Origin: a virus
Direction: 5' to 3' (one strand)
Length of the DNA stretch: 54,320 nucleotides
IMG/VR virus record: IMGVR_UViG_3300031673_000059
Location: 1-54,320 of that record
The translations under genes were made by a program, and so were the position numbers. Positions within the stretch are counted from its first letter, which is position 1. Each line of letters opens with the position of its first letter. This document shows, piece by piece, positions 1 through 54,320 of the stretch. The notes below the pieces were generated by a model. It had not been told where the DNA came from and made no database searches. It worked only from the letters and a program-made list of their open reading frames with translations.

Positions 1-1046
1 CTCAGAGGCCCTCCGTCGCGCTTGGTGGGCTTGTTTTCGGCCCTCTTGAGGTCAGAGACCTGCTCCCGGTCTCCGACTAGCTGGGCCTTCTGACGAGCTC
101 TCTCGGCCTCCAGCTGCTCTTTACTCATGCCCATGGTGTCCTCCTCGGGTAAACCATATGGTGCACCCAGGTCCTCGTTTGGTGCGGCGCGGAACTCACG
201 ATGTTTCTCTTCGGAGTGCTGTGCCTCCGGCGGTTCGGGTGCAGGCCCAAGAGACGCGAGAGGACGTAAGTCCGATCGTGTCCTCAGACCGTTAGGTCTG
301 TCTCCCAATACATCTTCTAGTTCATCTGTACAGGGAAGCAGTGTACTGCCCGAGGGTCGGGCAGTACACTGCCATAGGTCAGGCAGTACACTGCCATAGG
401 TCGGGCAAGACACTGCCATACCTATAGCAGTGTCTTGCCCGAGGGTCGGGCAGTGTACTGCCCGAGGGTCAGGCAGTGTACTGCCCGAGGGTGAGTCGTC
501 CAGACTCGCCATCTCAGGCACTTGCGGCCCAGGACCATCACCCAAAGCATCGCCCAGGCCATCGGCAACGGCGTCATCGGCAACGGCGTCCAAATTCCCG
601 CTCGCCCACCCAGCTGGTCTGCCAGTCCGCTTCGGCCCCTTCCGCTGCTTGAATGATCTCCGCTGAAGCTCTTTGACCCCGCCTGACTCCTCGACGTAGG
701 CGATCGCGTCGACCGCTCTGTTGCTCAGTAGGCGCTCCGGGCAGTTGATGGGCGGAGGCTCTACCAGCGTGTAGACCGGGTATCGCTTGTCGTTATCGCG
801 GTAGCTGATGGAGATCAACCCGAGTCGTTCGAGGTTGCGAAGCGAGTCGAAGATAGTTCGCTCGGCTACCCTGAGCTGTCCAGCCAGGGCACCCTTCGTA
901 AGCCTGCAGACCCTCGGTCCGTCGGTCTTCTTGAGGCAGTAGGACATCAGCAGGGAGTAGAGCCTGAAGTCATGGCTGGTGAGGTCTGGGCAGCGGATGA
1001 TGTCGTCGAAGATCTGTGTGAAGAGGCGATTCTTGTCCTTGCTCAT
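1..1046 (-). CDS. Winged-helix DNA-binding protein, paralog 1 of 3. It is 3'-partial: the frame stays open to the window edge. Its C-terminal part spans the 12-mer repeat array.
   Basis: ATG at 1046..1044 overlaps the TGA of the upstream gene (ATGA). Manual translation: MSKDKNRLFTQIFDDIIRCPDLTSHDFRLYSLLMSYCLKK...RVAERTIFDSLRNLERLGLISISY (wHTH-like). There is no in-frame stop down to position 1. It is absent from the ORF track because it is truncated. Confidence 0.6.
   Translation of the reverse strand, partial: MSKDKNRLFTQIFDDIIRCPDLTSHDFRLYSLLMSYCLKKTDGPRVCRLTKGALAGQLRVAERTIFDSLRNLERLGLISISYRDNDKRYPVYTLVEPPPINCPERLLSNRAVDAIAYVEESGGVKELQRRSFKQRKGPKRTGRPAGWASGNLDAVADDAVADGLGDALGDGPGPQVPEMASLDDSPSGSTLPDPRAVHCPTLGQDTAIGMAVSCPTYGSVLPDLWQCTARPSGSTLLPCTDELEDVLGDRPNGLRTRSDLRPLASLGPAPEPPEAQHSEEKHREFRAAPNEDLGAPYGLPEEDTMGMSKEQLEAERARQKAQLVGDREQVSDLKRAENKPTKRDGGPL
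338..495. repeat. Array of 7 dyad-symmetric 12-mers, GCAGTGTACTGC or its complement GCAGTACACTGC (one variant, GCAAGACACTGC, is paired with its own inverse). Period is 22-23 bp. Candidate iteron or operator array.
   Basis: Read directly. Copies start at 338, 361, 383, 405, 428, 450 and 473. Each 12-mer is internally palindromic (GCAGT-NN-ACTGC). The spacing equals two helical turns. The array lies inside the open frame of the 1..1046 minus-strand ORF. Confidence 0.85.
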
Positions 1047-1369
1047 GCGCCGCCTGCACTAGCAAGCTGTCGAAGGACGCTGTAGCCGTTATCTAGGTGC
1101 AGGAGCTCGATGTTCAGCCACCCAGGCGACCGATGGACGATCTTGATGAGTTCGAGCTCAGAGAGACGGCGGAGCGCCCTGCGGACGGTCGACGCGCTGT
1201 AGTTGGTATCGGCGGCCACGGAGCTCACGCTCCCGCAGTCAACCGGGTTGTGATAGTGGGCCCGGTATTCGGCGGCGATGTAGAGGTAGACGATCTTCTC
1301 GGAGGGCGAGAGATCGGCGTCCCGGATAATCCGGCCAGCTACCTCGGTCATCGTCCTATGCTTAGCCAA
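1043..1369 (-). CDS. Winged-helix DNA-binding protein, paralog 2.
   Basis: LSPSEKIVYLYIAAEY...ASTVRRALRRLSELELI aligns with the same region of the flanking paralogs. GGAG lies 7 nt upstream of the TTG at 1369. An alternative ATG is at 1351. Confidence 0.6.
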   Translation of the reverse strand: MAKHRTMTEVAGRIIRDADLSPSEKIVYLYIAAEYRAHYHNPVDCGSVSSVAADTNYSASTVRRALRRLSELELIKIVHRSPGWLNIELLHLDNGYSVLRQLASAGGA

Positions 1370-1757
1370 CGAACTGCTCCGACGAGCTGTTTAGTCGAAT
1401 CAGTCCAGTGTAAGGACCTCGCCGACTCTCCCGGCTAATGAAGCCTCTCTCCTCTAGCCGCGCGAGCACCTCGCACACGGTTCGCTTCGTAAGCCCCGTG
1501 CGCTCTGCGAGAGTTTCGAGGCCGTCGTCGATCTCCTTCGCGCTCGTGCAGAGGTCCATGAGGACCGCGAAGACGCGGACGTCCGACGACCTCATTGACC
1601 GGTCAGACACAAGCCTTCTCGGTACGCGGAGATAGCCCTGTTCACTTCGTTGCATGTGAACCCTCAAGGAGTGGTTAGTGGTGAACTTGACGCCCCGACC
1701 GGCGCAGAAAGAGTCTAGCTTGACCTGAACGGATTTCAAGTCTTTTCCGGCGCGCAT
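1362..1757 (-). CDS. Winged-helix DNA-binding protein, paralog 3.
   Basis: RSSDVRVFAVLMDLCTSAKEIDDGLETLAERTGLTKRTVCEVLARLEERGFI is a wHTH motif paralogous to the two downstream genes. Confidence 0.6.
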   Translation of the reverse strand: MRAGKDLKSVQVKLDSFCAGRGVKFTTNHSLRVHMQRSEQGYLRVPRRLVSDRSMRSSDVRVFAVLMDLCTSAKEIDDGLETLAERTGLTKRTVCEVLARLEERGFISRESRRGPYTGLIRLNSSSEQFVG

Positions 1758-1787
1758 CGAAACCCCGACCTATCACCTACATAGGTT

Positions 1788-2003
1788 CTACCGGCAGCGC
1801 CAGGCTGCGCGCATGGTCTCTGGACGAACCATGTCGAAGTTCTCTCTGTGTCGCCTTATGCACGGCTCCCTGCGGAGAACACGGAGGCGGGTCGTCCAAC
1901 CGCCACCACGAGCAACATACGCATCAGTGATGCTGTATATGGCGTTCAGGTAAGCCCCACGAACTGGCGGCTCGGCGACGAAGTCGAACGTCATGATCTG
2001 GTA
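1788..2003 (-). CDS. Possible small protein of 71 aa (MTFDFVAEPPVRGAYLNAIYSITDAYVARGGGW...).
   Basis: This is the non-overlapping 3' part of ORF 1788..2516. It has an internal ATG at 2003, GC3 about 69% and no clear SD. Confidence 0.3.
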   Translation of the reverse strand, partial: YQIMTFDFVAEPPVRGAYLNAIYSITDAYVARGGGWTTRLRVLRREPCIRRHRENFDMVRPETMRAAWRCR

Positions 2004-2094
2004 ATCGACAACGCCGCCCTGCTCATCAATCGATCCACGACCGCTTTGAGAGATACCGACGCTCGAACCTTCGTTGAGCGCAGCCCGGAACCGC

Positions 2095-5000
2095 TCAGCG
2101 GCCTCGCCACGCAGCTCGAAGGCCGACGTCATCGTGCTCGCCCACGATTGGGTTCCGGTGACCGGGTTCTGGTTCGACGCAGCACCAGTAGGTGCCTCGG
2201 GCAGCGCGACTCTTACCTCGTCTGCTGATGTTGTCGAGGTAGAAAAGCATTCCGGCTCGGTTGTCGAGTGGTTGAAGAGGGGGCGGCCAGAAGGGGTTGG
2301 AGAGTCCCTGTCTGACGAGGGGTCCTGCGAACCGGAGGAATGCTGAGTCGCTGCCCCCCTCAGCGACGACTCGGTCCATGTGTCGCTGGTGGTTTTCGAG
2401 GAGCATGCCTGTAAGAGCTCTTGTGAAACTGTCGTCGACTCCTTCGAGGAGGGGGGCCCATTTCTGGGTGTAGCGGTTGACGATGCTCTGAAACTCTGGT
2501 GCCTCAGCAGCGGCACCTCCAGGCCGCTCTTGGAGTAACTCCTGCCTCAACCTCGTCATGGTAGCGAGGATCTCTGATGGTTGAATCGGCGGTGTCGCAG
2601 ACCCAGTTGAGTCCTCGGACGACGCGACCGTCGTCCACACCTCGCTCGGGGGTGCCGTCGTCGATGGTGGCGCAGAAGACGTTGAGTCCGAGTAACTCGG
2701 GTCCGGGAGCGCCGCCGACGATCCGGACCCACTCAGAAAATCCGAGTCACCTCGCTCTCCAGGCTGACCTGGGCCCGAGCCAGCAACGATGTTCACCGGC
2801 TCGGATGATCCTGGAGTCGAAGGCCTCTCCATGCTGGTAGGACTGCCAGTTACCTCCTCGGACGGTGCAGGATCCGAACCCCATCTGCTCGATGGCTCGG
2901 TCCATGACGGATCGTAGGTAGATTCGACCGCTGGTGTTCCGGGGGGCGATTCCGAAGGTTCCCTCGACGATGTGTGTGAGTGGTCTTGGGTTGACCATGA
3001 TGGCCGCCGCTTCTGCTCTTGTGATGTTTGGGCCGTAGAGGGCCCTAACCCAAAAGGGACGTCATCGGGCCCTCCATGCCGCCCGTGGACCGGCCGTAAA
3101 GTCGGGGAGTTCGGGATCGAGCCACCAGGAATCGGCCCGATCCCACCCCTGCCAGTCTCCGCCTCTGAGCGTGTAGGCGTCGATCCCGATGTAGTGCGCG
3201 ACTTCGGGCGAGACTCGCATCCAGTTGGCTGGGTTTCTGACGGTGAGCTCGTAGATTCGTTGGGCCGCCGCCGCGACCCTGGCGATAAAGGGAGGTCACC
3301 TTGCTCTCCAGGCGCACCTGAGTCCGACGTCTCTGACGTCGTTTCCGGCACCTCGCTGCCGTCTGGCGACGAAGCCCTCGTCCTCTCCTCTGAGGACCTT
3401 AGGTCGATCCTCGGCGGTGATTGCGATGTAGGGGGCGTAGATGAACCCGGTGTCAAGGACTGTGTCGCCCTTGTAGCCGAAGAGGAACCCCGTCCTGTCT
3501 CCGTCCTGGGACTGGTCAACATGGATGAGGCGGCCGCCGTCTTGGGATGAGAATGGGGGCTCTGGGTGGACCGTCCACCCAGGCCTGATCCGAAACCCGA
3601 GTCACCTCGCTCTCCAGGCCCCTCGGAGTCCGAGTCCGTGGTCGAGGTCCCAGCCCCAGACTCTGCCGGTGTCGAGGCCTGGGTCGGCGAGTTCGAGCCA
3701 GCAGATCCCCCGGACCCTGATCCGGGGCTGGAAGGGTCCGAGCCGACCGGCGTTGCGTCCTCCGCGTAGGGGCCCAACCCCATCCCGAGGTCGGAGTAAG
3801 CGTCCATGTGCTCGTAGTCAGCGTACCGGTCGAGCAGCTGCCCGGAAGGAGACATGAGACTGTCGCTCAAGGACCCCGAGCTGGTCTCGCCATCCTGGAG
3901 ATCCCTCTGGGGGTCGTCCGACATTCCAACTGATGGACTTGAGGATGTATGGGATACCGTCCTGGTAGAAGATGCCTCCGAGGTAGCAGCGTCCGAGTTC
4001 GCCGAGCTCGATCTCGCTGCATGGGTTGACCCCGAAGGCTCCGTAGGGTCCGAGCTAATGAACCCTGGCTCTCCAGGCTGTCCTGACGCCTCCTCGGTCA
4101 ATGTTGTGGCCCCTGAAGGAGGCGCCTCGCTCCCAATCCCGGGGGGACTCATCCCAGGAGTAGCTTCGGATGAGGAATCGATGATGTTGCATGCGCTCTC
4201 GGACGGAGAGGCCTGCGTAGGGTCCGAGCTAGGCTCTCCAGGCTGGTCGGAGTCCTGCGTCCTGGGCCCCTCCGACTGCTCGTCCGATGTTGCTGACGGG
4301 GAACGGATAGGTCCCGCCGTTGAGATGATATGTAGGAGGGAATCCGTAGTCAGGAACGGGGTTGATGTAGGGTCCGGGCGTTGCTCGCCGTTAGCGATGT
4401 AGCCATTCTCGGGCAGGTCCTCGACCCCTCGAACCCACTGGCACCTGGTCCATTCGAAGACGTTCCCGCAGTTGTCGTGGAGCCCCCAGTTGTTCGGATC
4501 CTTCAGGCCAACTGCCTTGTGCCCGTCCTCAAACTCGCCGCCGAACCAGGCGATCTTCTTTAGGTCCTCATCCGTGTCGCCGTTGGGGTAGCGCGTAGTC
4601 GCTCCGGCCTTAGTCGCGTATTCCCACATCGCCTCAGAGGGGAGCTGAAAGCCGACCCGCTCACCCTTCTCGTTCCAGAGCCAGGCCTGGTAGGCCGCCT
4701 CGACCTCTGCTGAGAACACCAGCGCTTGGTTCTGGACAGGCAGAGGCATGATGTCCGTGTTGACCTGTTGCTCCCACTCTCTCCACGTCAGCGTGAAGGT
4801 CTGATCTGAGTGTGTGAACTTGCAGTTGGTCAACCGTGCAAAGTCCAGCCGGTTGATGAAGTCCTCGACCTCACGGCACCGATCCCAGGAGACGCTCTCA
4901 ACAGGGTGCTCCCCCCACCTGCGCCCATCAGAGTCCTTCAACTCCATGCGGGTCGCAGGCCCGAACGGCGCGTCACCCATGCGGGTGACGTTAAGCCCCT

Positions 5001-5400
5001 CCTCGACCATTTCGGTCGTAGGGAAGTGACTCGGGAACTCACGTGTGACGCGGTACCACTCACGCCCGGTCCACGGGTACTTCGCCATCAGGAATGGCTC
5101 GTCGAAGGTCCGCTTGACCTGTTGCTGGGCCGTCTCATCATCAGGGTCCGCAGTGGGACCCATCATGAACTCACCCGAAGGGATCAGAACGAAGATCATC
5201 CCCGTCGTCTTGTGCTGATACTCAGCCAGGCCTTGGGAGTTGAGCCCGAGACACGAGAAGAGCTCAGTCTCCTCTACGCGCAGTCCGTAGGGGACGTCGT
5301 TTCCGGCCCTGCGGATTCGCGTGATGTAGTCGCCGCGATCGGCCGCGTCGCCTGTAGCCTGCCAACGGCGTTCTGCTGCTCTTAAAGCGGCGTCTGACAT
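2095..5400 (-). CDS. Large 1101-aa protein. N-terminal FGE-sulfatase (SUMF1/EgtB-like) domain of about 340 aa, then a roughly 500-aa Ser/Pro/Thr/Gly/Asp-rich low-complexity tract, then an unknown C-terminal domain of about 240 aa.
   Basis: N-terminal motifs MIFVLIPSGEFMMGP...FDEPFLMAKYPWTGREWYRVT and RYPNGDTDED...NNWGLHDNCGNVFEWTRCQW match the FGE family signature (xIPAGxFxMG ... GLyDMsGNVWEW). RBS AGGAGA lies 5 nt before the ATG at 5400. A single stop-free 3.3-kb frame is extremely unlikely by chance. Confidence 0.8.
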   Translation of the reverse strand: MSDAALRAAERRWQATGDAADRGDYITRIRRAGNDVPYGLRVEETELFSCLGLNSQGLAEYQHKTTGMIFVLIPSGEFMMGPTADPDDETAQQQVKRTFDEPFLMAKYPWTGREWYRVTREFPSHFPTTEMVEEGLNVTRMGDAPFGPATRMELKDSDGRRWGEHPVESVSWDRCREVEDFINRLDFARLTNCKFTHSDQTFTLTWREWEQQVNTDIMPLPVQNQALVFSAEVEAAYQAWLWNEKGERVGFQLPSEAMWEYATKAGATTRYPNGDTDEDLKKIAWFGGEFEDGHKAVGLKDPNNWGLHDNCGNVFEWTRCQWVRGVEDLPENGYIANGEQRPDPTSTPFLTTDSLLHIISTAGPIRSPSATSDEQSEGPRTQDSDQPGEPSSDPTQASPSESACNIIDSSSEATPGMSPPGIGSEAPPSGATTLTEEASGQPGEPGFISSDPTEPSGSTHAARSSSANSDAATSEASSTRTVSHTSSSPSVGMSDDPQRDLQDGETSSGSLSDSLMSPSGQLLDRYADYEHMDAYSDLGMGLGPYAEDATPVGSDPSSPGSGSGGSAGSNSPTQASTPAESGAGTSTTDSDSEGPGERGDSGFGSGLGGRSTQSPHSHPKTAAASSMLTSPRTETGRGSSSATRATQSLTPGSSTPPTSQSPPRIDLRSSEERTRASSPDGSEVPETTSETSDSGAPGEQGDLPLSPGSRRRPNESTSSPSETQPTGCESRPKSRTTSGSTPTRSEAETGRGGIGPIPGGSIPNSPTLRPVHGRHGGPDDVPFGLGPSTAQTSQEQKRRPSWSTQDHSHTSSREPSESPPGTPAVESTYDPSWTEPSSRWGSDPAPSEEVTGSPTSMERPSTPGSSEPVNIVAGSGPGQPGERGDSDFLSGSGSSAALPDPSYSDSTSSAPPSTTAPPSEVWTTVASSEDSTGSATPPIQPSEILATMTRLRQELLQERPGGAAAEAPEFQSIVNRYTQKWAPLLEGVDDSFTRALTGMLLENHQRHMDRVVAEGGSDSAFLRFAGPLVRQGLSNPFWPPPLQPLDNRAGMLFYLDNISRRGKSRAARGTYWCCVEPEPGHRNPIVGEHDDVGLRAAWRGR

Positions 5401-5428
5401 AATGATCTCCTGGTCTCTGTTTTACCCA

Positions 5429-6817
5429 TCAGACTCCAAAGAGCGCATGGAAGAAGCTCTTGGGCTGGTAGGCCTTCTTCTCGGGCTGCTTGGGCGTGAC
5501 CTTGACATTGGGCGAACTGGGACCACTCGACGGATCGAGTCGCAGCAGCTCATCACCGCTCATGGGGCCCCGAAGGAAGCTGTAGGCCCACCGGATCTTG
5601 GTCACAGCGTGCTCCCCGCTCTTCTTCAGGATCAGGAAGTGCCGCTGAGGAATCGACGTCAGGGTCGACGTGTCCACGTTCCGGCTGGAAAGCTCCTTCT
5701 TGAGGTCCCGGGCGCAGTCCCGGGGCCGCAGCTTGCCGAGGAACCAAGTGCCGACGTTGGTCAGCGCCTTGTAGTCCATGTCGTTAGGGTTCTGAGTCCC
5801 GATCAGCATACCGATGCCCTGGGCCCGGCCCTGAGCGAGGAGCGTGCAGATCGGCTTCTTGGTCGGCGGGTTGAGCGGGTAGGGCGGGAGGTAGCCCCGC
5901 GCCTCGTCCAAGACGACCAGCAGCTTCAGCTTGTTGCTGGCCGGCGCCCGGAACATGTAGTCCACGATCGCCGACAGCAGCATGCCAGCGAAGAACTGCC
6001 GCTCACCCTCGTCCAGGTGTCGGAGGGAGAACACCGAGACCTTAGGCTTGCCGGTGCCCACGTAGCTCTCGATCGAGAGCGGAGAACCGTCGAGCCACTT
6101 GGTCGCTTGCCGCCGGAAGCCGACGATCGACCGAGCGATCTGCATCCGCTTCTTCTTGGGGAAGAAGTCGTCGAGGCTCAGGCCATCGATCTCCTTCAGA
6201 TTGGCAGGGGGCGTGTTCAGAGCGGCGGACCACGTGTCCAGACCGGCCGCCTGACCCGAGGCCCAGGCGTCGACCATCACGTCCGTCAGGAAGACGTTCG
6301 CGGGGTCGGTCATGGGGTCGGCGGTGTGGCCGATCGCGTTGAGGACTCCGGCGACCAGGGCCGAGGCCCGGTCCCGCAGCGCTTGCTCACTGTAGTTGCC
6401 GGTGGGAGCGTCGAAGGACGCCAGGACGTTGACGGACTGGCCGCCGCCTCGGGTCTTGCCGGGGGCGTAGATCGTGACATCGGCGGCCGACTTCCACCGC
6501 TGGACGTTGGGAGCCAGGTGGCCGAGCTCCTTCCGAGCTCGGTCAGCGATCTCGCCCGGGTCCTTGCCGTCCTCCGCCCAGGGAGCGAATTCGCCGGCGG
6601 CCAGACCGGGGAAGGCCAGGGCCAGATTGGTGAGGTCGCCCTTGGGGTCAATGATGATCGCGGACGCGCCGCTCAGCACGGCCTCTTCGATCGTGGCGAC
6701 GGTGGCGCCGGTCTTGCCGGAGCCGGTCCGACCCAGGACCACGCCGTGGGTGGTAAGGTCGGCGGGGTCGATCGTGAGAGGAGTTCCGTCGTTCTTGGTG
6801 CCGATCAACATGCTCAT
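5429..6817 (-). CDS. HerA/FtsK-like P-loop ATPase (DUF87-type).
   Basis: Walker A GRTGSGKTG and Walker B LLVVLDEA. The start is placed at the internal ATG at 6817 (MSMLIGTK...) because the GGTAGAAA-N5-ATG start-associated motif precedes it. The ORF track begins at 6856. Confidence 0.75.
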   Translation of the reverse strand: MSMLIGTKNDGTPLTIDPADLTTHGVVLGRTGSGKTGATVATIEEAVLSGASAIIIDPKGDLTNLALAFPGLAAGEFAPWAEDGKDPGEIADRARKELGHLAPNVQRWKSAADVTIYAPGKTRGGGQSVNVLASFDAPTGNYSEQALRDRASALVAGVLNAIGHTADPMTDPANVFLTDVMVDAWASGQAAGLDTWSAALNTPPANLKEIDGLSLDDFFPKKKRMQIARSIVGFRRQATKWLDGSPLSIESYVGTGKPKVSVFSLRHLDEGERQFFAGMLLSAIVDYMFRAPASNKLKLLVVLDEARGYLPPYPLNPPTKKPICTLLAQGRAQGIGMLIGTQNPNDMDYKALTNVGTWFLGKLRPRDCARDLKKELSSRNVDTSTLTSIPQRHFLILKKSGEHAVTKIRWAYSFLRGPMSGDELLRLDPSSGPSSPNVKVTPKQPEKKAYQPKSFFHALFGV

Positions 6818-6909
6818 GGTTGTTTCTACCTTTCTTAGCCTTGTGGCTTCAACCACTACGCCGCCCTGCCACGATTCATCGAACTCGGGTATCAGTAAGC
6901 AGGTGACTT

Positions 6910-7440
6910 ATGAATCGATTCTTTGACGAACTGAAGGAGGCCCGTGACCAGGCCGCAGGCAAGAGTCGATTCAATCCCGACAAGAACCTTCGTCTCACCT
7001 ACGTAAGGGAAGAGCCCAAGGGGTGGCCGCTGACCAGGCCAGCTACTCCAGCCGAGTGGGCCCACGTCCTCAAGGTGATGATCATGCGGCGAGTTCCCAG
7101 GCATGAGCCTATTCATAGGACCAAGCTGATCCAATACGTAAGCGGCGACCTGGTGTCCGCAAGCTCCGCCGGAAGGCTCTACATGGGCCCGGAGTCGTGG
7201 GGCATGAGAAGCGTACATCTCGTGCTTGACCGACAGATGATCGGCAAGGACAAGATCCTGAGAACCGCTCCGACGATGGATGACCCGGAAATGGCCTGGA
7301 GTGCTCCTGCCATCTACAGGACCGAGCACGCTGATGGTTGGCTCGGGAGAGTGCCTGTTACCGTGAACGCCCTCGTAGACTTTCTCCCGGTGACCAACGT
7401 CCTAGATTTGATCGTACAGGCGCTCCTGGACGACGAATAG
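6910..7440 (+). CDS. Hypothetical protein.
   Basis: 176-aa ORF. Its composition is protein-like, unlike the antisense ORF 6892..7329. Confidence 0.5.
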   Translation: MNRFFDELKEARDQAAGKSRFNPDKNLRLTYVREEPKGWPLTRPATPAEWAHVLKVMIMRRVPRHEPIHRTKLIQYVSGDLVSASSAGRLYMGPESWGMRSVHLVLDRQMIGKDKILRTAPTMDDPEMAWSAPAIYRTEHADGWLGRVPVTVNALVDFLPVTNVLDLIVQALLDDE

Positions 7441-7644
7441 TAACTTCGCCGAACTGCACGATCGTTCTGGTTGTTTCGATGACCTGCCAGGATGATGCTG
7501 CAGGAAGAGATAGAACCTGTCCATTCACCGCGTCGAGTGCATCAGACTCCGTGTCGTAGTGGCCGCCTGAGCAGAGCATGTTGCCTCGCTCGCTAAAAAG
7601 CAGAAGCTCAAATCGCTTACGCGGATTAGACAAGGGTCACGCTC

Positions 7645-8076
7645 TCAGATGTCAGCTAATCGATCGAGGATGGTGGTCGTCTTGGCGATTGGTCTTGGAA
7701 CAGAGTCGGATACGAATAACGGTGAATCGAAGTTAACGGTCATGCCGCCCTCAGGCATTCGGCCGAAGGCCTCGGCCCGCCTGATCACTTGCTGGAGGTC
7801 CCACGCTATCTTGCCCCCTTTCGTAGGGCAACCAGAGATTCCGTGGGAGTGATTGGGGTGGGTGAGCTCGGGAAAGCACAGCTGCCGGGCCTTGTAGAGC
7901 GCATCTTCGCAGGACTTAGAAGCAGCACTGTCAGACAGCTTGTTCCAGAACTGCTCTTGAATGATGTTGAACTGGCCGATGTGAACCCGCGCGAATAGGT
8001 CGAGCGCCGTGACGACCAGCCTGGCCTGCTCCGGCGTCATTGTGACTTGGACGAAGAAGTTCTCGTTTCCGCTCAT
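7645..8076 (-). CDS. Hypothetical protein.
   Basis: 143-aa ORF with no recognised domain. Confidence 0.5.
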   Translation of the reverse strand: MSGNENFFVQVTMTPEQARLVVTALDLFARVHIGQFNIIQEQFWNKLSDSAASKSCEDALYKARQLCFPELTHPNHSHGISGCPTKGGKIAWDLQQVIRRAEAFGRMPEGGMTVNFDSPLFVSDSVPRPIAKTTTILDRLADI

Positions 8077-8125
8077 GGCGTTTTATACCGGACTGAACCC
8101 TCGCTTGTCCGGGTAGAAGAATCCC

Positions 8126-8890
8126 ATGAGCAGCGAACAAGACAGACTCCGAGATCAAGACGCTCTGCTCGGCAAGAGACCTCACTCCCTGGAACGAGCA
8201 TTCGTTCACAGGACCCGAGGAAAGACTTTCAGGCACCCACGACCGAGCGACTCGGGTCGAGTTCAGCCGGATTTGGTCGAGGAGTTTGGCAAGCTCACCG
8301 GCATCGATTCAACTGATGCTCCAAGCGCGAAATCGCTTAAGGGAGCATTCGAGGCACTACCACCCAAGGCCCAGAAGGCCGCACTCAACCATCTCAGATC
8401 GAAGACGCAGAACTTCGAGGCGCTCTACGCCACGATGCTGGGGCTTCCTAGTCGGATTCGGTCTTTCGTCAAGAAGATTTGGAAGCGGCAAGACAAGTGG
8501 GGTGACTCGTGGGAGAAGGTCGCGTCCGAGATGGCCGCCGGGGCCGCGAAGATCCTGTCTCAGAGAATAGACGTCACCGTCTACACTCCGTTCGCGGTCA
8601 CCAGTGGTGAGGTCGATCGGGATGACCCACGGCTGGAAAGAATGGCTACCGCACAGGCGGAGTGTGATGCACTGCTTTGCCTGTTTGCCCACTACTTCAT
8701 CATCGGCGTTACCGGCCACATCGCTATGCACTGCATGTCCTATCGGATTGATGACCCGGCGACCGCTGGGGTAGTCGATGTGGCTGACTACGGATCGTTT
8801 GACGCCAGCGCCCGGCGGCATCGGCAGCTGAAGGTGTTGGAAGCGGCCAAGAAATACGGGTGGGAAATACCAGAGCGGAGTGACAAGTGA
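8126..8890 (+). CDS. Hypothetical protein.
   Basis: 254-aa ORF. CCGGGTAGAAG lies 6 nt upstream of the ATG (start-associated motif). Confidence 0.6.
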   Translation: MSSEQDRLRDQDALLGKRPHSLERAFVHRTRGKTFRHPRPSDSGRVQPDLVEEFGKLTGIDSTDAPSAKSLKGAFEALPPKAQKAALNHLRSKTQNFEALYATMLGLPSRIRSFVKKIWKRQDKWGDSWEKVASEMAAGAAKILSQRIDVTVYTPFAVTSGEVDRDDPRLERMATAQAECDALLCLFAHYFIIGVTGHIAMHCMSYRIDDPATAGVVDVADYGSFDASARRHRQLKVLEAAKKYGWEIPERSDK

Positions 8891-9414
8891 CGGGCTCAGA
8901 CAAGAACGCGATTATCCTCAGCGCCACTAGGGACGGAGGAATGGTCCAGCTCAACTTGGACGACATGAAGGGCAAGGTCGCTGACCAGATGCGAGCCTTC
9001 CTTCTCAACATGCTTCCTGCTGAGGCCTTCAACGGTGTGATCGAGCAGGCCTTCAAGAGGCTAACCGAGCCCAGGCCTCCGAAGAATGACCGGTACGGTA
9101 AGCCCCAAGGATCGGAGCAGCCGTCCGAGCTCGAAGAGATGGTCATCATCGAGATGCGAAAACAACTCGCGACGAAGGTCGAGGAGTGGGGTAAGAGGTG
9201 GAAGGAGACATCGGCCGCCGACCGAGCCAGGGACCAGGCCATGTCGGATCTGGTCGACCGAGCGGCTTCTGGGTTCGTAACCCGGGTCGCGTCTCAGATC
9301 GTCCAGGACTCCTTGGCGAACCTGGCCACCTCGGCGAACACCACAGTGTGTCAGTGCGGCCGGGTAGTATCCCGGTTGAGGTCCTGTCCTGATTGCGGCG
9401 TCTACAATGACTGA
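8887..9414 (+). CDS. Hypothetical protein with a C-terminal zinc ribbon (CQCG...CPDCG).
   Basis: 175-aa ORF. ATGA overlap with the upstream gene. Confidence 0.55.
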   Translation: MTGSDKNAIILSATRDGGMVQLNLDDMKGKVADQMRAFLLNMLPAEAFNGVIEQAFKRLTEPRPPKNDRYGKPQGSEQPSELEEMVIIEMRKQLATKVEEWGKRWKETSAADRARDQAMSDLVDRAASGFVTRVASQIVQDSLANLATSANTTVCQCGRVVSRLRSCPDCGVYND

Positions 9415-9426
9415 GGGTGATGGTTC

Positions 9427-9891
9427 ATGGCCAAGAAGCGGCGAAAGCAGAAAGCGGCGGCCGATATGCTGTCGGTGATCACCGAGGAGACCCATCAGGT
9501 CGAGACCCCGGCCGAGACCCCGGCGAAGGAGGACACGGGGCCCCCCTCCTTGGGGCTCTGTGGTGTATGCCAGAAGGAGCGAAAGCAGGAGATCGCTTTC
9601 TACGACTGTGATGAGCACTGGGAGCTACCCGGGCATCCCGATCACATCTTTCGGAGCGTCTGTGTCAGCTGCGCTGGTGACTACGCGGAACGAGGGAAGT
9701 GTGCCGAGCTCGTTTACGCGGCCATGCGGGAAGCCTTCGCAAAGAAGGGCATGGGCGTCCACGAGATCGAATCGGCCGTCCATGTGATGTGGAGAACCTT
9801 CTGGGTCGATCTCGACGACGCGGCCCTGATCAAGATGGCCAGGAAACTCAAGGTCAACCACCCTTGGACCAAGGGGAAGAAAACCAAGTAG
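9427..9891 (+). CDS. Hypothetical Cys-containing protein.
   Basis: 154-aa ORF. Confidence 0.5.
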   Translation: MAKKRRKQKAAADMLSVITEETHQVETPAETPAKEDTGPPSLGLCGVCQKERKQEIAFYDCDEHWELPGHPDHIFRSVCVSCAGDYAERGKCAELVYAAMREAFAKKGMGVHEIESAVHVMWRTFWVDLDDAALIKMARKLKVNHPWTKGKKTK

Positions 9892-9958
9892 GGCTAATAC
9901 CTCCCGATAGCTCAGGTCGCCCGTTAATCTACGTAAGTAGGTGCAACGGAGGCCGCCG

Positions 9959-10771
9959 ATGAGGGTTCGAGAGCTTCTAATCCCACTAGTGATGCTGGGA
10001 ACGCCGGCTTTCGGACAATGCCGAGGGGCGGACGTCTCTCCTATCGAGTCGACCACTCCACCGCCCGAACCACCTAGAGCCCCAGACATCATCGAGTCTG
10101 TTATCCAGCCGACGATGACGATGACCACGAACGTGGCATTCGTGGTTGATACGTCTGGGTCTATGGACAATGATGGCCGGGTTGGCATGGCGCTTACTTT
10201 CGCCAGAGGGTTGATTGAGCGACCGACCGATCAGCTGATGATCGCTCTCCTGTCCTTCAAAGATTCACACATGAGGTGGCCCGGACTCACTGCCCAGGAG
10301 CGCGAGGCGGCTCGCATCGCCGGAACACTCCAGGCGGCCAGCTCGACTCCTCCTCCGAAGGGTTGGACCTACTTTCCAGGAGTCCCAGAGCTCGCGAGTG
10401 CTCAGGCATGGCTCACTGCGCGTGGGGCGAGCGGTGGCACAAACCCAGTCAGCGCGATCGCCGAGATCTTGTCCGAGAGCGTTAGAGATCTCACCGTCGT
10501 CCTGATCACTGATGGTGAGGACTTCGATGTTCCAGCCTTCAGATTGGCCGTGACCGCAGGCCAGGCAAGCAGAGTTCAGCGCGGTGTTGGTCGTGCGGTT
10601 ATTTTCGTTATCGGCACAGGAGGGGCCGCCGCGAATAAGCAGCATCTGCGTGATGTAGGAACGTCAGAGGGCGGCGGCCTCCACGTCATTCGTAGACCCG
10701 CCCCTCCGCCTCCACCCCAGAGGGCGCCGCAGATACCTGACCTAGATATGCCCTGGTCGCGTGACGACTAG
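9959..10771 (+). CDS. Secreted von Willebrand factor A (vWA) domain protein.
   Basis: MIDAS motif DTSGSMD. N-terminal signal-peptide-like MRVRELLIPLVMLGTPAFG. GGAGG lies 6 nt upstream of the ATG at 9959. Confidence 0.7.
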   Translation: MRVRELLIPLVMLGTPAFGQCRGADVSPIESTTPPPEPPRAPDIIESVIQPTMTMTTNVAFVVDTSGSMDNDGRVGMALTFARGLIERPTDQLMIALLSFKDSHMRWPGLTAQEREAARIAGTLQAASSTPPPKGWTYFPGVPELASAQAWLTARGASGGTNPVSAIAEILSESVRDLTVVLITDGEDFDVPAFRLAVTAGQASRVQRGVGRAVIFVIGTGGAAANKQHLRDVGTSEGGGLHVIRRPAPPPPPQRAPQIPDLDMPWSRDD

Positions 10772-11025
10772 ATCCACTGAACCTTGGCGCGGCGCGAGCT
10801 GCGCTTCGAGATCAGGTCGTCGAGTACCGTGGTCTGGTCGAACACGAGATCGACCTTGAAACCTAGTGCCCTTGCGACGATGGCCACGTCCTTGAGGCGC
10901 ATCTCCTCATCACCTCGAAGAATTCCTCTGACCTTCCTCCTGTCCATGCCAAGGATCTTGGCAAGCTCTGCAGGCTTCATCTCACGCTGCTCTAACTCCT
11001 CGCGGAGCTTGGCGTTACCCGTCAT
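10768..11025 (-). CDS. XRE/Cro-C1-type helix-turn-helix transcriptional regulator.
   Basis: EMKPAELAKILGMDRRKVRGILRGDEEMRLKDVAIVARALGFKV is a classic HTH_3. The start is placed at the internal ATG at 11025, with GAGGTG 4 nt upstream. Confidence 0.7.
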   Translation of the reverse strand: MTGNAKLREELEQREMKPAELAKILGMDRRKVRGILRGDEEMRLKDVAIVARALGFKVDLVFDQTTVLDDLISKRSSRRAKVQWI

Positions 11026-11042
11026 GAGGCACCTCACTGTTC

Positions 11043-11059
11043 GATGAGCTGCTCTCATC
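11043..11059. promoter_or_regulatory. Inverted repeat GATGAG-N5-CTCATC, between the XRE regulator and the divergent helicase gene. Candidate operator. TATAAT lies at 11089..11094.
   Basis: Read directly from the sequence. Confidence 0.35.
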
Positions 11060-11113
11060 CTATCGGAAGGGGCGACCTCAGGCGGCGGTATAATCACTCA
11101 TCCGGGAGTGTTC

Positions 11114-12922
11114 ATGTCTGAAGATATCGCTCGACGCATCGAAACCGTCGAGAGCCTGCTCGGGTTCAATCTGCGCAGCTACCAGAACCAGGCGCTGACC
11201 GCCATCGGTCAAGGAAAGAACGTGATCTTGCACGTTCCGACCGGCGGCGGAAAGACGGTTGCGTTTCAAGGCGCTCCCTACGTGTCCCCCCATGATGGGA
11301 TCACGGTGATCCTCTATCCGCTGAGGGCTCTGGTGAAGGATCAGACTCGTCGCTTCAAGGAGATCGGTCTACCGTCCGTGACGCTATATGGGGAGACTCC
11401 TCCTAAAGACCGTCCGGCTATCTATGAGAGGATCGCCAACGGTAGCGCCAAGATCCTCCTTACGACTCCCGAGTCGTTCGACATGAATCGCCGCCTCCAG
11501 GCGGTACTCACTGAGCGAGGCGTGTCAGTCCTTACGGTTGATGAGGCCCATGCCTACGAGGAGTGGGCCGACGGCTTCAGACCGACATACCGGCGGGCCG
11601 GGCACGTCGCCCAGCGTGTAGGTGTGAAGCAGTTCCTCCTCTGCTCGGCGACCCTGACATCCAAGGGGTTCAAGACGGCTAGGGAGACCATCGGCCAGGA
11701 CAACTGGACCATCGTTCAGGTCCCGCCCATCAGGTCCAATCTCGTATACCGAGATCTGAGTGAGCCCAGCAGTGAGATCCTCTGTCGCGCCGTTCGCGGG
11801 GATGGTCTGGAAGCTCCTGGGATCGTCTTCTTCACGACGGTCAAGTGCCTGAACGAGACAGCCGACTTCATCGAACGGAAGACCAGGCGAAAGGTCCTTC
11901 GCTACAACGGTGGTATGACCGGCAAGGACCGCAGGGAGGCCCAGGATACTTTCATGTCCGGCGACCACTGGATCTTCGCTACCAAAGCGTTCGGCATGGG
12001 CATCGACAAGGACAACATCAGAAACATCATCCACTTCCAGCTACCCAATTCGATTCTCTCATACGCCCAAGAATGCGGAAGATCGGGTCGAGACGGCCAC
12101 GAGTCGACCTGTTTTCTGACCCAGAGCGAGGACGGCAACGCGGCCCAGTTCCTGATCAGCATGAGCGTCCCATCGATCAATCAGGTGCGCAGGGTCTGGA
12201 ACCTCCTTCAGACCCACTCCCTGAACTACGCCGACTGGTTTGATGTTGACTGGCCTGAGATCGCCAGCAGGGCGGATTTCTCGATCCAGCTGGTCCAGGC
12301 CTGTGTGAGCTGGCTGTTTACCGGAAAGATGATCGAGAAGAAGCAGAAGAGGCTCAACTGGAAGTTCACGATTCACGCTGATTCCGATGAGAAGGCCATC
12401 AAGTACAAGAGAAAGACGCCAGAAATCCTCGACATGCTGCGCGCGGAAGCGATGGTCGAGCAGGGACCTTCAACCTTCGAGCTGCGGCCTGAGTTACTGT
12501 CCGACAGTGTGGGCCAGGTGTTCGTCGGCTGGAGGGCGAAGCTTCGGAAGATGGTCGAGCTCGGGATCATCGAGATCGATGAGCCTCCTAAGGCGAAGTC
12601 TCAGTATCGATTCCTCCACAGGAGTTTTCACTTTGCCCAGGGCGAGGAGCAGCTGACTAAGTCTCGCTCAAGGGCGTTCGATCGTCTGGACGACATGCGA
12701 CGGCTGCAGGCCGCCCCTCCTCATCAACGGCGAAATCTCATGGAGGCGGCCATCTCTCTCAAGCTCGGCAACATCGATGGGCTTGAGATCATGGACGGTC
12801 AATACGATGAGCCGGTCGCGCCATCCAAGCCAGCCCAGAAGAAGAAGAAGAGCGAATCCACCGACCCGTTCAAGTTCGATGGGGACGGCGATGACGACGA
12901 CCCGTTCGTCATTCCCTTCTAG
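11114..12922 (+). CDS. RecQ-family SF2 DNA helicase.
   Basis: Motif I VPTGGGKT, motif II VDEAH, motif VI QECGRSGRDG and an acidic C-terminal tail. GGGAG lies 5 nt upstream of the ATG at 11114. The ORF track starts at the GTG at 11108. Confidence 0.8.
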   Translation: MSEDIARRIETVESLLGFNLRSYQNQALTAIGQGKNVILHVPTGGGKTVAFQGAPYVSPHDGITVILYPLRALVKDQTRRFKEIGLPSVTLYGETPPKDRPAIYERIANGSAKILLTTPESFDMNRRLQAVLTERGVSVLTVDEAHAYEEWADGFRPTYRRAGHVAQRVGVKQFLLCSATLTSKGFKTARETIGQDNWTIVQVPPIRSNLVYRDLSEPSSEILCRAVRGDGLEAPGIVFFTTVKCLNETADFIERKTRRKVLRYNGGMTGKDRREAQDTFMSGDHWIFATKAFGMGIDKDNIRNIIHFQLPNSILSYAQECGRSGRDGHESTCFLTQSEDGNAAQFLISMSVPSINQVRRVWNLLQTHSLNYADWFDVDWPEIASRADFSIQLVQACVSWLFTGKMIEKKQKRLNWKFTIHADSDEKAIKYKRKTPEILDMLRAEAMVEQGPSTFELRPELLSDSVGQVFVGWRAKLRKMVELGIIEIDEPPKAKSQYRFLHRSFHFAQGEEQLTKSRSRAFDRLDDMRRLQAAPPHQRRNLMEAAISLKLGNIDGLEIMDGQYDEPVAPSKPAQKKKKSESTDPFKFDGDGDDDDPFVIPF

Positions 12923-12932
12923 GCGTACATAG

Positions 12933-12966
12933 CAAGACGGCCGCGACCTGCGCCGCAGCCGTCTTG
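12933..12966. terminator. Hairpin between convergent genes. 9-bp stem CAAGACGGC/GCCGTCTTG with no clear U-tract. Possibly a bidirectional terminator.
   Basis: Read directly from the sequence. Confidence 0.4.
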
Positions 12967-12987
12967 CGTGGACAACTAGGACTGCTC

Positions 12988-13554
12988 CTAGTTGTCCGCC
13001 GACACGACGTCCGTAGACGCCGTTGCGGTCGCAGCCTCGCTGCCTGCGTAGTAGCGAAGCCCCCTACGCTGACCCTCGGTTCGGATGTCACCGTTCTCCC
13101 GGGCAGAGTTCAGGATCCGACGGATCGTGCCCTGCGGAAGCTTGGTGTGGCCCTCGATGTCGGTCATGTTGCAGCCCTCGTTCTTCCGAACGAAGCCAAT
13201 GATCAGGTCAGGCCTGACCGGCTTTCGCTTGGTCGACTTCGCGACCGCTGGATTGGCCTTGCTGACCTTCTCCTGCCGCGTGGACTGCTTCTTGGTGACC
13301 TTCGGCTTCGAGGTCTTCTTGGTGACCTTCTTGGTGACCTTCGGCTTCGAGGCCTTCTTGGCGGCCGTCTTCTTCTTCTTGGCGGCCGTCTTCTTGGCGG
13401 CCTTCTGAGTGGTCACCCTGGGGGCTACCGCCTCCCCTAGCGCTACCGTCGTGGCCTTGTGGGCCACCCAGGTGTCGCCGACCCTGAAAGGCTTCACGCC
13501 CTGCGCCATCGCTGGCGTGATCGTGAAAACGACCGGTCCGCTCTGATTAGTCAT
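12988..13554 (-). CDS. Histone-H1/HupB-tail-like protein: Lys/Ala/Thr-rich repeats plus a C-terminal winged-helix-like domain.
   Basis: The repeat region reads AKKTAAKKKKTAAKKASKPKVTKKVTKKTSKPKVTKK. The C-terminal part reads GTIRRILNSARENGDIRTEG. GGAGGAAA lies 7 nt upstream of the ATG. Confidence 0.6.
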   Translation of the reverse strand: MTNQSGPVVFTITPAMAQGVKPFRVGDTWVAHKATTVALGEAVAPRVTTQKAAKKTAAKKKKTAAKKASKPKVTKKVTKKTSKPKVTKKQSTRQEKVSKANPAVAKSTKRKPVRPDLIIGFVRKNEGCNMTDIEGHTKLPQGTIRRILNSARENGDIRTEGQRRGLRYYAGSEAATATASTDVVSADN

Positions 13555-13825
13555 GAGAACACTTTCCTCCGTGTTGGATGGTGGTAACGATTACGGGACA
13601 GTTCAGTGTGGTCGGTGTAGGCGTATGGCGTGTCGTCCGATCAACATCGGATCCGCCTTTTGACTGAGTATTAACTGCCGTCACCGATGGTGACTCTACA
13701 CATCTGTTCCATGTCTCGCCACTAATACGGAAACGATTTCTCTCCGCAGCGCAGATTCCATCGGTCCTACAGGCGGCGGCCGATGATCGATGTGTATAAG
13801 TAGTTGCCATGGTGACAGGTTCGGG

Positions 13826-14347
13826 CTAACCCCGGCTGGACCTCTTTCGGGTCGGCCGGGCTACCGCCCTCTTCTTCTTCTTCTTCTTCTTCGTCTTGAC
13901 CTTCATCTGCCGGGTCCGCGCGTAGCTGATCTTCTTCTTGCTCTGCCGAAGTTCCAGCACGTCGTTCAGCCGCTCCTCGATGAGTCGGGTCCACTCGTCT
14001 CCTCGTGACTGACTGTCCTTTGCGATGAGGAACTCAGTCCACAGCACTCGGGTCACATCTGAGAGCGGCTGCTCTCGACTCTTTGCGTAGTCCCGGAGCT
14101 TGTCGGCGACGATGACCGGAACGATCGCGCCCATCGACTGAACAGGTCTCGGGAAGAGCCTACCGAACGGGGCGAGCTCGACCTGCTTTTCACCTGCCTC
14201 GTGAACTTCGAGTTTGACCAAGACCGTGACGGTCCGCCCTCTCTTCTCCTCGGCCTTCTTGGCCCTGGAGATCGCGTTTCGGTTGTCGGCGAGTTCGCTC
14301 TGCGTGACTTCGATCGTCGTCGCATCGAGAGAGTAGTTCAGCTGCAT
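13826..14347 (-). CDS. Hypothetical basic protein with a C-terminal poly-Lys tail (KKKKKKK).
   Basis: 173-aa ORF. The (CTT)n run at about 13868..13890 is the coding sequence for the poly-Lys tail. Confidence 0.5.
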   Translation of the reverse strand: MQLNYSLDATTIEVTQSELADNRNAISRAKKAEEKRGRTVTVLVKLEVHEAGEKQVELAPFGRLFPRPVQSMGAIVPVIVADKLRDYAKSREQPLSDVTRVLWTEFLIAKDSQSRGDEWTRLIEERLNDVLELRQSKKKISYARTRQMKVKTKKKKKKKRAVARPTRKRSSRG

Positions 14348-14852
14348 GGCCCCTCCATCCGTTCATTTGTGGATTTCAGCCTGATTCGAGCCTTTTATAC
14401 CTGATTTCTCTTTCGACGATCGCCTCCGATGCCCTAAATAAGTGGAAGATTCTACATGTCATTAGCAGGTGATGACTCGGCCAAGTCCAAGTAACGTAAC
14501 GTCTTAAAGAAAATCTCAGGAAAGCTTGATCCTCACTCTCAGATCCGTATAACAGGGGCACTCAGCGGTTGTTGGGTGTTGCGGGTTGCTTTCGGGCGGC
14601 GCGCAGTCGAGACCTGGGACGGACATCGACTTCGGTTGATGGAGAGAAGGGTCGAGGGCGACGACTTGTGGTCGGAGGTCATACTCTGCTGCAGGAGACG
14701 GGCTCCTCAAGGGTGAGTCTCTTGAAGGCGGCGCCGAGTGGAGGCGACAACTAGCCGAACGGGTAATGCCGTCGGCGGGTGCAGCAGACCTTGTTTCCAG
14801 CCACTCTAGGGCGGGCAGAGCAGGGACGAAGACAACCGGCGGGACACGAAGA

Positions 14853-14892
14853 GGGCGGAGCAGGGAGACCTGTTCCGCCCTTCTTCACATCC
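14853..14892 (+). terminator. Rho-independent-like terminator. Stem GGGCGGA/TCCGCCC, 14-nt loop, followed by TTCTTCA.
   Basis: Read directly. It lies in the 640-bp intergenic region about 95 nt upstream of the tail-fibre ATG. Confidence 0.5.
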
Positions 14893-14983
14893 ACCACGCT
14901 GACTCCGCTTTGCCTAACTCCCGTGAGTCTGATAGCATCATGATCTATACTGATGCAGGGCTTATCAGTCTCAGGGGTGATCG

Positions 14984-16183
14984 ATGTCTGGATTCGCGAC
15001 AGCGGGTACTGGTTCAGAGGGTGTTCTAAACGCCGTTTCGCACTCTGGAATCGACCACACGGGTATTCTCGGGGTCGGATCCGGAGGTGGCGACGCGTTT
15101 CCCATCGGGTGCATGGTCCCCTTTGGGGCCCTTGTCTCCGCCATTCCAGCCGGGTGGCTGGCCTGTGACGGGTCGGAGTATGGGCGTACAGGCGGAGACC
15201 CGAGCCCACAGCCCACGCTGTTTGGAATCATCGGCACCGCCTGGGGCATCGGTGACGGGTCCACTACCTTCAACGTCCCAGATCTCCGACACCGTGGTGT
15301 TGCCGGCATCAACGACGGAACACTACCTGCCGGCCCCGACGGTGGGTTCACCACTCGATCCCTTGGACAGCTCGCCGGCTCCGAGACCCACTCCCACACC
15401 GTCAACAACCACTCCCACACCATCTCGTCAGACGGAGCTCACACCCACACAGGCACTACTGATCCCAACGGTGTCAACATTATTGAGAGCTTGGCACCCA
15501 CTTACCCTGGTAACGACGGCATCAACTCGCGTCACACCCACACGTTCACCACCGGCGGCGCATCTCCTTCGACCCACTCTCACGGCTCGGTCACTGGACA
15601 ATCCAACCCGTCTACCAACGCGCAGCCTGGGTTCGGTCCGACCGCGTTCTGCCCGTTCATCATCAAGGCTGTAGCAGTTGGCGGTGGGGCTGGTGGTATC
15701 TCGAACCAGGTCAACGCAGGTCCTCTCCAGGGACCCCAGCCCACGATCAACTACATCGAAGGCCCCGGGATCTCGATCACGGCGGTGGAGAACATTCCTC
15801 AGAACCGCAACGACGTTACGATCAACGCCACTGGGGCGTTCGCGACACTTCCCTTCGGGTGCACCTTCGTCACTCCGAACAACTACGCAGTCGCCCACGG
15901 CGATGGTGCTCAGACTGAGATTGGATCTCTTACGGTGATCACTCAGACAGCATCACCGATTGCCGGCGGAACGGTCACACTGTCGTGGAACGTCTCTTTC
16001 TCCGGAGGAGATGCTCGCGTGTTCGTGAATGGGGTTGCCGCCGGCACACCGGTCACCCTCTCCACAGCTAACGGCGCTAGTGCGCAAGCGATTGCCGTCG
16101 CGGCCGGGGACAGGATCGCGGTCGAGTATCAGACCGGAACAGCGCCCGGACCTGCTCTCTTTGAGGTACACGTAGGCCCGTAG
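14984..16183 (+). CDS. Tail fibre-like protein with a phage tail-collar domain.
   Basis: PAGWLACDGSEYGRTGGDPSPQPTLFGIIGTAWGIGDGSTTFNVPDLRHRG matches the tail-collar (PF07484-type) signature. The C-terminal region is Gly/Thr-rich and beta-rich. The RBS is GGGGTGATC. Confidence 0.8.
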   Translation: MSGFATAGTGSEGVLNAVSHSGIDHTGILGVGSGGGDAFPIGCMVPFGALVSAIPAGWLACDGSEYGRTGGDPSPQPTLFGIIGTAWGIGDGSTTFNVPDLRHRGVAGINDGTLPAGPDGGFTTRSLGQLAGSETHSHTVNNHSHTISSDGAHTHTGTTDPNGVNIIESLAPTYPGNDGINSRHTHTFTTGGASPSTHSHGSVTGQSNPSTNAQPGFGPTAFCPFIIKAVAVGGGAGGISNQVNAGPLQGPQPTINYIEGPGISITAVENIPQNRNDVTINATGAFATLPFGCTFVTPNNYAVAHGDGAQTEIGSLTVITQTASPIAGGTVTLSWNVSFSGGDARVFVNGVAAGTPVTLSTANGASAQAIAVAAGDRIAVEYQTGTAPGPALFEVHVGP

Positions 16184-16186
16184 GTC

Positions 16187-16636
16187 CTAGTAGTTCTCAA
16201 ACTCGGCGTGGCCCTCATCGATGAGTGTGTCGCCTAGGCTCTTCCAGCCGCCCTCTACCTTGTATAGGCACACAATTAGCCAACGGCCATATTTGCCCTT
16301 GTCGCCGCTCTTGAAGGACCAGACGCGGAGCTTCTGACCGACGCCTAGGAGCTCCTCGGCGCGCTGCTCGGCCAGAGCACCCATCTCCTTCTCCTTGCCC
16401 CGCGTCTCCCAGGCGTCGACGCAGTCGTCGCTCTTGTCGTCTGGGGTCAGGACGGCGCCCTCGGCCAGCAGGCGGCAGTAGGCTCGGACATCGATCTCGA
16501 AGCCGATGTCAATTCGAAGGCGGAAGCTATCGCCGTCGATGACTCCTTCTAGTTTGCCCACATCCGGCACGACCTCAGCCTCTCTCCAGGGTGTATCGAA
16601 AGGCGTCGTCTCTTCGTCGGTCCACAGCTTGCCCAT
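16187..16636 (-). CDS. Thermonuclease (SNase)-like nuclease.
   Basis: VIDGDSFRLRID...RLLAEG...GRWLIVCLYKVEGGWKSLGDTLIDEGHA gives a partial SNase motif pattern. Confidence 0.5.
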   Translation of the reverse strand: MGKLWTDEETTPFDTPWREAEVVPDVGKLEGVIDGDSFRLRIDIGFEIDVRAYCRLLAEGAVLTPDDKSDDCVDAWETRGKEKEMGALAEQRAEELLGVGQKLRVWSFKSGDKGKYGRWLIVCLYKVEGGWKSLGDTLIDEGHAEFENY

Positions 16637-16692
16637 GAGCGGCCTCCAGGTGTCTGTAGGCTACATCATTAGGCGGGTAGGTAGAATAGGGT

Positions 16693-17058
16693 ATGAAGAC
16701 CGGCGCGAGGAAGGCAGTCGTCCGTAAGCTACGGAAGATGGTGAACCGGCATATCGGCAACATGGTCGATGAGAAGTTCGAAATGGGCTGCCTGGCGGCA
16801 AGTCTGTTCCCGGACTGGGTTGAGAGCGACTACTCCACCTTTGATCTTTACCTGTTCCACGGCTGTGGAATCCCATGGAACATCGCCAGTCGCCTGGAGA
16901 CGATGGCTCACACCTACTACGAGATTCCATCTCTTCAGATTTGGATGCAGGTGGGATACACAAGAGCCGCCCAAGCAGCCGGACAAGGCCGAGAGGGCCA
17001 AATCCGAGCGCTGCTTGAAAGCGGCTCTAATGTGCTAGACGTGATGACGTTGATCTAG
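16693..17058 (+). CDS. Hypothetical protein.
   Basis: 121-aa ORF. GGTAGAAT lies 5 nt upstream of the ATG. Confidence 0.55.
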   Translation: MKTGARKAVVRKLRKMVNRHIGNMVDEKFEMGCLAASLFPDWVESDYSTFDLYLFHGCGIPWNIASRLETMAHTYYEIPSLQIWMQVGYTRAAQAAGQGREGQIRALLESGSNVLDVMTLI

Positions 17059-18140
17059 ACGGCGATCGGCGCTTCGGTGCAGACCGTGGTGAGGATCCTG
17101 GTGCAGACCCGGTAGGGGTCGCAGTTGGCTCCGGGTCGCCGATCTTCGATGTAGCCGTAGCCCTGCTGGGCTACCTGGGCGGGGATGCGGATCGAGCAGC
17201 CGCGATCACTGTCACCGACCTTGAACGTGTTGATGTCGCACGTCTCGTGCTTGCCGGTCAGGCGCTTCTCCAGGCCGAAGCCGTAGTCTGCGATGTGCTC
17301 GGCGTGGACCTCCGACATCGCCTTGACCGCCGCCGCGATAGCCGACTTGCCGGTGCCTGGGTCTCGCATCTCCTTCGTGGAGAAGTTTGTGTGAGCGCCC
17401 GCACCGTTCCAGTCGCCTTGCTCAGGCTTGCAGTTGAGGGTGGCCGAGATGCCGTAGTCCTCGCCGATCCGGAACAGGAGCCAACGCGCAAAGATCAGGT
17501 GATCTGCGACTGTGAGAGGGTCGGCTGACTCGCCCGGGAACCCAGGACGATGACCGATCTGGAACTCCCACTGACCCAGCATGACTTCGGCATTGATGCC
17601 GTAGATCATCAGCCCGGCCCTCATGCAGGCGCTGAGGTGATCCTCGACCAGCTTGCGGCCCGCAACCTCGTCAGCTCCGACGCCGCAGTAGTAGGGTCCC
17701 TGAGCGCGCTGCGGGAGTCCCTTCTCCGGCCATCCAAGGGGGCGGCCAGTGTCTAGGTTGTAGAGCGTGTACTCCTGCTCGAAGCCGAACCAGGGATCGT
17801 GGTCCTCAGCGACCGACATGATGTCCCGCAGACGGCTGCGAGTGTTGGTCTTGTGCGGCATGTCGTCTGGAGTGGTGACCTCGCACAGGACCAGGAAGTT
17901 GGCGCCGCCGCGAATCGGGTCGTTGACGACGCGAACCGGGGTGAGCACCTGGTCTGAGTTGGACGTCCCCGCCTGATTGGTCGACGAGCCGTCGAAACCC
18001 CAGACCGGAAAGGACGTGTAGTCGATGACGCCCTTCTGATCATCGGGTAGATAGACCACACGGGTCTTCGACCGAAGGTTCTGGACAGGGATGTCGGCGG
18101 ATCCGCCGTCCATCCAGATGTATTCAGCTCGTACGTGCAT
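17055..18140 (-). CDS. glnII: Glutamine synthetase type II (eukaryote-like GSII).
   Basis: EYIWMDGGS N-terminus, GPYYCGVG, NAEVMLGQWEFQIG, DWNGAGAHTNFST and CSIRIP are hallmark GSII motifs. Length is 361 aa. RBS AGGAAGGG. Confidence 0.85.
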   Translation of the reverse strand: MHVRAEYIWMDGGSADIPVQNLRSKTRVVYLPDDQKGVIDYTSFPVWGFDGSSTNQAGTSNSDQVLTPVRVVNDPIRGGANFLVLCEVTTPDDMPHKTNTRSRLRDIMSVAEDHDPWFGFEQEYTLYNLDTGRPLGWPEKGLPQRAQGPYYCGVGADEVAGRKLVEDHLSACMRAGLMIYGINAEVMLGQWEFQIGHRPGFPGESADPLTVADHLIFARWLLFRIGEDYGISATLNCKPEQGDWNGAGAHTNFSTKEMRDPGTGKSAIAAAVKAMSEVHAEHIADYGFGLEKRLTGKHETCDINTFKVGDSDRGCSIRIPAQVAQQGYGYIEDRRPGANCDPYRVCTRILTTVCTEAPIAV

Positions 18141-18226
18141 AAGGCCCTTCCTGACTAATGGGGTTTGAAAGGGCAGTTTATAGCGTACTTAGGGCCGCCT
18201 CGTCGAGCCAGCTCTTATGATCGGGC

Positions 18227-18421
18227 TCATTCACCGATCAGAGCGGCGGCCAGCGTGTTCATGAACGGGCCCACCACAGCATCGTTGCTGAGTCGACGAG
18301 CCGTCATCACCACGCGTGGCATATCGATGTGGTCCTCCGCGCATAGAGAGCGGATGATGGCTTGAGCTTCCTCACCTTTGAGTGAGGCCAACCAACGAAG
18401 CAGGTGTTCTTCAGGTGTCAT
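18227..18421 (-). CDS. Hypothetical small protein of 64 aa.
   Basis: MTPEEHLL... with AGGAGA 5 nt upstream. The 216-aa track ORF is an antisense extension. Confidence 0.5.
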   Translation of the reverse strand: MTPEEHLLRWLASLKGEEAQAIIRSLCAEDHIDMPRVVMTARRLSNDAVVGPFMNTLAAALIGE

Positions 18422-18429
18422 AGGGTCTC

Positions 18430-19611
18430 CTAGTCTATTGATCCGACGATCCGATCGAGCACACCGACCATGTCGAGCATTGTCCCTAGGTATTCGATCG
18501 CCTTGTCTTTCCCCCAGGCGTGGAGCAGACACTCCCTCTCCTTGGGGCCGCCCTTGCAGGTTACCCCGTCCTTCTCGCCGAGCGCCTTGACTACGCTCGA
18601 ATCGAACGCCTCGTTGTTCTTCCTCTGCATCTTGATGTTGATGACCCTCTTCCGAGGGCCGATGGTGATGGTGTAGTCGCCGTAGGCGATGGCGTACCAA
18701 GGCTCGTTTTTGAACTGGTCCTTGTAGTAGCCGTTGGGGAGCTCCGTCCTCGTCTTGTTGGCCAGTCCGACCGCCTCGAAGATCTCGTTGAAGAGCTTGG
18801 CGTGCCGGAGCTTGATCGGGTCGACCGGGACCTCGATTTCCTGACTCCGCCCTGCGTCCACCGCCTCCCAGGTCCACTCGCCGTCGACCTTGTTCTGGAT
18901 CCAGACGCTGACCTCATCGCCGGGAACCTGGGGAGGGATAGGGGACGCAGGGTGCCCAGTCTGGTACCAGGACTTCTTGCCGGCCGCCGCGTGGGCTTCG
19001 AGCGCGTCTAGGATCTCCTGGGAGTGTCTCTTTACCTCGTAGAGGGCGTTCTCGGCCATGTTCTTGAGAACTGCCATCCGGTCGATGGCGTCAGGGGCGT
19101 CCATCATGCCCCATTCCGAGCCCGGGTCTGACACCCGCCTCTTCCAGTTGGGCTCCCACTGACCGATGGTTTTCAGGAGGCCGAGGAGCAGAGGACCCTT
19201 CTTGGGCTCGGCTACCCCGCCATCGAGAAGCGGAAAGACCAGCATCCCGATCGGGCCTCCGGCTCCGAGTTCGGCCAGCCTAGCGACAGCAGTGTTCCGA
19301 TCTGCCTCAGGGGTCAAGGGGGTGACAAGCGCTCTGAGCTGAGAGACCTCTTCGTCGAAGGCGGCCTTGTTGGCCCGCCAGGTCTTGAGGACCGTGCCGT
19401 TGAACCAGTCGGCCACCCTCTCGGAGAGACCCTCGCCCGGCTTCCGCATGAGCATGAAGAGGTTCCCGCCGTCGGCGGCCATATGGACCCCGAACCGGTC
19501 GCAGCCCTTGCACTTGAAGTTGCTCTGCGACATCCCGCCGAAGGAACCACCGTGACCCTGCCACTTAGGCGCGGCGCAGATACAGGACGGTACGTTCTCT
19601 GGCAACGCCAT
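18430..19611 (-). CDS. Hypothetical protein of 393 aa.
   Basis: Long ORF in an operon. Its ATG overlaps the TAA of the NADAR gene (TAATG). Confidence 0.65.
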   Translation of the reverse strand: MALPENVPSCICAAPKWQGHGGSFGGMSQSNFKCKGCDRFGVHMAADGGNLFMLMRKPGEGLSERVADWFNGTVLKTWRANKAAFDEEVSQLRALVTPLTPEADRNTAVARLAELGAGGPIGMLVFPLLDGGVAEPKKGPLLLGLLKTIGQWEPNWKRRVSDPGSEWGMMDAPDAIDRMAVLKNMAENALYEVKRHSQEILDALEAHAAAGKKSWYQTGHPASPIPPQVPGDEVSVWIQNKVDGEWTWEAVDAGRSQEIEVPVDPIKLRHAKLFNEIFEAVGLANKTRTELPNGYYKDQFKNEPWYAIAYGDYTITIGPRKRVINIKMQRKNNEAFDSSVVKALGEKDGVTCKGGPKERECLLHAWGKDKAIEYLGTMLDMVGVLDRIVGSID

Positions 19612-20048
19612 TAGGGCATCTCCATGATCTCTGCTCTGATATCCATCAAAATGCGGCCCAAGTGATTTTCTCCCTCACCCTCACAGACCCCCCAAAAGGT
19701 GTCGCGCCAAGAGTTTCCTTCGACCAGGTGCTGTCGTCCGGTCAGGATCAACTTCTCTCTGAGTCCAGGGTTCTCGAACTTCTTCCGCAGGATCCCTTTC
19801 ATCGTAGCGAGCTTGCAGATCCGCTCATTCTTGGTCCAGCCCTTAGACAGGGTGACCTTCTGGCCCAATCGCTTAGCCTTGCCGCAGGACTTGGCCTCCC
19901 TGATCTCTCGCCTTTGCTCAGGATCATCAGTCTTGGCGGCCTGATAGGCATGCTCTGAAGATGGATAAACGTCCCCCTGCCACTCGATGTCGATCATGTG
20001 GAAGTTGGAGAGCCAGCGGTATTCGCCTTTGAAGTCGGTGATGCTCAC
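19611..20048 (-). CDS. NADAR (YbiA/DUF1768) domain protein.
   Basis: YRWLSNFH...SSEHAYQAAK...LILTG...WGVC matches NADAR family motifs. The GTG start at 20048 overlaps the upstream TGA (GTGA). Confidence 0.75.
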   Translation of the reverse strand: MSITDFKGEYRWLSNFHMIDIEWQGDVYPSSEHAYQAAKTDDPEQRREIREAKSCGKAKRLGQKVTLSKGWTKNERICKLATMKGILRKKFENPGLREKLILTGRQHLVEGNSWRDTFWGVCEGEGENHLGRILMDIRAEIMEMP

Positions 20049-20314
20049 TTCGGCCCCTGACCGTAGGCGTGGTCCCAGTGCTCGTCTTCGGCGATCTCTT
20101 GGTCGGTCGGCAGTCTGTCGACCGTCACCACAGCCTCCAGCCGAGGGGCACCGAGGAGCGGGTAGTTGAAGACCCATTCCACACTCAGGACCTTCATTCG
20201 GTCGTCACTGATGTGCTTGTTGCGGAGGATCGACCCGACGGGCGGTGGCCCGTCTACAGCCTTCATCCTGTAGGGGTCTGGTACGACCCCTGGCCCTTTG
20301 TGCTTGATGATCAT
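20045..20314 (-). CDS. Hypothetical protein of 89 aa.
   Basis: MIIKHKGPG... ATGA overlap with the upstream gene. Confidence 0.5.
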   Translation of the reverse strand: MIIKHKGPGVVPDPYRMKAVDGPPPVGSILRNKHISDDRMKVLSVEWVFNYPLLGAPRLEAVVTVDRLPTDQEIAEDEHWDHAYGQGPK

Positions 20315-20892
20315 TTGTTGAACTGCTCGTAGTCTTCCTCGTCGTAGGCACGACAGGACGGATGATGGGCGTTGCCGCGACTCTCGCCGCAGCAGCACTC
20401 GGAGACGTGTTTGCCGCAGTCACACCACTCGGACGATCGCGACCCCGCCGCGTAGGTCTGGAGCGTGGGCTTAGGCGCAGGCTCAACCGGCTCGATGGGA
20501 GCTGGGCCGACCTTGCCGATCAGCTTGGGGCGGCGCTTCCCCCAAGCCCTGAGTTCTTCTACGTTCGGCGGCCGCCACTCACCAGTCCAGTGCTCGGACG
20601 TGTCCCACTCCTCGGGGTCCTCAGGGTGGTTCGACCTGTAGCTCGTGAGCTTGAGCTCGCCCTCGAATACCCACACACCAGGGGCAGGGGGCTCATCCAA
20701 GCCGTAGTCGCAGATGGACATCGACATGATGTTCTCCACGTAGACGCTGAACATCGGCTTCTCCTCTTCCCAGCTCAGGAGCATGCCATCGCTGCCGTCA
20801 TGCGGAACGGCGGCAAAGACCTTGATCTTCTGGGGACCGCATGTGCCACCCCGGTCGCCTGGTAGCTTGATTTGTTCTCCTCGTGTGCTCAT
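20311..20892 (-). CDS. Hypothetical protein with a Cys-rich C-terminus.
   Basis: MSTRGEQ... start overlapping the upstream TAA (TAATG). The C-terminus reads CDCGKHVSECCCGESRGNAHHPSC. Confidence 0.55.
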   Translation of the reverse strand: MSTRGEQIKLPGDRGGTCGPQKIKVFAAVPHDGSDGMLLSWEEEKPMFSVYVENIMSMSICDYGLDEPPAPGVWVFEGELKLTSYRSNHPEDPEEWDTSEHWTGEWRPPNVEELRAWGKRRPKLIGKVGPAPIEPVEPAPKPTLQTYAAGSRSSEWCDCGKHVSECCCGESRGNAHHPSCRAYDEEDYEQFNK

Positions 20893-21509
20893 TAGGGCTT
20901 CAGCTCCTCTGCAAACCGTGTGTCTTCGGACGCGACGTGCTGCATGAACCAGCACAGCGCTTGATACCTGAAGTAGGTATTGACGTCGTGGTCCCTAAAG
21001 CTGGGAGGATCGTCGTAGTCGTGGGAGGAACAGATCTCATGCCATTCCCGCTCGGCCTCCCGTGGATGGTCCTTGGACGGGAACTCTCTCCAAGCCCGAA
21101 GCATCTTGATGTAATTGGTCACTGACGTCTTGTCGCCGGTCCTCCGCTCCTCGCCGATCCGCTCGACGAGGTAAGCCTCAACCGCGTCCGCGTCGAAGAC
21201 TTCGTTCTGGTTCTGGAGCGAGAGCTTGGACATCGGGTAGTAGGGCTGGTCGGGCTTCATCTTGCAGCCCAGCGCCCACCGGAGCGGCTTCCGGTGGTTC
21301 ACATTCAAAACCATGTCGCCGATGTCGCCAGTGACGACGATGCTGCCGGGCACCATGATCACTCTGAAGTGATAGACCCCGGTGCCCTTCTCGCCGCAGA
21401 ACCACAATCCGGGCCCCTCCCTGGTGATCTGATGCTTGTCGAAGGTCTGGAACCCGACGACCTGTTCCAGTGCCTTCTCGTTGTTCGTCTTGGGACGTGC
21501 CTTGTTCAT
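20892..21509 (-). CDS. Hypothetical protein, first gene of a long minus-strand operon.
   Basis: 205-aa ORF. Confidence 0.55.
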   Translation of the reverse strand: MNKARPKTNNEKALEQVVGFQTFDKHQITREGPGLWFCGEKGTGVYHFRVIMVPGSIVVTGDIGDMVLNVNHRKPLRWALGCKMKPDQPYYPMSKLSLQNQNEVFDADAVEAYLVERIGEERRTGDKTSVTNYIKMLRAWREFPSKDHPREAEREWHEICSSHDYDDPPSFRDHDVNTYFRYQALCWFMQHVASEDTRFAEELKP

Positions 21510-21565
21510 AGCGTCTTTTACCCGTCGATCGACACAGATACGAGGTAAACAAGTCTTAGGAACAG

Positions 21566-22423
21566 ATGAGATATTACGACAAACGAGGAAACCCCATTAC
21601 GCTGGAGCAGTGGTCTGTTCTCCTCAACGACCCTGACTACCAACGGGTTGCGATCGACCAAGGCTCGGGCAGGCAGGTCTCCACCGTCTGGTTGGGACTG
21701 GATCACCGGCATGGAAGAGGCGGATCGCCGCTTATCTTCGAGACCATGGTCTTTCCGATGAGTCCTAACGGTGATGTAGGCGTGGGCGAAATCGACGCCG
21801 ATCGATACTCCACCCTGGAAGAGGCCCTAGCAGGCCACGCAGAGATGGCAAAGGATCACGCTTACGTGCTGGACAAGATCGTCAGGAAGCTGGAGGAGTC
21901 CGACAAGTCGGTCAAGGTCTGGACCATTCAGACGGAGGCGGCCTACGAGGAGCTCAAGGCGGAGGGAACGCTCTACGGTGACTGGAGCCGGGTGGACAAG
22001 GACTTCAAGAAGGCCTACTACTGGCTCTGCCATCAGATGGAGAATAGGGGCATGAGACTGAGGGGGCGGCCGCCGATCTGGGCTTGGCAGACGAAGCCCG
22101 ACCTCCGGCACAACGCCCATCTCGAAAAGGGCGAGAAGGGCGTTCGACTGGAGTTGGAGGTTCCGTCGGTTGAGCTTCTGGCGTCGAACTACAGTGCATG
22201 GCACTGCGTGCTCAACGATCACTACCTCACGTCTACCGACGCCGAGACCGACAAGGCGTTCTCTGATGACGGCTACACCAGGGATGAGATCGAGCTCAGC
22301 TGGCAGAAGGTGTTCGACCTGGACTACTGCGTGTCCGCCGACTACGGGTCTGCGGTCCAGCTGACGATGCCGGCCCTGGAGCTCCACTACGTGAAGAAGG
22401 CTCAGGCGTTTCGAGGACGGTAG
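21566..22423 (+). CDS. Hypothetical protein with a DUF3841-like C-terminal half.
   Basis: VKVWTIQTEAAYEELKAEGTL resembles the N-terminus of DUF3841 proteins. RBS AGGAACAG. Confidence 0.5.
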   Translation: MRYYDKRGNPITLEQWSVLLNDPDYQRVAIDQGSGRQVSTVWLGLDHRHGRGGSPLIFETMVFPMSPNGDVGVGEIDADRYSTLEEALAGHAEMAKDHAYVLDKIVRKLEESDKSVKVWTIQTEAAYEELKAEGTLYGDWSRVDKDFKKAYYWLCHQMENRGMRLRGRPPIWAWQTKPDLRHNAHLEKGEKGVRLELEVPSVELLASNYSAWHCVLNDHYLTSTDAETDKAFSDDGYTRDEIELSWQKVFDLDYCVSADYGSAVQLTMPALELHYVKKAQAFRGR

Positions 22424-22610
22424 GCCTCTCGTGAGCCCTCGTTCGCGGGTCCGGACGCTTGACCTTTCCGGTGATCTTTCGGGTAAAAGCCTTTGTCTCT
22501 TGGGTCACGTGGCCCCCGCAGGTCGAGCAGAGCCAACCTGCCTCTGTAAGCTCGCACCTACGGGCATCAGCATCAGTCTTACAGAGGACGCACTTGACGG
22601 TCACATCACT

Positions 22611-23096
22611 ATGTTAGATGAGTCGAGCCCCTTTGTGATCAAAGTCCCGGAGGGTGCGTCCCACATAGACCTAGGGCCGATTCTTCGCCCACTGATCTTC
22701 TCAATCCTGAAGCGTGGCCTAACCGATCCGGTGGCCATCGAGCGATACATCAAGGATGGGGACGAGGCCCTCGCCTACCGAGAGCTTCTCCCCAAGATCA
22801 ACAGCGCCCTTCTGATCAACTATCTGCTTCAGCACGACTGGGTTCAGGCAAACAAGAACCACGTCTGCGTAGCATTCGTCAGAGAATACGATGCCAAGCG
22901 ACCGACGTACGATCGATACGGCCCAAACGTTCGAGTTCACCTAGAGCGGGAGGATGCGAACCACCTGCTCCACAGACACAACGACACTATCGGCGACATC
23001 GCGCAGCACGACAGAAAGAGCAAGTTGGAGGTCACCAAGGAGATCATCGCCTCGGCCAACATCCTTGATCGAATCGTGGCTGAGCTAGGCGACTAA
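22611..23096 (+). CDS. Hypothetical protein. The start is uncertain; the track ORF begins at 22431.
   Basis: GC3 rises only after about 22611 (MLDESSPF...). Confidence 0.45.
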   Translation: MLDESSPFVIKVPEGASHIDLGPILRPLIFSILKRGLTDPVAIERYIKDGDEALAYRELLPKINSALLINYLLQHDWVQANKNHVCVAFVREYDAKRPTYDRYGPNVRVHLEREDANHLLHRHNDTIGDIAQHDRKSKLEVTKEIIASANILDRIVAELGD

Positions 23097-24187
23097 TGTG
23101 CGACGTCGTGCCGCTCCCTCACGAAAGAGGGGAACCGGGGCACGCCAGCGTTGGTGAGCTCTTGGTATCGGTAGGTGATGGTCGCGCCGATCATGGGCGG
23201 ATTGTCCCGTTGAGCGTCGGACATGCCCGTGCCGACCTTGAACTCGGTCCCGTCGGCGGCCCGAACCTCCAAGGCACCACATCGACCCTTGTGTCGGCCC
23301 TTGCCCTTGGTGTAGCCGGTCACGGTCGCCTCGGCGTCGTGGAAGGTCTTGACCTTCAGGAGGGAGTGGGATCGCCCCGCCTCGTAGAGAGACTCAGGTT
23401 GCCTCAGCATGAGACCCTCACCACCGGCCGCATCCATGAGGGTCAGCGCCTTCATCAGGTAGTCGATGCTCCTGCACTGGCTCTGAGCCACCGCTTCGCC
23501 GTAGGGCATGAACTCGACGACCTTGTTGACGACCTTGAATCGGTCCTCAACCCGCTTGTCGAAGCCGGGCGTGTCGAAGACGAGGTACTTGACCTTCTTC
23601 CAGAGGTCTCCAGCGTTGTGCCGTCGGACGATGCTGACGGTGTCCTGGAAGAGACCTCGACCGACGAAGAGCTCGCCGTCGAGAGGGAAGGAGGGGAACC
23701 CTTCAGTGAACCAGGCGGGGGCGTGGTAGACGTTGCCGAGCCGGGATAGGAACTTCGTGCCGTCCCAGTAGGCTCGGACGCCGTCCAGCTTCTCGCTCAT
23801 CCACCACCCGGCGATGTCCTGCTCACCGTCCCACTTGTGGGCCAGGAGGATCTCAGGGACCTCCTTCGGAGCGACTACCAGCTTAGGAGCGGCGGCCTTC
23901 TTGGTGCCCTTCTTGGTCTTAGGGGCGGCGGCCACACCGTCGAGAGGGTTCTTCTTCTTCTTCTTCTTCCACGCCGTGGGCATGTTGTCGTGACCGACCC
24001 GGGAGACCTCGGCCTCAGCGCCCCGGTGTGTCACAAGGTGCTTACAGGTCCGGATGTCGATCGCGTGCGACTGCATCTTCCAGGCGACGCAGGAGCAGTC
24101 GTAGACGCCCCCAATGTTCCGCAGAACGTAGGGCGTCTTACCAGAACCCTTTACCTCAGTCGTCTCGCCATCATTCAGGTCAGCCAT
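23093..24187 (-). CDS. ATP-dependent DNA ligase with an N-terminal SWIM-like zinc finger.
   Basis: Motif I KLDGVR (adenylation lysine), EGLMLR and LLKVK. The N-terminal Cys motif is CSCVAWKMQSHAIDIRTCKH. Confidence 0.8.
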   Translation of the reverse strand: MADLNDGETTEVKGSGKTPYVLRNIGGVYDCSCVAWKMQSHAIDIRTCKHLVTHRGAEAEVSRVGHDNMPTAWKKKKKKNPLDGVAAAPKTKKGTKKAAAPKLVVAPKEVPEILLAHKWDGEQDIAGWWMSEKLDGVRAYWDGTKFLSRLGNVYHAPAWFTEGFPSFPLDGELFVGRGLFQDTVSIVRRHNAGDLWKKVKYLVFDTPGFDKRVEDRFKVVNKVVEFMPYGEAVAQSQCRSIDYLMKALTLMDAAGGEGLMLRQPESLYEAGRSHSLLKVKTFHDAEATVTGYTKGKGRHKGRCGALEVRAADGTEFKVGTGMSDAQRDNPPMIGATITYRYQELTNAGVPRFPSFVRERHDVAH

Positions 24188-24285
24188 GAAGTCTTATACC
24201 TCTATTCGTGGTGGTTGATTCACCCACCACGAGTGGCCGAGCTGATTCATCGAGTTCTAGTGGTATGGCCGGTGATCCACGTCGG

Positions 24286-24546
24286 TCATTGATGCTCCTC
24301 ATCGTGGCAGTCATCACAGTATTGACCGGCGGCCAGGCGTCTCCAGACCCTAGTCACCATGCGTGCGCATGATGAGCACTTGTAGACGCGGGGCTCCTCC
24401 CTCTCGGGAGGCTCGTAGTCCTCGCAGTCACACCCCGGCTCTACACACTCGTCCTGGCGAGTGGCGTACCAACAGCCTGGGCGGGAGAGCGGCAGGTGGT
24501 CATGACCACACTCCGCGCACGACTCGGAGTCAATGACGTGCTCCAC
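24286..24546 (-). CDS. Small Cys-rich protein.
   Basis: 86-aa ORF with multiple CxxC pairs. Confidence 0.5.
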   Translation of the reverse strand: MEHVIDSESCAECGHDHLPLSRPGCWYATRQDECVEPGCDCEDYEPPEREEPRVYKCSSCARMVTRVWRRLAAGQYCDDCHDEEHQ

Positions 24547-25034
24547 TACTGGGAGTCGCTGCCGACCTCGTTGAGGTCGATGTGAATGGGCAACCCACTG
24601 ATGATCGAATTGTCGGCCAGCCGACTCGCCCGTGAGTTGTAGTCTTCTACTAGAGCAATACGTCTCTTCTGAGCGTCGAGGATCGCCTGGTTCAGGCGCC
24701 GTGACTCAACGCGGTCTTCCTCGCGCGAGATGCTCAGGAGACCGGACCTCTCGGCAACCTCCGCCTGGTGCCTGGCGAGCGCATCCTGCGCGAGTCTTAC
24801 CTCGACATCGGATCCAGCGATTACCTCGCGTTGCTCCAGGAACCAGTCCCGGTCGATGGTCACCGCGTCGACCTTGCTGTTCATGTGAAGGGCCAGCTTG
24901 GTGACCGTCACACCCACGCTGATCAACACGATCAGCAGCACGATCCTGACGATCCACCTCGTGATCCGCTCCGGCGACGCGACCTTGTCTACCGTCTTCT
25001 CGATCTCATCCAGTGGCATCGTCGTCTCCCTCAA
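24546..25034 (-). CDS. Membrane-anchored coiled-coil protein, i-spanin-like architecture.
   Basis: One N-terminal TM helix (IVRIVLLIVLISVGVTV) followed by a coiled coil. Confidence 0.45.
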   Translation of the reverse strand: MRETTMPLDEIEKTVDKVASPERITRWIVRIVLLIVLISVGVTVTKLALHMNSKVDAVTIDRDWFLEQREVIAGSDVEVRLAQDALARHQAEVAERSGLLSISREEDRVESRRLNQAILDAQKRRIALVEDYNSRASRLADNSIISGLPIHIDLNEVGSDSQ

Positions 25035-25407
25035 TCAGCGCCAGCTTGTCTAGCGCGTTTAGTTCTTCTAGCTCGTCCTGGTAGATCTGCGTGGCAGAGA
25101 ACTCACCATCCATCGTCTGGATCGACCAGTAGTTCCCGGCCCTCATGCCGGGGGTGTCTGGGGTGTAGTGGGTCAGCCGGACGAAGGTCCCTGGCTCGGG
25201 GCTCATCACCTCCTTGTGCCAGCCGTTCTCCGTCTCCCACTCCTTGTAGAGTTCCGGCGTCGGATCCTTCAGCTTGAAGACCTTGCCGACCATCGCATAC
25301 ATCCGATCCCGAAACGGGAGCTCATGGCCATTCCAATAGTCCCGGCACTCCTCGGTGTCCTCCTCGTGGCCGAGCACATCACACCGGGAGCAGTAGGTCT
25401 CGTTCAC
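25006..25407 (-). CDS. Hypothetical protein.
   Basis: 133-aa ORF. Confidence 0.5.
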   Translation of the reverse strand: MNETYCSRCDVLGHEEDTEECRDYWNGHELPFRDRMYAMVGKVFKLKDPTPELYKEWETENGWHKEVMSPEPGTFVRLTHYTPDTPGMRAGNYWSIQTMDGEFSATQIYQDELEELNALDKLALIEGDDDATG

Positions 25408-25730
25408 CAGGAATCGGCCCTTCCGGTTCGATCCATGTGACCGAGGATCTCTTCGATCCTGTCGTAGTGCTGTTGCCGCCGCTCGGCGAACTGGCTCAGG
25501 CTGATGATCTCCTCCTGACAGTTGGCGAAGCTACCGTTGATCGACATGAGTTCGACCTTGAGTTGCATGATCGGTGTAGGCTGCCGGAACTTAGCCGACA
25601 CGCCCGGGATACCGGGCAGAGCGTCTATAGGCGCGTCGTGGTAGCCACATGAGCCGCAGTATTTGGACCTGATGTCCATCTCGTTGAAGGACCGTCGTGA
25701 ACACTTTGGGCAGACGATGGCGTCGGCCAT
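25404..25730 (-). CDS. Zinc-ribbon protein.
   Basis: CPKCS...CGSCG. Confidence 0.5.
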   Translation of the reverse strand: MADAIVCPKCSRRSFNEMDIRSKYCGSCGYHDAPIDALPGIPGVSAKFRQPTPIMQLKVELMSINGSFANCQEEIISLSQFAERRQQHYDRIEEILGHMDRTGRADSW

Positions 25731-26084
25731 TCAGACCTCACAGACGATGTCGGCTCGAACCAATCGAGCGAACCCGTTCTTTTGTCGCTTTGCGGGCTTG
25801 CCGTCCTTCTTGTAGGCAACGTCGTGACCCTTCCACCAGTAGGCCTCGAACTTGGCGCCCCACGGGGAGAGCTCAAGCACCTTCGCTCGGCCTAGGAGGA
25901 TGGACTTGTCGCCCCTCGCGACTCGGAGAGTCGCGTAGTCGCCCTTTCGATCAAAGAAGACCTGGGCGTCCTTCCACGTCTCCTCCTTCCTAGACCCCAT
26001 CTTCTGGGTATGGAAGTTGAAGTCGTCAACCGGTTCGTCGTAGGTGATCTTGACCGTGCCGTAGCTGAAGTGCGTGAGGATCAT
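25731..26084 (-). CDS. Hypothetical protein.
   Basis: 117-aa ORF. Confidence 0.5.
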   Translation of the reverse strand: MILTHFSYGTVKITYDEPVDDFNFHTQKMGSRKEETWKDAQVFFDRKGDYATLRVARGDKSILLGRAKVLELSPWGAKFEAYWWKGHDVAYKKDGKPAKRQKNGFARLVRADIVCEV

Positions 26085-26127
26085 GCACTCTTTTACCCGG
26101 GGCGTCGGCTGTCGCCCAGCCGAGACT

Positions 26128-26307
26128 CTAGCAGCGAGTACCCTCAGGTCGGTTGAGCATCGTCTGGACAGTCTTCGGCTCCAACGCCTTGGTCAGGTTC
26201 TCCTTGACCTTGTCAGCCTGGAGCTTGGTGAACGACACAGAGCCGTCCTCTGCTGTGGCCATGCTGAGAGCGCCCTGAAACCAATTACAAAAATCTCTGG
26301 TATCCAT
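26128..26307 (-). CDS. Hypothetical small protein of 59 aa.
   Basis: The ATG at 26307 is preceded by AGGAGG. The track ORF starts at the GTG at 26322. Confidence 0.45.
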   Translation of the reverse strand: MDTRDFCNWFQGALSMATAEDGSVSFTKLQADKVKENLTKALEPKTVQTMLNRPEGTRC

Positions 26308-26315
26308 CGTGCCTC

Positions 26316-26678
26316 CTAGCACATCATTCGGGTGTCATGGCGACCACCGGATGGTCGCTTCAGCGCCTTGGTGGCTGTCGCTTGCGCCGTTTCGATCTTC
26401 TTCTCTAGCTCCTTTAGCTTCTCCTCCGACAGGGGCGTGAGCGTGTCGGCCCCTAAGTCATCGAGGAGCGAACGAAGCTTGTTGACGTCCACACCGTCGT
26501 GGACCGCCTGGAGAGCCCCCTGGACATTCGGGTCGTCTGAATGCGATGGGTCGATTTCGTGGAGGAAAACGAGGTTGAGATGTCTCCTGATGAGATCGGT
26601 CTGACGCTCATCAAGGGTCTTCGGGTCGGCCAGCTCGAATAGGCCCTGCAGCCAGTAAGCAAAGTCTCGACTAGTGAT
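26316..26678 (-). CDS. Hypothetical coiled-coil protein that lacks a canonical start codon.
   Basis: Protein-like frame (...LFELADPKTLDERQTDLIRRHLNLVFLHEIDPSHSDDPNVQGALQAVHDGVDVNKLRSLLDDLGADTLTPLSEEKLKELEKKIETAQ...) ending at the TAG at 26316. There is no in-frame ATG, GTG or TTG after the upstream stop. The best candidate is ATC at 26678, preceded by GGAGG. Confidence 0.4.
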   Translation of the reverse strand: MTSRDFAYWLQGLFELADPKTLDERQTDLIRRHLNLVFLHEIDPSHSDDPNVQGALQAVHDGVDVNKLRSLLDDLGADTLTPLSEEKLKELEKKIETAQATATKALKRPSGGRHDTRMMC

Positions 26679-26745
26679 GACGCACCTCCAAACCGTGAAA
26701 ACTAGAGCGATTTGGAGGCATTCTAGTAGAAACTAACGGAAATGA

Positions 26746-26982
26746 CTAGTCCGTTCCCTCGTAGCCGGCGAACCGGTCGTTAGGACCCTGGTCTTCATCG
26801 ATCTTGTGCGTCCACTCCCACGGGAAGTCCGAGATCTGACGTTGGCCGCATCTGACTTGGGTGAAGGTGATTACGGCGTTTATCTCATCCAACCACTGCT
26901 CGGCTGGTGGTCCTACGAGGCGCTGGATTGTGCCGTCGGCATACTCGAACTCAACCCTCACCATCGGCGACTTGTCGGCCAC
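26746..26982 (-). CDS. Hypothetical protein.
   Basis: 78-aa ORF. Confidence 0.5.
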   Translation of the reverse strand: MADKSPMVRVEFEYADGTIQRLVGPPAEQWLDEINAVITFTQVRCGQRQISDFPWEWTHKIDEDQGPNDRFAGYEGTD

Positions 26983-27352
26983 TTGACGACCCTCCTACAG
27001 CATCAACGATGTCATCCAGGATCATAACCCGTCGTAGGTAGGGCAGGACGATGTCTCTCACCCGATGTCTGTTGAGATAGCCACCAGAGCCGTCGTTCTG
27101 GGTGAAGGCCCTATCTCCGTTGATCGAGGACTCTCCGGGGATGAAAAGATCGACCCATAGACCTCGCAGCTGCTCGAACTTGATGTCCACATCCCCGAGC
27201 CGGCAGGTGATCATGGATCCGGATCCCCAGTTCACGGGTATCGACTTGCCGTGGAGCTTCAACAGCTTGAAGCATCGATCCTTGAGCTCTTTGACAAGCG
27301 CCTCTTGGGTAGCATTGTCTTCAGTAGTTCCAGTCTGATCGTCGTCCCACAT
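26951..27352 (-). CDS. Hypothetical protein.
   Basis: 133-aa ORF. Confidence 0.5.
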   Translation of the reverse strand: MWDDDQTGTTEDNATQEALVKELKDRCFKLLKLHGKSIPVNWGSGSMITCRLGDVDIKFEQLRGLWVDLFIPGESSINGDRAFTQNDGSGGYLNRHRVRDIVLPYLRRVMILDDIVDAVGGSSSGRQVADGEG

Positions 27353-27380
27353 GTCTGGGTTTTACCGGGTAGAACATGGT

Positions 27381-28121
27381 ATGACTCGAATGACGATCAT
27401 GAGAGGTGGACCGGGCTCTGGTAAGAGCTTTCAGGTTGCCCAGCTCTGCTTCACCAGGGACAAGGCTCCTGTCGTCTGCTCTGCGGACGAGTTCTTCGTT
27501 GATGACAACGGAAACTACAGCTTCGATCCCAGATGGCTGGGGAGGGCCCACGGCGCTTGCCTGAAGAAGTGCGTGGAGTCGATGGTCGCTCGGGAAAACG
27601 TCATCATCGACAACACCAACAGCAGTCCGACCGAGATGATCCCCTACCTGGCCTTGTGTCAGGCGTTCGGTTATTCCTGCACTGTGATCAAGGTCCTTTG
27701 CGACCGGAAGATCGCTTGGAAGCGGCAGTCGCACGGAGTGCCGGAGGACAAGTTCAACGAGATCCACTCCGCCGTTGAGCAGACCAAGGTCCCGTCCCTT
27801 TACCGGGGTGCTCCGTGGCTGACCGAGAGGGAGGTCAGGTCGGACGGACTCTATCGGCCGCATCCCAAGATCTACCAGCCCTACTCCGGAGCTCGGTGCA
27901 TCAAGTGCTCCGGCAACATCGTCTACAGCTACTCCGACGGGACCAAGGAGGGCTTCCGGTACTGTGACCACGAGGAAGACTGGTGCACGTGCCCTGACGG
28001 TCAAGAGGAGCCAGGGGAACCGTACGCTGGTCTCCCCCGCGAGTGCAACTGCGGGGTGAGCAAAGGCCTGCGGTCCGACCACGAGTCACAGTGTCAGGCG
28101 ACCTACATCCAGAGGAAGTGA
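27381..28121 (+). CDS. P-loop kinase of the AAA_33/polynucleotide-kinase family, with a Cys-rich C-terminus.
   Basis: Walker A GGPGSGKS and VIIDNTN. The start is placed at 27381 (MTRMTIMRGG...), after CCGGGTAGAAC-N5. Confidence 0.65.
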   Translation: MTRMTIMRGGPGSGKSFQVAQLCFTRDKAPVVCSADEFFVDDNGNYSFDPRWLGRAHGACLKKCVESMVARENVIIDNTNSSPTEMIPYLALCQAFGYSCTVIKVLCDRKIAWKRQSHGVPEDKFNEIHSAVEQTKVPSLYRGAPWLTEREVRSDGLYRPHPKIYQPYSGARCIKCSGNIVYSYSDGTKEGFRYCDHEEDWCTCPDGQEEPGEPYAGLPRECNCGVSKGLRSDHESQCQATYIQRK

Positions 28122-28723
28122 TGCTCGAAGAACGACAAAAGGAGCGAGACGCCGTCGCCGCCGACTACGCGGCTATCGGGGTTGAGATCGCCAAGGCCAA
28201 GCTGGCTAGCGAGCCCACCGAGGTTCTCATCGAACAGGCGGCCGAGCTCAAGGAAAGGCTCAAGGACCTAGACGAGCTCATCTCTCACCTGATCCCCAAG
28301 GAGGAGAGGCCCAGGCCGAAGATCGAGGACTGCATCCTGCGGCGGCTCTACAAGCTCAAGTGCCGGAACCTAAAGATGGGTATTTATGACGGCAAGCAGG
28401 GCTTTATCGGCATTCGGAGCAAGTTTGCGTCGCGCTTCCTCGACACTGAGTATCACTGGGACCAGGGTCCGCCTTACGGCACGGTGCACACGGCCATCGA
28501 TACTGGCGTCGATCTCCCCGCGCACATCTCGCTCTGCGAGGCGCCGGGCACGGTCGATCAGACTACTGACCGGTGGGTCGAGTTCGACAAGCCCATCGCC
28601 GATGGCGGTAGGGGCTGGTACTACGCCGATACTGGTGAGGCTAGCGCGGACATCGTACCGGTGGGAAAGACCAACACCGCGCTCTTCGATTGGCTTGTTG
28701 AGCAAGGCGCTGTTCCCGACTAG
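28121..28723 (+). CDS. Hypothetical protein.
   Basis: MLEERQKER... TGATG overlap with the upstream gene. Confidence 0.55.
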   Translation: MLEERQKERDAVAADYAAIGVEIAKAKLASEPTEVLIEQAAELKERLKDLDELISHLIPKEERPRPKIEDCILRRLYKLKCRNLKMGIYDGKQGFIGIRSKFASRFLDTEYHWDQGPPYGTVHTAIDTGVDLPAHISLCEAPGTVDQTTDRWVEFDKPIADGGRGWYYADTGEASADIVPVGKTNTALFDWLVEQGAVPD

Positions 28724-28798
28724 ATTCACCGCATGGACCGCTCGGGGCCTCGCAGAAATAGGGGACACAGAGATCGACTCTCCTGGGTAAGAGAGAGT

Positions 28799-29254
28799 AT
28801 GAGCGACGTCCAACTATATCGAGCATCTGTTGAGATCCTGGTCTGGCACCCTGAAGCTGAGACCTGGGACAAGCCTGACGAGAACCCCCGGCTACTTACG
28901 GTCACAAATCGGCGGTGGGGAGGGTTCTCCTGCCCTGGTGGAAAGGTCGAGAAGGGCGAGAGCCTGATGGCGGCCGCCAGACGGGAGTTCTTCGAAGAGA
29001 CTGGCTGCGAGGCCCACAACCTCGAACAGTGGATGGGCGGGGTTCACTATGACGCGCCGAAGGACGAAGGACCGCCGTGGTTCTGCATGGCATTCTGGGC
29101 CAACATCGGGGATCAGATCCCAACCCAGCAAGAGGAAGGGACGGAGATCGGCTGGCACACGCCTCAACAGCTGATGAGCGACTCTATCTACCCTGAGTGG
29201 TATCGATTCCTCTTCGCCCAAGCGGACATGGGCTACCAACTAAAGGACATCTAA
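28799..29254 (+). CDS. Nudix hydrolase.
   Basis: Nudix box GGKVEKGESLMAAARREFFEETG. GGGTAAGAG-N5-ATG. Confidence 0.8.
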   Translation: MSDVQLYRASVEILVWHPEAETWDKPDENPRLLTVTNRRWGGFSCPGGKVEKGESLMAAARREFFEETGCEAHNLEQWMGGVHYDAPKDEGPPWFCMAFWANIGDQIPTQQEEGTEIGWHTPQQLMSDSIYPEWYRFLFAQADMGYQLKDI

Positions 29255-29547
29255 TGAACTGCCCGATGTGTGACCGAGATCGAGACTTGACGTTCCATCA
29301 CTTGATCCCGCAGACGTGCCACAAGAACAAGTGGTTCAAGAAGAACTTCACCAGGGAGGAGATGCACGCCGGCATCGACATCTGCCGAGACTGTCACTCG
29401 GCGATCCACAAGTACATCCCCAACGAGAAGAAGCTTGGACGGGACTACAACACGATCGAGAAGCTGATGGCCCACACGGCACTAGCCAAGTACGTCGAGT
29501 GGCTCAGCAAGCAGCGACGGCAGGGAAGGTTTAAGGTCAGAGTATGA
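29254..29547 (+). CDS. HNH endonuclease.
   Basis: CPMCDRDRDLTFHHLIPQ...CRDCHSAIH. TAATG overlap with the upstream gene. Confidence 0.7.
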   Translation: MNCPMCDRDRDLTFHHLIPQTCHKNKWFKKNFTREEMHAGIDICRDCHSAIHKYIPNEKKLGRDYNTIEKLMAHTALAKYVEWLSKQRRQGRFKVRV

Positions 29548-29858
29548 AGGTCACGGTTAAGGAAGAGTTCGATCTCTTCGAGCTCTTCGTGCATGACACC
29601 GAAGCGATTCACGCCCTCTGCCCATACGAAGTGGCCGAGGCCATTAACGAACACTTGTGCGAATCAGGCTGGAAGGTCAGCCCGCCGGAGAGCCTGAGCC
29701 GGTTCACCCTCTTCAGTATCGATGATGAGGAGGAGGGATACCTGGAGCGCTACTACACCGCCCAACAGGTGAAGGATGCTTTCCCACCCGAGGTTGTCGA
29801 AGCCCTCGAAGAGATCAACGAACTAGAGTTCGATCTCAGCCCGAGGAAGCAGAGCTAG
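29544..29858 (+). CDS. Hypothetical acidic protein.
   Basis: 104-aa ORF. Confidence 0.5.
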   Translation: MKVTVKEEFDLFELFVHDTEAIHALCPYEVAEAINEHLCESGWKVSPPESLSRFTLFSIDDEEEGYLERYYTAQQVKDAFPPEVVEALEEINELEFDLSPRKQS

Positions 29859-30370
29859 ACTCCGTGGAGCAGCGCCGACCGTAGGTCATGATGGACCGGA
29901 ATCGGACCAGCTGGCGCCGGAAGGCCCAACGCGGTTGCGAACTTGTCCACACCGTTGGCGATGGATGCTAGGTAGCGGTTCTTGGGCGAACCCTCTGGGA
30001 AGCCCAGGACTACGCGATCGGGCCAAGTGGCGGCCATGAACCCGAACTCGACGTTGGTGGTGAACGCCGGCATATTCTCCAGGTTACGGGGCACCCAGAA
30101 GAGAACTCGCTCGGCACGACCTAGCGCCTGCCACTCCCACTCGACCTGGCGTTGGTAGTCGCCACACCAGCCCCAGTTCTCGTCTTGAGGGACGAAGACG
30201 TAGCCGGTGTAGCCGGCCTCCTCCAAGATCTCCAACGCTTCCTGCCGCCACCCCTGAACGTTCTTGTCGCGCGGTGTTGGTCCCGCCAGGAAGATGCTGT
30301 TGGGTGTGACCCCCCTCCGCGTCGGAGGCAGGTCTTGGGGAACGAAGACGACCTTAGGACCGATGGACAC
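29855..30370 (-). CDS. Nucleoside 2-deoxyribosyltransferase-like protein.
   Basis: IFLAGPTPR...WRQEALEILEEAGYTGYVFVPQ resembles the Nuc_deoxyrib_tr-like pattern. Confidence 0.45.
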   Translation of the reverse strand: MSIGPKVVFVPQDLPPTRRGVTPNSIFLAGPTPRDKNVQGWRQEALEILEEAGYTGYVFVPQDENWGWCGDYQRQVEWEWQALGRAERVLFWVPRNLENMPAFTTNVEFGFMAATWPDRVVLGFPEGSPKNRYLASIANGVDKFATALGLPAPAGPIPVHHDLRSALLHGV

Positions 30371-30611
30371 GAGCTCTCTCCTCCTCGATTGTCTGAGCCA
30401 CGTAGGCGCAGACCTCGACGATGCTGAGGATTGAATCAGACTCCTTGAGCTTGTCGCCGAATTCAGTCCTGGTCTTCACACCGGCCGCCTCGACCATGTG
30501 GGAAGGGAGGTGTTCTGCAAGCCCGTCGAGCATACGCCCTCGGATCTGAGCGAATCGCAGCTGGTCAGCGTCGCTGAGTGGGTCCGGCACTGGCTTTCTC
30601 CTCGTGGTCAA
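30354..30611 (-). CDS. Hypothetical protein, tandem paralog A.
   Basis: RFAQIRGRMLDGLAEHLP aligns with RFIAIKNRMIRDLATHLP in the neighbouring gene. Confidence 0.5.
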   Translation of the reverse strand: MTTRRKPVPDPLSDADQLRFAQIRGRMLDGLAEHLPSHMVEAAGVKTRTEFGDKLKESDSILSIVEVCAYVAQTIEEERARVHRS

Positions 30612-30828
30612 TGCAGACCGCAGTCCACGCTGTGATGTCGATGATCGCCGTCAACGTCTCGGATGTGTAGATGTGCTTGTGAAATTCGGCGCGATCCTTT
30701 GAGCCGGAGTTAGACAGCCAGTCGTCCGGCAGATGTGTGGCGAGGTCGCGGATCATCCGGTTCTTGATTGCGATAAACCTAGCATTCACGATCGGGTCTT
30801 GGGGGCTTGGACCGGTCGGCTCGTTCAT
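30565..30828 (-). CDS. Hypothetical protein, tandem paralog B.
   Basis: Paralog of 30354..30611. Confidence 0.5.
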   Translation of the reverse strand: MNEPTGPSPQDPIVNARFIAIKNRMIRDLATHLPDDWLSNSGSKDRAEFHKHIYTSETLTAIIDITAWTAVCIDHEEKASAGPTQRR

Positions 30829-30918
30829 ACAACTCCTCCGAGTACCACAGGGTAAATCAAATCCTTCCTCCGTGGCAGCAACGCGGTTAAAAACGACACG
30901 GTGACTAAGGCCGGTGCG

Positions 30919-31161
30919 TTATCCACCCTTAGTTAAGGCGTAGGCCATGACCTCAAGGACGGTTACGACTCGCCAGCCATCGGGTCCCTGAAGGTTCCAG
31001 CCGCCGGACATCGTAACTTTTCTTGTGATCGGGTCGACGCTATCTGCTATCGCAAACACCCCGTTCTTAGACTCTCGGACCAAGTAGGTTGAATGGCAAC
31101 CGTCGCCGATCCACCTGGCTTTCGTCGACATGATCAACTGGCCTTCGACAAACCGTTCCAT
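30919..31161 (-). CDS. Hypothetical protein.
   Basis: The start is at the ATG at 31161 (MERFVEG...), preceded by GGTAGAAG-N5. Confidence 0.5.
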   Translation of the reverse strand: MERFVEGQLIMSTKARWIGDGCHSTYLVRESKNGVFAIADSVDPITRKVTMSGGWNLQGPDGWRVVTVLEVMAYALTKGG

Positions 31162-31196
31162 AAGCACTTCTACCGCGTTCGGAGGTAGAACCAGTC

Positions 31197-31505
31197 ATGT
31201 CCACCGAGACGATCACCGAAACCGATACGACCACCAGGCTCATCCCGCCCTGGCACGTGATACTCCTCAACGACGACGACCACAGCTTCGAGTATGTCAT
31301 CGCCATGCTCTACGCGGTCTTCGGGTTTCCCCCTACCAAGGGGTTTAAGCACGCCGAGGAGGTCGACGCGACCGGTCGGACCATCTTGATTACTACCAGT
31401 CGTGAGCACGCCGAGCTGAAGCAGGAACAGTGTCACGCCTTCGGCCCCGACCCCCTAGTCCCCAGGTGCAAGGGATCCATGACCTGCATCATTGAGCCAG
31501 CATGA
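31197..31505 (+). CDS. clpS: ATP-dependent Clp protease adaptor ClpS.
   Basis: PPWHVILLNDDDHSFEYVIAMLYAVFGF...EVDATGRTILITTSREHAELKQEQ matches the ClpS core. GGAGGTAGAAC-N5-ATG. Confidence 0.8.
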   Translation: MSTETITETDTTTRLIPPWHVILLNDDDHSFEYVIAMLYAVFGFPPTKGFKHAEEVDATGRTILITTSREHAELKQEQCHAFGPDPLVPRCKGSMTCIIEPA

Positions 31506-31810
31506 GCGACGACAAGACACCTCTCAACGCGACGAGACTCGCTGCGATCTACGAGACCGCCAAAGTGTGGTCCGTAGACCGGTGCGAAGGCGCGTATCAC
31601 CAGGACGGCTGTAAGTGTGTGAGGCGCAGTCCTCTGTCCGGGCCGGCGGCCGAGATGATCGAGGAGATCAGACGCCTTCGACAGATCGCGGAGGACACAG
31701 TCAAGCAGTCGGCCCTAGTTGAGGGTCCAGACGGGCCGAAGGTGATGATCAGCTACGAGAGCTTCCGTCAGTTAGCGGAGGCGGCCAAAGACAACGAGCG
31801 ATATGACTAA
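31502..31810 (+). CDS. Hypothetical protein.
   Basis: 102-aa ORF. Confidence 0.5.
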   Translation: MSDDKTPLNATRLAAIYETAKVWSVDRCEGAYHQDGCKCVRRSPLSGPAAEMIEEIRRLRQIAEDTVKQSALVEGPDGPKVMISYESFRQLAEAAKDNERYD

Positions 31811-31985
31811 GACTCACTACACTTGTCAGGCCATGGTGCGAGGTACCAGTAAAGCTGGGTGTCATCAGGAGATTCAGGCGGCCGCACGAGACTACAAGAC
31901 TTTGCGATCAGCTGGCTGGGCTCACAACGGAAACTACCGTCGGGATCACTGGAAGTGCCCAGCGTGCAAACCGGAGAATATCTGA
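31803..31985 (+). CDS. Small Cys/His protein.
   Basis: 60-aa ORF. Confidence 0.45.
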   Translation: MTKTHYTCQAMVRGTSKAGCHQEIQAAARDYKTLRSAGWAHNGNYRRDHWKCPACKPENI

Positions 31986-32488
31986 TGGGAATGAGCTACA
32001 GGACCTACGTGGGGCCCTATCTCTGGTGCAGTGTTCGGACCCGACCGGCGACAAAGGAGATCAGGCTCTGCGCGCGGTCGGAGTGCCGGTTCTTCCGAGA
32101 GAGCAGTCCCATGCCCAGCGACAGCAACTTCTGCCCCCAATGCGGCACACCGGCCGTAGACAAGATCGTCGAGGTCGAGGGACAGGTCGAAGAGATCCTC
32201 AGCAGCTGCGATCTCATGGAGGCCACCAACGAGAATCTAGTTCCGGTCAACAACAACTACGCGGACGCCGGGGTCCACCTGTTCGTCTCGAACCTCGCCA
32301 AGGCTCCGGGCCTTCGACTGGAGAGGGGAGGAGATCTCGGCGAGATCATGCAGTATGACGGTGTGATCATTGATCAAGAGCTCACGGCCTTCAGGGAGCG
32401 GCACGCCGATGATCTGGAGATCGTCTACGAGCACTACGGCGAGGATCGTGTTGAGGTCCGGTGGGGCGTGTTGGCCTCTTACGGGTGA
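31985..32488 (+). CDS. Hypothetical protein with a zinc ribbon.
   Basis: MGMSYRTY...CARSECRFF...CPQCG. TGATG overlap with the upstream gene. Confidence 0.5.
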   Translation: MGMSYRTYVGPYLWCSVRTRPATKEIRLCARSECRFFRESSPMPSDSNFCPQCGTPAVDKIVEVEGQVEEILSSCDLMEATNENLVPVNNNYADAGVHLFVSNLAKAPGLRLERGGDLGEIMQYDGVIIDQELTAFRERHADDLEIVYEHYGEDRVEVRWGVLASYG

Positions 32489-32808
32489 AAAAGACGAAGA
32501 TCGTGAACTGTCTACGCGAAGAGTTCGATGTGTATATCGGACGAGCGGGCAAGGGTCACGACGGAACCTTCGGTAATCCGTTCAGGCGCGGCCCGGACGA
32601 CCCCCCAGGCTCGACGCTCATCAAGTTCGAGGAGTATTTCCTCAAGCGCGTCGAGGAGGACCAGGAGTTCCGAGAGAAGGTTCTCGCCCTAAAGGGTAAG
32701 AGGTTAGGATGCTTCTGTCCGCCTAAGAGGGCGTGCCACGGTCGCACCTATGTCAGGTGGCTGGACGGCGAACCCGAGCCAAAGGCGGAGCAGCTGGAGT
32801 TCTTCTGA
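32485..32808 (+). CDS. DUF4326 family protein.
   Basis: KIVNCLREEFDVYIGRAGKGHDGTFGNPF...LKGKRLGCFCPPKRACHG. The GTG start overlaps the upstream TGA. Confidence 0.65.
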   Translation: MKKTKIVNCLREEFDVYIGRAGKGHDGTFGNPFRRGPDDPPGSTLIKFEEYFLKRVEEDQEFREKVLALKGKRLGCFCPPKRACHGRTYVRWLDGEPEPKAEQLEFF

Positions 32809-33128
32809 TGACCGAGCCTGAGAAATACGACTACACGACGCCGGCCGTGGTGAAGAAGATTCTGACCCCTGGCATGGCTCTGGACATCACGTTGGAGCAG
32901 GCTCAAGAGGCCATCAAGGATCTCGCGAAGGCGCTCCAGGACACGCGTGAGCGTTACACCGCTCTGGAGTACAAGCACCACAAGGCTATGTCCGATGTCG
33001 AGATCCGGCTGGCGCAGGCACGGGGGCAGAAGCCCGACCAGCCGAAGTATCAGGACGGCATTCGCTATGCCTCCGAGACCCCCCGTCCCATGGGCCCGGA
33101 CGGTTTCCCGCAGCGAGGCATCGTCTAG
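32808..33128 (+). CDS. Hypothetical protein.
   Basis: MTEPEKYDY... TGATG overlap with the upstream gene. Confidence 0.5.
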   Translation: MTEPEKYDYTTPAVVKKILTPGMALDITLEQAQEAIKDLAKALQDTRERYTALEYKHHKAMSDVEIRLAQARGQKPDQPKYQDGIRYASETPRPMGPDGFPQRGIV

Positions 33129-33146
33129 CGCCGGGTAGAACACGGT

Positions 33147-33485
33147 ATGAGAGAGCCCCCGTACGACAAGATCGAGCTGATAGACCTCAAGCCGTGCCCG
33201 TTTTGCGGTCATACGCAGCGGGGAGTGGAGCCGAACACTAGGGTCCGGATCATGTTCGTCGGTATGGCCGTCTACGTACAGTGTGGGCGCTGTCGTGCGA
33301 TAGGGTCTAGTGTAGGGATACCGGGCCACATTGATGAGCTTGGTGCGTTTATGGATATGGTTGCCGACGTAGACATCTTCGGCCTCCCGTCAAACCCTCG
33401 GGCATTCAACGACTGTGAACTCGATCTCTGGATGTCGCAGCTCGCCGCCAAGTTCTGGAACAACCGAAAGCCCCAGCGAGCGTGA
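33147..33485 (+). CDS. Lar-like restriction-alleviation / zinc-ribbon protein.
   Basis: LKPCPFCGHTQ...VQCGRCRAIG. CCGGGTAGAAC-N5-ATG. Confidence 0.5.
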   Translation: MREPPYDKIELIDLKPCPFCGHTQRGVEPNTRVRIMFVGMAVYVQCGRCRAIGSSVGIPGHIDELGAFMDMVADVDIFGLPSNPRAFNDCELDLWMSQLAAKFWNNRKPQRA

Positions 33486-33703
33486 TGGACCACCACGCAC
33501 TGCTCTATTCCCACGCTGTCGTCCAGGCCGCCCGGGTCGGTCTGCCTCTGCACTGGGAGGAAGACATCATGACCTTCACCGCCCCGGGGCATGACGACTG
33601 GATCATCGGTTGGTGCCCCAACACCTTCAATCAGCTGCGGATCAAGGTGATGAGGTTTCACCAACCTGAGGACGCCTACCCGGACATCAAGCGGGAGTGT
33701 TGA
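33482..33703 (+). CDS. Hypothetical protein.
   Basis: 73-aa ORF. It is followed in frame by a 46-codon protein-like extension after the TGA (see findings). Confidence 0.5.
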   Translation: MMDHHALLYSHAVVQAARVGLPLHWEEDIMTFTAPGHDDWIIGWCPNTFNQLRIKVMRFHQPEDAYPDIKREC

Positions 33704-33840
33704 ACCTACGACTGGGAGGTGGGCGCCAGGCTGGTTGCCCAACTGATCGCGTCCAAGGACCCACTAGGGCTGGTCGAGTCGTGGGAGACGCCGGACAACT
33801 GCGAGCTGCCAGGATATGGCCGGGTGCGGATCGACAACGT

Positions 33841-34806
33841 CTAGTAGGGCGTTCCGGCCAACGTGATCAGAGATGCGAACTCCGGCCTCACGAGTGTGAT
33901 TTTGTGCCGGGTGCGGATCGCGCGCCGAAGAGTCTTGTCGGCCGGATCTACGAAGTTCGGTGTGATCTCGACCATGGTGTAAGGACTGTAGATGACGCAC
34001 GTATCCATTACGCTGTCGTCTGCCTGATACCAGGCCAGCAGCTTCCCTACGGGGAAGAGGGGATCCAGGTAGACGCCCCTGCCGTCAACCTCGCCGATTT
34101 TGGCGATGCCGTCTGCCTCTTGGACGTCAAAGCCAAGCTGGGCCAGCATCGCCGCGTTGCCAATGACCCTGTTTGCCGGGTTCCGCTGAGACCCCCGATG
34201 GACGATGTGGGCCGCCCTGTCCAGAGCTTCTTTGAGATCACCGCCGGCGGCCAACTCGATCTTGTTGTTGTCCAGGACGCCGTTCAGGATCGTTCCTACG
34301 ATCTCCCGAGCCACCTCGGTCAGGAGTGCGTCGATGTTCAGAGCCCCCTCTTCGTTGACGTCGGTGTGTGCCTTGCAGCGCCTCGACTCCGCTCGGATCT
34401 CTTGAGGGATGATGTCCAGCACGACGGAAGGCACCTTGACCTTCCTCTCGACGCCGTCTTGAATCAGGGTCGCCTCCTCCATCTCCCCGAAGCGCGGCTT
34501 GTAGTAGTAGACGATCCCGATCGGCCCAGTCATCGGCTGCACCGCGCAGAGGTCCGGGAGCACGTGGGTCCGGACCGAGGCCTTGAGGTTATCGAAGAGA
34601 TCCTCCGTCCACGAGCCGAGGACCAATGCCCGGGTCTCCTCGACGAGACGCTGAAGGTGTCTGCTCTGGTTCTCGCAGACCATGGCAGCGATGTTCGACC
34701 TGTAGCCGTCCTCTAGGCCCCACTTGGTGCGGAGCTTCTCTAGATAGCTCTCGTCCGGCATACCATCAAGCTGAGTCATAGTTCCTCCTGATGCGGAGGG
34801 TACCAC
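33841..34806 (-). CDS. T4 gp24-like capsid vertex protein (paralog of 34825..35778).
   Basis: KLRTKWGL...AMVCENQ, VQPMTGPIGIV, NPANRVIGNAAMLAQLG and YLDPLFP...VIYSPY match conserved T4 gp23/gp24 blocks (KW..L.G...A.I..FENQ; CGVQPM..P.G; N.I..S.N....L; Y.D....YYAPY). Confidence 0.6.
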   Translation of the reverse strand: MVPSASGGTMTQLDGMPDESYLEKLRTKWGLEDGYRSNIAAMVCENQSRHLQRLVEETRALVLGSWTEDLFDNLKASVRTHVLPDLCAVQPMTGPIGIVYYYKPRFGEMEEATLIQDGVERKVKVPSVVLDIIPQEIRAESRRCKAHTDVNEEGALNIDALLTEVAREIVGTILNGVLDNNKIELAAGGDLKEALDRAAHIVHRGSQRNPANRVIGNAAMLAQLGFDVQEADGIAKIGEVDGRGVYLDPLFPVGKLLAWYQADDSVMDTCVIYSPYTMVEITPNFVDPADKTLRRAIRTRHKITLVRPEFASLITLAGTPY

Positions 34807-34824
34807 AACTACATCAGATTTACA

Positions 34825-35778
34825 TCAGACAATCTGCGCCAACCGCTCCAGGACGTTGACCTTAACCACCTGGATGTGGCTCGGATGGGCCACATGGATG
34901 TTGTGGTTCAGGTAGATCGCGAAGTTGTGGCGGCCGTCCATCGGATCGAGCGGGTAGCAGAAGGGCGAGTAGACGACCGGCGTGTCTACGATGCTTGGTC
35001 CCATGTACCAGAGCATTACTTCACCGTCAGGGAACAGCGGATCCAGGTAGACGTGCATCCTCTGCTTGTAGACGCCTACCTTCTTCACCAGGCCGGTATC
35101 AGTCGTGTCCCACTCGTCCGGATCCTCCGGCGAGAAAAGCTCCAACATCTTCTCATTGCCGATCACGTGATTGGCCGGGCCCCGCATGCAGCGCTTGTGG
35201 ACCATCTGCGAGGCGCGAAGGATATCAGTGTCGAACGCGGTGTAGGTCGACTCCAACACATTGCCGGCGGCCGATCCCGCGCCGTGCATGACGCCCAACA
35301 CCTCGCGGATGGACGCCAGCATGACCGAGTCGAACACGCTGTCGATGAGCGCGAAGTTTCCTGGGTAGATCCTGACGCCGAGTCGCCTGATGGAGGCTTG
35401 GACGTTGACCGTCTGCAGGTTCAACGTCATCGTCGGGATCGATGTGCTCCCAGGAGTAGTGGGTCCGGCCGGCGTGGTGATGTTGGTTTGGCCGTAGAAG
35501 CCGATGGTGTCTGATGGCCTCCGTAGGGGCTGGACCGACACCATGTCGATCAGGGGGCAGTGCACCCAGGCCTTCACGAGAGCTCGGTAGAACTTGTCCT
35601 TCCAGTTGTCGCCATAGGTCTCTTCCAGATCATCGGGGATCAGCGATGAGCAAAGGACGTTGGCCTGGTTCTCCAACAGTAGAGCGATGACGCCAGAGCG
35701 CTTGTGATGGCCGGGGAGGTAACCCTCCCACTTCTCGGTCAGAGCCTTGATGTGGTCGTTGTCCAACATGGTGGGCAT
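34825..35778 (-). CDS. T4 gp23-like major capsid protein (short form).
   Basis: LTEKWEGYL...ALLLENQ, VQPLRRPSDTIGFYG, GPANHVIGNEKML and YLDPLFPDGEVMLWY...VVYSPF. Paralog of the adjacent gene. Confidence 0.6.
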   Translation of the reverse strand: MPTMLDNDHIKALTEKWEGYLPGHHKRSGVIALLLENQANVLCSSLIPDDLEETYGDNWKDKFYRALVKAWVHCPLIDMVSVQPLRRPSDTIGFYGQTNITTPAGPTTPGSTSIPTMTLNLQTVNVQASIRRLGVRIYPGNFALIDSVFDSVMLASIREVLGVMHGAGSAAGNVLESTYTAFDTDILRASQMVHKRCMRGPANHVIGNEKMLELFSPEDPDEWDTTDTGLVKKVGVYKQRMHVYLDPLFPDGEVMLWYMGPSIVDTPVVYSPFCYPLDPMDGRHNFAIYLNHNIHVAHPSHIQVVKVNVLERLAQIV

Positions 35779-35803
35779 AGTACCACAAGCCCACCCAAGG
35801 TCA

Positions 35804-36139
35804 TCAGTTGTGTCGATGCTCGGCGATTTTCTCCTTGTTCTCGCTCATGAGCTGCCACTGCCGGCGGTCCGCCTCGTCGTTGCGGTCCAGGCGCGCGTTG
35901 ATAACCGCCCGATCCTCCTTGAGGGCCTGGATCGCCTTCTCGTTCTCACTAAGGCGCGAGTGGATGCCACCGAAGACGTAGCTGATGACCGCGATTGAGC
36001 CAGGAATGAAGACCAGCGCGAGAAGCGCGAGGAGTCCCTTGACCGCCCACTGAGGGATATGTCCAGGGTCCGATTGCTGGACCACAATCGGCGCCGGGGC
36101 CTGAGGATCAAAAGGGGCTGGGTCGTCTGGGGGCATCAC
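35804..36139 (-). CDS. Membrane protein with one TM helix plus a coiled coil (spanin- or holin-like).
   Basis: TM helix LLALLALVFIPGSIAVISYVFGG. Confidence 0.45.
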   Translation of the reverse strand: MMPPDDPAPFDPQAPAPIVVQQSDPGHIPQWAVKGLLALLALVFIPGSIAVISYVFGGIHSRLSENEKAIQALKEDRAVINARLDRNDEADRRQWQLMSENKEKIAEHRHN

Positions 36140-36187
36140 TAACCTCTGAGGACGAGGATAGCAATCAACCCTAGCTAAACGTAGGGT

Positions 36188-36541
36188 TTAGGACTTGATG
36201 TAGCCCGTGCGGCCGCAGTTCTTGCAGGTCTCGTCTCGGGCAATCCAGCCCGTGCCGACGCAGTCCGGGCAGGCCCTTAGGCCCAATAGGCTTACGAGCT
36301 TGTTGCGCGGCGTCGTGCCGACCAGGCCCACGTCCTTGAGCTCTGAGAACGTGGTCAGAATGCCGAGCGCTTGGTGGTGCTTGGAGACGACCTTGCCCAT
36401 GCCGTCCAGCTCGGTCTCGGCCTTGGCCCTCCTCTCCTCATCAGCTGCGAGGTAGGCGGTGACCGCGTCACACATCTTCTCCAGCGCGACCAGCGACTTG
36501 TACATCTGTTGGCGCATTTGGTCTTCAGCTGGAGTGGTCAT
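36188..36541 (-). CDS. Hypothetical protein with a C-terminal zinc ribbon.
   Basis: CPDCVGTG...CKNCGRTG. Confidence 0.5.
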   Translation of the reverse strand: MTTPAEDQMRQQMYKSLVALEKMCDAVTAYLAADEERRAKAETELDGMGKVVSKHHQALGILTTFSELKDVGLVGTTPRNKLVSLLGLRACPDCVGTGWIARDETCKNCGRTGYIKS

Positions 36542-36845
36542 CGAGCTCCTTGGCCATCTGGTCGAGCACGTTGATCGACTCGACCTTCTCTACCCACATG
36601 GGATAGTACCAGGTCTTGGGCATGACCACACCGTTTGTCGTTTTGATCGTGAGGGGGCCGGGACTGTCCTTCCAGGAGATCCGGATCTCCCCGTCGTCGT
36701 CATCGTTCATGGGCAGACACTCGACGACTACGCCGGTGAACTCCCAGTCGTAGCCGCCGGCCTCCTTGTCGAGCCAGACGACCTCGTCTCCGAGCCTAAG
36801 CCAGCATCCGTTGGGCGTCTTCCAAGCCACAAGCGTTGTCTCCAT
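36525..36845 (-). CDS. Hypothetical protein.
   Basis: 106-aa ORF. Confidence 0.5.
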   Translation of the reverse strand: METTLVAWKTPNGCWLRLGDEVVWLDKEAGGYDWEFTGVVVECLPMNDDDDGEIRISWKDSPGPLTIKTTNGVVMPKTWYYPMWVEKVESINVLDQMAKELDDHSS

Positions 36846-37219
36846 CAGTCGAAGTCTGCTTCCACAGCCATCCGGACAAGCACGTTGTTGAAGTCGTTGA
36901 AGTCGGCCAGAAGCTGATCGATCAGCTTCTGCTCACTCATCGTCGATCCATCTTGCCTGAGGGCCAAAGGGATGATGTTGAACCAGACGACGTTGTTGAA
37001 GGAGGCGTTTCCCCTTCGGTACTTCTTGGCCAAGAACTGCTGGAAGTCCTGAAACGTGCTCGTGCCGTGTAGACCGGCGTGCTCGTCAGCCCCCCACGCG
37101 TAACCGCTGATGTAGGAGACGGCCATGTCGTAGTTGGTCTTCCCTACGTACATCGCTGGCCGGAGCAGGATTTCCCGAATCCTCTTAACGATCTTCGGCG
37201 ACAACCTAGTGCTGTGCAT
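36845..37219 (-). CDS. Hypothetical protein.
   Basis: MHSTRLSPK... with GGAG 5 nt upstream of the ATG at 37219. Confidence 0.5.
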   Translation of the reverse strand: MHSTRLSPKIVKRIREILLRPAMYVGKTNYDMAVSYISGYAWGADEHAGLHGTSTFQDFQQFLAKKYRRGNASFNNVVWFNIIPLALRQDGSTMSEQKLIDQLLADFNDFNNVLVRMAVEADFD

Positions 37220-37221
37220 GG

Positions 37222-37506
37222 TTACTCCTCGATGGCGCCCAGGATGTCGAGCACGGTGCCGTTGATGTTGGTGTCTAGCGTCTGCAGTCGCTGTGGACTG
37301 AGGATCCTGATCCGCCCCGTCTTGAGGTTGAGGGCCGCTCGAACATCGCATGTTCCTCGGCAGCAAGAGAGCAGAGCGAATGTCGTCTCCAGTGAACCGG
37401 CCTCTCCTCCAACGCCGTCCTGCGTAAGGAGCTGACCATCGATGGGGCACCGCTGCTGCATGAGCCGAGCGATACGGTCGTGCTTGGCCTGCTTGGCCTT
37501 ACTCAT
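37222..37506 (-). CDS. Hypothetical protein.
   Basis: 94-aa ORF. Confidence 0.5.
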   Translation of the reverse strand: MSKAKQAKHDRIARLMQQRCPIDGQLLTQDGVGGEAGSLETTFALLSCCRGTCDVRAALNLKTGRIRILSPQRLQTLDTNINGTVLDILGAIEE

Positions 37507-37825
37507 CGATCAACCGCTCGCCGTTCTCGTCGACGAACTCACACGTGGAGTAGGCGGCGGCCGTCATGTCGGCGTGTCGCACCCACCAGACGTCCCCGCC
37601 GTGGCCTCCCACCCAGGAGCCGAGCTCCCCCCAGGCTCCAGGTCGTCGAGCTTCGATGTGCTTCTCCGCGATTAGGAAGCCCCCAGTCCCATGGAGGGGG
37701 GCAACCGTCCTGACGAGCTTCCGGCCGCTGGCTCGGCACCGAGCTCGGACCAACCTCTCGGCCGCGTCCTCGGTGCCCTGCTCCATGAAGGCTCGTTCGA
37801 GCTCTCGTAGTTGAGCGTCGCTCAT
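37499..37825 (-). CDS. Hypothetical protein.
   Basis: 108-aa ORF. Confidence 0.5.
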   Translation of the reverse strand: MSDAQLRELERAFMEQGTEDAAERLVRARCRASGRKLVRTVAPLHGTGGFLIAEKHIEARRPGAWGELGSWVGGHGGDVWWVRHADMTAAAYSTCEFVDENGERLIDE

Positions 37826-38214
37826 GCTTCCTTCTTACTGCCGGACATCGACATGAGGAAGATGAGACCGACCGGCAGGGACAGCCCAATACCAAGGCCC
37901 GCGATCAGTCCGCCGAAGCCTCCGACGCCGTATCCGATGCCCATCGAGACTAGAACCACGACCAGCGCGACACCGATAAAGGCGCAACAGGCGAGGGCAC
38001 CTTCACCGTTCGACTCAGGCTTGCCCCAACCGCACCGATCACAGTGCTGCTCCATGATCCTCCACGAGACCGAGAAGGTGCAGTTCGGGCACTTCTTGTG
38101 ATCGGTCTTGGGCTTGTCCTTGGGCTTGTTGGCCTGAGTGTTCTCCGTGTTCTGATACCGCCGGTTCCCGGCGGTGTCGTCGTGGAGCCAACCATCAGAT
38201 CCTCGGTACTTCAT
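37822..38214 (-). CDS. Membrane protein: N-terminal zinc ribbon plus C-terminal Gly-zipper TM helices.
   Basis: CPNCTF...CDRCGW followed by IGVALVVVLVSMGIGYGVGGFGGLIAGLGIGL. Confidence 0.5.
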   Translation of the reverse strand: MKYRGSDGWLHDDTAGNRRYQNTENTQANKPKDKPKTDHKKCPNCTFSVSWRIMEQHCDRCGWGKPESNGEGALACCAFIGVALVVVLVSMGIGYGVGGFGGLIAGLGIGLSLPVGLIFLMSMSGSKKEA

Positions 38215-38657
38215 CCCTGCTCCACCCTCACCAGGAACGGCGGCCGGTACGTGGGGAACACCGACCGGACCCAGTGATCCCAGTGGGTGTTCTCCCAGTC
38301 GTAGTCATCGACGATCCGGGGCTCGTTCTGGTAGTTGATGACGCCTACCTGGAGGCAGCTGGGATCGGTCAGCTTCTTGCCGGCGGCCCTCTTCCAGTAG
38401 GCTACTACCAGAGCGTCAGCATACCTAGTGCCCTGGTCGGGTCGAGTGCTCATGTCGATACCGACGATGACCTCCTCGGACTCGCCCAGCTTGTTCCAGA
38501 AGTGCTGGACCAAGTCCGGCACCTCAACTGCCATGGCGTGGACCTGTAGTCCACCGTCCTTGTCCATCGAGATCATCTGGTGAGGGTAGACTCCTTCCTC
38601 ATCGATCGCGATCTTGACCATGCCCATAAACGTCTCGGGGAGCGTCTCGCTCATGCT
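38211..38657 (-). CDS. Hypothetical protein.
   Basis: MSETLPETF... ATGA overlap with the upstream gene. Confidence 0.5.
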   Translation of the reverse strand, partial: SMSETLPETFMGMVKIAIDEEGVYPHQMISMDKDGGLQVHAMAVEVPDLVQHFWNKLGESEEVIVGIDMSTRPDQGTRYADALVVAYWKRAAGKKLTDPSCLQVGVINYQNEPRIVDDYDWENTHWDHWVRSVFPTYRPPFLVRVEQG

Positions 38658-39259
38658 TCGTCTTCCTTGTCCGATTTGTCTAGGGCGTGGACGATCCGGT
38701 CTAGGAGCGGCATCGTCTCGTCTTCCAGCTCCCACTCGTGGACCTGACACATCATCCGGCATACTTCGTGGAAGTCGCTGATCCGCCTCTTGCCCCAGTA
38801 CTTGTCCCGAATGACGGCGGTGGCCGGAGCCTCCCAAGAGTAGTTGTTGTCCGTCCAGCAGTAGTTCTGCTCGGTACCCTCGGTCCATTGGTGGATCGTC
38901 GCCTGCGTGTCGGACATTAGCTGGAGGCCGTGCGCAACCTCGATCGCGTGGGCTCGCATGAGCTCGACGTTTGGCACGTTCCGCATGATGATTGTGATTA
39001 CCTCGCCGCTCCTGTCGTGAGCGACCGGGTCGGTCTTGTGGAGGACCAACTTGCTCACGTCCCGCCAGGGGATGTGGAAGCACTTCTCCAGCATCGCAAG
39101 TCGGTCGTAACCATCATCAGGCTTGTGTCTGAAGCACAACGCCTCGTAGGCACCGTCCTCTCTCCGATATAGCTGGGTGCAGAACCGACCTCCTCTGCCG
39201 CCCTCTTGGTGGCACTTGGTGCAGTGAAGCTCGCCCCTGAAGACCTTGCCGTTTTCCAT
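38651..39259 (-). CDS. Hypothetical Cys/His-rich protein.
   Basis: 202-aa ORF. GGTAGAAG lies 4 nt upstream of the ATG. Confidence 0.55.
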   Translation of the reverse strand: MENGKVFRGELHCTKCHQEGGRGGRFCTQLYRREDGAYEALCFRHKPDDGYDRLAMLEKCFHIPWRDVSKLVLHKTDPVAHDRSGEVITIIMRNVPNVELMRAHAIEVAHGLQLMSDTQATIHQWTEGTEQNYCWTDNNYSWEAPATAVIRDKYWGKRRISDFHEVCRMMCQVHEWELEDETMPLLDRIVHALDKSDKEDEA

Positions 39260-39283
39260 ACCTCTTCTACCTAGAAAGAGGTA

Positions 39284-40450
39284 TTAGGCGTCCACGGTTC
39301 CAGACTCGTCCTTGTCGTAGAACCACTCCATGATCCGCTTGTGGATCAGCTCCTCCATCTCGGAGTCCGAGACCCACGGACCAACGCCCGGGAACTCGAA
39401 GAGCGCTCCACCCTCGGCCGATCCATCAGGGAGCGACTTGGCCCCCGACTTGTCGCCGAACCGGTCTGCGAGCGTCTCGCCGAGGGGTGTGGTGTAGTCC
39501 TCGCTCCTGGCGCAGACTCGAATCTTCAGTGTGACATCGCCGGTTGTCTTGTCCTTGACCTCGACAACCGCCCACGTGACCGCCAACGGCGCTCCGACGG
39601 TCCTCAGGAGCTCATCGGCGACCATGGCCAGGTCGTCGCCGCACTTCTCCGGGATCCGGCCCAGACCGCCTAGGATTCGACCCTTACGGTAGGTGTCGTG
39701 CTTGTCCACGTAGGCTACTGCTCGGGACAGGTGCTTCAGGAAGGAGAACTGGCGCTTGTAGTTGACCAGGTCGCAGAGCAAGGAAGCGTCTGTGTAGCGC
39801 TTGACCCAGGCATAGGCCTGGTCATCACGCTCCCCCGACCGTGTGTTGCTCTTGCAGTCGGTGTAAATGCCGAGGGCGAGCATCAGCGCCAGGTCGGATT
39901 TGAACTCCCAGGTCTCCGGCGTGATCTCTGAAAGAAGCTCTGCGACCATCGTACTTGCCGAGCCTGAACTCTCGTCGAGCCAGAGAAAGATGTCCTCTCG
40001 GTCCTTGATGTCAGACTTCTCGTGATGATCGACCACGATCACCGGCTCGATCACGAAGGGCAGGCGGCTGTCCTTTGACTTGCTGGAGTCGACCAGGACG
40101 ATGTTCTCTGGGCACTGACCGGATGAATCAGTGTTCGGGTCCGTGAGCGACCGCATCCTGCTCATCAGACCGAGCTTCTGGCAGAGCGCCTCGTTTTGGG
40201 GATGCCCCACTCGTCCTTGGTAGTAGATGTGAGAGGTATGGCCGAGTTGGCTCAGGACTTCTTGCATACCGAAGGCCGACCCGATTGCGTCGGGGTCGAT
40301 CTGAGCGATGTAGATGGCGAATGGGCCATGCTCGGCCCGTTCCGCCGCCACTCGCCTCAACTTCTCGATACGACTCTCGTCGATACCGGGGCGTGCGATC
40401 TTCCGGGTAACGGTCATCGTCTCCTGGGCAAGCGCCTTTACTTCGGCCAT
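39284..40450 (-). CDS. DHH-family phosphoesterase (NrnA/RecJ-like).
   Basis: IYIAQIDPDAIGSAFG, NIVLVDSSKS and PVIVVDHH (DHH motif). The start is MAEVKAL at 40450, with GAGG 7 nt upstream. Confidence 0.7.
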   Translation of the reverse strand: MAEVKALAQETMTVTRKIARPGIDESRIEKLRRVAAERAEHGPFAIYIAQIDPDAIGSAFGMQEVLSQLGHTSHIYYQGRVGHPQNEALCQKLGLMSRMRSLTDPNTDSSGQCPENIVLVDSSKSKDSRLPFVIEPVIVVDHHEKSDIKDREDIFLWLDESSGSASTMVAELLSEITPETWEFKSDLALMLALGIYTDCKSNTRSGERDDQAYAWVKRYTDASLLCDLVNYKRQFSFLKHLSRAVAYVDKHDTYRKGRILGGLGRIPEKCGDDLAMVADELLRTVGAPLAVTWAVVEVKDKTTGDVTLKIRVCARSEDYTTPLGETLADRFGDKSGAKSLPDGSAEGGALFEFPGVGPWVSDSEMEELIHKRIMEWFYDKDESGTVDA

Positions 40451-40483
40451 CCTAGAACCTCGCTCGTGCTTAGTGAAATCGGA

Positions 40484-40502
40484 TCTCGCGCGAAGCGCGA
40501 GA
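40484..40502. promoter_or_regulatory. Perfect palindrome TCTCGCGC-GAA-GCGCGAGA in a divergent promoter region. CGGTATAAC-N7-ATG lies at 40547..40565.
   Basis: Read directly from the sequence. Confidence 0.4.
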
Positions 40503-40562
40503 CCTAGTGTAGTGCGCAGGCTTCCTTTTACCCTATCGGCCGAATTCGGTATAACAAACCCC

Positions 40563-41027
40563 ATGAACGACACAATCAAAAACGATGACGCTAAGCATCA
40601 ATACGTGTTGGTTGCCATGTGGACCGCGAAGGATCATCACGGGCAAGAGCAATACTCCCACCGAGTGGTTCATTCGACGTGGGAGGGCGAGTGGGACCCG
40701 AAAGGTATCGTCGAGCGCTACGTCCAGACGGAGCACCCGACCTGGATGCCGGACAGCTTCGGCAAGATCGGATACTTCATGGCGGAGGCTGAGGTCGAGC
40801 TCAGCCGAGTCGCGGTCTATAAGGTGGTCGGCGGCCGCCACGAAGACGCCTGGCCTGAATGGCTTGAGGAAGCAAGGGCTAAGCGCGCCTCAATCGATGT
40901 GGAGCGCGAGCGTATGGCCGACATGCAGACGATCGCACTGCTTCAGAGGAAGTGGGGCCTAGGTGAGCAAACAGAAGCCAAAGAAGCGAGCGCAGCGACT
41001 GAAGAGGGCGAAGCGGCGGAAGCATAG
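40563..41027 (+). CDS. Hypothetical protein.
   Basis: MNDTIKNDD... A TATAAC hexamer lies 7 nt upstream of the ATG (leaderless-type arrangement). Confidence 0.55.
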   Translation: MNDTIKNDDAKHQYVLVAMWTAKDHHGQEQYSHRVVHSTWEGEWDPKGIVERYVQTEHPTWMPDSFGKIGYFMAEAEVELSRVAVYKVVGGRHEDAWPEWLEEARAKRASIDVERERMADMQTIALLQRKWGLGEQTEAKEASAATEEGEAAEA

Positions 41028-41253
41028 GTTCGACCTAGCCATCGAGCACTTCACTGAGTGCGGCGATGCGGCTCAGCCGAAGGCGTGGATCTCGGACCCC
41101 AAGACAGGCATGCACGTCGAGTTCGTGTGCCCTAAGTGCAAGTTGAAGTACTGGCGGCACAATGAGACCTGGGAGTTTGAGATCAGGGGCGTCGGCAGGA
41201 TCTGTGCCAACAACCCTACAGTCCTCGATCTACTTACCCTGGGAGAGGTATAA
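40963..41253 (+). CDS. Hypothetical protein with a basic N-terminus and a zinc-binding motif.
   Basis: 96-aa ORF. Confidence 0.45.
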   Translation: MSKQKPKKRAQRLKRAKRRKHRFDLAIEHFTECGDAAQPKAWISDPKTGMHVEFVCPKCKLKYWRHNETWEFEIRGVGRICANNPTVLDLLTLGEV

Positions 41254-41427
41254 CGTAGGCATCGCCTGCCTGGACGTGTGAGGGACGCTTTGCACGGTAG
41301 CGAACCGGTGCCCAACACCGGATCTCGTATGGGTAGGGGATCAGGGGGTGTTGCACAGCCCCGCAGCGGCAACTCACACGGCGGACCTGGGTCAGGACGC
41401 GCAGTTGTCAACGGAGTCAGCCCTGGG

Positions 41428-41814
41428 CTAGCCGGGGCTGTCTTCGTTTCCGGCCGCCTGTTTTGCCGCCAGGGCCCTCTCGTCCATCATGTTGATCAGC
41501 CGGACCACCTTGGCGATTTTCTCGTCGGTCGTCCTGGAGTCGCAGACCTTGTCGATCACCTTCGAGCTGGCATGCTCGATGATGGCCCTGACCTTGGGCT
41601 GAAGCTGGGCGATGTAGAACTCCAGGTGCTCAGGGTGGACTGCGATATCGACCCGAGCATTGTTGAGCTTGGCGTATTCGGGGATCCCGGGGACGACCTC
41701 TTCCAAGAGGGCGGTCCTCCGCTCACCTTCCTTCGCCCCCCATTTCACGGTGAACTGGGCCAGGATTCGTTCGCGGATCTCCGCCTCGGTTGGATCAGGC
41801 GCCTCGTCAGACAT
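41428..41814 (-). CDS. Hypothetical protein.
   Basis: 128-aa ORF. Confidence 0.5.
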   Translation of the reverse strand: MSDEAPDPTEAEIRERILAQFTVKWGAKEGERRTALLEEVVPGIPEYAKLNNARVDIAVHPEHLEFYIAQLQPKVRAIIEHASSKVIDKVCDSRTTDEKIAKVVRLINMMDERALAAKQAAGNEDSPG

Positions 41815-41870
41815 CGTCTACTCCTTGTCCCAACTAGTAATAACGCATGAGCTTAGTGATTCGGAACCAA

Positions 41871-41894
41871 GTACACGAGAAATATCTCGTGTAC
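41871..41894. promoter_or_regulatory. Perfect 24-bp palindrome GTACACGAGA-AATA-TCTCGTGTAC, followed by the tandem direct repeat GATAGCTC x2 (41896..41911).
   Basis: Read directly. It lies in a divergent intergenic region and shares the GTGTAC core with the left-end array and the CTTGTGTAC sites. Confidence 0.6.
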
Positions 41895-41963
41895 CGATAG
41901 CTCGATAGCTCGGAGCCACATCACAGGTATAAGAAACCACCAACCTGCAATGGAGAATAAAGA

Positions 41964-42536
41964 ATGTCGACCACCTCAATCCCAACCGAGATCGCCCAGC
42001 GCTGCGACGCCACCAAGATCAAGGTCGGAGACATCTACTCACGTCATTCGTTCGGCACGGTCAAGCAGATCGAGAAGGTCTACGACCACGTCACCCGACG
42101 GAACATCACGATGCTGACGATCGAGAACTCCAACGGCAACAGTTGGCAGATCGGCGCTGACATCGCCGCTCTGGAGTTCAGCATCGCCTCGCAGTTCGAG
42201 GACGAGGAGAAGGTCTCCCGCACCCGCATGATCGAGATCATGCTGGAGCACCCCCGCACGGCCATGACCATCAACTTCAACAAGAAGCCCAAGGTCGAAG
42301 ACGTCGCCAAGGCCCTCCAGGAGGGCAAGACCGGCACGGCCAAGGACTGGAAGGCACTGGTCAAGGAGCAGCTTGAGGGCGCCGAGCGGACCATGCTTGG
42401 GTACCACGTCTGTAGTTTCGACGAACACCGCCGCCTCCGCTTCCAGGACGCTGAGGCGAAGGGCCAGCGATTGGTCGATCCTCGGACCTTGAACTGGTTG
42501 GTGGTCGACCGCGTCAAGTACACCATCACTAAGTAG
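41964..42536 (+). CDS. Hypothetical protein.
   Basis: 190-aa ORF. GGAGAA lies 9 nt upstream of the ATG. Confidence 0.55.
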   Translation: MSTTSIPTEIAQRCDATKIKVGDIYSRHSFGTVKQIEKVYDHVTRRNITMLTIENSNGNSWQIGADIAALEFSIASQFEDEEKVSRTRMIEIMLEHPRTAMTINFNKKPKVEDVAKALQEGKTGTAKDWKALVKEQLEGAERTMLGYHVCSFDEHRRLRFQDAEAKGQRLVDPRTLNWLVVDRVKYTITK

Positions 42537-42546
42537 GAGAGTCGCC

Positions 42547-43098
42547 ATGATCAAGGGATTGCGTTGCCCCAACTGCGACACCACCGTCCACAAGGACACC
42601 ATCATCGACTTCCTTCTCAGCAAGAAGGCCTCGCACCTCCGGTGCAAGAACGCCTTCTGCAACATTCGCTGGAACCGATCCGCCTTAGAGGCCAACAAGG
42701 CACAGTTCCTCGGTGCGGAGGCGCCGAAACCAGCTCCTAAGCCCGTCGAGGCCTCAGTCAAGGTCGCGATGACGAAGATGGTGGTTCCGGCCCACACGAC
42801 CGTGGATGTGGTGAAGCGCGCGGGTATGCCGGTCACGCCGACGACAGGTAGCTGGTTGGACCGGATCCGAACGATCGCGCAGCACCATGCCCAAACCAAC
42901 GGCGTGGTGTCCATCGATGATCTACGTCTCTGGGCGGACATCCACAAGGATCACCCGACCAGCTCAAGCTCGTGGGGCGCGGTCTTCCAGGGCGACCAGT
43001 GGAAGAAGGTAAGTGAGAAGAACTCCACCTACGCCAAGAGCCGCTCGCGGAAGGTCTCCGTCTGGGCGCTTAGGACTCCTGCCAGGGTGTCCGCCTAA
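42547..43098 (+). CDS. Hypothetical protein with an N-terminal zinc ribbon.
   Basis: CPNCDTTVHK...CKNAFC. Confidence 0.5.
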   Translation: MIKGLRCPNCDTTVHKDTIIDFLLSKKASHLRCKNAFCNIRWNRSALEANKAQFLGAEAPKPAPKPVEASVKVAMTKMVVPAHTTVDVVKRAGMPVTPTTGSWLDRIRTIAQHHAQTNGVVSIDDLRLWADIHKDHPTSSSSWGAVFQGDQWKKVSEKNSTYAKSRSRKVSVWALRTPARVSA

Positions 43099-43407
43099 GT
43101 GGACGTCGACGCAGTTCGCAGAGCAGCAAGCGAGCCATGCGCAGCTTCCCTGACGTCTTGTTCAGAGTGCAAGGGTTCAGGGGAGTGTACTGCTGATGTG
43201 AATGACATTGGTGACTGCAAGAAGTGTGGCTGGTCAGCAGAGAACCACTGGGGCGGATCGCGGCGGTGCACTTCTTGTTTTGGCTGGGGCACAGAGACAG
43301 AGTATCCTTGCTGGCAGTACATCAACGACACGCCTGACCTTTGGTGCGACTCCTGTAAGGCGCAGCCGCCCGAAGTGACGGACGAGCAGTTCTACGAGGA
43401 GCATTAG
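43099..43407 (+). CDS. Small Cys-rich protein.
   Basis: CSECKGSGEC...CKKCGW...CTSCFGWG...CDSCK. Confidence 0.5.
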   Translation: MDVDAVRRAASEPCAASLTSCSECKGSGECTADVNDIGDCKKCGWSAENHWGGSRRCTSCFGWGTETEYPCWQYINDTPDLWCDSCKAQPPEVTDEQFYEEH

Positions 43408-44108
43408 TGGCATCAACTCGCGAGACGACGGGTGAACAGCAGGTTCCGGACATCGTCTGGGATCTGCCTCACTTCCAAAGCTGGCTGCAGGCCCAGAAAG
43501 GCGCCGGAAACAGGCTCGACGGGTTCAAGCCTGTTTTCCTCTTCCCTGCCGGGGGAAAGCCTTTCTTTTGGGCAGCCCACGTCAACGTCTACGTGGCATC
43601 CGAGAACCGGAACAAGGTCAACGAGGTGGTTATCTCTCGGCCGGACATCATGCACATCGTCCTGCTCCACAAGCCACTCAGGCTGAGTGACAAGATCAGG
43701 GCGGTGATGGTGCGGGAGTTCCGCTCGCCGGCGGCCACACCGAACGGGTTCATTCTGGAGACTCCCGGCGGAAGCTCGCTCAAGGGCGAGGACCCGCTGA
43801 CCATCGCTTCACAGGAGCTCGAAGAGGAGACCGGCATGGTCATCAGTCCAGATCGGCTAGTGCCCCTTGGGGCTAGGCAGCTGATGGGGACGATGTCTGC
43901 TCACAAGGCTCACGTCTACGCCGCATTGCTCAATGACCAGGACATGGACAGAGCATTGGCAGAGGCTGGGAAGACGCACGGCAACGAGGGCGACTCGGAG
44001 CGAACCTTCGTCGAGGTGCACGACGTTGGCATGCTCGTGCGTGAGCCCACCACCGACTGGGCTACGCTGGGTATGATCTACGCGGCGGCCGAAGCGCTCG
44101 GAATCTAA
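43407..44108 (+). CDS. Nudix hydrolase (ADP-ribose pyrophosphatase-like).
   Basis: Nudix box GGSSLKGEDPLTIASQELEEETG. Confidence 0.7.
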   Translation: MASTRETTGEQQVPDIVWDLPHFQSWLQAQKGAGNRLDGFKPVFLFPAGGKPFFWAAHVNVYVASENRNKVNEVVISRPDIMHIVLLHKPLRLSDKIRAVMVREFRSPAATPNGFILETPGGSSLKGEDPLTIASQELEEETGMVISPDRLVPLGARQLMGTMSAHKAHVYAALLNDQDMDRALAEAGKTHGNEGDSERTFVEVHDVGMLVREPTTDWATLGMIYAAAEALGI

Positions 44109-44149
44109 TCCATCTCCTTGTGCCCCATGGTGGGGTACAGACGTCCGTT

Positions 44150-44190
44150 GAAGAGGCCGGGACCGCAACCCCGGCCTCTTCGCTTGTACT
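44150..44190 (+). terminator. Strong hairpin terminator. 12-bp perfect stem GAAGAGGCCGGG/CCCGGCCTCTTC with an 8-nt loop.
   Basis: Read directly. It lies after the Nudix gene stop. The next gene has its own TAGAAC start motif. Confidence 0.6.
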
Positions 44191-44239
44191 TCGATGAATC
44201 AGGGCTCTTAGACGTTGGCGGTGAAAGGTAGAACACACC

Positions 44240-44416
44240 ATGAGTCAAGTCCCGTGCACCGGCCCTGAGTGTCTGCTCTGTAAGCTCCTTGGCGAGCCCA
44301 CCTCCGTTCAGGTTCCGGTCAAGGACCTGAACGACGACGGCAAGGTCAAGTTGATGACCATGAAGAAGAACAAGGCTCTGGAGCTCGGCCTGATCAAGGA
44401 CGAGGCTAATGACTGA
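44240..44416 (+). CDS. Small protein of 58 aa with CxxC...CxxC (below the ORF-track cutoff).
   Basis: MSQVPCTGPECLLCKLLGEP... GGTAGAAC-N5-ATG. The stop overlaps the next ATG. Confidence 0.5.
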   Translation: MSQVPCTGPECLLCKLLGEPTSVQVPVKDLNDDGKVKLMTMKKNKALELGLIKDEAND

Positions 44417-44756
44417 GACGCAGACCAGACTCAATCTCCTCGACCGACTGGCGATGATCGCCGAGACCAAGGAGATCAAGATCAACGTCCACGGAATGGA
44501 TGGCAACGCCGGGAACCTTATCGGCGTCTGCAAGTCGGCCATGTGGGCAGAGAAGCTCCCGCCTGCAGTCGTGGGGACCTTTCAGCGTGAGGCCCGATCC
44601 AAAGACTACGCCCACGCCCTGGTGACCTGTGACCTGTGGTTCACGCTCGTCGACATCGCACCGTCTGGATCGAGCGGGTCTCTCATCGGCAGCTTGCGGC
44701 GGCTCGGCCTGGCGCCGAAGCCCCAGGAGGAACTCTGTTGGAGAGGGTGGGACTGA
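44409..44756 (+). CDS. Hypothetical protein.
   Basis: 115-aa ORF. Confidence 0.5.
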   Translation: MTETQTRLNLLDRLAMIAETKEIKINVHGMDGNAGNLIGVCKSAMWAEKLPPAVVGTFQREARSKDYAHALVTCDLWFTLVDIAPSGSSGSLIGSLRRLGLAPKPQEELCWRGWD

Positions 44757-44953
44757 TGCCTGAGCCGAGGATCAGGCTCTACTGGAGCAAGAGGGAGAAC
44801 TCCCTGATGGGGGACAATGATGAGGGCGCCGGCAGAGGCACCGTCATCTACCTTTTCTCGCTCTTTGACAAAGACGTTCGAGACGAGCTCGAACGGCGGG
44901 GCTACGACCTCACGACCCTGAGGTTCCAGATCAGGAAGAAGCCTGATGCCTAA
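44756..44953 (+). CDS. Hypothetical small protein.
   Basis: MPEPRIRLYW... TGATG overlap with the upstream gene. Confidence 0.45.
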   Translation: MPEPRIRLYWSKRENSLMGDNDEGAGRGTVIYLFSLFDKDVRDELERRGYDLTTLRFQIRKKPDA

Positions 44954-45470
44954 GTACCGGGAGGAGCGACAACTCAAGGCCCCGGTCCCCGGAGCCTTCG
45001 GGCTCGGCGCCAACGAGGACGCGCGGGCCAGGGACCTGTGGCAGCTGACCCAGCGACAAGCTCGGTATAGGGACAGGCTCTACATCTTCGTCGAGGAGGA
45101 GTATGGCTACGCCTCTTACCTGTGGACTTATCCCGGGACCCCAGAAGAGCTCGTCGATGACTGGTGCGCGGGTAGGGTTCCGTGGAGCGGACCGCTCGAC
45201 AAGCCCCTCTACAGAGGGGAGTTCAATCCGGCCGCCTTCCACACGCACGAGGCGAATCGAGGCATGCCCTATCCGCGATCTCTGGAACTACGGCTCACAG
45301 AGACCAACCAGGTGGTCGAAGGGTTCTCCCATATCAGCCACTTCGATGGGATCGCCCACTACCATGAGGAGGATGACTCCCACCTAAGGGTCGGCTTCTA
45401 CGAGGTCAACGGGTTCCGAAAGCCCGAGGTCGTGTTCCACGTCCTCGATGCGCTGGCCGCGATTACATAG
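44946..45470 (+). CDS. Hypothetical protein.
   Basis: 174-aa ORF. Confidence 0.5.
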   Translation: MPKYREERQLKAPVPGAFGLGANEDARARDLWQLTQRQARYRDRLYIFVEEEYGYASYLWTYPGTPEELVDDWCAGRVPWSGPLDKPLYRGEFNPAAFHTHEANRGMPYPRSLELRLTETNQVVEGFSHISHFDGIAHYHEEDDSHLRVGFYEVNGFRKPEVVFHVLDALAAIT

Positions 45471-46029
45471 CCATTCCGCCGTAGGCGGAGCGGTCCATCA
45501 TCGGGTCGGTGTTGTCCGTGCCGGAGTCTGGCAGCGATAGGAGAGGCATGCGGTCGAGCTCATCGAACTCGCTGCCGTCTACCGTCTGGTAGCGCTGCAG
45601 GATGAGCATCTTCGTCTCGTCGTCGATCAGCTTGTCGAGCGCAGGGAAGACCTTGGATTCTTCTTCCTGGAAGTGATGATCGAGGCCTTCGAGGATCACG
45701 AACACGAGCTGGCGAGCCTGGTCCTCGACGTTCGTAAGTCTCGCTGAGAACAGGATCGTGTTCAGGCGGCCGATCCGAGCGAGCGTCTGGTCGTGCTCCT
45801 TGAAGAGCTCAGGCAGGACCTTGTTGTCCGCCTTGAGGAACTTCATCCCGATCAGGTAGAGGACCGATTCCTCCCGCAGAACATGGGACTGGAGCAGGTC
45901 AGACATCTGCTGAGATGTATGCCGCATGCCAGGGATGTCGAACCGTTCGGTGTGGGCTCTCAGCTCACCGGCTAAGGTCCTTACCCGGGCGTGATCGCGC
46001 AGCAGGGGCTCAATGATGCTCTTTGACAT
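45463..46029 (-). CDS. Hemerythrin-like (HHE cation-binding) domain protein.
   Basis: LLRDHARVR...HVLREE...LDHHFQEEESKVFPAL gives paired H..E and HH..EE metal-ligand motifs. Confidence 0.5.
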   Translation of the reverse strand: MSKSIIEPLLRDHARVRTLAGELRAHTERFDIPGMRHTSQQMSDLLQSHVLREESVLYLIGMKFLKADNKVLPELFKEHDQTLARIGRLNTILFSARLTNVEDQARQLVFVILEGLDHHFQEEESKVFPALDKLIDDETKMLILQRYQTVDGSEFDELDRMPLLSLPDSGTDNTDPMMDRSAYGGMAM

Positions 46030-46076
46030 ACCTGATCTCCAGGGCAGCTGGACATCAGTAGGATAGCATCGTAAAC

Positions 46077-46820
46077 CTAGTTATCGAAGGCGATGACGAT
46101 TCTCACCTGATCCGGCGGTCCGAGAGCCACCAGCGAGGGGATCACGTCCACAAAGTTCTGGACGACGTCCCGGTAGGTCCTGGGCAGGGTGAGGGCCACG
46201 TAGGGTCCCAGCTGTTGGTAACCCCCGCCCAGACGGCACTTGCGTCGCCTGACCAGCTTCTTGGTCGTGTTGCTCAGTAGCAGCAGAAGCATCTCATCCT
46301 CGGTCACCTCTCTGTGGACGGCCACCAGGTCCTTGTGCCACATCGCCCGGCCGGTGACGTATTGCTCCTCCTCCAGCCTGGAAGGGAGCTTCCCGGTGTC
46401 CTTCCACTCAAGGTATTGGTTGGCGAATAGCGCCATTTTCTCGTGAAAGCAGACCGTGTCCCAGTCAGCGTCGAGGAGCTCCTGGACCGTGAAATGGGTG
46501 TGGGAGTGATACTCGTGGCTCTCGGCGTCAAGGGCTTTCAAGGTCGCCTTCGCGGCGTCTTCTGGAAAGCCCCGATTAGCGAATAACGCATCAACTGATC
46601 TCCATCGAACGCCGGCCAGGACTCCGAACAGAGCGTAGTTCCTCTCAGAAAGTTCGTTCAGATAGTCCGGCCATTCAGCCAGCCACTCGTCGTAAGGGAC
46701 ATCCTCACCTCTGTCCTCTCGACGACGACGGCTGGACCGGCGGCCATCCTTCGAGTCACGGAGCCCCCACCGGCCGTTTCGGCCCTTCACCTCGATCACA
46801 GGATGCGCGTCGGTTCCCAT
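46077..46820 (-). CDS. Hypothetical protein.
   Basis: The start is at 46820 (MGTDAHP...), preceded by GGTAGAAC-N5. Confidence 0.55.
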   Translation of the reverse strand: MGTDAHPVIEVKGRNGRWGLRDSKDGRRSSRRRREDRGEDVPYDEWLAEWPDYLNELSERNYALFGVLAGVRWRSVDALFANRGFPEDAAKATLKALDAESHEYHSHTHFTVQELLDADWDTVCFHEKMALFANQYLEWKDTGKLPSRLEEEQYVTGRAMWHKDLVAVHREVTEDEMLLLLLSNTTKKLVRRRKCRLGGGYQQLGPYVALTLPRTYRDVVQNFVDVIPSLVALGPPDQVRIVIAFDN

Positions 46821-46884
46821 GTTTAGTTCTACCTTCGATGAATCGCTGTTGGTCGCTCGTTGGTTCTGAAAGGTAGAAGAACGT

Positions 46885-47580
46885 ATGACGCACCTGTCTG
46901 ACAAGGAAAAGGAAGAGCACCTCAAGCTCGTCCTGGACGAACTCCCTCCCGAGTTCAAGAAGCTGGCCGATCTCCGGTCCTACGGACCCCAGTTGCGGGT
47001 CAGCCATGCAACGGTCGAGGTCGAACACGACTGGTACAGCAAAGCCAACACGATGAAGCTGTCCTTCAGTTACAACGTCCTGGACGAAGAAGGCGTCGGG
47101 GCTAAGAATCGATCGTGGAAGCAGCGAGGTCGAGACAACAAGTTCTGCTACGACCGATGCGCCGCACACATCGTCGATGTGCTCACCAAGTATGAAGCTC
47201 TTCAAAAGCGGCGGCGACAGGGCGATTCCATCGCCAAGAAGCGGGGCGAGGTCCTCAAGGAGGCCTTCAGGAGCGACCCTCTGCTCGGCGGCCTGGATCT
47301 TGAAGTCCAGACTAGTACCACTCCACGGACGGAGTCCGGGTCGGTAGACGTCGAAATCCGGGGCAAGGACTATTGCGGCTCCAACGCTTCGTTGAAGTTC
47401 GACGGCGAGGCCTTTCACGGCCAGGTGGACGTCTACGGGCTCTCGGCTGAGCAAGTGGCGGCCCTGATGGTTGTCGTAAGACTCGACAAGCTGGGTGTGC
47501 TCGACCTGATCGCGCTCTCTGACGACTCGATCCTCGGTGCATCCATCCGAAAACTGACCGAAGGGCTTAACAACGCATGA
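46885..47580 (+). CDS. Hypothetical protein.
   Basis: GGTAGAAG-N5-ATG. Confidence 0.55.
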   Translation: MTHLSDKEKEEHLKLVLDELPPEFKKLADLRSYGPQLRVSHATVEVEHDWYSKANTMKLSFSYNVLDEEGVGAKNRSWKQRGRDNKFCYDRCAAHIVDVLTKYEALQKRRRQGDSIAKKRGEVLKEAFRSDPLLGGLDLEVQTSTTPRTESGSVDVEIRGKDYCGSNASLKFDGEAFHGQVDVYGLSAEQVAALMVVVRLDKLGVLDLIALSDDSILGASIRKLTEGLNNA

Positions 47581-48002
47581 AGTTCTACGCCGTATTCAAG
47601 ACTGTGGTCGAGAAGCATGTCGAGCTCGACGCCGACAGCTGGGAAGCGGCGGCCGAGATCGCCAACACGATGAAGCGGCCGATCGTCCAGGCCGAGACTT
47701 CACTTGAAGTCGTCGCCATGTGTGCGTGCGAACACCCCGAGTGCGAGTGCGACTACTACGACGCGGCCCACGAGCTCGTCGGTCCTTGCAACAAGTGCGG
47801 CTTCCAGATCCTTGAGCGGGGTTGTACCGATGCGTGCAAGGACCAGCACCAGCACTCGGAGAGCGACCTCACTTACAGCCGAGGTGGCGGTTGGTGCTCG
47901 ACGAAGCACGGCCACATGTCGTGGTGCTCCCAGGCCTGCCGAGATGCTGATCGAGCTAATGATCCAGAGGTCGAAGTACTCGACAGGATGGCAGGGATCT
48001 AG
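47577..48002 (+). CDS. Cys/His-rich protein.
   Basis: 141-aa ORF. Confidence 0.5.
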   Translation: MKFYAVFKTVVEKHVELDADSWEAAAEIANTMKRPIVQAETSLEVVAMCACEHPECECDYYDAAHELVGPCNKCGFQILERGCTDACKDQHQHSESDLTYSRGGGWCSTKHGHMSWCSQACRDADRANDPEVEVLDRMAGI

Positions 48003-48244
48003 AACGAGTAGAGACCGGCCCCAGGTCCGCCTGATGACGGCGGCCGAGGAAGACCACGCTTCGCTCTCAACTTCTCATCAAGCATGGCCAGCTGCTCGAC
48101 ACGAGCCGTCTCCACGAACGGACGTAGGTCCCAGTTGTAGTCGCCCTTGACCTGGACGTTGTAGGGTCCGATCCACAGGTTCTGCTTCTCGCAGTAGTGG
48201 AACCCACGCTCGATGAGAGCCTGGCGATAGTCGTCAGGCGACAT
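47999..48244 (-). CDS. Hypothetical protein, tandem paralog.
   Basis: RGFHYCEKQNLWIGPYNV...LDEKLRAKRGLPRPP aligns with RGFRWCGNQWVGPFGI...VDEQLRAKRGQPRDP in 48412..48738. Confidence 0.5.
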   Translation of the reverse strand: MSPDDYRQALIERGFHYCEKQNLWIGPYNVQVKGDYNWDLRPFVETARVEQLAMLDEKLRAKRGLPRPPSSGGPGAGLYSF

Positions 48245-48411
48245 CGATCCACAGCTCCTCGAACTCCCCGCTCTCGCGAAGCGCCTTCAAATCGGCTTCT
48301 AAGTCTTGATCGCGCCTGGGTTTAGTATTTACCACACCGAAAACAAGGTCCCAACACCATCTAAACGCTGCTTTGATCATGGGTTAGGTCCTTGTGTACC
48401 GCAATGCAGAG

Positions 48412-48738
48412 TTACTGCCCCGGCGGCGCGGATTGGCGGTATGGATCTCGTGGTTGACCACGCTTTGCGCGCAGCTGCTCGTCGACATCAGCGAGCAGTG
48501 ACTTGCGCAGCCCCGAGATCCCAGGACCGACCATGCCGCCCATGAGGCCCGACGTTCCGATCCCGTCTGGAGTGTCGCGGCCCGACGTCGTGGGGTAGTT
48601 GGACTCGTTCGCCACGCCGGTGACGGTGATCCCGAAGGGGCCGACCCACTGATTACCGCACCAGCGGAATCCACGAGACTTGAGCTCAGCCTCGAATTGT
48701 GGAGCGGACATCGGCGGTTTATCGAACGGTCCAGACAT
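48412..48738 (-). CDS. Hypothetical protein, tandem paralog.
   Basis: Paralog of 47999..48244. Confidence 0.5.
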   Translation of the reverse strand: MSGPFDKPPMSAPQFEAELKSRGFRWCGNQWVGPFGITVTGVANESNYPTTSGRDTPDGIGTSGLMGGMVGPGISGLRKSLLADVDEQLRAKRGQPRDPYRQSAPPGQ

Positions 48739-48901
48739 AACCCCAGTCTAGCTGACGCGGGGACTAAACCGTCGGATGCAGAACGGTGTGTACAAATTCC
48801 GCTGTGGCTTTCCTACTACTGATGCGCTACGACGGACCTCAAAAAATGCGGTACCACTAAATGGTCGGTCGATGAATGCCGCCGGGTATACGTAAGCAGA
48901 G

Positions 48902-49345
48902 ATGAAGCCTACCGCCTACCGAATCAAGCGAACCAAGTTAGCCGACGCTGACACCTTTGACGGCAACCATCCGGGGCACGTCGCCTACTTACAGATCCAC
49001 ATCAGCGGCGGCCGGAAGTATGGGTTCAAGTCGAACCCGCGTGTCTGTCTTTACTGCAAGGACTACCACGAGGCGATTGATTTTCCGACGGCGGCCGCCG
49101 CCAAGAGGCAGCTCAGGTCCTCCGCCGTGAGGTCCTACTTTGCCCCGGAGATCAGCTGGGTACACGACGGCTACAAGGTCGAGGTGGTCGAGCTCCGGTT
49201 CGAGGAGTGCGACGAGACCAACGCCTTCTTCAAGGCGAAGGCGCCCTTCGAGCCTGCAGTTCCCGCCGGGCACCACGTCGTGGTCAGGGAGCGGGTGGTC
49301 TGGCCTGTTCCTCCTGTCCTCGACCGATTGGCGGCCATCGAATGA
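48902..49345 (+). CDS. Hypothetical protein.
   Basis: 147-aa ORF. CCGGGTATACG lies upstream. Confidence 0.5.
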   Translation: MKPTAYRIKRTKLADADTFDGNHPGHVAYLQIHISGGRKYGFKSNPRVCLYCKDYHEAIDFPTAAAAKRQLRSSAVRSYFAPEISWVHDGYKVEVVELRFEECDETNAFFKAKAPFEPAVPAGHHVVVRERVVWPVPPVLDRLAAIE

Positions 49346-49707
49346 CCGAAGGGGAGATCGTCGAAGAGGTCCTCGCTCGGACGAAGGAGCTCGCCAAGCT
49401 CCACGCCGCACCGCTACGGACTCACTCCGCCGGCGAGAGGGACTTCAACTTCAACAACTTCTGGTTCAAAATCTCGTTCTACGTTCCGAAGTACTGGTCG
49501 CTCTTAGGTCCGAAGTTCGGAGAGATCAAGACGCTGGCGGTCTACGCCACCGGCACCTATACCAATCCGCTTTTCTGGCTCAACCGAGAGGCGAGTAGTC
49601 CTGATGGGCTGTGGGAGATTGACAAGCCCGCGTGTGAGGGCCTTCTAATCTCGCTGCGAGCATCGATGATCCTTGATGATCTCGCGGGTATCAGTCCTGG
49701 GGCCTAA
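49342..49707 (+). CDS. Hypothetical protein.
   Basis: MTEGEIVEEV... ATGA overlap with the upstream gene. Confidence 0.5.
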   Translation: MTEGEIVEEVLARTKELAKLHAAPLRTHSAGERDFNFNNFWFKISFYVPKYWSLLGPKFGEIKTLAVYATGTYTNPLFWLNREASSPDGLWEIDKPACEGLLISLRASMILDDLAGISPGA

Positions 49708-49750
49708 GATAGACGGTCGCTGATTCTCTTCCTGACAGAAGTACACAAGA

Positions 49751-49993
49751 ATGTCTCAACCCGAGAAGACCCCTCAGGCTTACGAGGTCTACCAGCACTA
49801 CAAGGGGTCGCGCTATCTGTGTCTCGGCGTGTTCACCCACACGGAGACCGGGGAGAGCCTCGTCGCCTACCGTGAGCTGGCCAAGGTCGATGCTGAGCCC
49901 TGGGTCCGACCCCTCGGCATGTGGTTCGAGCGGGTCTGCTGCGATGACCGCAACTACTGCGGACCACGCTTCGTGAAGCTTCTGCGGACATGA
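49751..49993 (+). CDS. Hypothetical small protein.
   Basis: GTACACAAG (the reverse complement of CTTGTGTAC) lies 1 nt upstream of the ATG. Confidence 0.5.
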   Translation: MSQPEKTPQAYEVYQHYKGSRYLCLGVFTHTETGESLVAYRELAKVDAEPWVRPLGMWFERVCCDDRNYCGPRFVKLLRT

Positions 49994-50130
49994 TCGTAGA
50001 AAGATGTCACGCCAGGCTTGTGTACATCGTTTAGAGGCCAGTAAAGCCCCGTCACGGCCTTCATCACGTCTGCTTAGGGTGTCACCCAACAACGCTTTGT
50101 GTACACCGTAATGACGCTTATATAGCGCCG

Positions 50131-50397
50131 TCAGGCTTTCTTCAGGATCAGCTCGATGTTGGCGTCCCACTTGCCGTCCCGGTCAGGGATCAGGACGCAG
50201 ATATCATGCGGCTGGTAGCCGGCGACGTCGATGGTGATCATCGGATACGGAAAGGCCGGGTCGAGCGTATCAGGCACGCCGACGATGGTCCCTTCTGTTC
50301 TCGCCTCGTGAATGACCACCGGCACTCCGTCTTCCCATCGCACGACATGGTCACGCAACATGCGGATCCGGCGGCCCACGAGTGGGTGATCTTCCAC
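50131..50397 (-). CDS. Hypothetical protein.
   Basis: 88-aa ORF. Confidence 0.45.
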   Translation of the reverse strand: MEDHPLVGRRIRMLRDHVVRWEDGVPVVIHEARTEGTIVGVPDTLDPAFPYPMITIDVAGYQPHDICVLIPDRDGKWDANIELILKKA

Positions 50398-50478
50398 TCC
50401 GAACCCTCCGCCACCAGATTAGTCCATCATTCCGCGAACGGCAGGGTAGAGCCCTTTCCGGCTGGGTATAAGTGATGA

Positions 50479-51000
50479 ATGACCACACGCAAGCCCTGGA
50501 TAGAAAACGACGCCCTGGCCATCAAACAATTTGAGATCGGCTGGGCATGGCAGCGATTTGTGGGGTGCTTCTTCGCAGCTCACGGCCTGGAAGTGATGCT
50601 CCCCAAGCTCCAGATCAGGGAATCTGTGGATGACATCCCTGATTTTGCTGATGAGTGGGACTTGTCTGTGGCTGGACAGCGGATCGAGGTCAAGTCGCGC
50701 CACTTCGAATTCACCTCCGATCCGGAGTCGTTCCCGTGGGACCGTCCGTTCGTAGACACTTACGGCGGCTACGAGGTCAAGAAGGTCAAACCCATCGCCT
50801 ACGTCTTCGTCAGTCAGAAGACCGGAGCGCTCCTATCCACGCCCGCCAATGAGCAGGAGCGCGACGACTTCTGGGAGACGGTGGTCGCACCGGATCGTAT
50901 GCGAAACATCGCCCAGGAGACGTTTTACGTAACCCCAAGGGCACGCCTCTCACCGATCACACGCCTCGTTGCCCGCCTGAAGGAGATCGGCGACGGATAA
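50479..51000 (+). CDS. Hypothetical protein, possibly a PD-(D/E)xK-like nuclease.
   Basis: DLSVAGQRIEVKS gives a D...E.K pattern. GGGTATAAG lies upstream. Confidence 0.35.
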   Translation: MTTRKPWIENDALAIKQFEIGWAWQRFVGCFFAAHGLEVMLPKLQIRESVDDIPDFADEWDLSVAGQRIEVKSRHFEFTSDPESFPWDRPFVDTYGGYEVKKVKPIAYVFVSQKTGALLSTPANEQERDDFWETVVAPDRMRNIAQETFYVTPRARLSPITRLVARLKEIGDG

Positions 51001-51066
51001 CTTGTGTACCTTGTCACGCTCGTCGGTAGAACCGGCGGCCAGTGTGACATCTCGGTATAACCCAGC

Positions 51067-51270
51067 ATGAGCGACTACGACGATCTGATCGAGGCCCTCG
51101 ACGACTACCGAGCCAGGAAGGACGAGTGGTGGCGAGATCTCTCGCAGCCGGGTTTCTATGACCCGACCGACTCTCGACGAGACTACGCGGAGAAGGAGAT
51201 CGCGAAGGCGCACGACCACCTCGACAAGGTGTTTAGGGCGCTTGTCCTGAAGGTGATCGAAAAGGCTTAA
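51067..51270 (+). CDS. Hypothetical small acidic protein.
   Basis: CGGTATAAC lies 5 nt upstream of the ATG. Confidence 0.45.
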   Translation: MSDYDDLIEALDDYRARKDEWWRDLSQPGFYDPTDSRRDYAEKEIAKAHDHLDKVFRALVLKVIEKA

Positions 51271-51424
51271 GACGCCGCGAGTCAAATCACTAAAACTTCT
51301 TGCGTATCAGCCCAAAATCGAAGAAACTCTTGACCGCATTAAAGAGCCTCCTGGTCGGTATAAGCGGGGGTTCTTTTTCGGAGTAACACTCCATCGACGA
51401 CCATTCCTAGGAGGAATACCCCCC

Positions 51425-54320: not shown

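Follow-up and report, generated by a model that had tools for sequence, protein, structure and literature searches.

The seven phased dyad repeats found close to the edge of a 54-kb fragment of a huge phage genome (hereafter the window, i.e., the whole stretch of DNA that was analysed; the phage is uncultivated and its source is a metagenome) are likely to be the iteron part of a candidate replication origin embedded in the coding sequence of the gene, here denoted g1, for an initiator of the phage's own. The initial annotation of this DNA had likened the locus to phage lambda, with an origin within an initiator-like gene. This reading is supported by the position of the sites in an interdomain linker, their distribution over the reading frames, the recurrence of the same layout in all 11 lineages that were compared (the window, L094, L095, L101, L104, L105, L106, L107, L108, L109, and L110), the adjoining AT-rich segment and the association with a loader-DnaB-primase gene module, and it is from these features that we infer the origin function of the array. 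The g1 initiator family is new and carries no annotation; the type of system is one that is already known. The features of the locus are listed in Table 1.

Table 1. Features of the candidate origin locus, in window coordinates.
Feature	Coordinates	Strand	Sequence, basis or remark
g1, initiator-like gene, 5' two-thirds (348 codons), truncated at the window edge	1..1046	-	open frame, homologues
g2, 108-aa free-standing winged helix (Pfam HTH_36)	1043..1369	-	HTH_36 31.4 bits, cut-off 25
g3, 97-aa winged helix (ORF could reach 1757)	1362..1655	-	HTH_36 23.3 bits, below threshold
Promoter-like site	1712..1739	-	TTGAAA-16 nt-TAGACT; conserved in five lineages
Iteron 1 (gene order; most distant from the AT-rich stretch)	472..485	.	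GGCAGTGTACTGCC
Iteron 2	449..462	.	GGCAGTGTACTGCC
Iteron 3, variant	426..439	.	AGCAGTGTCTTGCC; 2 core mismatches
Iteron 4, variant, opposite orientation	404..417	.	GGCAAGACACTGCC
Iteron 5	382..395	.	GGCAGTACACTGCC
Iteron 6	360..373	.	GGCAGTACACTGCC
Iteron 7, adjoins the AT-rich stretch	337..350	.	AGCAGTGTACTGCC
Candidate DNA-unwinding element, AT-rich, coding-strand purine-rich	301..336	-	CCCTGTACAGATGAACTAGAAGATGTATTGGGAGA
Hairpin 1	285..300	-	coding strand CAGACC-TAAC-GGTCTG; conserved loop, covarying stem
Hairpin 2	260..285	-	core GGAC-TTAC-GTCC (262-273) within GAGGAC..14 nt..GTCCTC

The Array of Phased Dyad Sites

The core 12-mers start at positions 338, 361, 383, 405, 427, 450, and 473 of the window, with core-to-core steps of 23, 22, 22, 22, 23, and 23 bp along the array, which bears out the position and the 22–23 bp period that had been reported for it. 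There are indeed seven sites, although only five contain an exact core (GCAGTGTACTGC or its reverse complement), the cores at 405 (GCAAGACACTGC) and 427 (GCAGTGTCTTGC) having two mismatches each. The 12-mer, which had been described as palindromic, is so only imperfectly: the GCAGT/ACTGC arms mirror each other, the central GT/AC breaks the symmetry, and every site therefore has an orientation (+ - - - + + + in the order of the plus strand). With its flanks, the unit spans ~14–17 bp (GGCAGTGTACTGCC[CGA]). At 22–23 bp per site, the same-face phasing proposed in the initial annotation holds roughly, not exactly. Together, iterons 3 and 4 make up an inverted repeat of 20 bp (95%, centre 421/422). 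We rejected this large inverted repeat as a functional unit because the orientation of the sites varies among relatives and is not conserved.

The chain length, defined by related 12-mers at 21–24 bp spacing, is 7 in the array, whereas it never exceeds 2 in the remaining 25 pieces of 2 kb that make up the window or in 200 dinucleotide-shuffled sequences; the array is thus not a product of chance. Elsewhere in the 54 kb, the motif has one lone match with 1 mismatch, at 43182, and no second array is seen within the window. A DNA search of IMG/VR with GGCAGTGTACTGCC matched 93 stretches, with a single copy and no array in every match listed, so these are taken to be chance matches. The "left end" location that had been ascribed to the array is merely the edge of the window, which is an internal fragment: in the relative L096, the locus runs on for more than 10 kb.

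The g1 Gene and Its Protein Product

The frame that encloses the array had been described as free of stops between 1 and 1046, and it is open, but on the other strand than was assumed: g1 is a minus-strand gene, running from 1046 to 1 with all 348 codons open and continuing past the window. Full-length g1, as given by a 97%-identical homologue (P0001), comprises 521 aa, and there are further homologues at 42–47% identity. The protein consists of an N-terminal winged-helix domain (codons 1–145), a disordered linker that starts at codon ~147 and a conserved C-terminal domain. In the AF2 model, pLDDT is 80–93 at residues 10–125 and below 50 at residues 147–305, and the C-terminal domain is modelled with confidence as helical; the GC3 of the gene drops from ~0.85 to ~0.55 past codon 140. 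The seven sites correspond to codons 188–237 and are contained in the predicted disordered interdomain linker, the opposite of the conserved, structured domain that, according to the initial annotation, would have pointed to coding-driven repeats. The sites are read in frames 1, 0, 2, 0, 1, 2, and 1 of g1. Given that all three frames are occupied and that the 22/23-bp period does not divide into whole codons, the repeat is a DNA-level one.

All three winged-helix proteins (g1, g2, and g3) match, through their N-terminal domains, the same PHROG winged-helix families of the replication-initiation type. For g1, there is a weak PHROG match to "replication initiation protein" (E ~1e-4) and one to "DnaD-like helicase loader" with E of 0.088, which reaches 2e-6 in P0026, a distant member of the family. 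The best Foldseek matches in the PDB are N-terminal domains of RepA_N initiators (4pql, 5kbj; E ~3e-3), in a list that also holds many generic MarR/Crp winged helices, and a search of PDB sequences with the family profile retrieves generic winged helices only (E of at least 0.02). No initiator family of Pfam or NCBIfam reaches threshold for g1, and no relative of the C-terminal domain could be recognised, including in Pfam and the PDB profile search. HTH_36 is not matched by g1 or P0001; the homologue P0003 scores 14.2 bits. The family is rare, a set of 1.84 billion proteins containing 65 cluster representatives of it. Neither megablast, with the locus or with L094 as the query, nor tblastn with the protein gives a match in GenBank phages; a scan of GTDB genomes found no relative either and hence nothing that would point to a prophage or a copy in a chromosome. 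A tRNA scan found none.

The AT-Rich Stretch and the Stem-Loops

The candidate unwinding element that follows iteron 7 starts with a junction motif, CCnGTACAGA, which is common to the window, L095, L094, and L101. In all lineages, the post-array stretch of ~36 bp is purine-rich and is 60–70% AT against a background of ~40%. The least stable 36-bp duplex, 292–327, ranks among the top 0.02% over the first 6 kb and eighth over the whole 54 kb; in eight of 10 related loci (5–21 kb each), the equivalent position falls within the top 0.12% of the least stable 36-bp duplexes, the instability being less marked in L101 and L108. It is also here that the least stable 36-mer of the locus is found in eight of 10 loci.

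Furthermore, 10 of the 11 lineages contain, 3' of the last iteron, a perfect inverted repeat with a loop of the TAAC/TTAC/TAAA/TAC type, which starts 36–46 nt past the last iteron in nine lineages; only 15 such repeats are present in 91.5 kb. The representative of this type in the window, hairpin 1, is also predicted in the fold of the single-stranded DNA. The conserved core of hairpin 1 is CC-TAAC-GG, and its stem covaries freely. Hairpin 2 is weaker in the window; in the relatives, perfect stems of 5–9 bp are found at the same offset. In an alignment of nine lineages, the stem positions pair in 85% of cells compared with 28–39% when the partners are slid, and 13 compensatory cells are observed against 4.4 in shuffles, with none of 500 shuffles reaching 13. 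Hairpin 1 dictates the peptide motif P-N-G; in relatives, the post-array peptide changes from PNG to SKD, SSYGRW, or PYREG, with the DNA stem-loop retained. In Rfam 15, the only matches are generic miRNA-precursor hairpins, at 19–30 bits versus thresholds of 60–100.

The conserved hairpins are a new element, which could act in mRNA rather than in DNA. As a tentative and somewhat doubtful proposal, the stem-loops might be a dedicated origin element of a new kind, belonging to this lineage of huge phages, that directs the DnaB loader and/or the DnaG-type primase, with g2 and g3 tuning the firing. If this is the case, they would be single-strand hairpins guiding the loader and/or the primase to the first priming site, and the DNA code of the origin would set part of the amino acid sequence of the initiator, e.g., P-N-G.

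Accessory Winged-Helix Genes and the Upstream Promoter

The three winged-helix genes had been presented as tandem paralogs, coupled through ATGA overlaps. Both statements hold for the pair of g2 and g1: g2 is 27% identical to the N-terminal domain of g1 (E 2e-5), and the stop codon of g2 overlaps the start codon of g1 in ATGA (1046–1043). They do not extend to g3, which has no BLASTP similarity to either g1 or g2 and overlaps g2 by 8 nt (1362–1369), only if TTG is the start of g2. A g3 of 131 aa (start 1757) is probably an overextended reading because the conserved promoter at 1739–1712 would be inside the gene and because the relatives start at the ATG equivalent to 1655. The g3 protein is 76–83% identical in L095, L094, and L106 and 60% identical in L107, and the iterons differ among these lineages. 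The search of related loci turned up g2 in four of them but not in L095, L106, or L107, and g3 was not found near L105; g1 is the sole winged-helix protein that accompanies every array. Accordingly, g3 or g2 is unlikely to be the iteron binder, since g3 is near-invariant while the iterons change and neither gene is always present. PHROG "O-like" matches, all weak, are obtained for g2 and g3 only.

The promoter-like site is part of a longer conserved block, GGAAAAGACTTGAAAT...GCTAGACT, and its pattern occurs once in the 54-kb window. This predicted promoter probably drives g3-g2-g1 and the replication genes, in which case transcription would traverse the origin.

The array could, in principle, be an operator or roadblock at which a winged helix (g1, g2, or g3) throttles g1 and the downstream replication genes, rather than an origin, and the three winged-helix genes are indeed encoded in one operon directly upstream, with the array placed between the promoter and the downstream replication genes; in addition, the inverted sites give a very stable predicted single-strand fold (-84 kcal/mol, z = -12.8) that could impede ribosomes. 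We nevertheless consider such a role in place of an origin to be unlikely. It leaves the AT-rich, least-stable segment and the stem-loops at fixed offset unexplained; the large hairpin is not conserved, the sites of L101, L106, L108, and L109 all being in one orientation; and the promoter carries no copy of the site. The absence of an iteron at the operon promoter likewise speaks against the repressor or master regulatory locus that the initial annotation had offered as an option, as does the fact that g3, the best conserved small winged helix, does not track the iteron sequence. Operator and origin roles are, moreover, compatible and not exclusive, given that, in lambda, transcription that traverses the origin forms part of initiation.

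The Replication-Gene Neighborhood

In every relative, g1 is followed on its 3' side by genes for a DnaC/DnaI-like AAA+ loader (phrog_50, 3.6e-19), a DnaB helicase, and a Toprim DnaG-type primase; these genes are known from the relatives and are located beyond the edge of the window. A HerA/FtsK-like ATPase with a weak terminase-family match is encoded 5 kb from the array. GC skew across the 54-kb window is uninformative because it follows the gene blocks. Local GC skew flips sign at the array in two lineages despite co-oriented flanking genes, an effect that is weak (~0.02–0.03, at best ~3 SE, in one lineage), and a composite of the window and L096 shows a weak change of skew sign at the array.

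This gene content also bears on the proposal that a small winged helix recognizes the array as a centromere-like site for partition, or as a site for packaging or another process, after the model of TubR/tubC or ParB/parS. About seven short repeats bound by winged helices typify type III (TubR/tubC) centromeres, TubR is among the weak Foldseek matches (E ~1e-2), and the HerA/FtsK-like ATPase is a further point in favor. However, the genes called in 10 related loci include no ParA, ParM, or TubZ-type NTPase, so that a partition locus, also entertained previously, would be without a nearby NTPase; none adjoins the array in the relatives, where the constant neighbors are the loader, DnaB, and the primase. 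Dozens of generic winged helices match at least as well as TubR, and neither a partition nor a pac site needs an adjoining unwinding element. Taken together, this makes the proposal very improbable.

Same Layout, Different Sites

A search of related phages for the array found an equal layout with differing sequence in all 11 lineages, namely, 4–7 dyad sites at 21–24 bp spacing in the equivalent position of the gene. The dyad site is GGCAGTGTACTGCC in the window and L095, TGGCAACCAGTTGCCA in L094, GGAACTGGAGTTCC in L104 and L105, GGAAGTACACTTCC in L106, CGAACTGGGGTTCG in L107, TGAACTCCAGTTCA in L101, GGTATCACACGTGATACC in L108, GGGTCACCAGTGACCC in L109, and TCCGCA-N4-TGCGGA in L110. For window/L096, L095, and L094, the four closest relatives, the last site is at almost the same coordinate of the gene. 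Within single arrays, site orientation is uniform in the four lineages named above in connection with the operator. Dyad symmetry and DNA spacing persist from lineage to lineage, and no peptide does. Relatives in which the N-terminal domain is swapped have unrelated iterons and a C-terminal domain that is kept. A link between the class of the N-terminal domain and a TCAC-type iteron with a 24-bp period fits L108 and L109 but fails in L110 and is not claimed.

It is hardly credible that the repeats are a by-product of coding, i.e., peptide units repeated in tandem along a low-complexity linker, without a DNA-level function: the region is translated, the frame is open in all homologues and the peptide echoes GSTLP and AVHCP are visible, but the 22–23 bp period and the occurrence of copies in all three frames and both orientations contradict this explanation, dyad symmetry and DNA spacing rather than peptide are conserved between lineages, the stem-loop survives where the post-array peptide changes, and the region is predicted to be disordered.

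A Model of Initiation and Its Implications

Under the origin hypothesis, we propose the following series of events. Transcription from the minus-strand promoter at 1739–1712 would produce g3-g2-g1, the DnaC-like loader, the DnaB-type helicase, and the DnaG-type primase. The site-binding protein would be g1, with dimers of its N-terminal winged helix occupying the seven dyad sites (337–485); given that neighboring sites, 22–23 bp apart, are roughly on one face of the helix, a wrapped complex similar to the lambda O-some is favored. The resulting strain could then melt the adjoining 36-bp AT-rich, purine-rich segment (301–336), which is the segment that we expect to open. The conserved C-terminal domain of g1 would recruit the helicase in the form of the loader-helicase complex. 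Finally, the stem-loops at 285–300 and 260–285 would fold in the unwound strand and, if they have a role in initiation, may mark the start for the helicase or primase. Because origins that are recombination-dependent or multiple may operate in large phages, the array need not be the sole origin.

To our knowledge, the huge phages known only from metagenomes are not culturable and have no experimentally defined origins. The present locus offers a precise, testable candidate origin of ~230 bp, along with a candidate set of initiator, loader, helicase, and primase that is suitable for in vitro rebuilding or mini-replicons. It is also a case of overlapping codes, with binding sites, an unwinding element and stem-loops all within a translated linker whose peptide follows the constraints of the DNA. 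The signature, i.e., phased dyads, an AT-rich stretch, and a CC-TAAC-GG hairpin in a gene upstream of dnaB, could help to pinpoint origins in metagenomic genomes that are related.

Comparison With Known Systems

The resemblance to the RepA_N initiators (pSK41 RepA; 4pql, 4pt7, 4pta, 5kbj) may be at the level of the fold only, since the scores are no better than those of many MarR/Crp regulators, and Pfam RepA_N has no match in g1. Unlike the system described here, RepA_N initiators belong to Gram-positive plasmids, not phages, and lack a dedicated loader-helicase-primase operon.

A parallel in gene organization is provided by the Bacillus phage SPP1, in which oriL is embedded in gene 38, the gene for the origin-binding protein G38P, and consists of repeat boxes bound by G38P and an adjoining AT-rich unwinding element; next to gene 38 come the genes for the loader G39P and the DnaB-type helicase G40P, and an AAA+ domain is absent from the initiator (PMC5737612). 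The initiator-loader-helicase gene order is the same in both systems. At the sequence level, g1 has no Pfam (E <= 0.1–1) or PHROG match to the G38P family. The boxes of SPP1 are direct repeats, whereas the sites here are evenly phased dyads; SPP1 has a second G38P site, oriR, whereas this window has no second array; and SPP1 relies on the host primase, whereas here a primase gene comes after that of the helicase.

The principle of an origin inside the initiator gene has been familiar since lambda. There too, the origin is in the middle of the initiator gene, between the parts encoding the N-terminal DNA-binding and the C-terminal loader-binding regions, with 18-bp dyad iterons 20–24 bp apart in codons 116–144 of O (annotated at 39034, 39054, 39078, and 39101), and the helicase-loader gene comes next. 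As in the present locus, the lambda iterons are followed by a tract of ~38 bp that is AT-rich and purine-rich in the coding strand, and then by an inverted repeat (PMC3349717). Among lambdoid phages, the number of iterons varies, which alters the length of the protein, with six iterons in Stx phages (PMC7466680), and the N-terminal domain and the iterons are exchanged as a module, the same pattern as seen here. Nevertheless, homology between the initiators is not detected: when the family profile is aligned with lambda O by hhalign, the score lacks significance (probability 0.5%, E 0.11), and Pfam Phage_rep_O has no match in g1. The two proteins differ in length (299 aa for O and 521 aa for g1) and have unrelated C-terminal domains; there are 4–6 sites in lambda and 7 here, and the loader is lambda P in the former and an AAA+ DnaC/DnaI-like protein in the latter. 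In contrast to lambda, the phage described here encodes its own DnaB and primase, has additional free-standing winged-helix genes, g2 and g3, upstream and places at a fixed distance two covarying stem-loops with the conserved CC-TAAC-GG core.

An array of oriented dyads

Seven near-palindromic units, with the core GCAGTGTACTGC or its reverse complement, lie at 337–485 in the window, within g1, an initiator-like gene cut by the window edge. The cores start at 338, 361, 383, 405, 427, 450 and 473, i.e., at intervals of 23, 22, 22, 22, 23 and 23 bp. The arms GCAGT/ACTGC are symmetric, but GT or AC at the centre gives each site an orientation (+ - - - + + + on the plus strand). The initial annotation described seven copies of a palindrome, strictly in phase. 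The number of sites and their near-palindromic form stand, whereas the strict palindrome does not, and only five of the seven copies are exact; the central pair (405 and 427) carries two mismatches each and together forms a 20-bp inverted repeat centred at 421/422. Nor is the phasing strict: because 22–23 bp corresponds to ~2.1–2.2 helical turns, neighbouring dimers would share a face of the helix only approximately, each displaced by a constant amount.

The array is far above chance expectation: a chain of related 12-mers spaced by 21–24 bp reaches seven members here and at most two in the controls (the window's 25 other 2-kb pieces, and 200 dinucleotide-preserving shuffles). Elsewhere in the 54 kb there is one lone match with one mismatch, the window being otherwise free of the motif. 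A repeat driven by the protein is excluded since the period does not fit a whole number of codons and the seven sites are read in all three frames (1, 0, 2, 0, 1, 2, 1) and both orientations; the peptide echoes (GSTLP, AVHCP, WQCTA and others) represent one DNA unit in different reading frames.

Just before the iterons in gene order, there is a perfect 15-bp tandem duplication (CATCGGCAACGGCGT twice) that encodes AVADDAVADG in the g1 linker and, unlike the iterons, has a length that is a multiple of three. Several metagenomic contigs and gene calls stop in or right beside the array (the contig of locus L098 begins at g1 residue 251, and cluster members P0068, P0069 and P0071 go with truncated products of 217–239 aa), probably because assemblies break at the repeats.

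The g1 family

A word-indexed search retrieved three g1 homologues of 521–537 aa (97%, 42% and 47% identity), and when 1.84 billion cluster representatives were searched exhaustively with an HMM, only 65 relatives were found at E ≤ 1e-3, ~20 of them full-length, with no named or annotated protein among the 65. In the family alignment, residues 1–145 and the C-terminal domain (~350–490) are well conserved, and the middle part shows no peptide conservation. AF2 models (16 sequences) predict a winged helix at residues 10–125 (pLDDT 80–93), no confident structure at 147–305 (pLDDT below 50) and a helical domain at 350–487 (pLDDT 85–96), for which Pfam, PDB and structural searches gave no recognisable relative. 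The array occupies codons 188–237, the opposite of the location in a conserved structured domain that the initial annotation had named as evidence against its reading: this is the predicted disordered linker, across which GC3 drops to ~0.55 from ~0.85 over the N-terminal domain.

The initial annotation proposed a search for the array in related phages. When g1-homologue DNA was fetched for ten additional lineages and some duplicates, all of it showed four to seven dyad-symmetric sites in the equivalent part of g1. The sites closest to a downstream AT-rich stretch are 21–24 bp apart, and the farther ones are sometimes separated by 32–36 or 44–46 bp. The spacing and the dyad form (most often with an asymmetric centre of 2 nt) are kept while the site sequence varies, the pattern expected of sites that co-evolve with a dimeric DNA-binding protein. 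Four family members (P0020, P0028, P0033 and P0034) combine the same C-terminal domain with a different winged-helix N-terminal domain, and in the three of these with DNA read the iterons are unrelated. Thus, the iterons move as a unit with the N-terminal domain and the junction falls at the putative origin, a domain-plus-iteron swap that resembles the mosaicism of lambdoid O genes.

The window and the related locus L096 differ at 24 positions over window 1–171 and at only two over 172–2200, and are otherwise 99.9% identical. This sharp mosaic boundary, ~100 bp beyond the candidate origin and within the initiator linker, could be a recombination junction at the origin or an assembly chimera at the contig edge.

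The AT-rich stretch and the stem-loops

In all lineages, the last site is followed by ~36–40 bp of 60–70% AT, against a background near 40%, with purines enriched on the coding strand. By nearest-neighbour duplex energy, eight of 10 loci (5–21 kb each) have a 36-mer in this stretch that belongs to the least stable 0.12% of all their 36-mers; the signal is less marked in L108 and in L101, which is AT-rich. In the window, the least stable 36-mer of the stretch (292–327) ranks first in the first 6 kb and eighth in the 54 kb, where most of the less stable ones appear to be intergenic.

An unbiased scan found a perfect inverted repeat of the hairpin 1 type (sequences in the table) beyond the last site in 10 of the 11 lineages, starting 36–46 nt past it in nine and 105 nt past it in L108; all 91.5 kb scanned contain only 15 such repeats. 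A second hairpin, with perfect stems of 5–9 bp and unrelated sequences, lies 52–66 nt past the last site. In a MAFFT alignment of nine lineages, 85% of cells are paired, compared to 28–39% with partners slid by 1–3 columns, and there are 13 compensatory cells versus 4.4 ± 1.6 in shuffles (0 of 500 reach 13). The conserved linker peptide P-N-G is the translation of CCT-AAC-GG; given that the stem-loop is still present where the peptide is SKD, SSYGRW or PYREG, the constraint acts on the nucleic acid, whether as DNA or mRNA.

Positions and sequences of features in the window and in related loci
Feature	Locus	Position	Strand	Details
g1	window	ATG at 1046 to beyond position 1	minus	348 open codons
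g2	window	1369..1043	minus	108 aa; stop overlaps g1 start as ATGA
g3	window	end 1362; longest ORF start 1757	minus	131 aa (longest ORF)
Promoter-like site	window	1739-1712	minus	TTGAAA-16 nt-TAGACT
Conserved promoter block	window	1700-1745	minus	
Conserved promoter block	L094	9290-9350		
Conserved promoter block	L095	3700-3760		
Conserved promoter block	L106	2530-2590		
Conserved promoter block	L107	2560-2630		
Iteron with flanks	window, L095			GGCAGTGTACTGCC
Iteron	L094			TGGCAACCAGTTGCCA
Iteron	L104, L105			GGAACTGGAGTTCC
Iteron	L106			GGAAGTACACTTCC
Iteron	L107			CGAACTGGGGTTCG
Iteron	L101			TGAACTCCAGTTCA
Iteron	L108			GGTATCACACGTGATACC
Iteron	L109			GGGTCACCAGTGACCC
Iteron	L110			TCCGCA-N4-TGCGGA
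Hairpin 1	window	285-300	coding	CAGACC-TAAC-GGTCTG
Hairpin 1	other lineages			ATACC-TAAC-GGTAT; ATCCC-TTAC-GGGAT; AGTCC-TAAC-GGACT; AGACC-TAAC-GGTCT; AAACC-TAAC-GGTTT; GCTGTC-TAAA-GACAGC; CCATCTTCC-TAC-GGAAGATGG; CCTCCC-TTACA-GGGAGG; GGCTC-TAAC-GAGCC
Hairpin 2	window	260-285		weaker form: GGAC-TTAC-GTCC inside GAGGAC..GTCCTC
15-bp tandem duplication	window	560-589		
g1-family gene, swapped N-terminal domain	L108	2355-3935		
g1-family gene, swapped N-terminal domain	L109	3001-4755		
g1-family gene, swapped N-terminal domain	L110	3001-4536		
Intein-carrying helicase genes	L094	12252-14879; 16074-18809		
Intein-carrying helicase gene	L104	2537-5155		
Intein-carrying helicase gene	L108	4588-6935		
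FGE-sulfatase-domain gene	window	2095-5400	minus	1101 aa
HerA/FtsK-like ATPase gene	window	5429-6856	minus	DUF87
Glutamine-synthetase-like gene	window	17055-18140	minus	Gln-synt_C + Gln-synt_N
Two gp23-like genes	window	33841-35778	minus	321 and 317 aa
Vault-domain gene	window	51425-54319	plus	>964 aa; cut by window end

The replication operon and its probable promoter

Directly 3' of g1, every relative encodes a protein of ~213 aa with a DnaC/DnaI/IstB-like AAA+ domain (phrog_50 at 3.6e-19; NCBIfam PRK08116 and DnaI below cut-offs), followed by a DnaB-type helicase, sometimes with inteins, and a Toprim/DnaG-type primase; where the sequence extends far enough downstream (L094 and L096), these genes are followed by those for a second helicase and a RecA-like protein. 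The inteins, found in the DnaB helicase of several relatives and in L094 also in a ResIII helicase, contain LAGLIDADG endonuclease domains; the helicases of the close relative L096 are intein-free.

One or more small winged-helix genes, of varying type, lie upstream of g1 in every case. Genes of the g2 type are present in L094, L096, L104 and L105, and were not found in L095, L106 and L107. The g3 type is present in L094, L095, L096, L106, L107 and L104 (where the contig holds the C-terminal end only), is more distant in L109 (39% identity) and was not found in L105. The sole winged-helix protein that accompanies every array is g1. Between lineages with differing iterons and g1 N-terminal domains only 60–67% identical, g3 is 82–83% identical. 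This rules g3 out as the determinant of iteron specificity; a conserved target, e.g., the promoter block described below, is more likely.

The winged-helix parts of g1, g2 and g3 all match PHROG families annotated as "replication initiation protein", "O-like" or "DnaD-like"; g2 exceeds the Pfam HTH_36 threshold, and g1 and g3 have sub-threshold winged-helix matches only. The initial annotation considered the three genes paralogous, which agrees with the likeness of g2 to the g1 N-terminal domain (27% identity, E 2e-5) and does not extend to g3, for which pairwise comparison with g1 and g2 gave no similarity; the overlapping stop/start codons that it reported are found at the g2/g1 junction. 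Relatives of g3 begin at an ATG equivalent to 1655, which, together with the promoter-like site, makes a 97-aa form of g3 more likely.

The promoter-like site is part of a longer block, GGAAAAGACTTG(A/C)AAT-N15-GCTAGACTC, which five lineages share upstream of their g3-type genes. The block occurs only once in the 54-kb window and reads as a -35/-10 promoter with extra conserved flanks. Given how conserved g3 is in these lineages (76–83% identity in three, 60% in L107), it may be the autoregulator of this promoter.

The phage element

The window encodes two gp23-like major capsid proteins, a tail-collar protein, an ATP-dependent DNA ligase and a DEAD-box helicase; a tRNA scan found none. The right end cuts a gene and the g1 relatives sit on contigs of 85–369 kb, which indicates that the window comes from the interior of a much larger, huge-phage genome; the "left end" of the initial annotation therefore has no biological meaning. 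DNA and protein searches of GenBank phages, and a scan of one genome per GTDB species, gave no match.

The capsid genes are adjacent paralogs, each matching the T4 gp23 family. Upstream of the replication operon, and at the equivalent position in L094, L096 and L107, is a gene for a protein with an N-terminal FGE-sulfatase (formylglycine-generating enzyme-like) domain, which in the window has a low-complexity, S/T/P/G-rich tail of ~750 aa. Upstream of it in turn, also in L094 and L096, lies a HerA/FtsK-like P-loop ATPase gene with a weak PHROG "terminase large subunit" match. The window further encodes a glutamine-synthetase-like protein and a protein with a major-vault-protein shoulder domain (PF11978, 1.6e-22) and a weak vault repeat, unusual for a phage.

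A model of the probable origin and comparison with known systems

The comparative and contextual evidence supports the leading interpretation of the initial annotation, a lambda-like origin located inside the initiator gene, and we consider it likely that this locus is a replication origin. In a composite of the window and the 10.5 kb that L096 adds on the left, GC skew is mostly negative for ~7 kb left of the array and mostly positive for ~11 kb to the right, with the cumulative minimum within ~1–2 kb of the array; L094, in gene orientation, shows the same sign change (-0.024 and +0.033), despite co-oriented genes on both sides. Since the effect is small and local, we count it as weakly consistent with an origin at the array.

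Building on the anatomy, conservation, instability, covariation and synteny observed at the locus, we propose the following mechanism, in which binding by g1, opening, recruitment and any role of the hairpins are inferred by analogy. Transcription from the conserved promoter would pass through g3, g2, g1 and the replication genes and, running through g1, would cross the origin. Dimers of the g1 N-terminal domain would bind the dyads in an arrangement suited to wrapping the DNA in the manner described for the lambda O-some; the tract next to them, rich in AT and in purines, would open; and the C-terminal domain would recruit the loader and DnaB, after which the primase would start synthesis. 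In the exposed strand, the hairpins may serve as signals for loading or priming.

In phage lambda, the O gene (38686–39585) contains four 18-bp dyad iterons (at 39034, 39054, 39078 and 39101). Next come a 38-bp AT-rich tract, with purines enriched on the coding strand of O, then the inverted repeat GTCAGAG..14 nt..CTCTGAC, and then P (PMC3349717; PMC7466680); six-iteron variants lengthen O, and the iterons nearest the AT-rich tract are used preferentially (PMC7466680). Similarly, oriL of SPP1, consisting of G38P-binding boxes and an unwinding element, lies inside gene 38, and the genes for the loader G39P and the helicase G40P come after gene 38 (PMC5737612). RepA_N plasmid initiators are the top, albeit weak, structural matches of the g1 N-terminal domain. 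Sequence tests did not place g1 in the O, G38P or RepA_N families. The kind of system is textbook; new are the initiator family, its occurrence in huge uncultivated phages, the pair of stem-loops conserved next to the putative unwinding element, and the small winged-helix genes that go with it. By layout and analogy, the locus would resemble the lambda, SPP1 and RepA_N systems in its working.

Follow-up and report, generated by a model that had tools for sequence, protein, structure and literature searches.

Shufflons and invertible tail-fibre segments (R64 pilV; Mu G and P1 C; p15B Min) vary through recombinase-driven, site-specific inversion of cassettes that lie in both orientations, while Borrelia vlsE and Neisseria pilE/pilS achieve antigenic variation from silent cassettes. 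Programmed -1 frameshifting, known from E. coli dnaX, retroviral gag-pro-pol and the phage tail chaperone G/GT, acts instead during translation, and two successive -1 shifts occur in MMTV and HTLV (PMC5009743). Some mitochondrial genes undergo 10-12 frameshifts for one product (PMC5009743), and the DGR variable proteins of the Treponema TvpA class use an FGE-type C-type-lectin fold for non-catalytic ligand binding (PMC5758913).

Here we describe a gene in a viral window of 54,320 nt, the whole stretch of DNA analysed, that shares features with each of these systems. Like the programmed -1 frameshifting genes, it has X XXY YYZ-type sites phased to the zero frame, an SD-like element upstream (compare dnaX), and a new frame that would give an alternative C-terminal region, and its many candidate recoding sites within one coding sequence recall the mitochondrial genes. 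With shufflons and invertible tail-fibre segments it shares a constant N-terminal part that would be combined with one of several adjacent C-terminal cassettes, and with vlsE and pilE/pilS head-to-tail, promoterless, start-less and nearly stop-free cassettes beside an expressed copy. Both the fold and the varying C-terminal segment (~45 aa) are those of the TvpA-class proteins. Serial programmed -1 frameshifting is the likely means by which this one gene would give a nested set of nine predicted proteins, and we found no description of such a frameshift-accessed cassette array anywhere in the literature.

The truncated FGE core and its ATPase partner

The frame-0 ORF (2095..5400, minus strand) spans 1101 codons plus the stop, far more than expected by chance, and confirms the single frame of the original prediction; its product agrees with a database protein at all but one residue, and the full-length ORF is kept in 13 relatives. 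It encodes a helical N-terminus of 45 aa (5266-5400), an FGE-sulfatase core (aa ~46-345; 4366..5265), a read-through backbone and a terminal domain, all on the minus strand. The call of an FGE-like domain survives profile searches, as Pfam FGE-sulfatase (PF03781) matches aa 70-336 with E=2.8e-19 (70.2 bits, cutoff 23.3), and the core evolves with an omega of 0.04-0.11. Only profile positions 5-207 of 255 are matched, the last ~48 being missing, so the domain is truncated in frame 0 and no complete FGE domain is contiguous in one frame; a canonical-FGE HMM likewise matches the frame-0 core only to 209/269. The missing end is supplied by the far C-terminal tail or by cassettes in the -1 frame (window cassettes C5-C8 and all four in the related locus L009).

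True FGE of the SUMF1 type carries two catalytic cysteines, C-x4-C, after a GGS[YW] motif. This pair is absent from all window cassettes and from the terminal tail, which rules out a true formylglycine-generating enzyme; C8 retains only the first catalytic Cys, and the C8-orthologous cassette in L001 and L005 reads SWQCDTGDC. The nearest curated families to the core, PvdO and GldK, are non-catalytic, both matching under cutoff. Judged from its sequence, the window protein is a non-catalytic FGE-fold module, in agreement with the binding-module option raised earlier for this fold.

A co-oriented HerA/FtsK-superfamily P-loop ATPase of 475 aa (5429..6856, minus strand) lies 28 nt upstream of the FGE ORF, with Walker A (GRTGSGKT) and Walker B (LLVVLDEA) present in its sequence. 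The original prediction of such an ATPase is borne out by Pfam DUF87 (34.8 bits) and HerA_C (28.1 bits), which together with TrwB all score above cutoffs, and the protein also matches PADLOC mad8 (E=4e-17) and PDB HerA chains (E=4e-8, 8wiv, to 3e-3). Against the NCBIfam HerA/FtsK/TraD/VirB4 equivalogs its best score is 32 bits versus cutoffs of 250-970, making it a distant superfamily member from which no specific function is transferable. The ATPase is 70-83% identical among relatives, and comparison across related genomes, which the original prediction had proposed, finds the ATPase-FGE pairing in seven other loci: the HerA-like ATPase is a conserved partner of the FGE gene. Two of the three wHTH genes reported downstream are verifiable, while a family search with the third ORF (3..1046) found nothing, and nothing in the analysis supports the suggested surface-exposed or DNA-pumping role.

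Two coding layers and the cassette array

In the core, GC content peaks at frame-0 codon position 3; beyond it the peak lies at position 2, which corresponds to position 3 of the -1 frame, and this shift persists across the tract. The -1 frame contains 19 stops in codons 1-337 but only 8 in codons 338-965, all of which come after a G.R..WR.R tail. Frame 0 is open under selection in six related loci, with no stop anywhere in the array where 7-22 would be expected (P<=0.001 per locus), and in the same loci the -1 frame has junction stops only, against 16-50 expected. Array substitutions fall mostly at frame-0 position 2, with omega(-1) at 0.18-0.62 and omega(0) at 0.6-2.4; omega(-1) is thus only moderately below 1, and for L005 versus L006 the two are nearly equal (0.62 and 0.61). 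Where array DNA can be aligned, it has diverged less than the core (dS 0.2-0.3 versus 1.0-1.5). The gene is shown to carry two coding layers, with frame 0 dual-coded over ~1.9 kb (2-4 kb in relatives).

The frame-0 translation of this region (aa 346-945) is 57% S+T+P+G and 12% hydrophobic, with a net charge of -45, and AlphaFold models it at pLDDT ~30 without secondary structure. The Ser/Pro/Thr-rich composition noted originally is therefore real, although the tract is ~600 aa long rather than 500, and GC3-rich coding DNA gives such a composition when read out of frame. A functional disordered, mucin-like linker was rejected: the composition fits, but the frame-0 amino-acid sequence evolves near-neutrally, the codon signature is that of the -1 frame, and only openness is selected. 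The tract is probably what results when eight concealed alternative C-termini, each preceded by a candidate slippage site of its own, are read out of frame. The concern that a sequencing frameshift splits the ORF was apt insofar as the gene is built around reading-frame changes, but recurrence of the architecture in eight independent assemblies rules out sequencing error.

In the -1 frame, the ~1.9-kb tract consists of eight contiguous head-to-tail cassettes, each comprising a variable insert, an FGE closing segment and the one stop codon that ends it. C1 (4232..4390, 53 codons; all cassettes are on the minus strand) ends in ..GLRPAWRA and the stop TAG, and slip site 1 (G GAC CCT, codon 343, 4369..4375) would lead into it to give a predicted product of 390 aa. 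The same heptamer serves as candidate site for C2 (4058..4228; site 4225-4219; predicted product 448 aa), for C3, which has the atypical tail ..FRAAARPVR (3821..4054; 4051-4045; 527 aa), and for C4 (3605..3817; 3739-3733; 599 aa), ahead of whose site lies a conserved frame-0 island, DRYADYEHMD..GPYAEDA (~3736-3843, minus strand). Thereafter the motifs vary, with G GGT TTC for C5 (3299..3601; 3598-3592; 701 aa), C CCT TTA for C6 (3065..3295; 3292-3286; 779 aa), C CCT TTT for C7 (2750..3061; 3058-3052; 884 aa) and G GAT TTT for C8, VRGLNWVCDTADSTIRDP.. (2507..2746; 2743-2737; 965 aa).

The insert is a fragment of a gp23-type capsid protein, 25-70 aa long, in C5, C6 and many cassettes of relatives. 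C5 combines such a fragment (capsid profile E=1.4e-7; Pfam Gp23 E=0.009) with a closer that carries the Pfam FGE match to 254/255, and C6 a capsid-like fragment (E=1.7e-4) with the closer ..LRGGDW..GPRAAWRAR. The closers of C5-C8 add 4.2-13.5 bits to the Pfam FGE score and reversed controls add none, with C6 contributing +4.4, C7 (..VRGGNW..GPRSAWRAR) +6.1 and C8, the most FGE-like cassette and orthologous in all loci, +13.5. The closers of C1-C4 are not recognised by the Pfam FGE profile, and full window cassettes are not bridged by Pfam. Across loci, the tails of 55 cassettes align with the last ~40 columns of canonical FGE domains (HHalign 87%, E=4e-6), compared with a probability of 0.3% against the capsid profile. 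In L009, the core scores 108.7 bits over Pfam FGE positions 5-205 and its frame-0 continuation 108.4, whereas the four predicted -1 products score 116.9-126.4 bits, all reaching 254/255 (+8 to +18 bits). AlphaFold closed the fold neither in the predicted C1 frameshift product, whose aa 318-390 have pLDDT 25-37 (13-sequence alignment), nor in the frame-0 protein, whose tail is undocked.

The in-frame terminal "type A" domain (2098..2538, minus strand), with no slip site ahead of it, had been described as unrelated; instead, by HHalign (99.4%, E=2e-21), it copies the N-terminal part of gp23-type capsid proteins, aligning only with columns 7-125 of the 373 in the capsid profile, and is followed by an FGE closing tail, ..GLRAAWRGR, which carries the Pfam FGE match to 254/255 (+4.6 bits). 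Its only PDB match is T4 gp23 residues 8-62. Complete gp23-type major capsid proteins (PF07068) were rejected as an identity for cassettes and terminal domain alike, there being only capsid-derived pieces and no full HK97-type fold. Two adjacent short gp23-type capsid paralogs of 321 and 317 aa (33841..35778, minus strand; Pfam Gp23; capsid profile E=8e-109 and 6e-77) are related to the sequences that the cassettes mimic. Besides, a +1-frame open stretch of 252 codons (1788..2546, minus strand) ends in a conserved "type B" domain (E=3.5e-40) with the FGE-like tail ..MRAAWRCR, an arrangement also found in L001, L008 and L024. We looked for a slip route into this ORF and found none; it has a possible Met start at 2135.

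Candidate slip sites and competing explanations

A phased -1 slippery motif is present at 46 of 49 internal junctions, including those of all eight window cassettes, and at the last junctions, before the in-frame domain, in only one of six loci. These 46 motifs comprise 19 X XXY YYZ, 17 G GAT TTN and 10 G GAC CCT, and in 27 of them, which depart from the canonical pattern, P-site re-pairing is imperfect. Of 61 junctions, 21 have a canonical heptamer, against 2.6% expected; since all junctions derive from copying of a single repeat unit, common descent inflates this enrichment, and motif presence partly follows repeat homology. The motif sits in frame-0 phase, almost always three codons past the stop of the previous cassette, and qualifying sites open -1 ORFs of 40-116 codons. 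The candidate slip sites have an SD-like GGAGAG..GAGG element 6-13 nt upstream, in a phage whose genes use SD sites. Downstream, the 60 nt following the sites are more stable than controls (z -1.32 versus -0.27, P=7e-4), and a hairpin lies ~6 nt away at six of the eight window sites; family-wide, hairpin position shows no significant difference from controls (8/46 versus 54/230).

In the proposed mechanism, a fraction of ribosomes would slip -1 at each junction, read one cassette and terminate, so that one mRNA would give a nested set made up of the eight products of 390 to 965 aa and the 1101-aa read-through protein. All would have a common core and a different fold-closing segment, and the S/P/T-rich "linker" would be the harmless frame-0 translation of skipped cassettes. 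The products may be non-catalytic binding modules that display segments of capsid proteins, and their probable targets are capsid proteins or factors recognising them, a suggestion we make with low confidence.

The same features can be read in other ways. If only the full-length frame-0 protein were made, the -1 cassettes could be gene-conversion donors for the expressed terminal closing segment, in the manner of vlsE or pilS, with out-of-frame storage keeping their stop codons unread. Such an archive would account for selection on both frames, for the scarcity of cassette start codons and for cassette numbers that range from 2 to 17 between relatives; the low divergence of the array relative to the core suggests exchange, and the conserved junction repeats (D5 family) could be recombination flanks, but these are just ~42 nt long and 74-81% identical. 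We consider it unlikely, as it does not account for phased motifs being present at nearly all internal junctions yet missing ahead of the in-frame domain, the capsid N-terminal insert of the terminal domain has no counterpart in window cassettes, and L023 has a three-step -1 staircase, each step in the correct phase (from seven of nine slip motifs found in any phase), which is the only route to its intact terminal domains, frame 0 being closed before them. That the L023 domains are intact despite the broken read-through ORF also tells against evolutionary debris, in which the cassettes would be stacked relic C-termini from repeated 3' duplications, the S/P/T tract a flexible spacer and the read-through protein alone functional. 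This is the rival nearest to the view of the original prediction. Retention of the full-length ORF in relatives, the predicted disorder of the tract and the lack of AlphaFold support for fold closure by a cassette are in its favour; relics, however, would gather stops, which the -1 frame lacks outside junctions, most comparisons give a lower omega(-1) than omega(0), the spacer sequence is near-neutral, and orthologous cassettes keep their protein sequence even among phages that share only 35-40% identity in the core, leaving debris a very small chance.

Slippage at the DNA level or during transcription, with short T/C runs gaining or losing a base to bring a cassette into frame in sub-populations of genomes or mRNAs (phase variation), would exploit the 3-7 identical pyrimidines found at junctions (e.g. 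GGATTTT, CCCTTTT), and transcriptional slippage does yield alternative C-termini in bacteria (PMC5009743). Productive transcriptional slippage, however, requires runs of ~9 A or T (PMC5009743), the longest run of one base in the G GAC CCT sites is three, the X XXY YYZ pattern, specific in phase and spanning two codons, is a ribosomal signature irrelevant to a polymerase, and the frame relationships are the same in all eight independent assemblies; we regard this route as decidedly improbable. Least credible of all is internal initiation, in which GGAG/GAGG would act as a ribosome-binding site and the cassettes, as independent small proteins, would complement the truncated FGE core in trans. 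Although the SD-like element lies directly upstream of each cassette and the type-B ORF may be expressed in this way (in L006 and L024, gene callers place small ORFs there), ATG, GTG or TTG appears in the first 12 codons of only 4 of 55 cassettes, start codons are rare throughout at 0.9% of codons, and the openness of frame 0 would be left without a reason.

Comparison with known systems

Serial -1 frameshifting at this gene would depart from the known cases in scale and in outcome: eight tandem sites lie in one gene, with up to ~17 in relatives, each would open a different ending instead of a single extension, dual coding of frame 0 runs through the whole array, and the three sequential shifts of L023 would form a decision tree. 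Mitochondrial shifts serve as corrections that their one product requires, whereas here each shift would be an exit to a different product. Unlike vlsE and pilE/pilS, the array is embedded in the -1 frame of the expressed ORF itself, with a candidate slip site at each junction. Compared with shufflons, all cassettes are direct, the window repeat search found no flanking inverted repeats around them, and the choice would be ribosomal.

A DGR target was rejected, as the 54-kb window has no template/variable repeat pair differing at adenines and no reverse transcriptase among the ORFs scanned. TvpA-class variants arise by mutagenic retrohoming, while in the present model they are hard-coded in cis and chosen at translation, giving 9-18 variants versus 10^13 or more. 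Tentatively, and at somewhat less than an even chance, we propose a translational diversity generator: an mRNA library of FGE/C-type-lectin closing modules, each showing a different capsid fragment, from which the ribosome selects by serial and, in some phages, nested three-level -1 frameshifting. If so, the products could be decoys or binders for capsid recognisers (assembly partners, competing phages, capsid-sensing host immunity), and the gene would be a hard-wired, ribosome-level counterpart of DGRs and shufflons, which work on DNA.

The giant gene, its neighbours and its relatives

The single 1101-codon frame proposed in the original prediction is borne out (ORF 2095..5400, minus strand), and its FGE-sulfatase domain is recovered by Pfam at aa 70-336 (E=2.8e-19), with only positions 5-207 of the 255-position profile covered. 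The tract that follows (aa 346-945) consists of 57% S+T+P+G and 12% hydrophobic residues, carries a net charge of -45, and is modelled by AlphaFold at a pLDDT of ~30 and without secondary structure. Upstream, ORF 5429..6856 is, as had been claimed, a HerA/FtsK-like protein, being a distant ATPase of that superfamily, and comparison across related loci showed its pairing with the giant gene to be kept within the order ATPase, giant gene, wHTH genes, DnaB, primase, RecA.

The window is phage DNA, encoding a tail collar protein, a ligase, helicases and two gp23-type capsid paralogs, and probably represents part of a jumbo-phage genome, given that its capsid paralogs and its ATPase have near relatives on contigs of 358-401 kb. 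The 13 relatives of the giant protein (636 to 1733 aa) are metagenomic without exception, none being found among 185,579 cellular genomes, and scans of viral collections did not discriminate the capsid class that co-occurs with the giant gene. The idea of an N-terminal helical domain common to the giant protein and ORF 37499-37825 was dropped (BLASTP E=0.72).

Positions 338-490, inside ORF 3..1046 and adjoining replication-initiator-like wHTH genes, are densely packed with direct and inverted repeats of ~22 bp (GGTCGGGCAGTACACTGCCATA and variants); they could be an iteron-type origin, and a search for known RNA families there (348-451) returned only sub-threshold miRNA-like noise. The plus-strand ORF at 51425-54319, cut off by the window end at over 965 aa, contains the shoulder domain of the major vault protein (Pfam MVP_shoulder E=1.6e-22, Vault_3 E=1.5e-4), which is unusual in a phage. 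The glutamine-synthetase-like ORF at 17055-18140 (minus strand; Gln-synt_C E=3.7e-12) is a possible auxiliary metabolic gene, and the ORF at 12988-13554 (minus strand), with a very high GC3 of 0.85, holds tandem CTTCTTGGTGACCTTCGG repeats at 13288-13413 whose minus-strand translation would be a repeat protein rich in Lys, Ala and Thr. In related phages, helicases are split by inteins that carry LAGLIDADG homing endonucleases: DnaB in L006 (12104-14734), and both DnaB and the DEAD-box helicase in L024 (14893-17520 and 1-3270).

Cassettes in the -1 frame and their FGE closing segments

A profile built from the last 150 aa of the giant-protein relatives unexpectedly matched, in every giant gene, a run of alternative-frame segments lying within the "linker". 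GC content at codon positions 1/2/3 is ~0.60/0.45/0.80 in the FGE core, and across the tract its peak shifts to frame-0 position 2, the third codon position when the DNA is read in the -1 frame. The giant gene has 19 -1-frame stops within codons 1-337 and only 8 within codons 338-965, each of the latter immediately following a G[LVF]R..WR.R tail. The eight segments so delimited (cassettes C1-C8) read as ordinary-looking protein, most with an RGGxW-type motif 26-31 residues ahead of the tail, and the first begins at the end of the Pfam FGE match. The same architecture occurs in five other loci with 5 to 17 cassettes each, and additionally in L008/L024, L009 and L023. Serial programmed -1 frameshifting is the best explanation of this array and a probable one; it would give nine nested products in the window, predicted at 390, 448, 527, 599, 701, 779, 884, 965 and 1101 aa. 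Under this reading, the S/P/T tract would be the frame-0 translation of skipped cassettes.

The tails, pooled from 55 cassettes, align with the last ~40 columns of canonical contiguous FGE domains (HHalign 87%, E=4e-6) versus a probability of 0.3% for the gp23-type capsid profile, and the reading of the tail as an LRRAIRTR-like capsid strand was dropped; some cassettes hold the LRRAIRTR-like capsid motif and the FGE tail motif separately. The cleanest case is L009, whose cassettes are 48-51 aa long and lack inserts (e.g. RVGRGGSWSYTASFCRQADR..FGFRPAWR): the core alone scores 108.7 bits with Pfam (profile 5-205) and the core with its frame-0 continuation 108.4 bits (5-206), while its four predicted -1 products score 116.9-126.4 bits and all reach 254/255. 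In the window, the Pfam FGE match gains 4.2-13.5 bits from the closing segments of C5-C8, approximately nothing from those of C1-C4, and nothing from reversed controls. Full window cassettes joined to the core did not extend the Pfam match and were not bridged by it, and closure of the fold was unsupported in both AlphaFold models (the frame-0 protein and the predicted C1 frameshift product).

The catalytic cysteine pair of true FGEs, whose conservation had been put forward as a check, is absent from all window cassettes. The last internal cassette of the related loci L001 and L005, orthologous to C8, contains SWQCDTGDC, a C-x4-C pair located at the catalytic-cysteine position of true FGEs, which suggests that one frameshift product may be catalytic in some relatives.

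Slip motifs, two-frame constraint and rival readings

Junctions between successive cassettes share conserved DNA, GCCTGGAGAGCGAGG TGA CTCGGATTT, and a -1 slip motif in frame-0 phase is present at 46 of the 49 internal ones, nearly always 3 codons past the -1 stop. The window heptamers lie at 4375, 4225, 4051, 3739, 3598, 3292, 3058 and 2743. These motifs comprise 19 canonical X XXY YYZ, 10 G GAC CCT and 17 G GAT TTN sites, the last resembling the MMTV pro-pol site. Taken by themselves, canonical heptamers mark 21 of 61 junctions where 2.6% would be expected, and junctions before the in-frame terminal domain have a slip motif in 1 of 6 cases only. An SD-like element (GGAGAG..GAGG) lies 6-13 nt 5' of slip sites, and SD sites are in use at the phage's genes. 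The picture for downstream RNA structure is mixed: stability is above controls, and a hairpin is located ~6 nt 3' of the slip site at six of the eight window sites; a fixed hairpin position was not retained, the family-wide positional test being not significant.

In six loci, we held the protein of one frame fixed and resampled synonymous codons. With the -1-frame proteins held, frame 0 gains 7-22 stops versus 0 observed (P<=0.001 per locus); with the frame-0 protein held, the -1 frame gains 16-50 versus the junction stops only. Between relatives, core substitutions fall at frame-0 position 3 (selection ratio omega 0.04-0.11) and array substitutions mostly at frame-0 position 2, with an omega of 0.18-0.62 when computed in the -1 frame and of 0.6-2.4 in frame 0; the two ratios are equal between L005 and L006. 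The two frames are jointly constrained across 2-4 kb, typical overprinted genes being far shorter. Alignable array DNA of L001, L005 and L006 has a dS of ~0.2-0.3 versus 1.0-1.5 in the adjacent FGE core of the same pairs, a low divergence that might stem from phages swapping cassettes or from constraint at the RNA level. Comparing an orthologous cassette residue by residue in each frame did not discriminate between them (identity 0.33 vs 0.28) and was dropped.

The locus L023, on a 358.7-kb contig, provides an independent test of the slip rule: stops close frame 0 ahead of the terminal domains, both of which are intact. Nine slip motifs occur in the region in any phase, and seven of them stand at successive positions of a -1 staircase, three at the entry to cassettes, a tandem pair at the entry to a 153-codon -1-frame continuation, one in phase with the new -1 frame toward the type-B terminal domain (the one that lies in the +1 frame in the window), and one in phase with the third frame leading to the type-A domain (the one that is in frame in the window).

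The main weaknesses of the frameshifting case are the common descent of the junction copies, the non-canonical form of over half of the slip motifs, the failure of either AlphaFold model to close the fold, and the conserved +1-frame type-B ORF, to which no route was found; imperfect P-site re-pairing is documented at natural frameshift sites (PMC5009743). Against serial frameshifting stand four other readings. That the array is an archive of silent cassettes is unlikely, and slippage at the DNA or transcriptional level is doubtful to a greater degree, with evolutionary debris marginally less probable again; internal initiation of the cassettes, only 4 of 55 of which have start codons, is very improbable. 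Each of the four leaves unexplained at least one of the phased motifs, the openness of both frames and L023.

Capsid-derived inserts, terminal domains and known systems

In many cassettes, including C5 and C6, the insert preceding the closing segment is a gp23-type capsid fragment, drawn from several regions of the capsid profile (E 4e-13 to 1e-3), frame-0 controls giving one marginal match. These fragments are more similar to a ~475-aa capsid class than they are to the 312- and 317-aa paralogs of the window itself. The in-frame C-terminal (type-A) domain (2098..2538, minus strand), originally regarded as unrelated, proved homologous to the N-terminal ~120 capsid-profile columns (99.4%, E=2e-21), with T4 gp23 residues 8-62 as its single PDB match, and is followed by an FGE closing tail. 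The capsid paralogs themselves form an adjacent gp23-type pair at 33841-35778 (minus strand; ~315 aa each) without the insertion domain found in the 475-aa class and with no recognisable flanking portal or protease genes; the same short pair occurs in L007 (9160-10948), on a 358.7-kb contig.

In the +1 frame, the type-B domain with its FGE-like tail (1788-2546, minus strand) overlaps the giant ORF's end; this conserved domain has counterparts in L001 (7807-8562), L008 and L024 (11566-11892). Its frame is open for ~250 codons through the type-A domain. It matched neither FGE nor capsid profiles, and a proposed likeness to the T4 gp21 prohead-protease C-terminus was dropped, there being no PDB match. 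No slip route to the window ORF and no expression route in the window, L001, L008 or L024 was found.

The capsid-fragment inserts offer a lead for phage-host conflict, in the form of a possible interplay with the sensing of capsids or with their assembly. Where a GC-rich phage ORF contains a long S/P/T/G-rich "disordered linker", that tract can be a by-product of coding in another frame, and for cassette-array genes callers report the read-through product only, or nothing, as in L023. There, the 3.6 kb at 9667-13284 yielded only small fragments, although a complete FGE core, both terminal domains and four cassettes lie within it; such genes will probably be overlooked or mis-annotated.

If confirmed, the arrays would contain 8-17 productive frameshift sites per gene, one product per site, with at most three nested shifts; known recoding genes hold no more than two productive sites or else a large number of corrective ones, and literature searches turned up no comparable system. 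The varied C-terminal segment is the one diversified by DGRs in FGE-type C-lectin proteins (PMC5758913). The window variants of this segment are hard-coded, and a DGR as diversifier was rejected here, no template/variable repeat pair being found in the window. In phages, DGR mutagenesis varies the binding end of C-lectin/FGE-fold proteins and DNA inversion varies the ends of other proteins; serial frameshifting, if true, would be a third route to diversity, in which the ribosome is the sole enzyme required.

Follow-up and report, generated by a model that had tools for sequence, protein, structure and literature searches.

A short motif abutting ATG start codons is a probable leaderless-type promoter element of an uncultivated phage lineage

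In the window (the whole 54,320-nt stretch analysed, IMG/VR virus record IMGVR_UViG_3300031673_000059), we found that the heptamer GGTA(G/T/A)AA lies 5–8 nt, usually 6 nt, 5′ of an ATG at 19 of 85 gene starts, about one fifth (Table 1). From its sequence and setting we judge, with a probability of about three in four, that this heptamer is a core promoter element of the phage lineage, –10-like and without a –35, whose mRNAs would start at the start codon; it is apparently the only promoter element of the lineage. This reading is best supported because of the location of the motif, the lack of Shine-Dalgarno (SD) sequences, the ATG-only starts, the leadered copies and the conservation in relatives. 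A sequence-only reading had interpreted the motif as a –10 hexamer of leaderless promoters; a –10-like element whose transcripts would begin at or beside the ATG is supported here, whereas its TANNNT class, the hidden –35 elements and the actinobacterial setting are not.

All 12 sites listed in that reading and its four related forms are present in the sequence, and the association with starts was understated. GGTAGAA occurs 17 times in the window as compared to 3.3 expected, GGTAGAA-N6-ATG 9 times as compared to 0.04, and GGTANAA-N6-ATG 14 times as compared to 0.11, with all 14 opening a coding ORF. Following GGTA[AGT]AA, the spacer to the ATG is exactly 6 nt in 14 of the 19 cases, 7 nt in three, 5 nt in one and 8 nt in one, and no GTG or TTG is found at spacers of 5–8 nt in the window. 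The 5-nt spacing previously given between hexamer and ATG is correct, as are its exceptions of 6 nt at 8126 and 4 nt at 39259. The 8-mer GGTADAAS spans –13 to –6, counting from the A of the ATG. Non-coding DNA makes up 10.3% of the window and holds 27 of the 33 heptamers (binomial p ~1e-21), 26 of which are aligned in the direction of the gene downstream; four of the six intragenic heptamers are antisense. Of two near-identical 20-mers, CCGGGTAGAACATGGTATGA was correctly placed at 27366, and CCGGGTAGAACACGGTATGA is at 33132, not 33131.

Table 1. Heptamers and variants upstream of gene starts in the window (distances are from motif to start codon; types are predicted, and the 19 motif starts leave aside the degenerate 28786 site and the tandem 51025 copy).
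Type	Motif	Position	Strand	Distance (nt)	Start	Context
Leaderless	GGTAGAA	6824..6830	-	6	ATG 6817	HerA/FtsK-like ATPase; divergent from 6888 site
Leaderless	GGTATAA	8083..8089	-	6	ATG 8076	
Leaderless	GGTAGAA	8112..8118	+	7	ATG 8126	Back-to-back with 8083-8089 site
Leaderless	GGTAGAA(T)	16680..16686	+	6	ATG 16693	Divergent junction
Leaderless	GGTAAAA	21516..21522	-	6	ATG 21509	
Leaderless	GGTATAA	24194..24200	-	6	ATG 24187	ATP-dependent DNA ligase
Leaderless	GGTAAAA	26091..26097	-	6	ATG 26084	
Leaderless	GGTAAAA	27360..27366	-	7	ATG 27352	1 bp from 27368 heptamer
Leaderless	GGTAGAA	27368..27374	+	6	ATG 27381	P-loop kinase; Pfam domain starts at residue 4
Leaderless	GGTAAGA (degenerate)	28786..28792	+	6	ATG 28799	NUDIX; start ambiguous, other possible ATG 28733
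Leaderless	GGTAGAA	31168..31174	-	6	ATG 31161	Back-to-back, 9 bp to 31184 heptamer
Leaderless	GGTAGAA	31184..31190	+	6	ATG 31197	
Leaderless	GGTAGAA	33134..33140	+	6	ATG 33147	Inside 18-nt co-directional gap
Leaderless	GGTAGAA	39265..39271	-	5	ATG 39259	Co-directional gap of 24 nt
Leaderless	GGTATAA	40548..40554	+	8	ATG 40563	Back-to-back with 40526 site; ORF of 154 aa, coding score +32
Leaderless	GGTAGAA	44227..44233	+	6	ATG 44240	
Leaderless	GGTAGAA	46827..46833	-	6	ATG 46820	Same start in public gene call on contig L079 (247 aa)
Leaderless	GGTAGAA	46872..46878	+	6	ATG 46885	Back-to-back with 46827 site
Leaderless	GGTATAA	50465..50471	+	7	ATG 50479	
Leaderless	GGTATAA	51054..51060	+	6	ATG 51067	
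Leaderless	GGTAGAA (second, tandem copy)	51025-51031	+			Just 5′ of 51054 site
Leadered	GGTAGAA	1786..1792	-	28	ATG 1757	GGGG/AGGT SD-like stretch
Leadered	GGTAAAA	5420..5426	-	19	ATG 5400	SD AGGAG; kept in L068, L072, L073
Leadered	GGTATCA (variant)	6888..6894	+	15	ATG 6910	SD AGGTGA
Leadered	GGTATAA(T)	11087..11093	+	20	ATG 11114	Helicase; SD GGAG; kept in L068, L072
Leadered	GGTATAA	14395..14401	-	47	ATG 14347	SD GGAGG
Leadered	GGTAAAC (variant)	21544..21550	+	15	ATG 21566	Divergent from 21516 site
Leadered	GGTAAAA	40526..40532	-	~75	40450 (likely)	DHH protein
Leadered	GGTATAA	41926..41932	+	31	ATG 41964	SD GGAG
Leadered	GGTATAC (variant)	48885..48891	+	10	ATG 48902	
Leadered	GGTATAA	51357..51363	+	61	GTG 51425	Vault-protein-like gene; SD AGGAGG

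The heptamer marks the heads of transcription units. Half of the genes at divergent junctions (13 of 26) are preceded by a leaderless-type motif. So are 6 of the 26 co-directional genes whose gap is 15 nt or more, and none of the 33 tightly coupled genes, and there are five back-to-back divergent pairs in which 1–38 bp separate the heptamers. The minus-strand co-directional gene run from 39259 to 33841, which encodes both gp23-like capsid paralogues and which we read as one operon, has no upstream heptamer other than the 39265 copy, and a terminator-like hairpin (44149–44182) precedes the 44227 copy by 45 nt. The motif is not restricted to late genes, since it precedes replication, repair, nucleotide-metabolism and structural genes. 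At leaderless-type starts the heptamer takes the place of an SD sequence. Of the 19 motif starts, 2 have a 5-mer SD, as compared to 34 of the 66 other starts (p = 0.0014), and all 19 are ATG, as compared to 48 ATG, 17 GTG and 1 TTG elsewhere (p = 0.009). Some genes with an SD of their own also have the motif upstream, either as a strict heptamer at 19–75 nt (seven copies) or as a variant at 10–15 nt (three cases); the 48885 variant site and the 6910 leader have GTAAGCAG in common. The earlier site list lacked these seven copies, the tandem copy upstream of the 51067 site and five leaderless-type sites, at 8076, 21509, 24187, 26084 and 27352, all on the minus strand.

We propose that the heptamer, asymmetric, –10-like and –35-less, acts in transcription. 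With an ATG 5–8 nt downstream, RNA polymerase would initiate at the A of the ATG or within 1–2 nt of it, and the resulting mRNA, which would have no ribosome-binding site, would enter the leaderless route, in which the 5′-terminal AUG is recognised directly. From a heptamer 19–75 nt upstream, an ordinary leadered mRNA carrying its own SD sequence would be made.

The sequence-only reading had also offered a translation-initiation signal. In such a case, GGUAGAA in the 5′ UTR would replace the SD at the RNA level, and the ribosome, or a factor from the phage or the host, would bind it. The fixed distance to the ATG, the ATG-only starts and the absence of an SD there are consistent with such a signal, and the Start-Associated Sequence (SAS) of Cluster K mycobacteriophages likewise lies 3–7 bp from mostly ATG starts (PMC3203893). 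At 6817, 31197, 44240 and 46885, GAAAGG or GGAGGT overlaps the heptamer; these words are partly complementary to the 16S 3′ tail and, if transcribed, could pair with the 16S rRNA 3′ end, which speaks for a translation signal and against a promoter. The same is true of the sites at 33147 and 39259, which lie in co-directional gaps so short that read-through transcripts would contain the motif. However, the heptamer itself, read directly, has no complementarity to the anti-SD, as had been noted before. It is absent from tightly coupled internal genes, where the need for such a signal would be greatest, and is concentrated at divergent junctions; it also lies far upstream of starts with their own SD; orthologues swap leaderless and leadered forms and retain it; and, with pairs as close as they are, a separate upstream promoter would fall inside the neighbouring gene. 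We consider a translation signal highly improbable.

To return to the promoter reading, the motif is kept in 10 related metagenomic contigs of 40–61% GC, while its spacer and flanks diverge. In 54.9 kb of sequence from relatives (GC 0.40–0.61), we found 16 leaderless-type patterns as compared to 0.31 expected, and 31 heptamers as compared to 8.3 expected. Among orthologues of the ATPase gene (6817), the heptamer is kept in eight upstream regions with spacers of 5–7 nt and free spacer sequence, and the GGGTATC of the divergent 6888 site (GATACCC on the opposite strand) is kept in 7 of 8 relatives. Upstream of gene 8076 orthologues, GGTATAA and GGTAGAA interchange at spacers of 6–7 nt. Gene 8126 orthologues all have the heptamer; those in the window, L075 and L076 are of the leaderless type, whereas in L068 and L072 there is a leader with an SD. 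Contig L079, which carries 2.3 kb of the same phage past the window end, provided an out-of-sample set of three more sites, including another back-to-back pair. Unrelated phage loci fetched via the ligase showed background only (7 single matches in 67 loci). In cultured phages, neither megablast with window positions 26000–34000 nor tblastn with the ATPase gave a match, and tblastn with the capsid-like protein gave only 22–27% identity.

A different role in transcription is also conceivable, in which the heptamer is not the promoter core but a site for a phage transcription regulator (an activator site or an operator half-site) beside weak, unrecognised promoters. T4 middle promoters consist of an activator box and a –10 element. 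In favour of a regulator site, the motif is a short, asymmetric and highly conserved word at unit heads, and the window encodes winged-helix/MarR-like and HTH proteins at 12988–13554, 3–1046 and 1362–1757, all on the minus strand. However, in the 45 nt on either side of the heptamer we found no second conserved promoter element, and the window shows no excess of canonical sigma-70 promoters (1 found, 4.4 expected). A spacing of strictly 6 nt to an ATG without an SD calls for a start-site-determining element rather than a distal site, and the TA and A-rich core of the heptamer are typical of DNA-melting elements, which makes a regulator site improbable.

If the heptamer is a promoter core, it could be an ordinary host primary-sigma –10 of the TANNNT class, from an actinobacterial or Deinococcus-like host. 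The TA at the first two positions and the A-rich positions 4–5 match this class, in three genomes the helicase promoter reads GGTATAAT, a perfect TATAAT, and Deinococcus-Thermus bacteria commonly have leaderless genes whose –10 element lies 6–7 bp ahead of the ORF. In contrast, the last hexamer position, the equivalent of T(–7), is C or G at 21 of 26 aligned sites and T at 2, and an invariant GG is found instead of TGn, an invariance that holds within this alignment, which was selected by GGTA.AA. In the 26-site alignment, the positions upstream of the heptamer carry no sequence information, and –35 and TGn elements are absent at GGTA(G/T/A)AA sites; neither the TANNNT-like hexamer nor the –35 elements formerly placed inside neighbouring genes is borne out, and nothing ties the phage to actinobacteria. 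Because the A of the ATG is the sixth base after the TADAAN hexamer and the Deinococcus gap is 6–7 bp, the spacing is a base shorter than is usual for sigma-70. These odd features persist in relatives across the whole GC range, which phage-borne specificity fits better than shared host machinery. To our knowledge, T(–7) is present in every primary-sigma –10 element. Since the motif has neither T(–7) nor TGn nor a –35, we lean, at roughly even odds, to a phage-encoded or non-primary specificity factor as the reader of the motif, and regard the host primary sigma as a doubtful, less favoured candidate. A screen of 40 window proteins and of a 6-kb flank in a relative revealed no sigma or RNA polymerase gene, and no genes for beta/beta′ fragments were found in the window.

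A minimal promoter abutting the start codon is a known strategy; the sequence form seen here is unreported. The –10 elements of sigma-B/sigma-F-type (GGGTAT) and sigma-W-type (CGTATA) factors have a G-rich prefix directly before TA, as do the sites here, many of which read GGGTA; however, those factors need a conserved –35 (GTTT or TGAAAC), and here there is none. Promoters of the phiKZ and AR9 multisubunit RNA polymerases resemble ours in being short, –35-less, lineage-specific and near the start site, with transcription starting 6 nt after the consensus at phiKZ and phiR1-37 virion-polymerase promoters, and in both cases large phages have many small, divergently arranged transcription units; in contrast, their promoters are AT-rich and their UTRs are 26–491 nt, with no leaderless transcript detected in phiKZ (PMC5312081, PMC8244752). 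The SAS of Cluster K mycobacteriophages and Cluster EF Microbacterium phages is, like our motif, an asymmetric word a few bases before mostly ATG starts in one phage group, but it is 13 bp long with an AGGAG SD core and occupies ribosome-binding-site positions (PMC3203893; PMC7302621), whereas ours has 7 bp and no SD core, skips all 33 tightly coupled internal genes and is in addition found well upstream of starts that have an SD.

The T4 late promoter, TATAAATA, is a –35-less 8-mer that spans –13 to –6 and is recognised by gp55 together with gp33 and gp45 (PMC1524935). Taking the A of the ATG as +1, our 8-bp motif would have the same register, with TA at the same two positions, and the gp23-family capsid paralogues add a T4-type likeness; however, our sequence differs and contains G, T4 late mRNAs have leaders, and no gp55, gp33 or gp45 homologues were seen in the window. 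Most middle and late mRNAs of Thermus phage phiYS40 are leaderless (Sevostyanova et al. 2007, as related in PMC3594737). As far as that account goes, phiYS40 is likewise a large phage expressing many genes, late ones included, from leaderless mRNAs behind a common motif, which here is suggested by sequence; phiYS40 is cultured, its 5′ ends are mapped and changes in IF2/IF3 have been reported for it, whereas ours is an uncultivated lineage with another motif, predicted leadered transcripts as well and no sequence relationship to it. In Deinococcus, –10 motifs 6–7 bp before ORFs give rise to leaderless mRNAs (PMC12340547). In these promoters of Deinococcus-Thermus and Actinobacteria, the primary sigma reads TANNNT with a conserved final T, 6–7 bp from the ORF, whereas here the final position is C/G, the GG prefix is invariant in the selected set and the hexamer gap is mostly 5 bp. 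As here, they place a –10-like element a few bases before an SD-less start, as a promoter and not a ribosome-binding site (PMC12340547; PMC4633059), and in both settings the motif aids the correction of start-codon annotation.

We found that the heptamer GGTADAA (G, T or A at position 5) precedes ATG start codons throughout the window. GGTAGAA occurs 17 times (3.3 expected), GGTAGAA-N6-ATG 9 times (0.04 expected) and GGTANAA-N6-ATG 14 times (0.11 expected), and all 14 of the last pattern open ORFs with a positive coding score. The sequence-only reading had described a GG-TAGAAN-N5-ATG motif at a list of gene starts; all of these sites are present in the sequence as described and the motif is real, but the family is wider than reported, as variants at position 5 add leaderless-type sites (heptamer 5-8 nt before the ATG) at 8076(-), 21509(-), 24187(-), 26084(-) and 27352(-). 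The spacer from GGTA[AGT]AA to ATG is 6 nt at 14 sites, 7 nt at three, 5 nt at one and 8 nt at one, and no GTG or TTG follows GGTA[AGT]AA at spacers of 5-8. Dinucleotide shuffles rule out chance or base composition as the source of these counts. A general trait of phage or metagenome DNA is ruled out by 67 unrelated ligase-linked loci, which gave background single hits only, and a repeat or duplication artefact by the two near-identical 20-mers in the window, which precede unrelated proteins and whose identity ends at ATGA. Searching the literature for GGTAGAA gave primer noise only. The motif is characteristic of this phage lineage.

To see where the heptamer lies in relation to gene order, we compared its positions with the gene calls. 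Non-coding sequence makes up 10.3% of the window and holds 27 of the 33 heptamers (p about 1e-21). Of the 26 genes at divergent junctions, 13 carry the leaderless-type motif, as do 6 of the 26 co-directional genes that have at least 15 nt of gap, and in five back-to-back divergent pairs the two heptamers are 1-38 bp apart. The site at 44227 lies 45 nt 3' of a terminator-like hairpin with a 13-bp stem. The site at 39265 is the sole heptamer upstream of a co-directional minus-strand run from 39259 to 33841, which contains both capsid paralogues and a formerly uncalled, ATGA-coupled gene (38211-38654), and which we read as one operon. Besides this run, the heptamer precedes the ligase, helicase, kinase and ATPase genes.

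A translation signal of the SD or SAS type would be expected at internal operon genes and always beside the start codon; however, the motif is present at 0 of 33 tightly coupled genes, and seven strict heptamers lie 19-75 nt ahead of their starts with an SD in between. These facts do not fit a translation signal. GGTADAA also has no GGAG or GAGG core, that is, no SD complementarity to the 16S rRNA 3' end, and a 5-mer SD is found at 2 of 19 motif starts as compared to 34 of 66 others (p=0.0014). The motif starts use ATG in all 19 cases, as compared to 48 ATG, 17 GTG and 1 TTG at the other genes (Fisher p=0.009); start calling favoured ATG plus motif here, while the raw spacer histogram is independent of start calling. 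If the motif were instead a regulator binding site, a separate promoter element would be needed, and none is visible. Taken together, the enrichment at unit heads, the absence from coupled genes and the occurrence of leadered copies suggest, with a probability of roughly three in four, that the heptamer is a promoter giving leaderless mRNAs. The heptamer would nucleate DNA opening, and initiation would occur 7 nt past its last A, at a purine; the mRNA would be leaderless where this purine is the A of ATG.

To compare the element with known promoter classes, we aligned 26 gene-oriented sites on the heptamer. Since the sites were selected by GGTA.AA, all 26 necessarily share its G, G, T, A, A and A, and with them the T at -12 and the A at -11; an orthologue in L069, a copy of a related contig, is an exception to this T and has C instead (GGCAGAA). 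At position 5, G is the commonest base (12 sites), followed by T (9) and A (5). Directly after the heptamer, at -7, A is found in 3, C in 10, G in 11 and T in 2 of the 26 sites (0.15 bit), the prevalence of C/G at -7 is repeated in relatives, and the second base after the heptamer is A in 15/26. No -35 or TGn was found, with all positions from -45 to -1 at or below 0.39 bit and GG in the place of TGn, and a consensus sigma-70 scan of 20 kb gave 1 canonical promoter as compared to 4.4 expected. The proposal that the motif is a TANNNT-like -10 therefore fails at its conserved final T, which is present in only 2/26 sites, and the suggestion that -35 elements lie inside the neighbouring genes finds no -35 information in the 45 nt upstream of the heptamer. 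The gap from hexamer to ATG is 5 bp in 14/19 sites, 6 in 3, 4 in 1 and 7 in 1. In leaderless genes of D. radiodurans, the -10 hexamer lies 6-7 bp from the ORF (PMC12340547), so the 5-bp mode is off the Deinococcus mode, yet inside the known range of start-site choice. With T(-7), TGn and -35 all absent, the element is not a canonical primary-sigma -10. Sigma-B/sigma-F or ECF sigma factors are ruled out by the lack of a -35 partner, and archaeal TATA/BRE by the lack of a conserved element about 26 nt upstream of ATG.

The window (GC 60%, coding 90%, about 85 called genes that are mostly small, with frequent strand switches) comes from a large tailed phage. Its products include two gp23-family capsid-like proteins in tandem, a tail-collar-domain protein, an ATP-dependent DNA ligase, a DEAD-box helicase, a HerA/FtsK-like ATPase, a DHH-family protein, two NUDIX proteins, one protein each of the NADAR, nucleoside deoxyribosyltransferase-like and glutamine-synthetase-like types, and a major-vault-protein-like protein. 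The capsid-like protein is at best only 22-27% identical to its matches, in huge metagenomic phages and a Flavobacterium phage. We found no close cultured relative: neither megablast of 26000-34000 nor tblastn with the ATPase gave a cultured-phage match. We likewise obtained no hits when genome contigs were scanned for a host or closer relatives, or when IMG/VR was scanned with the kinase, the capsid-like protein or the 46885 protein, and an exact look-up of the ligase protein gave no record. Look-ups with two other proteins placed the same phage in five public samples, namely JGI 3300031578 and 3300031669, ENA ERZ27256847 and ERZ27256810, and SRR8554505.

A search with the ATPase gave ten distinct related contigs, namely a 203-kb contig, which was retrieved as both L068 and L069, and nine short metagenomic ones, whose ATPases are 68-88% identical and whose GC ranges from 0.40 to 0.61. 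The nearest relative is the 203,521-bp IMG/VR contig Ga0210057_1000066 / IMGVR_UViG_3300025150_000002 (ATPase 79% identical), and synteny between the window and L068 is kept over about 15 kb. The ATPase start is covered in eight relatives and the heptamer is in place in seven of them (GGTAGAA in four; GGCAGAA, GGTAAAA and GGTAAGA in one each), while in the eighth, L074, the upstream copy has diverged and a new GGTATTA is present 6 nt from the ATG. The spacer of the ATPase heptamer is 5-7 nt and free in sequence, AAGG.A are the only invariant upstream columns, and the divergent partner GGGTATC is kept in 7/8 relatives. Among orthologues of gene 8076, GGTATAA and GGTAGAA interchange, and therefore G and T at position 5 are variants of one element rather than separate classes. 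Gene 8126 is leaderless in the window and in the related contigs L075 and L076, and has a 20-30 nt leader with an SD in L068 and L072; GGTAGAA is kept in all of them. The promoters of the leadered helicase and of an FGE-sulfatase-domain gene are likewise conserved. In 54.9 kb of sequence from the relatives, we count 16 leaderless-type patterns as compared to 0.31 in shuffles, and 31 heptamers as compared to 8.3. L079, a contig of the same phage, runs 2.3 kb beyond the window end and provides out-of-sample confirmation with three more sites, two of which form a further back-to-back pair.

A word without primary-sigma hallmarks points to a specificity factor that one could find in the complete genome. 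It is possible, if rather doubtful, that this lineage of about 200-kb phages (a size judged from the 203,521-bp relative) has its own promoter-specificity factor, be it a sigma (gp55-like but divergent, or of another kind) or an RNA polymerase of the phage, that reads the -35-less 7-8 bp GGTADAA(S) and starts transcription on AUG. If so, leaderless mRNAs would carry at least one fifth of the genes, among them the structural operon, phage expression could escape host sigma and SD-dependent initiation, and the programme would be retained across relatives of very different GC and probably different hosts. We found no sigma or polymerase among 60 window proteins (Pfam and/or PHROGs screens) or among five L068 proteins (14.6-21.3 kb, mostly beyond the window start), no split beta/beta' polymerase subunits in the window or in that L068 interval, and no gp55, gp33 or gp45 clamp among the screened window proteins, the window being about 1/4 of the genome.

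Several further features were noted (see table). The perfect inverted repeat near 41964 may be an operator. As a candidate second promoter class, GTGGTAC shows only marginal enrichment (7 as compared to 3.4 expected), which chance or a weak form of the GGTA element could explain. CCCGTAATC may be a further promoter variant (CGTAATC). TTGTGTAC has five exact copies in the window, each in an intergenic position and all clustered within 2.6 kb, and this word may be a termination, processing or operator signal. The G-rich, ORF-free stretch 14545-14925 folds at -175 kcal/mol (z = -3.8), far better than shuffles, and is a candidate phage non-coding RNA; Rfam gave nothing above threshold for it (best RAGATH-31, 26 bits, 72 needed). 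For the window as a whole, Rfam at gathering threshold gave no known RNA family, and there are no tRNAs.

The vault-like gene has the top coding score in the window and is unusual for a phage; its 979-aa product matches the major-vault-protein shoulder domain (E = 1.6e-22) and, weakly and below threshold, the Vault_3 repeat (22.3 bits, cut-off 28.8), and we found no relatives in the genome collection. The match of both tandem gp23-like proteins (about 315 aa) to the T4 gp23 major-capsid family covers its C-terminal part, and the two are far shorter than gp23. The window helicase is uninterrupted; its L068 orthologue matches in three pieces, and the insertions of about 1.2-1.4 kb between them could be inteins or introns. 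The gene set from glutamine-synthetase-like to deoxyribosyltransferase-like suggests nucleotide or DNA base modification, which could affect how the promoter is read. The von Willebrand factor A-domain ORF lies in an otherwise apparent 876-nt gap; its codon usage is atypical, scoring about -5 under the coding model of the window itself.

Coordinates of promoter-like sites (for leadered heptamers, the position is that of the start codon) and other features in the window and in the contigs L068 and L079
Feature	Position	Sequence	Distance to start	SD or setting
Leadered heptamer	1757(-)	GGTAGAA	28 nt	GGGG/AGGT
Leadered heptamer	5400(-)	GGTAAAA	19 nt	AGGAG
Leadered heptamer, helicase	11114(+)	GGTATAAT	20 nt	GGAG
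Leadered heptamer	14347(-)	GGTATAA	47 nt	GGAGG
Leadered heptamer, DHH	40450(-)	GGTAAAA	about 75 nt	GAGGT
Leadered heptamer	41964(+)	GGTATAA	31 nt	GGAG
Leadered heptamer, vault-like, GTG start	51425(+)	GGTATAA	61 nt	AGGAGG
Variant heptamer	before 6910	GGTATCA		
Variant heptamer	before 21566	GGTAAAC		
Variant heptamer	before 48902	GGTATAC		
Back-to-back pair	8083/8112			
Back-to-back pair	27360/27368			
Back-to-back pair	31168/31184			
Back-to-back pair	40526/40548			
Back-to-back pair	46827/46872			
Perfect inverted repeat	41865-41894	GTACACGAGA-N4-TCTCGTGTAC		about 30 nt upstream of GGTATAA promoter of 41964
GTGGTAC	30842-30848(-)	GTGGTAC		just upstream of 30828
GTGGTAC	34800-34806(-)	GTGGTAC		just upstream of 34779
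GTGGTAC	35780-35786(-)	GTGGTAC		just upstream of 35778
Possible promoter variant	13589-13595(-); L068 about 355-365	CCCGTAATC		kept about 30 nt upstream of MarR-like 13554(-); flanks differ
Repeated word, exact	48392-48399(+), 49741-49748(-), 50018-50025(+), 50097-50104(+), 51002-51009(+)	TTGTGTAC		
Repeated word, one mismatch	48786			
Repeated word, exact	L079 about 11240	TTGTGTAC		directly 3' of terminator-like hairpin after vault-like gene
Hairpin	44149-44182			followed by CTTGTAC
Candidate non-coding RNA	14545-14925(+)			in 636-nt gene-free gap 14348-14983; long GC-rich hairpin near 3' end
Word opening this stretch	14546-14552	CGTATAA		
Vault-like gene	51425-54320(+); L079 8251-11190			complete in L079
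gp23-like	33841-34779(-)			
gp23-like	34825-35778(-)			
DEAD-box helicase orthologue	L068 993-5449			
DnaB-like helicase	L068 16893-19520			intein carrying LAGLIDADG domain
Glutamine-synthetase-like	17055-18140(-)			
NADAR	19611-20177(-)			
DUF3841	21566-22423(+)			
P-loop kinase	27381-28121(+)			
NUDIX	28799-29254(+)			
NUDIX	29855-30370(-)			
Nucleoside 2-deoxyribosyltransferase-like	43407-44108(+)			
von Willebrand factor A-domain ORF	9959-10771(+)			

For this phage group, the motif provides an annotation rule that fixes start codons, such as 6817 for the ATPase and 27381 for the kinase, and delimits transcription units. A large environmental phage would here use a single minimal promoter word for leaderless as well as SD-led expression, and such a compact promoter, 7 bp without a -35, may serve as a genetic part. 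To our knowledge, experimental evidence for leaderless expression in phages comes from few systems only, and a lineage-wide case is therefore a good target for metatranscriptomic 5'-end mapping.

In comparison with known systems, the heptamer is a new sequence variant of an already known expression strategy. Leaderless promoters of Deinococcus-Thermus and Actinobacteria are functional analogues, the gap in Deinococcus leaderless genes being one base longer than here (PMC12340547), as are the middle and late transcripts of Thermus phage phiYS40, which lack leaders (PMC3594737). The SAS of Cluster K and Cluster EF phages look alike, but contain an SD core and occupy RBS positions. The T4 late promoter TATAAATA (PMC1524935) is a -35-less 8 bp element at -13 to -6, and the 8-mer form GGTADAAS would be in the same register if +1, an inferred start, is the A of ATG; however, the two differ in sequence, and GGTADAAS is not confined to late genes, whereas the T4 element serves late/structural genes only. 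Promoters of the phiKZ-type virion polymerase (PMC5312081) have a 6-nt gap from consensus to start, which recalls the spacing of the heptamer. Both T4 and phiKZ/AR9 transcripts are leadered, unlike those expected from the leaderless-type sites here.

What the first reader, a model, noticed from the sequence alone, without database searches (positions are those of the whole stretch)
17055..18140. Eukaryote-type glutamine synthetase II as the last gene of a phage operon
The 361-aa product carries every GSII hallmark I can recall: the EYIWxDG N-terminus, GPYYCGVG, NAEVMxGQWEFQIG, DWNGAGxHTNFST and a C-terminal RIP. It has its own strong RBS. It is the distal gene of a roughly 4.4-kb minus-strand operon (21509 to 17055) whose genes are chained by TAATG/ATGA/GTGA overlaps and which also encodes a NADAR protein. 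A phage-borne GS would be an auxiliary metabolic gene acting on host nitrogen assimilation during infection. GSII is usually confined to eukaryotes and a few bacteria such as Rhizobiaceae and Streptomyces. That distribution also hints at the host range.
Basis: partly seen in the sequence, partly recalled or inferred. Interest (0 to 1): 0.6.

Follow-up and report, generated by a model that had tools for sequence, protein, structure and literature searches.

The report
Phage-borne bacterial-type glutamine synthetase II
A fragment of a large tailed phage carries an intact, conserved bacterial-type (type II) glutamine synthetase gene; this kind of phage metabolic gene has been seen before in metagenomes, so it is a solid but fairly ordinary example.

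Summary
ORF 17055..18140 (-) encodes a 361-aa type II glutamine synthetase (GSII). Its best solved relative is Streptomyces coelicolor GS 4bax (E 4e-108; predicted-fold TM 0.88/0.92). All 24 active-site positions checked are conserved, and dN/dS against close phage relatives is 0.09-0.14. The contig is viral: two T4-type capsid paralogs, portal, tail collar, ligase, helicase and NADAR, with no cellular housekeeping genes found. The same gene order recurs in three other samples and, with synteny, on 150-kb and 203-kb phage contigs.

- The enzyme belongs to the bacterial GSII branch, not the eukaryotic one.
- GSII is widespread in bacteria (at least 574 species-representative genomes across many phyla; best identity 62%), so it says nothing about host range.
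- The GS is probably not simply the last cistron of the operon. An 86-bp gap upstream holds a motif, GTACG[C/G]TATAA, conserved upstream of GS across the phage clade. In deeper relatives GS is a lone gene on the opposite strand.

The GS belongs to a 35-sequence clade (bootstrap 90) with no named cellular genome; every member whose context I checked is phage-like. Phage GS genes are already reported in surveys (247 huge phages, moraphages, jumbo phages). This is a new member of a known kind. Activity and host are untested.

The parts
17055..18140 (-). Glutamine synthetase type II (bacterial GSIIB branch), 361 aa, with beta-grasp N-domain and catalytic C-domain
   Evidence: ORF. Pfam Gln-synt_C 3.7e-12 and Gln-synt_N 3.9e-08. 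PDB 4bax E 4e-108. 24 of 24 active-site positions conserved. AF2 pLDDT 91.7 and Foldseek 4bax TM 0.88/0.92. dN/dS 0.085-0.144.
18147..18152 (-). Shine-Dalgarno AGGAAG, 6 nt upstream of the GS ATG
   Evidence: Sequence. SD-like AGGAG, GGAAG or GAGGGAG at the same spacing in L001, L043 and L125-127.
18178..18188 (-). GS-specific conserved upstream motif GTACGCTATAA; the core GCTATAA(A) is a -10-like promoter element
   Evidence: The 11-mer GTACG[CG]TATAA occurs once per locus, always 35-45 nt upstream of GS, in window copies L040-42 and in L001, L125, L126 and L127. The core GSTATAA occurs 11 times in the window against 1.76 +/- 1.25 expected. TATAAA occurs only 3 times in the window, all intergenic and upstream of genes.
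18141..18226 (-). 86-bp non-coding spacer between the 64-aa gene and GS; it holds the motif and the SD
   Evidence: L040: gene end 9914, GS start 10001.
18227..18421 (-). 64-aa gene of unknown function, directly upstream of the spacer
   Evidence: Called independently in L040, L041 and L042.
18430..19611 (-). 393-aa gene of unknown function
   Evidence: No Pfam, PHROG or PDB match. Absent from L043 and L001.
19611..20048 (-). NADAR-domain protein, 145 aa from a GTG start; probably a counter-defence ADP-ribosyl hydrolase
   Evidence: Pfam NADAR 6e-22 and phrog_1017 1e-38. Gene call. Phage NADARs neutralise DarTG1 (PMC11825919).
20045..20314 (-). 89-aa gene of unknown function (ATGA and GTGA overlaps)
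20311..20892 (-). 193-aa gene of unknown function (starts in TAATG)
   Evidence: 41% identity to a gene in L001.
20892..21509 (-). 205-aa gene, first gene of the same-strand cluster (phrog_4657, unknown function)
   Evidence: No PDB match.
16693..17058 (+). 121-aa convergent gene whose stop overlaps the GS stop by 4 bp
   Evidence: Homologs at the same position in L043 (45%) and L001 (43%). Unrelated to the analogous convergent gene in L125-127.

Best explanation
The gene encodes a catalytically competent type II glutamine synthetase of the bacterial GSIIB branch, carried as an auxiliary metabolic gene by a large tailed phage with a T4-type capsid. The window is a 54-kb fragment; syntenic relatives lie on contigs of 150 and 203 kb.

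Proposed mechanism: during infection the enzyme makes glutamine from glutamate, ammonium and ATP, adding to or replacing host GS activity. Glutamine is the amide-nitrogen donor for purine, pyrimidine, NAD and amino-sugar synthesis. The likely benefit is therefore to sustain nucleotide and protein precursor supply for a large genome. Because it is a GSII, it should escape the GlnE adenylylation switch that inactivates bacterial GSI.

It is probably transcribed from its own promoter-like element (GTACGCTATAAA, about 42 nt upstream of the ATG), not only by read-through from the upstream overlapped gene cluster.

Shown here: family membership, intact active site, fold, purifying selection, viral context, a phage-only clade, and the conserved upstream motif.

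Inferred: enzymatic activity, decameric assembly, independence from host regulation, promoter function, timing of expression, and the benefit to the phage.
For: Identity:
- phmmer E 4e-108 to S. coelicolor GS 4bax and about 1e-94 to animal and plant GSII, against 2e-5 to GSI.
- AF2 model pLDDT 91.7, with Foldseek top hit 4bax at TM 0.88/0.92.

Active site: all 24 checked positions are conserved. In human numbering these are D63, S66, W130, E134, E136, Y162, G192, N194, E196, E203, N248, G249, H253, N255, S257, R262, R299, E305, R319, R324, Y336, E338, R340 and R341. They include the ammonium-deprotonating Asp, the flap Glu and the ATP and phosphate arginines, whose roles are described in PMC5192420.

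Selection: dN/dS is 0.085 against L001 and 0.144 against L043.

Viral context:
- Two Gp23-type capsid paralogs, a portal PHROG, tail collar, ligase, helicase and replication initiators. Most ORFs have no hits, no cellular housekeeping genes turned up in the family scans, and there are no tRNAs.
- Identical gene order in three independent assemblies.
- Synteny on 150.8-kb and 203.5-kb contigs; the 203.5-kb one is from the IMG/VR viral collection.

Lineage:
- The GS sits in a 12-sequence clade (bootstrap 98) inside a 35-sequence clade (bootstrap 90) with no named cellular genome.
- Four deeper members all sit among phage-type genes such as NT5C, dCMP deaminase, tRNA nucleotidyltransferase and homing endonucleases.
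- The clade shares an N-terminal insertion, DGGSxxxPVQ.

Own transcription unit:
- An 86-bp gap precedes the GS.
- The 11-mer is found only upstream of GS in 7 loci.
- The core motif is six-fold over-represented, and it is also conserved upstream of the helicase gene in relatives.
- GS is a lone + strand gene among - strand genes in L125-127.

Precedent: GS genes are reported in 247 huge phages, nine moraphages and jumbo phages.
Against: - No activity, expression or host data exist.
- The window contains no other nitrogen-assimilation or glutamine-using biosynthetic gene that would tie the GS to a pathway.
- The generic sigma-70 scan found no full promoter in the region, so the promoter role of the motif rests on conservation and position only.
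- The tree is neighbour-joining on sequences pre-selected by similarity to the query, and deep nodes are unresolved (bootstraps 2-34). The donor lineage is therefore unknown, and 'phage-only clade' rests on seven inspected contexts out of 35.
- The Pfam N-domain score (33.3 bits) is 0.1 bit below the gathering cut-off, although the precomputed annotations list the domain.
Confidence: 0.75

Rival explanations
1. The enzyme is active, but its selective value lies in manipulating host nitrogen signalling or ammonia handling rather than supplying precursors. Raising glutamine would mimic nitrogen sufficiency to the PII/NtrC-type circuits and shut down host scavenging programmes. Alternatively it could re-assimilate ammonium released by phage deaminases and nucleotide turnover.
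For: Related phages of the same GS clade place GS a few genes from dCMP deaminase and nucleotidase genes, which release or process nitrogen. The window has no glutamine-consuming biosynthetic genes.
Against: No PII, GlnB/K, NtrC-like or amtB-type gene turned up in the window. The host, and hence its regulatory circuit, is unknown. This reading is not separable from the precursor-supply model with sequence data.
Confidence: 0.12
2. The protein is a GS-fold gamma-glutamyl ligase that uses an amine other than ammonia, such as ethylamine or a polyamine, for instance to make a modified nucleotide or metabolite for the phage.
For: From my own knowledge, not checked here: GS-fold enzymes have repeatedly been recruited to other amines. 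documents one set of cases, S. coelicolor GlnA2-4, which are gamma-glutamyl-polyamine or -ethanolamide synthetases. The clade has a specific N-terminal insertion in the beta-grasp domain, which contributes to the neighbouring subunit's active site. Nucleotide-modifying genes are neighbours in related phages.
Against: The ammonium-pocket residues (D63, S66, Y162, E305 equivalents) and all glutamate and ATP ligands are invariant, as in bona fide GS. The GlnA2-4-type enzymes are GSI-like, not GSII. Overall identity to a characterised GSII structure is 53%.
Confidence: 0.05
3. The region is host chromosome or a chimeric assembly, and the GS is simply a bacterial glnII gene.
For: The nearest named sequences are bacterial MAG genes (60-62%). 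GC content (about 0.61) is in a typical bacterial range.
Against: Viral genes flank the GS on both sides (tail collar, nuclease, NADAR, ligase). GC is uniform across the window. The same arrangement was assembled independently in three samples and is syntenic on 150-kb and 203-kb phage contigs. The family scans found no cellular housekeeping genes.
Confidence: 0.02
4. The gene is a decaying or catalytically dead GS homolog (pseudoenzyme).
For: None found.
Against: 24 of 24 active-site positions are intact. dN/dS is 0.085-0.144. The reading frame is full-length and intact in all relatives. The fold is predicted with confidence.
Confidence: 0.02

Closest known systems
Bacterial glutamine synthetase II (GlnII / GSIIB), e.g. 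Streptomyces coelicolor GS, PDB 4bax
   Same: Same two-domain architecture and length class, 53% identity, TM 0.88/0.92, and identical metal, ATP, glutamate and ammonium ligands. It shares the mid-protein F/Y/H-R-G...E-x-A-D insertion with many proteobacterial GSIIB sequences, though not with 4bax itself.
   Different: It is encoded by a phage. It belongs to a separate 35-sequence clade at most 62% identical to any named cellular GSII. It has a clade-specific 3-residue insertion (DGGSxxxPVQ) in the first beta-hairpin and Leu in place of Pro in the EVMPGQWEFQ motif. Its upstream regulatory sequence is a phage-type GTACGSTATAA element; it bears no resemblance to the NtrC or GlnR control known for cellular glnII genes (my knowledge, plus for GlnR).
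Glutamine synthetase AMGs of huge, jumbo and 'mora' phages reported from metagenomes
   Same: A GS gene carried by a large tailed phage from an aquatic or subsurface sample, interpreted as manipulation of host nitrogen metabolism. Reports: 248 genes in 247 huge phages (bioRxiv 10.1101/2025.02.27.640493); nine moraphages (PMC12619734); jumbo phages (PMC13037316). The four GenBank huge phages LR756501, LR756503, LR745206 and LR756502 also encode GSII.
   Different: Identity to the GenBank huge-phage GSIIs is only 45-47%, and 46-57% to all IMG/VR loci other than L001. This lineage is therefore a separate viral GSII clade. In the passages I read, those papers do not separate GS types, test catalytic residues or describe a conserved cis-element.
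Eukaryotic GSII (GSIIE): human, dog, maize, Medicago and Drosophila enzymes
   Same: Same fold and active site, with 45-47% identity.
   Different: The window protein groups with bacterial sequences (bootstrap 74 for the split setting apart seven sequences, read from the leaf order as the four eukaryotic references plus three giant-virus GS). It carries the bacterial-type insertion after WEFQIG, where eukaryotes have a different loop.
Giant-virus (Nucleocytoviricota) glutamine synthetases
   Same: A virus-encoded GSII (L035-L037, L039).
   Different: Identity is only 39-43%. L035-L037 have plant GS as their nearest neighbours, which implies an independent acquisition from eukaryotic hosts.

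Membership tests
Glutamine synthetase type II (GSII) | N-terminal beta-grasp domain plus C-terminal catalytic domain in a roughly 340-380-aa chain (GSI is about 470 aa and GSIII about 730 aa) | tested here: met
   361 aa. Pfam Gln-synt_C 46.4 bits (cut-off 24) and Gln-synt_N 33.3 bits (cut-off 33.4, marginal); both domains are in the precomputed annotations. End-to-end alignment to GSII chains.
Glutamine synthetase type II (GSII) | Sequence closer to GSII than to GSI or GSIII | tested here: met
   E 4e-108 to 1e-92 for 16 GSII chains, against 2e-5 and 6e-5 for archaeal GSI.
Glutamine synthetase type II (GSII) | Metal ligands (E134, E136, E196, E203, H253, E338 in human numbering) | tested here: met
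   Window residues E121, E123, E185, E192, H250 and E332, all invariant in 233 sequences. The role assignments come from my knowledge of the human and maize structures.
Glutamine synthetase type II (GSII) | Ammonium, glutamate and ATP site residues (D63, S66, Y162, N248, G249, R299, E305, R319, R324, Y336, R340, R341) | tested here: met
   Window residues D50, S53, Y151, N245, G246, R293, E299, R313, R318, Y330, R334 and R335. Roles of D63, E305, R324 and R340/R341 are given in PMC5192420.
Glutamine synthetase type II (GSII) | GS fold | tested here: met
   AF2 pLDDT 91.7 and pTM 0.92. Foldseek top 50 hits are all GSII, with TM 0.83-0.92.
Glutamine synthetase type II (GSII) | Decamer of two stacked pentameric rings, with active sites at subunit interfaces | not testable with these tools
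   Only a monomer was modelled. Needs SEC-MALS or cryo-EM.
Glutamine synthetase type II (GSII) | ATP-dependent synthesis of glutamine from glutamate and ammonium | not testable with these tools
   Needs an enzyme assay or glnA complementation.
Bacterial GSIIB subclade (as opposed to eukaryotic GSIIE) | Groups phylogenetically with bacterial rather than eukaryotic GSII | tested here: met
   In the NJ tree, the split that puts the window with 4bax and all bacterial sequences, apart from seven others, has bootstrap 74. The seven are read from the leaf order as the four eukaryotic references plus three giant-virus sequences. Distances: 4bax 0.64, dog 0.75, maize 0.78. Clade definitions are from PMC2978018. 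The tree is NJ only, with limited eukaryote sampling.
Phage auxiliary metabolic gene (AMG) | A metabolic gene of cellular type located inside a viral genome, with viral genes on both sides | tested here: met
   Tail collar and nuclease on one side; NADAR, DUF3841 and ligase on the other. Capsid and portal genes lie elsewhere on the contig. The arrangement is reproduced in three assemblies and in 150-kb and 203-kb relatives.
Phage auxiliary metabolic gene (AMG) | Maintained under purifying selection in the viral lineage | tested here: met
   dN/dS 0.085, 0.144 and 0.10 for three pairs. A 35-sequence clade (bootstrap 90) with phage context in every member inspected.
Phage auxiliary metabolic gene (AMG) | Expressed during infection and beneficial to phage replication | not testable with these tools
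   No host, transcriptome or genetics available.
Single polycistronic operon 21509 to 17055 with GS as the distal cistron | Same strand, with no internal promoter or terminator between the cistrons | tested here: inconclusive
   The six upstream genes are overlapped or 8 nt apart. GS follows an 86-bp gap that holds a conserved GS-specific promoter-like motif. In L125-127, GS with the same motif stands alone on the opposite strand. Read-through cannot be excluded: no terminator-like site lies in the gap.

The most novel reading that the evidence does not exclude
The 35-sequence phage-only GSIIB clade may be an old, vertically inherited viral enzyme lineage that travels with its own dedicated cis-regulatory element, GTACG[C/G]TATAA. 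The element survives while the protein diverges to about 64% identity and the gene changes neighbourhood and strand. That would make GS plus element a self-contained, specifically regulated expression cassette. The GTACG part could be an operator for a phage or host regulator that ties glutamine synthesis to a stage of infection or to nitrogen status. The enzyme, with its clade-specific beta-hairpin insertion, would be insensitive to host GS control.
Probability: 0.3. Interest if true: 0.5.

Novelty: new member of a known kind. Interest (0 to 1): 0.3.

Why it matters
If the enzyme is active, this phage lineage brings its own entry point for ammonium into organic nitrogen, outside the host's adenylylation control. 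Groundwater is the one documented source, for the closest relative (L001). Large phages would then directly shape nitrogen flow in infected cells.

The gene class is already known from surveys. The added value here is a well-delimited, apparently phage-only GSII clade with an intact active site and a conserved upstream element. That makes it a good, compact candidate (361 aa) for biochemical characterisation; I found none reported for any phage GS in the searches run here. It also corrects the idea that GSII points to rhizobial or actinomycete hosts.

Tried and rejected
- Nucleotide search of 15000-22500 against 50,697 deposited phages found no match, so this is not a described phage.
- The generic sigma-70 promoter scan of 16500-21800 gave 0 hits. 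Terminator-like sites were not above chance (6 against 3.3 +/- 2.1) and none lies in the GS upstream gap.
- I hypothesised that the small convergent gene overlapping the GS stop is a conserved functional partner. Rejected: window/L043/L001 and L125-127 carry two unrelated families, and L124 has none.
- I hypothesised that the mid-protein insertion (HRPGFPGESADP) is phage-specific. Rejected: it is shared with most bacterial GSIIB sequences in the set.
- The full 10/11-mer as a general promoter class: rejected. It is unique to GS in each locus, and only the GSTATAA core is general.
- A functional link between NADAR and GS is unlikely. The adjacency holds only in the closest relatives, and phage NADARs are documented counter-defence enzymes.
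- PDB sequence searches for the 393-aa and 205-aa operon proteins found nothing significant.
- Host clues: no tRNAs. The nearest cellular GS sequences are spread over many phyla. No host inference was possible.
- Terminal repeats or circular overlap: none found, so the contig is a fragment.
- One paper reading failed on a 2-letter term.
- My crude GC3 gene caller put three large genes on the wrong strand. This was corrected.
Full report
**1. Observation**

The ORF at 17055..18140 (minus strand) is real: ATG to TAG, 361 aa. An AGGAAG Shine-Dalgarno lies 6 nt before the ATG.

The upstream same-strand genes and their TAATG, ATGA, GTGA and TAATG junctions are as described. Independent gene calls on three other assemblies carrying the identical protein give the same series: 205, 193, 89, 145 (NADAR), 393 and 64 aa, then GS.

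There is an additional 64-aa gene. GS also follows an 86-bp non-coding gap, whereas the upstream genes overlap or are 8 nt apart.

**2. What the protein is**

- Pfam finds the GS catalytic and beta-grasp domains.
- Against PDB sequences the best match is 4bax (E 4e-108), followed by about 15 animal, plant and yeast GSII chains (about 1e-94). Type I GS scores only 2e-5.
- Foldseek identifies 4bax as the Streptomyces coelicolor glutamine synthetase. It is the top structural match to a high-confidence AlphaFold model (pLDDT 91.7, pTM 0.92; TM 0.88/0.92, 53% identity).

I aligned 233 GSII sequences: the window, 119 database homologs, viral and cellular loci, and five PDB references. All 24 active-site positions I checked are conserved in the window protein and are nearly invariant overall. 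They cover the six metal ligands and the ammonium-site Asp/Ser/Tyr. They also cover the flap Glu and the glutamate, ATP and phosphate ligands, including R299, R319, R324, R340 and R341.

The roles of Asp63, Glu305, Arg324 and Arg340/341 are described in PMC5192420. The remaining role assignments rest on my knowledge of the human and maize structures.

Nei-Gojobori dN/dS against the two closest phage homologs is 0.085 and 0.144. A pseudoenzyme is therefore excluded as far as sequence can tell.

**3. Is it a phage?**

Yes. The window encodes:
- two adjacent Gp23-type major capsid paralogs (33841..34806 and 34825..35778);
- a portal PHROG;
- a tail-collar/fibre protein directly beside the GS block;
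- DNA ligase, a DEAD/ResIII helicase, replication initiators, NUDIX hydrolases, a HerA/FtsK-like ATPase and NADAR.

Most ORFs have no family match. No tRNAs or housekeeping genes were found, and GC content is uniform.

The exact GS protein is on record on a 54,320-bp contig, so the window is a whole contig. It has no terminal repeat, so it is a fragment.

The closest relatives are a 203.5-kb contig from the IMG/VR viral collection (L001; GS 90% identical) and a 150.8-kb contig (L043; 84%). Both keep the local gene order of nuclease, convergent small gene, GS, NADAR, DUF3841 and helicase. L001's sample is listed as a groundwater geyser in Utah (PMC10159854). No nucleotide relative exists among 50,697 deposited phages.

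**4. Evolutionary placement**

In a bootstrapped neighbour-joining tree, the window GS sits in a 12-sequence clade (98%) nested in a 35-sequence clade (90%). That clade contains no sequence from a named cellular genome.

I inspected four deeper members on long contigs: P0008, P0017, P0033 and P0035, at 63-71% identity, on contigs up to 154 kb. All lie in dense arrays of small unannotated genes, together with NT5C nucleotidases, dCMP deaminase, tRNA nucleotidyltransferase, PTH2, RlaP and homing endonucleases. These are phage contexts.

The clade shares a small N-terminal insertion (DGGSxxxPVQ). The larger insertion after WEFQIG is common to many bacterial GSIIs and is not phage-specific.

The window protein lies on the bacterial side of the GSII tree (bootstrap 74 for the split excluding seven sequences). 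From the leaf order I take these to be the four eukaryotic references and three giant-virus sequences. It is closer to 4bax than to animal or plant GS. This matches the published GSIIB/GSIIE division (PMC2978018).

The other IMG/VR GSII loci (46-57% identity) form several separate virus-only clusters. Giant-virus copies group with plant GS. GSII therefore appears to have entered or persisted in viruses several times.

**5.

'Eukaryote-type' is only the family's historical label. The claim that GSII is restricted to eukaryotes and a few soil bacteria matches older literature (PMC3975887) but not current data. None was above 62% identity to the window protein. The gene carries no usable host signal.

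**6. Transcription unit**

The 86-bp spacer contains GTACGCTATAAA about 42 nt upstream of the ATG.

- The 11-mer GTACG[C/G]TATAA is found exactly once per locus, always at the equivalent position upstream of GS. This holds in the window's copies and in L001, L125, L126 and L127. L125-127 have GS proteins only about 64% identical to the window's, and their spacers are otherwise unalignable.
- The core GSTATAA occurs 11 times in the window against 1.76 +/- 1.25 expected, and none of 100 shuffles reached 11.
- TATAAA occurs only three times in 54 kb, each time intergenic and upstream of a gene.
- GGTATAAT is conserved upstream of the helicase gene in the window, L043 and L124.
- Several copies lie 6-8 nt before an ATG (for example the ligase), the geometry expected for leaderless transcripts.
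- In L125-127 the GS, with this motif, is a single + strand gene among - strand genes.

I therefore infer that GS is primarily its own transcription unit, driven by a -10-like element. A GS-specific 5' extension (GTACG) may be a regulatory site. This is inference from conservation and position. A generic sigma-70 scan found nothing, and read-through from the upstream cluster is not excluded.

**7. Mechanism**

The best-supported explanation is a functional GSII used as an auxiliary metabolic gene. It would make glutamine from glutamate, ammonium and ATP in the infected cell.

- Glutamine is the amide donor for purine, pyrimidine, NAD and amino-sugar synthesis (established biochemistry). That suits a large phage with heavy nucleotide demand.
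- GSII is not subject to the adenylylation that switches off bacterial GSI (PMC10704036). A phage GSII would therefore bypass that host control.
- The NADAR neighbour is more plausibly a counter-defence enzyme against DarT-type DNA ADP-ribosylation (PMC11825919) than a partner of GS. The adjacency is not kept in deeper relatives.

Rivals considered: signalling or ammonium re-assimilation roles cannot be separated from this model by sequence alone. An alternative-amine ligase is disfavoured by the invariant ammonium pocket. Host DNA and pseudoenzyme are both contradicted by the evidence above.

**8. Novelty**

Phage-encoded GS genes are already reported from metagenomes:
- 248 genes in 247 huge phages (bioRxiv 10.1101/2025.02.27.640493);
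- nine 'moraphages' (PMC12619734);
- jumbo phages (PMC13037316);
- early viromes (PMC9083009).

Four deposited huge phages encode GSII at 45-47% identity. I found no biochemical study of a phage GS in the searches run.

The finding is thus a new member of a known kind. What is new here is the delimitation of a distinct phage-only GSIIB clade and its conserved upstream element.

**9. Verdict**

Interest is modest (0.3). This is a clean, well-supported AMG example and a good candidate for enzymology, but it would not surprise a specialist.

Noticed in passing
window 51302-54319 (+), runs off the contig end: An open frame of more than 1006 codons carries a Major Vault Protein shoulder domain (Pfam MVP_shoulder 1.7e-22) and a weak Vault_3 repeat hit, with no PHROG match. 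A vault-protein-like giant protein in a phage is unusual. A GGTATAA motif lies just upstream at 51357.
   Followed up: partly
window 33841-34806 (-) and 34825-35778 (-): Two adjacent paralogous T4 Gp23-type capsid genes (Pfam Gp23 1.4e-10 and 1.9e-07). This is reminiscent of the gp23/gp24 major-capsid and vertex pair of T4-like phages.
   Followed up: partly
window 8083-8089, 11087-11093, 14395-14401, 24194-24200, 40548-40554, 41247-41253, 41926-41932, 50465-50471, 51054-51060, 51357-51363: A G[GC]TATAA element is six-fold over-represented (11 against 1.76 expected). It is mostly intergenic, and several copies lie only 6-8 nt before an ATG (ligase, gene 7645-8076), which suggests leaderless mRNAs. 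GGTATAAT upstream of the helicase is conserved in L043 and L124.
   Followed up: partly
window 16693-17058 (+); L125 11074-11427, L126 11065-11409, L127 3810-4163: In most clade members a small gene (114-125 aa) on the opposite strand overlaps the GS stop codon by 4 bp. It belongs to two families unrelated by BLAST, and neither has any Pfam or PHROG match. The repeated tail-to-tail overlap architecture is unexplained.
   Followed up: yes
window 2095-5400 (-): A 1101-aa protein with an FGE-sulfatase (formylglycine-generating-enzyme-like) domain (Pfam 2.8e-19) that also matches a PHROG annotated 'kinase' (4.6e-22). Its function in a phage is unclear.
   Followed up: no
window 5429-6856 (-); also L043 20726-end and L124 21069-end: A HerA/FtsK-like ATPase (DUF87, HerA_C) with a weak terminase-large-subunit PHROG hit. 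A homologous 540-545-aa gene lies in the same neighbourhood in related phages. My first gene map had this region on the wrong strand.
   Followed up: partly
window, among the 59 ORFs scanned together (exact ORFs not located): The contig also encodes a ClpS adaptor homolog (5.4e-15), a hemerythrin-domain protein, a DHH phosphoesterase (39284-40579), two NUDIX hydrolases, DUF1653 and a nucleoside 2-deoxyribosyltransferase-like protein.
   Followed up: no
L002-L039 (IMG/VR loci): Other viral GSII genes form several separate virus-only clusters, some on contigs of 185-488 kb (L005, L017, L019, L023). Giant-virus copies (L035-L037) have plant GS as nearest neighbours. This suggests multiple independent acquisitions of GSII by viruses.
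   Followed up: partly
window 21566-22423 (+): A divergently oriented DUF3841 protein (Pfam 7e-22) is conserved next to the GS-containing block in L001 (54% identity), L043 and L040-42. Function unknown.
   Followed up: no
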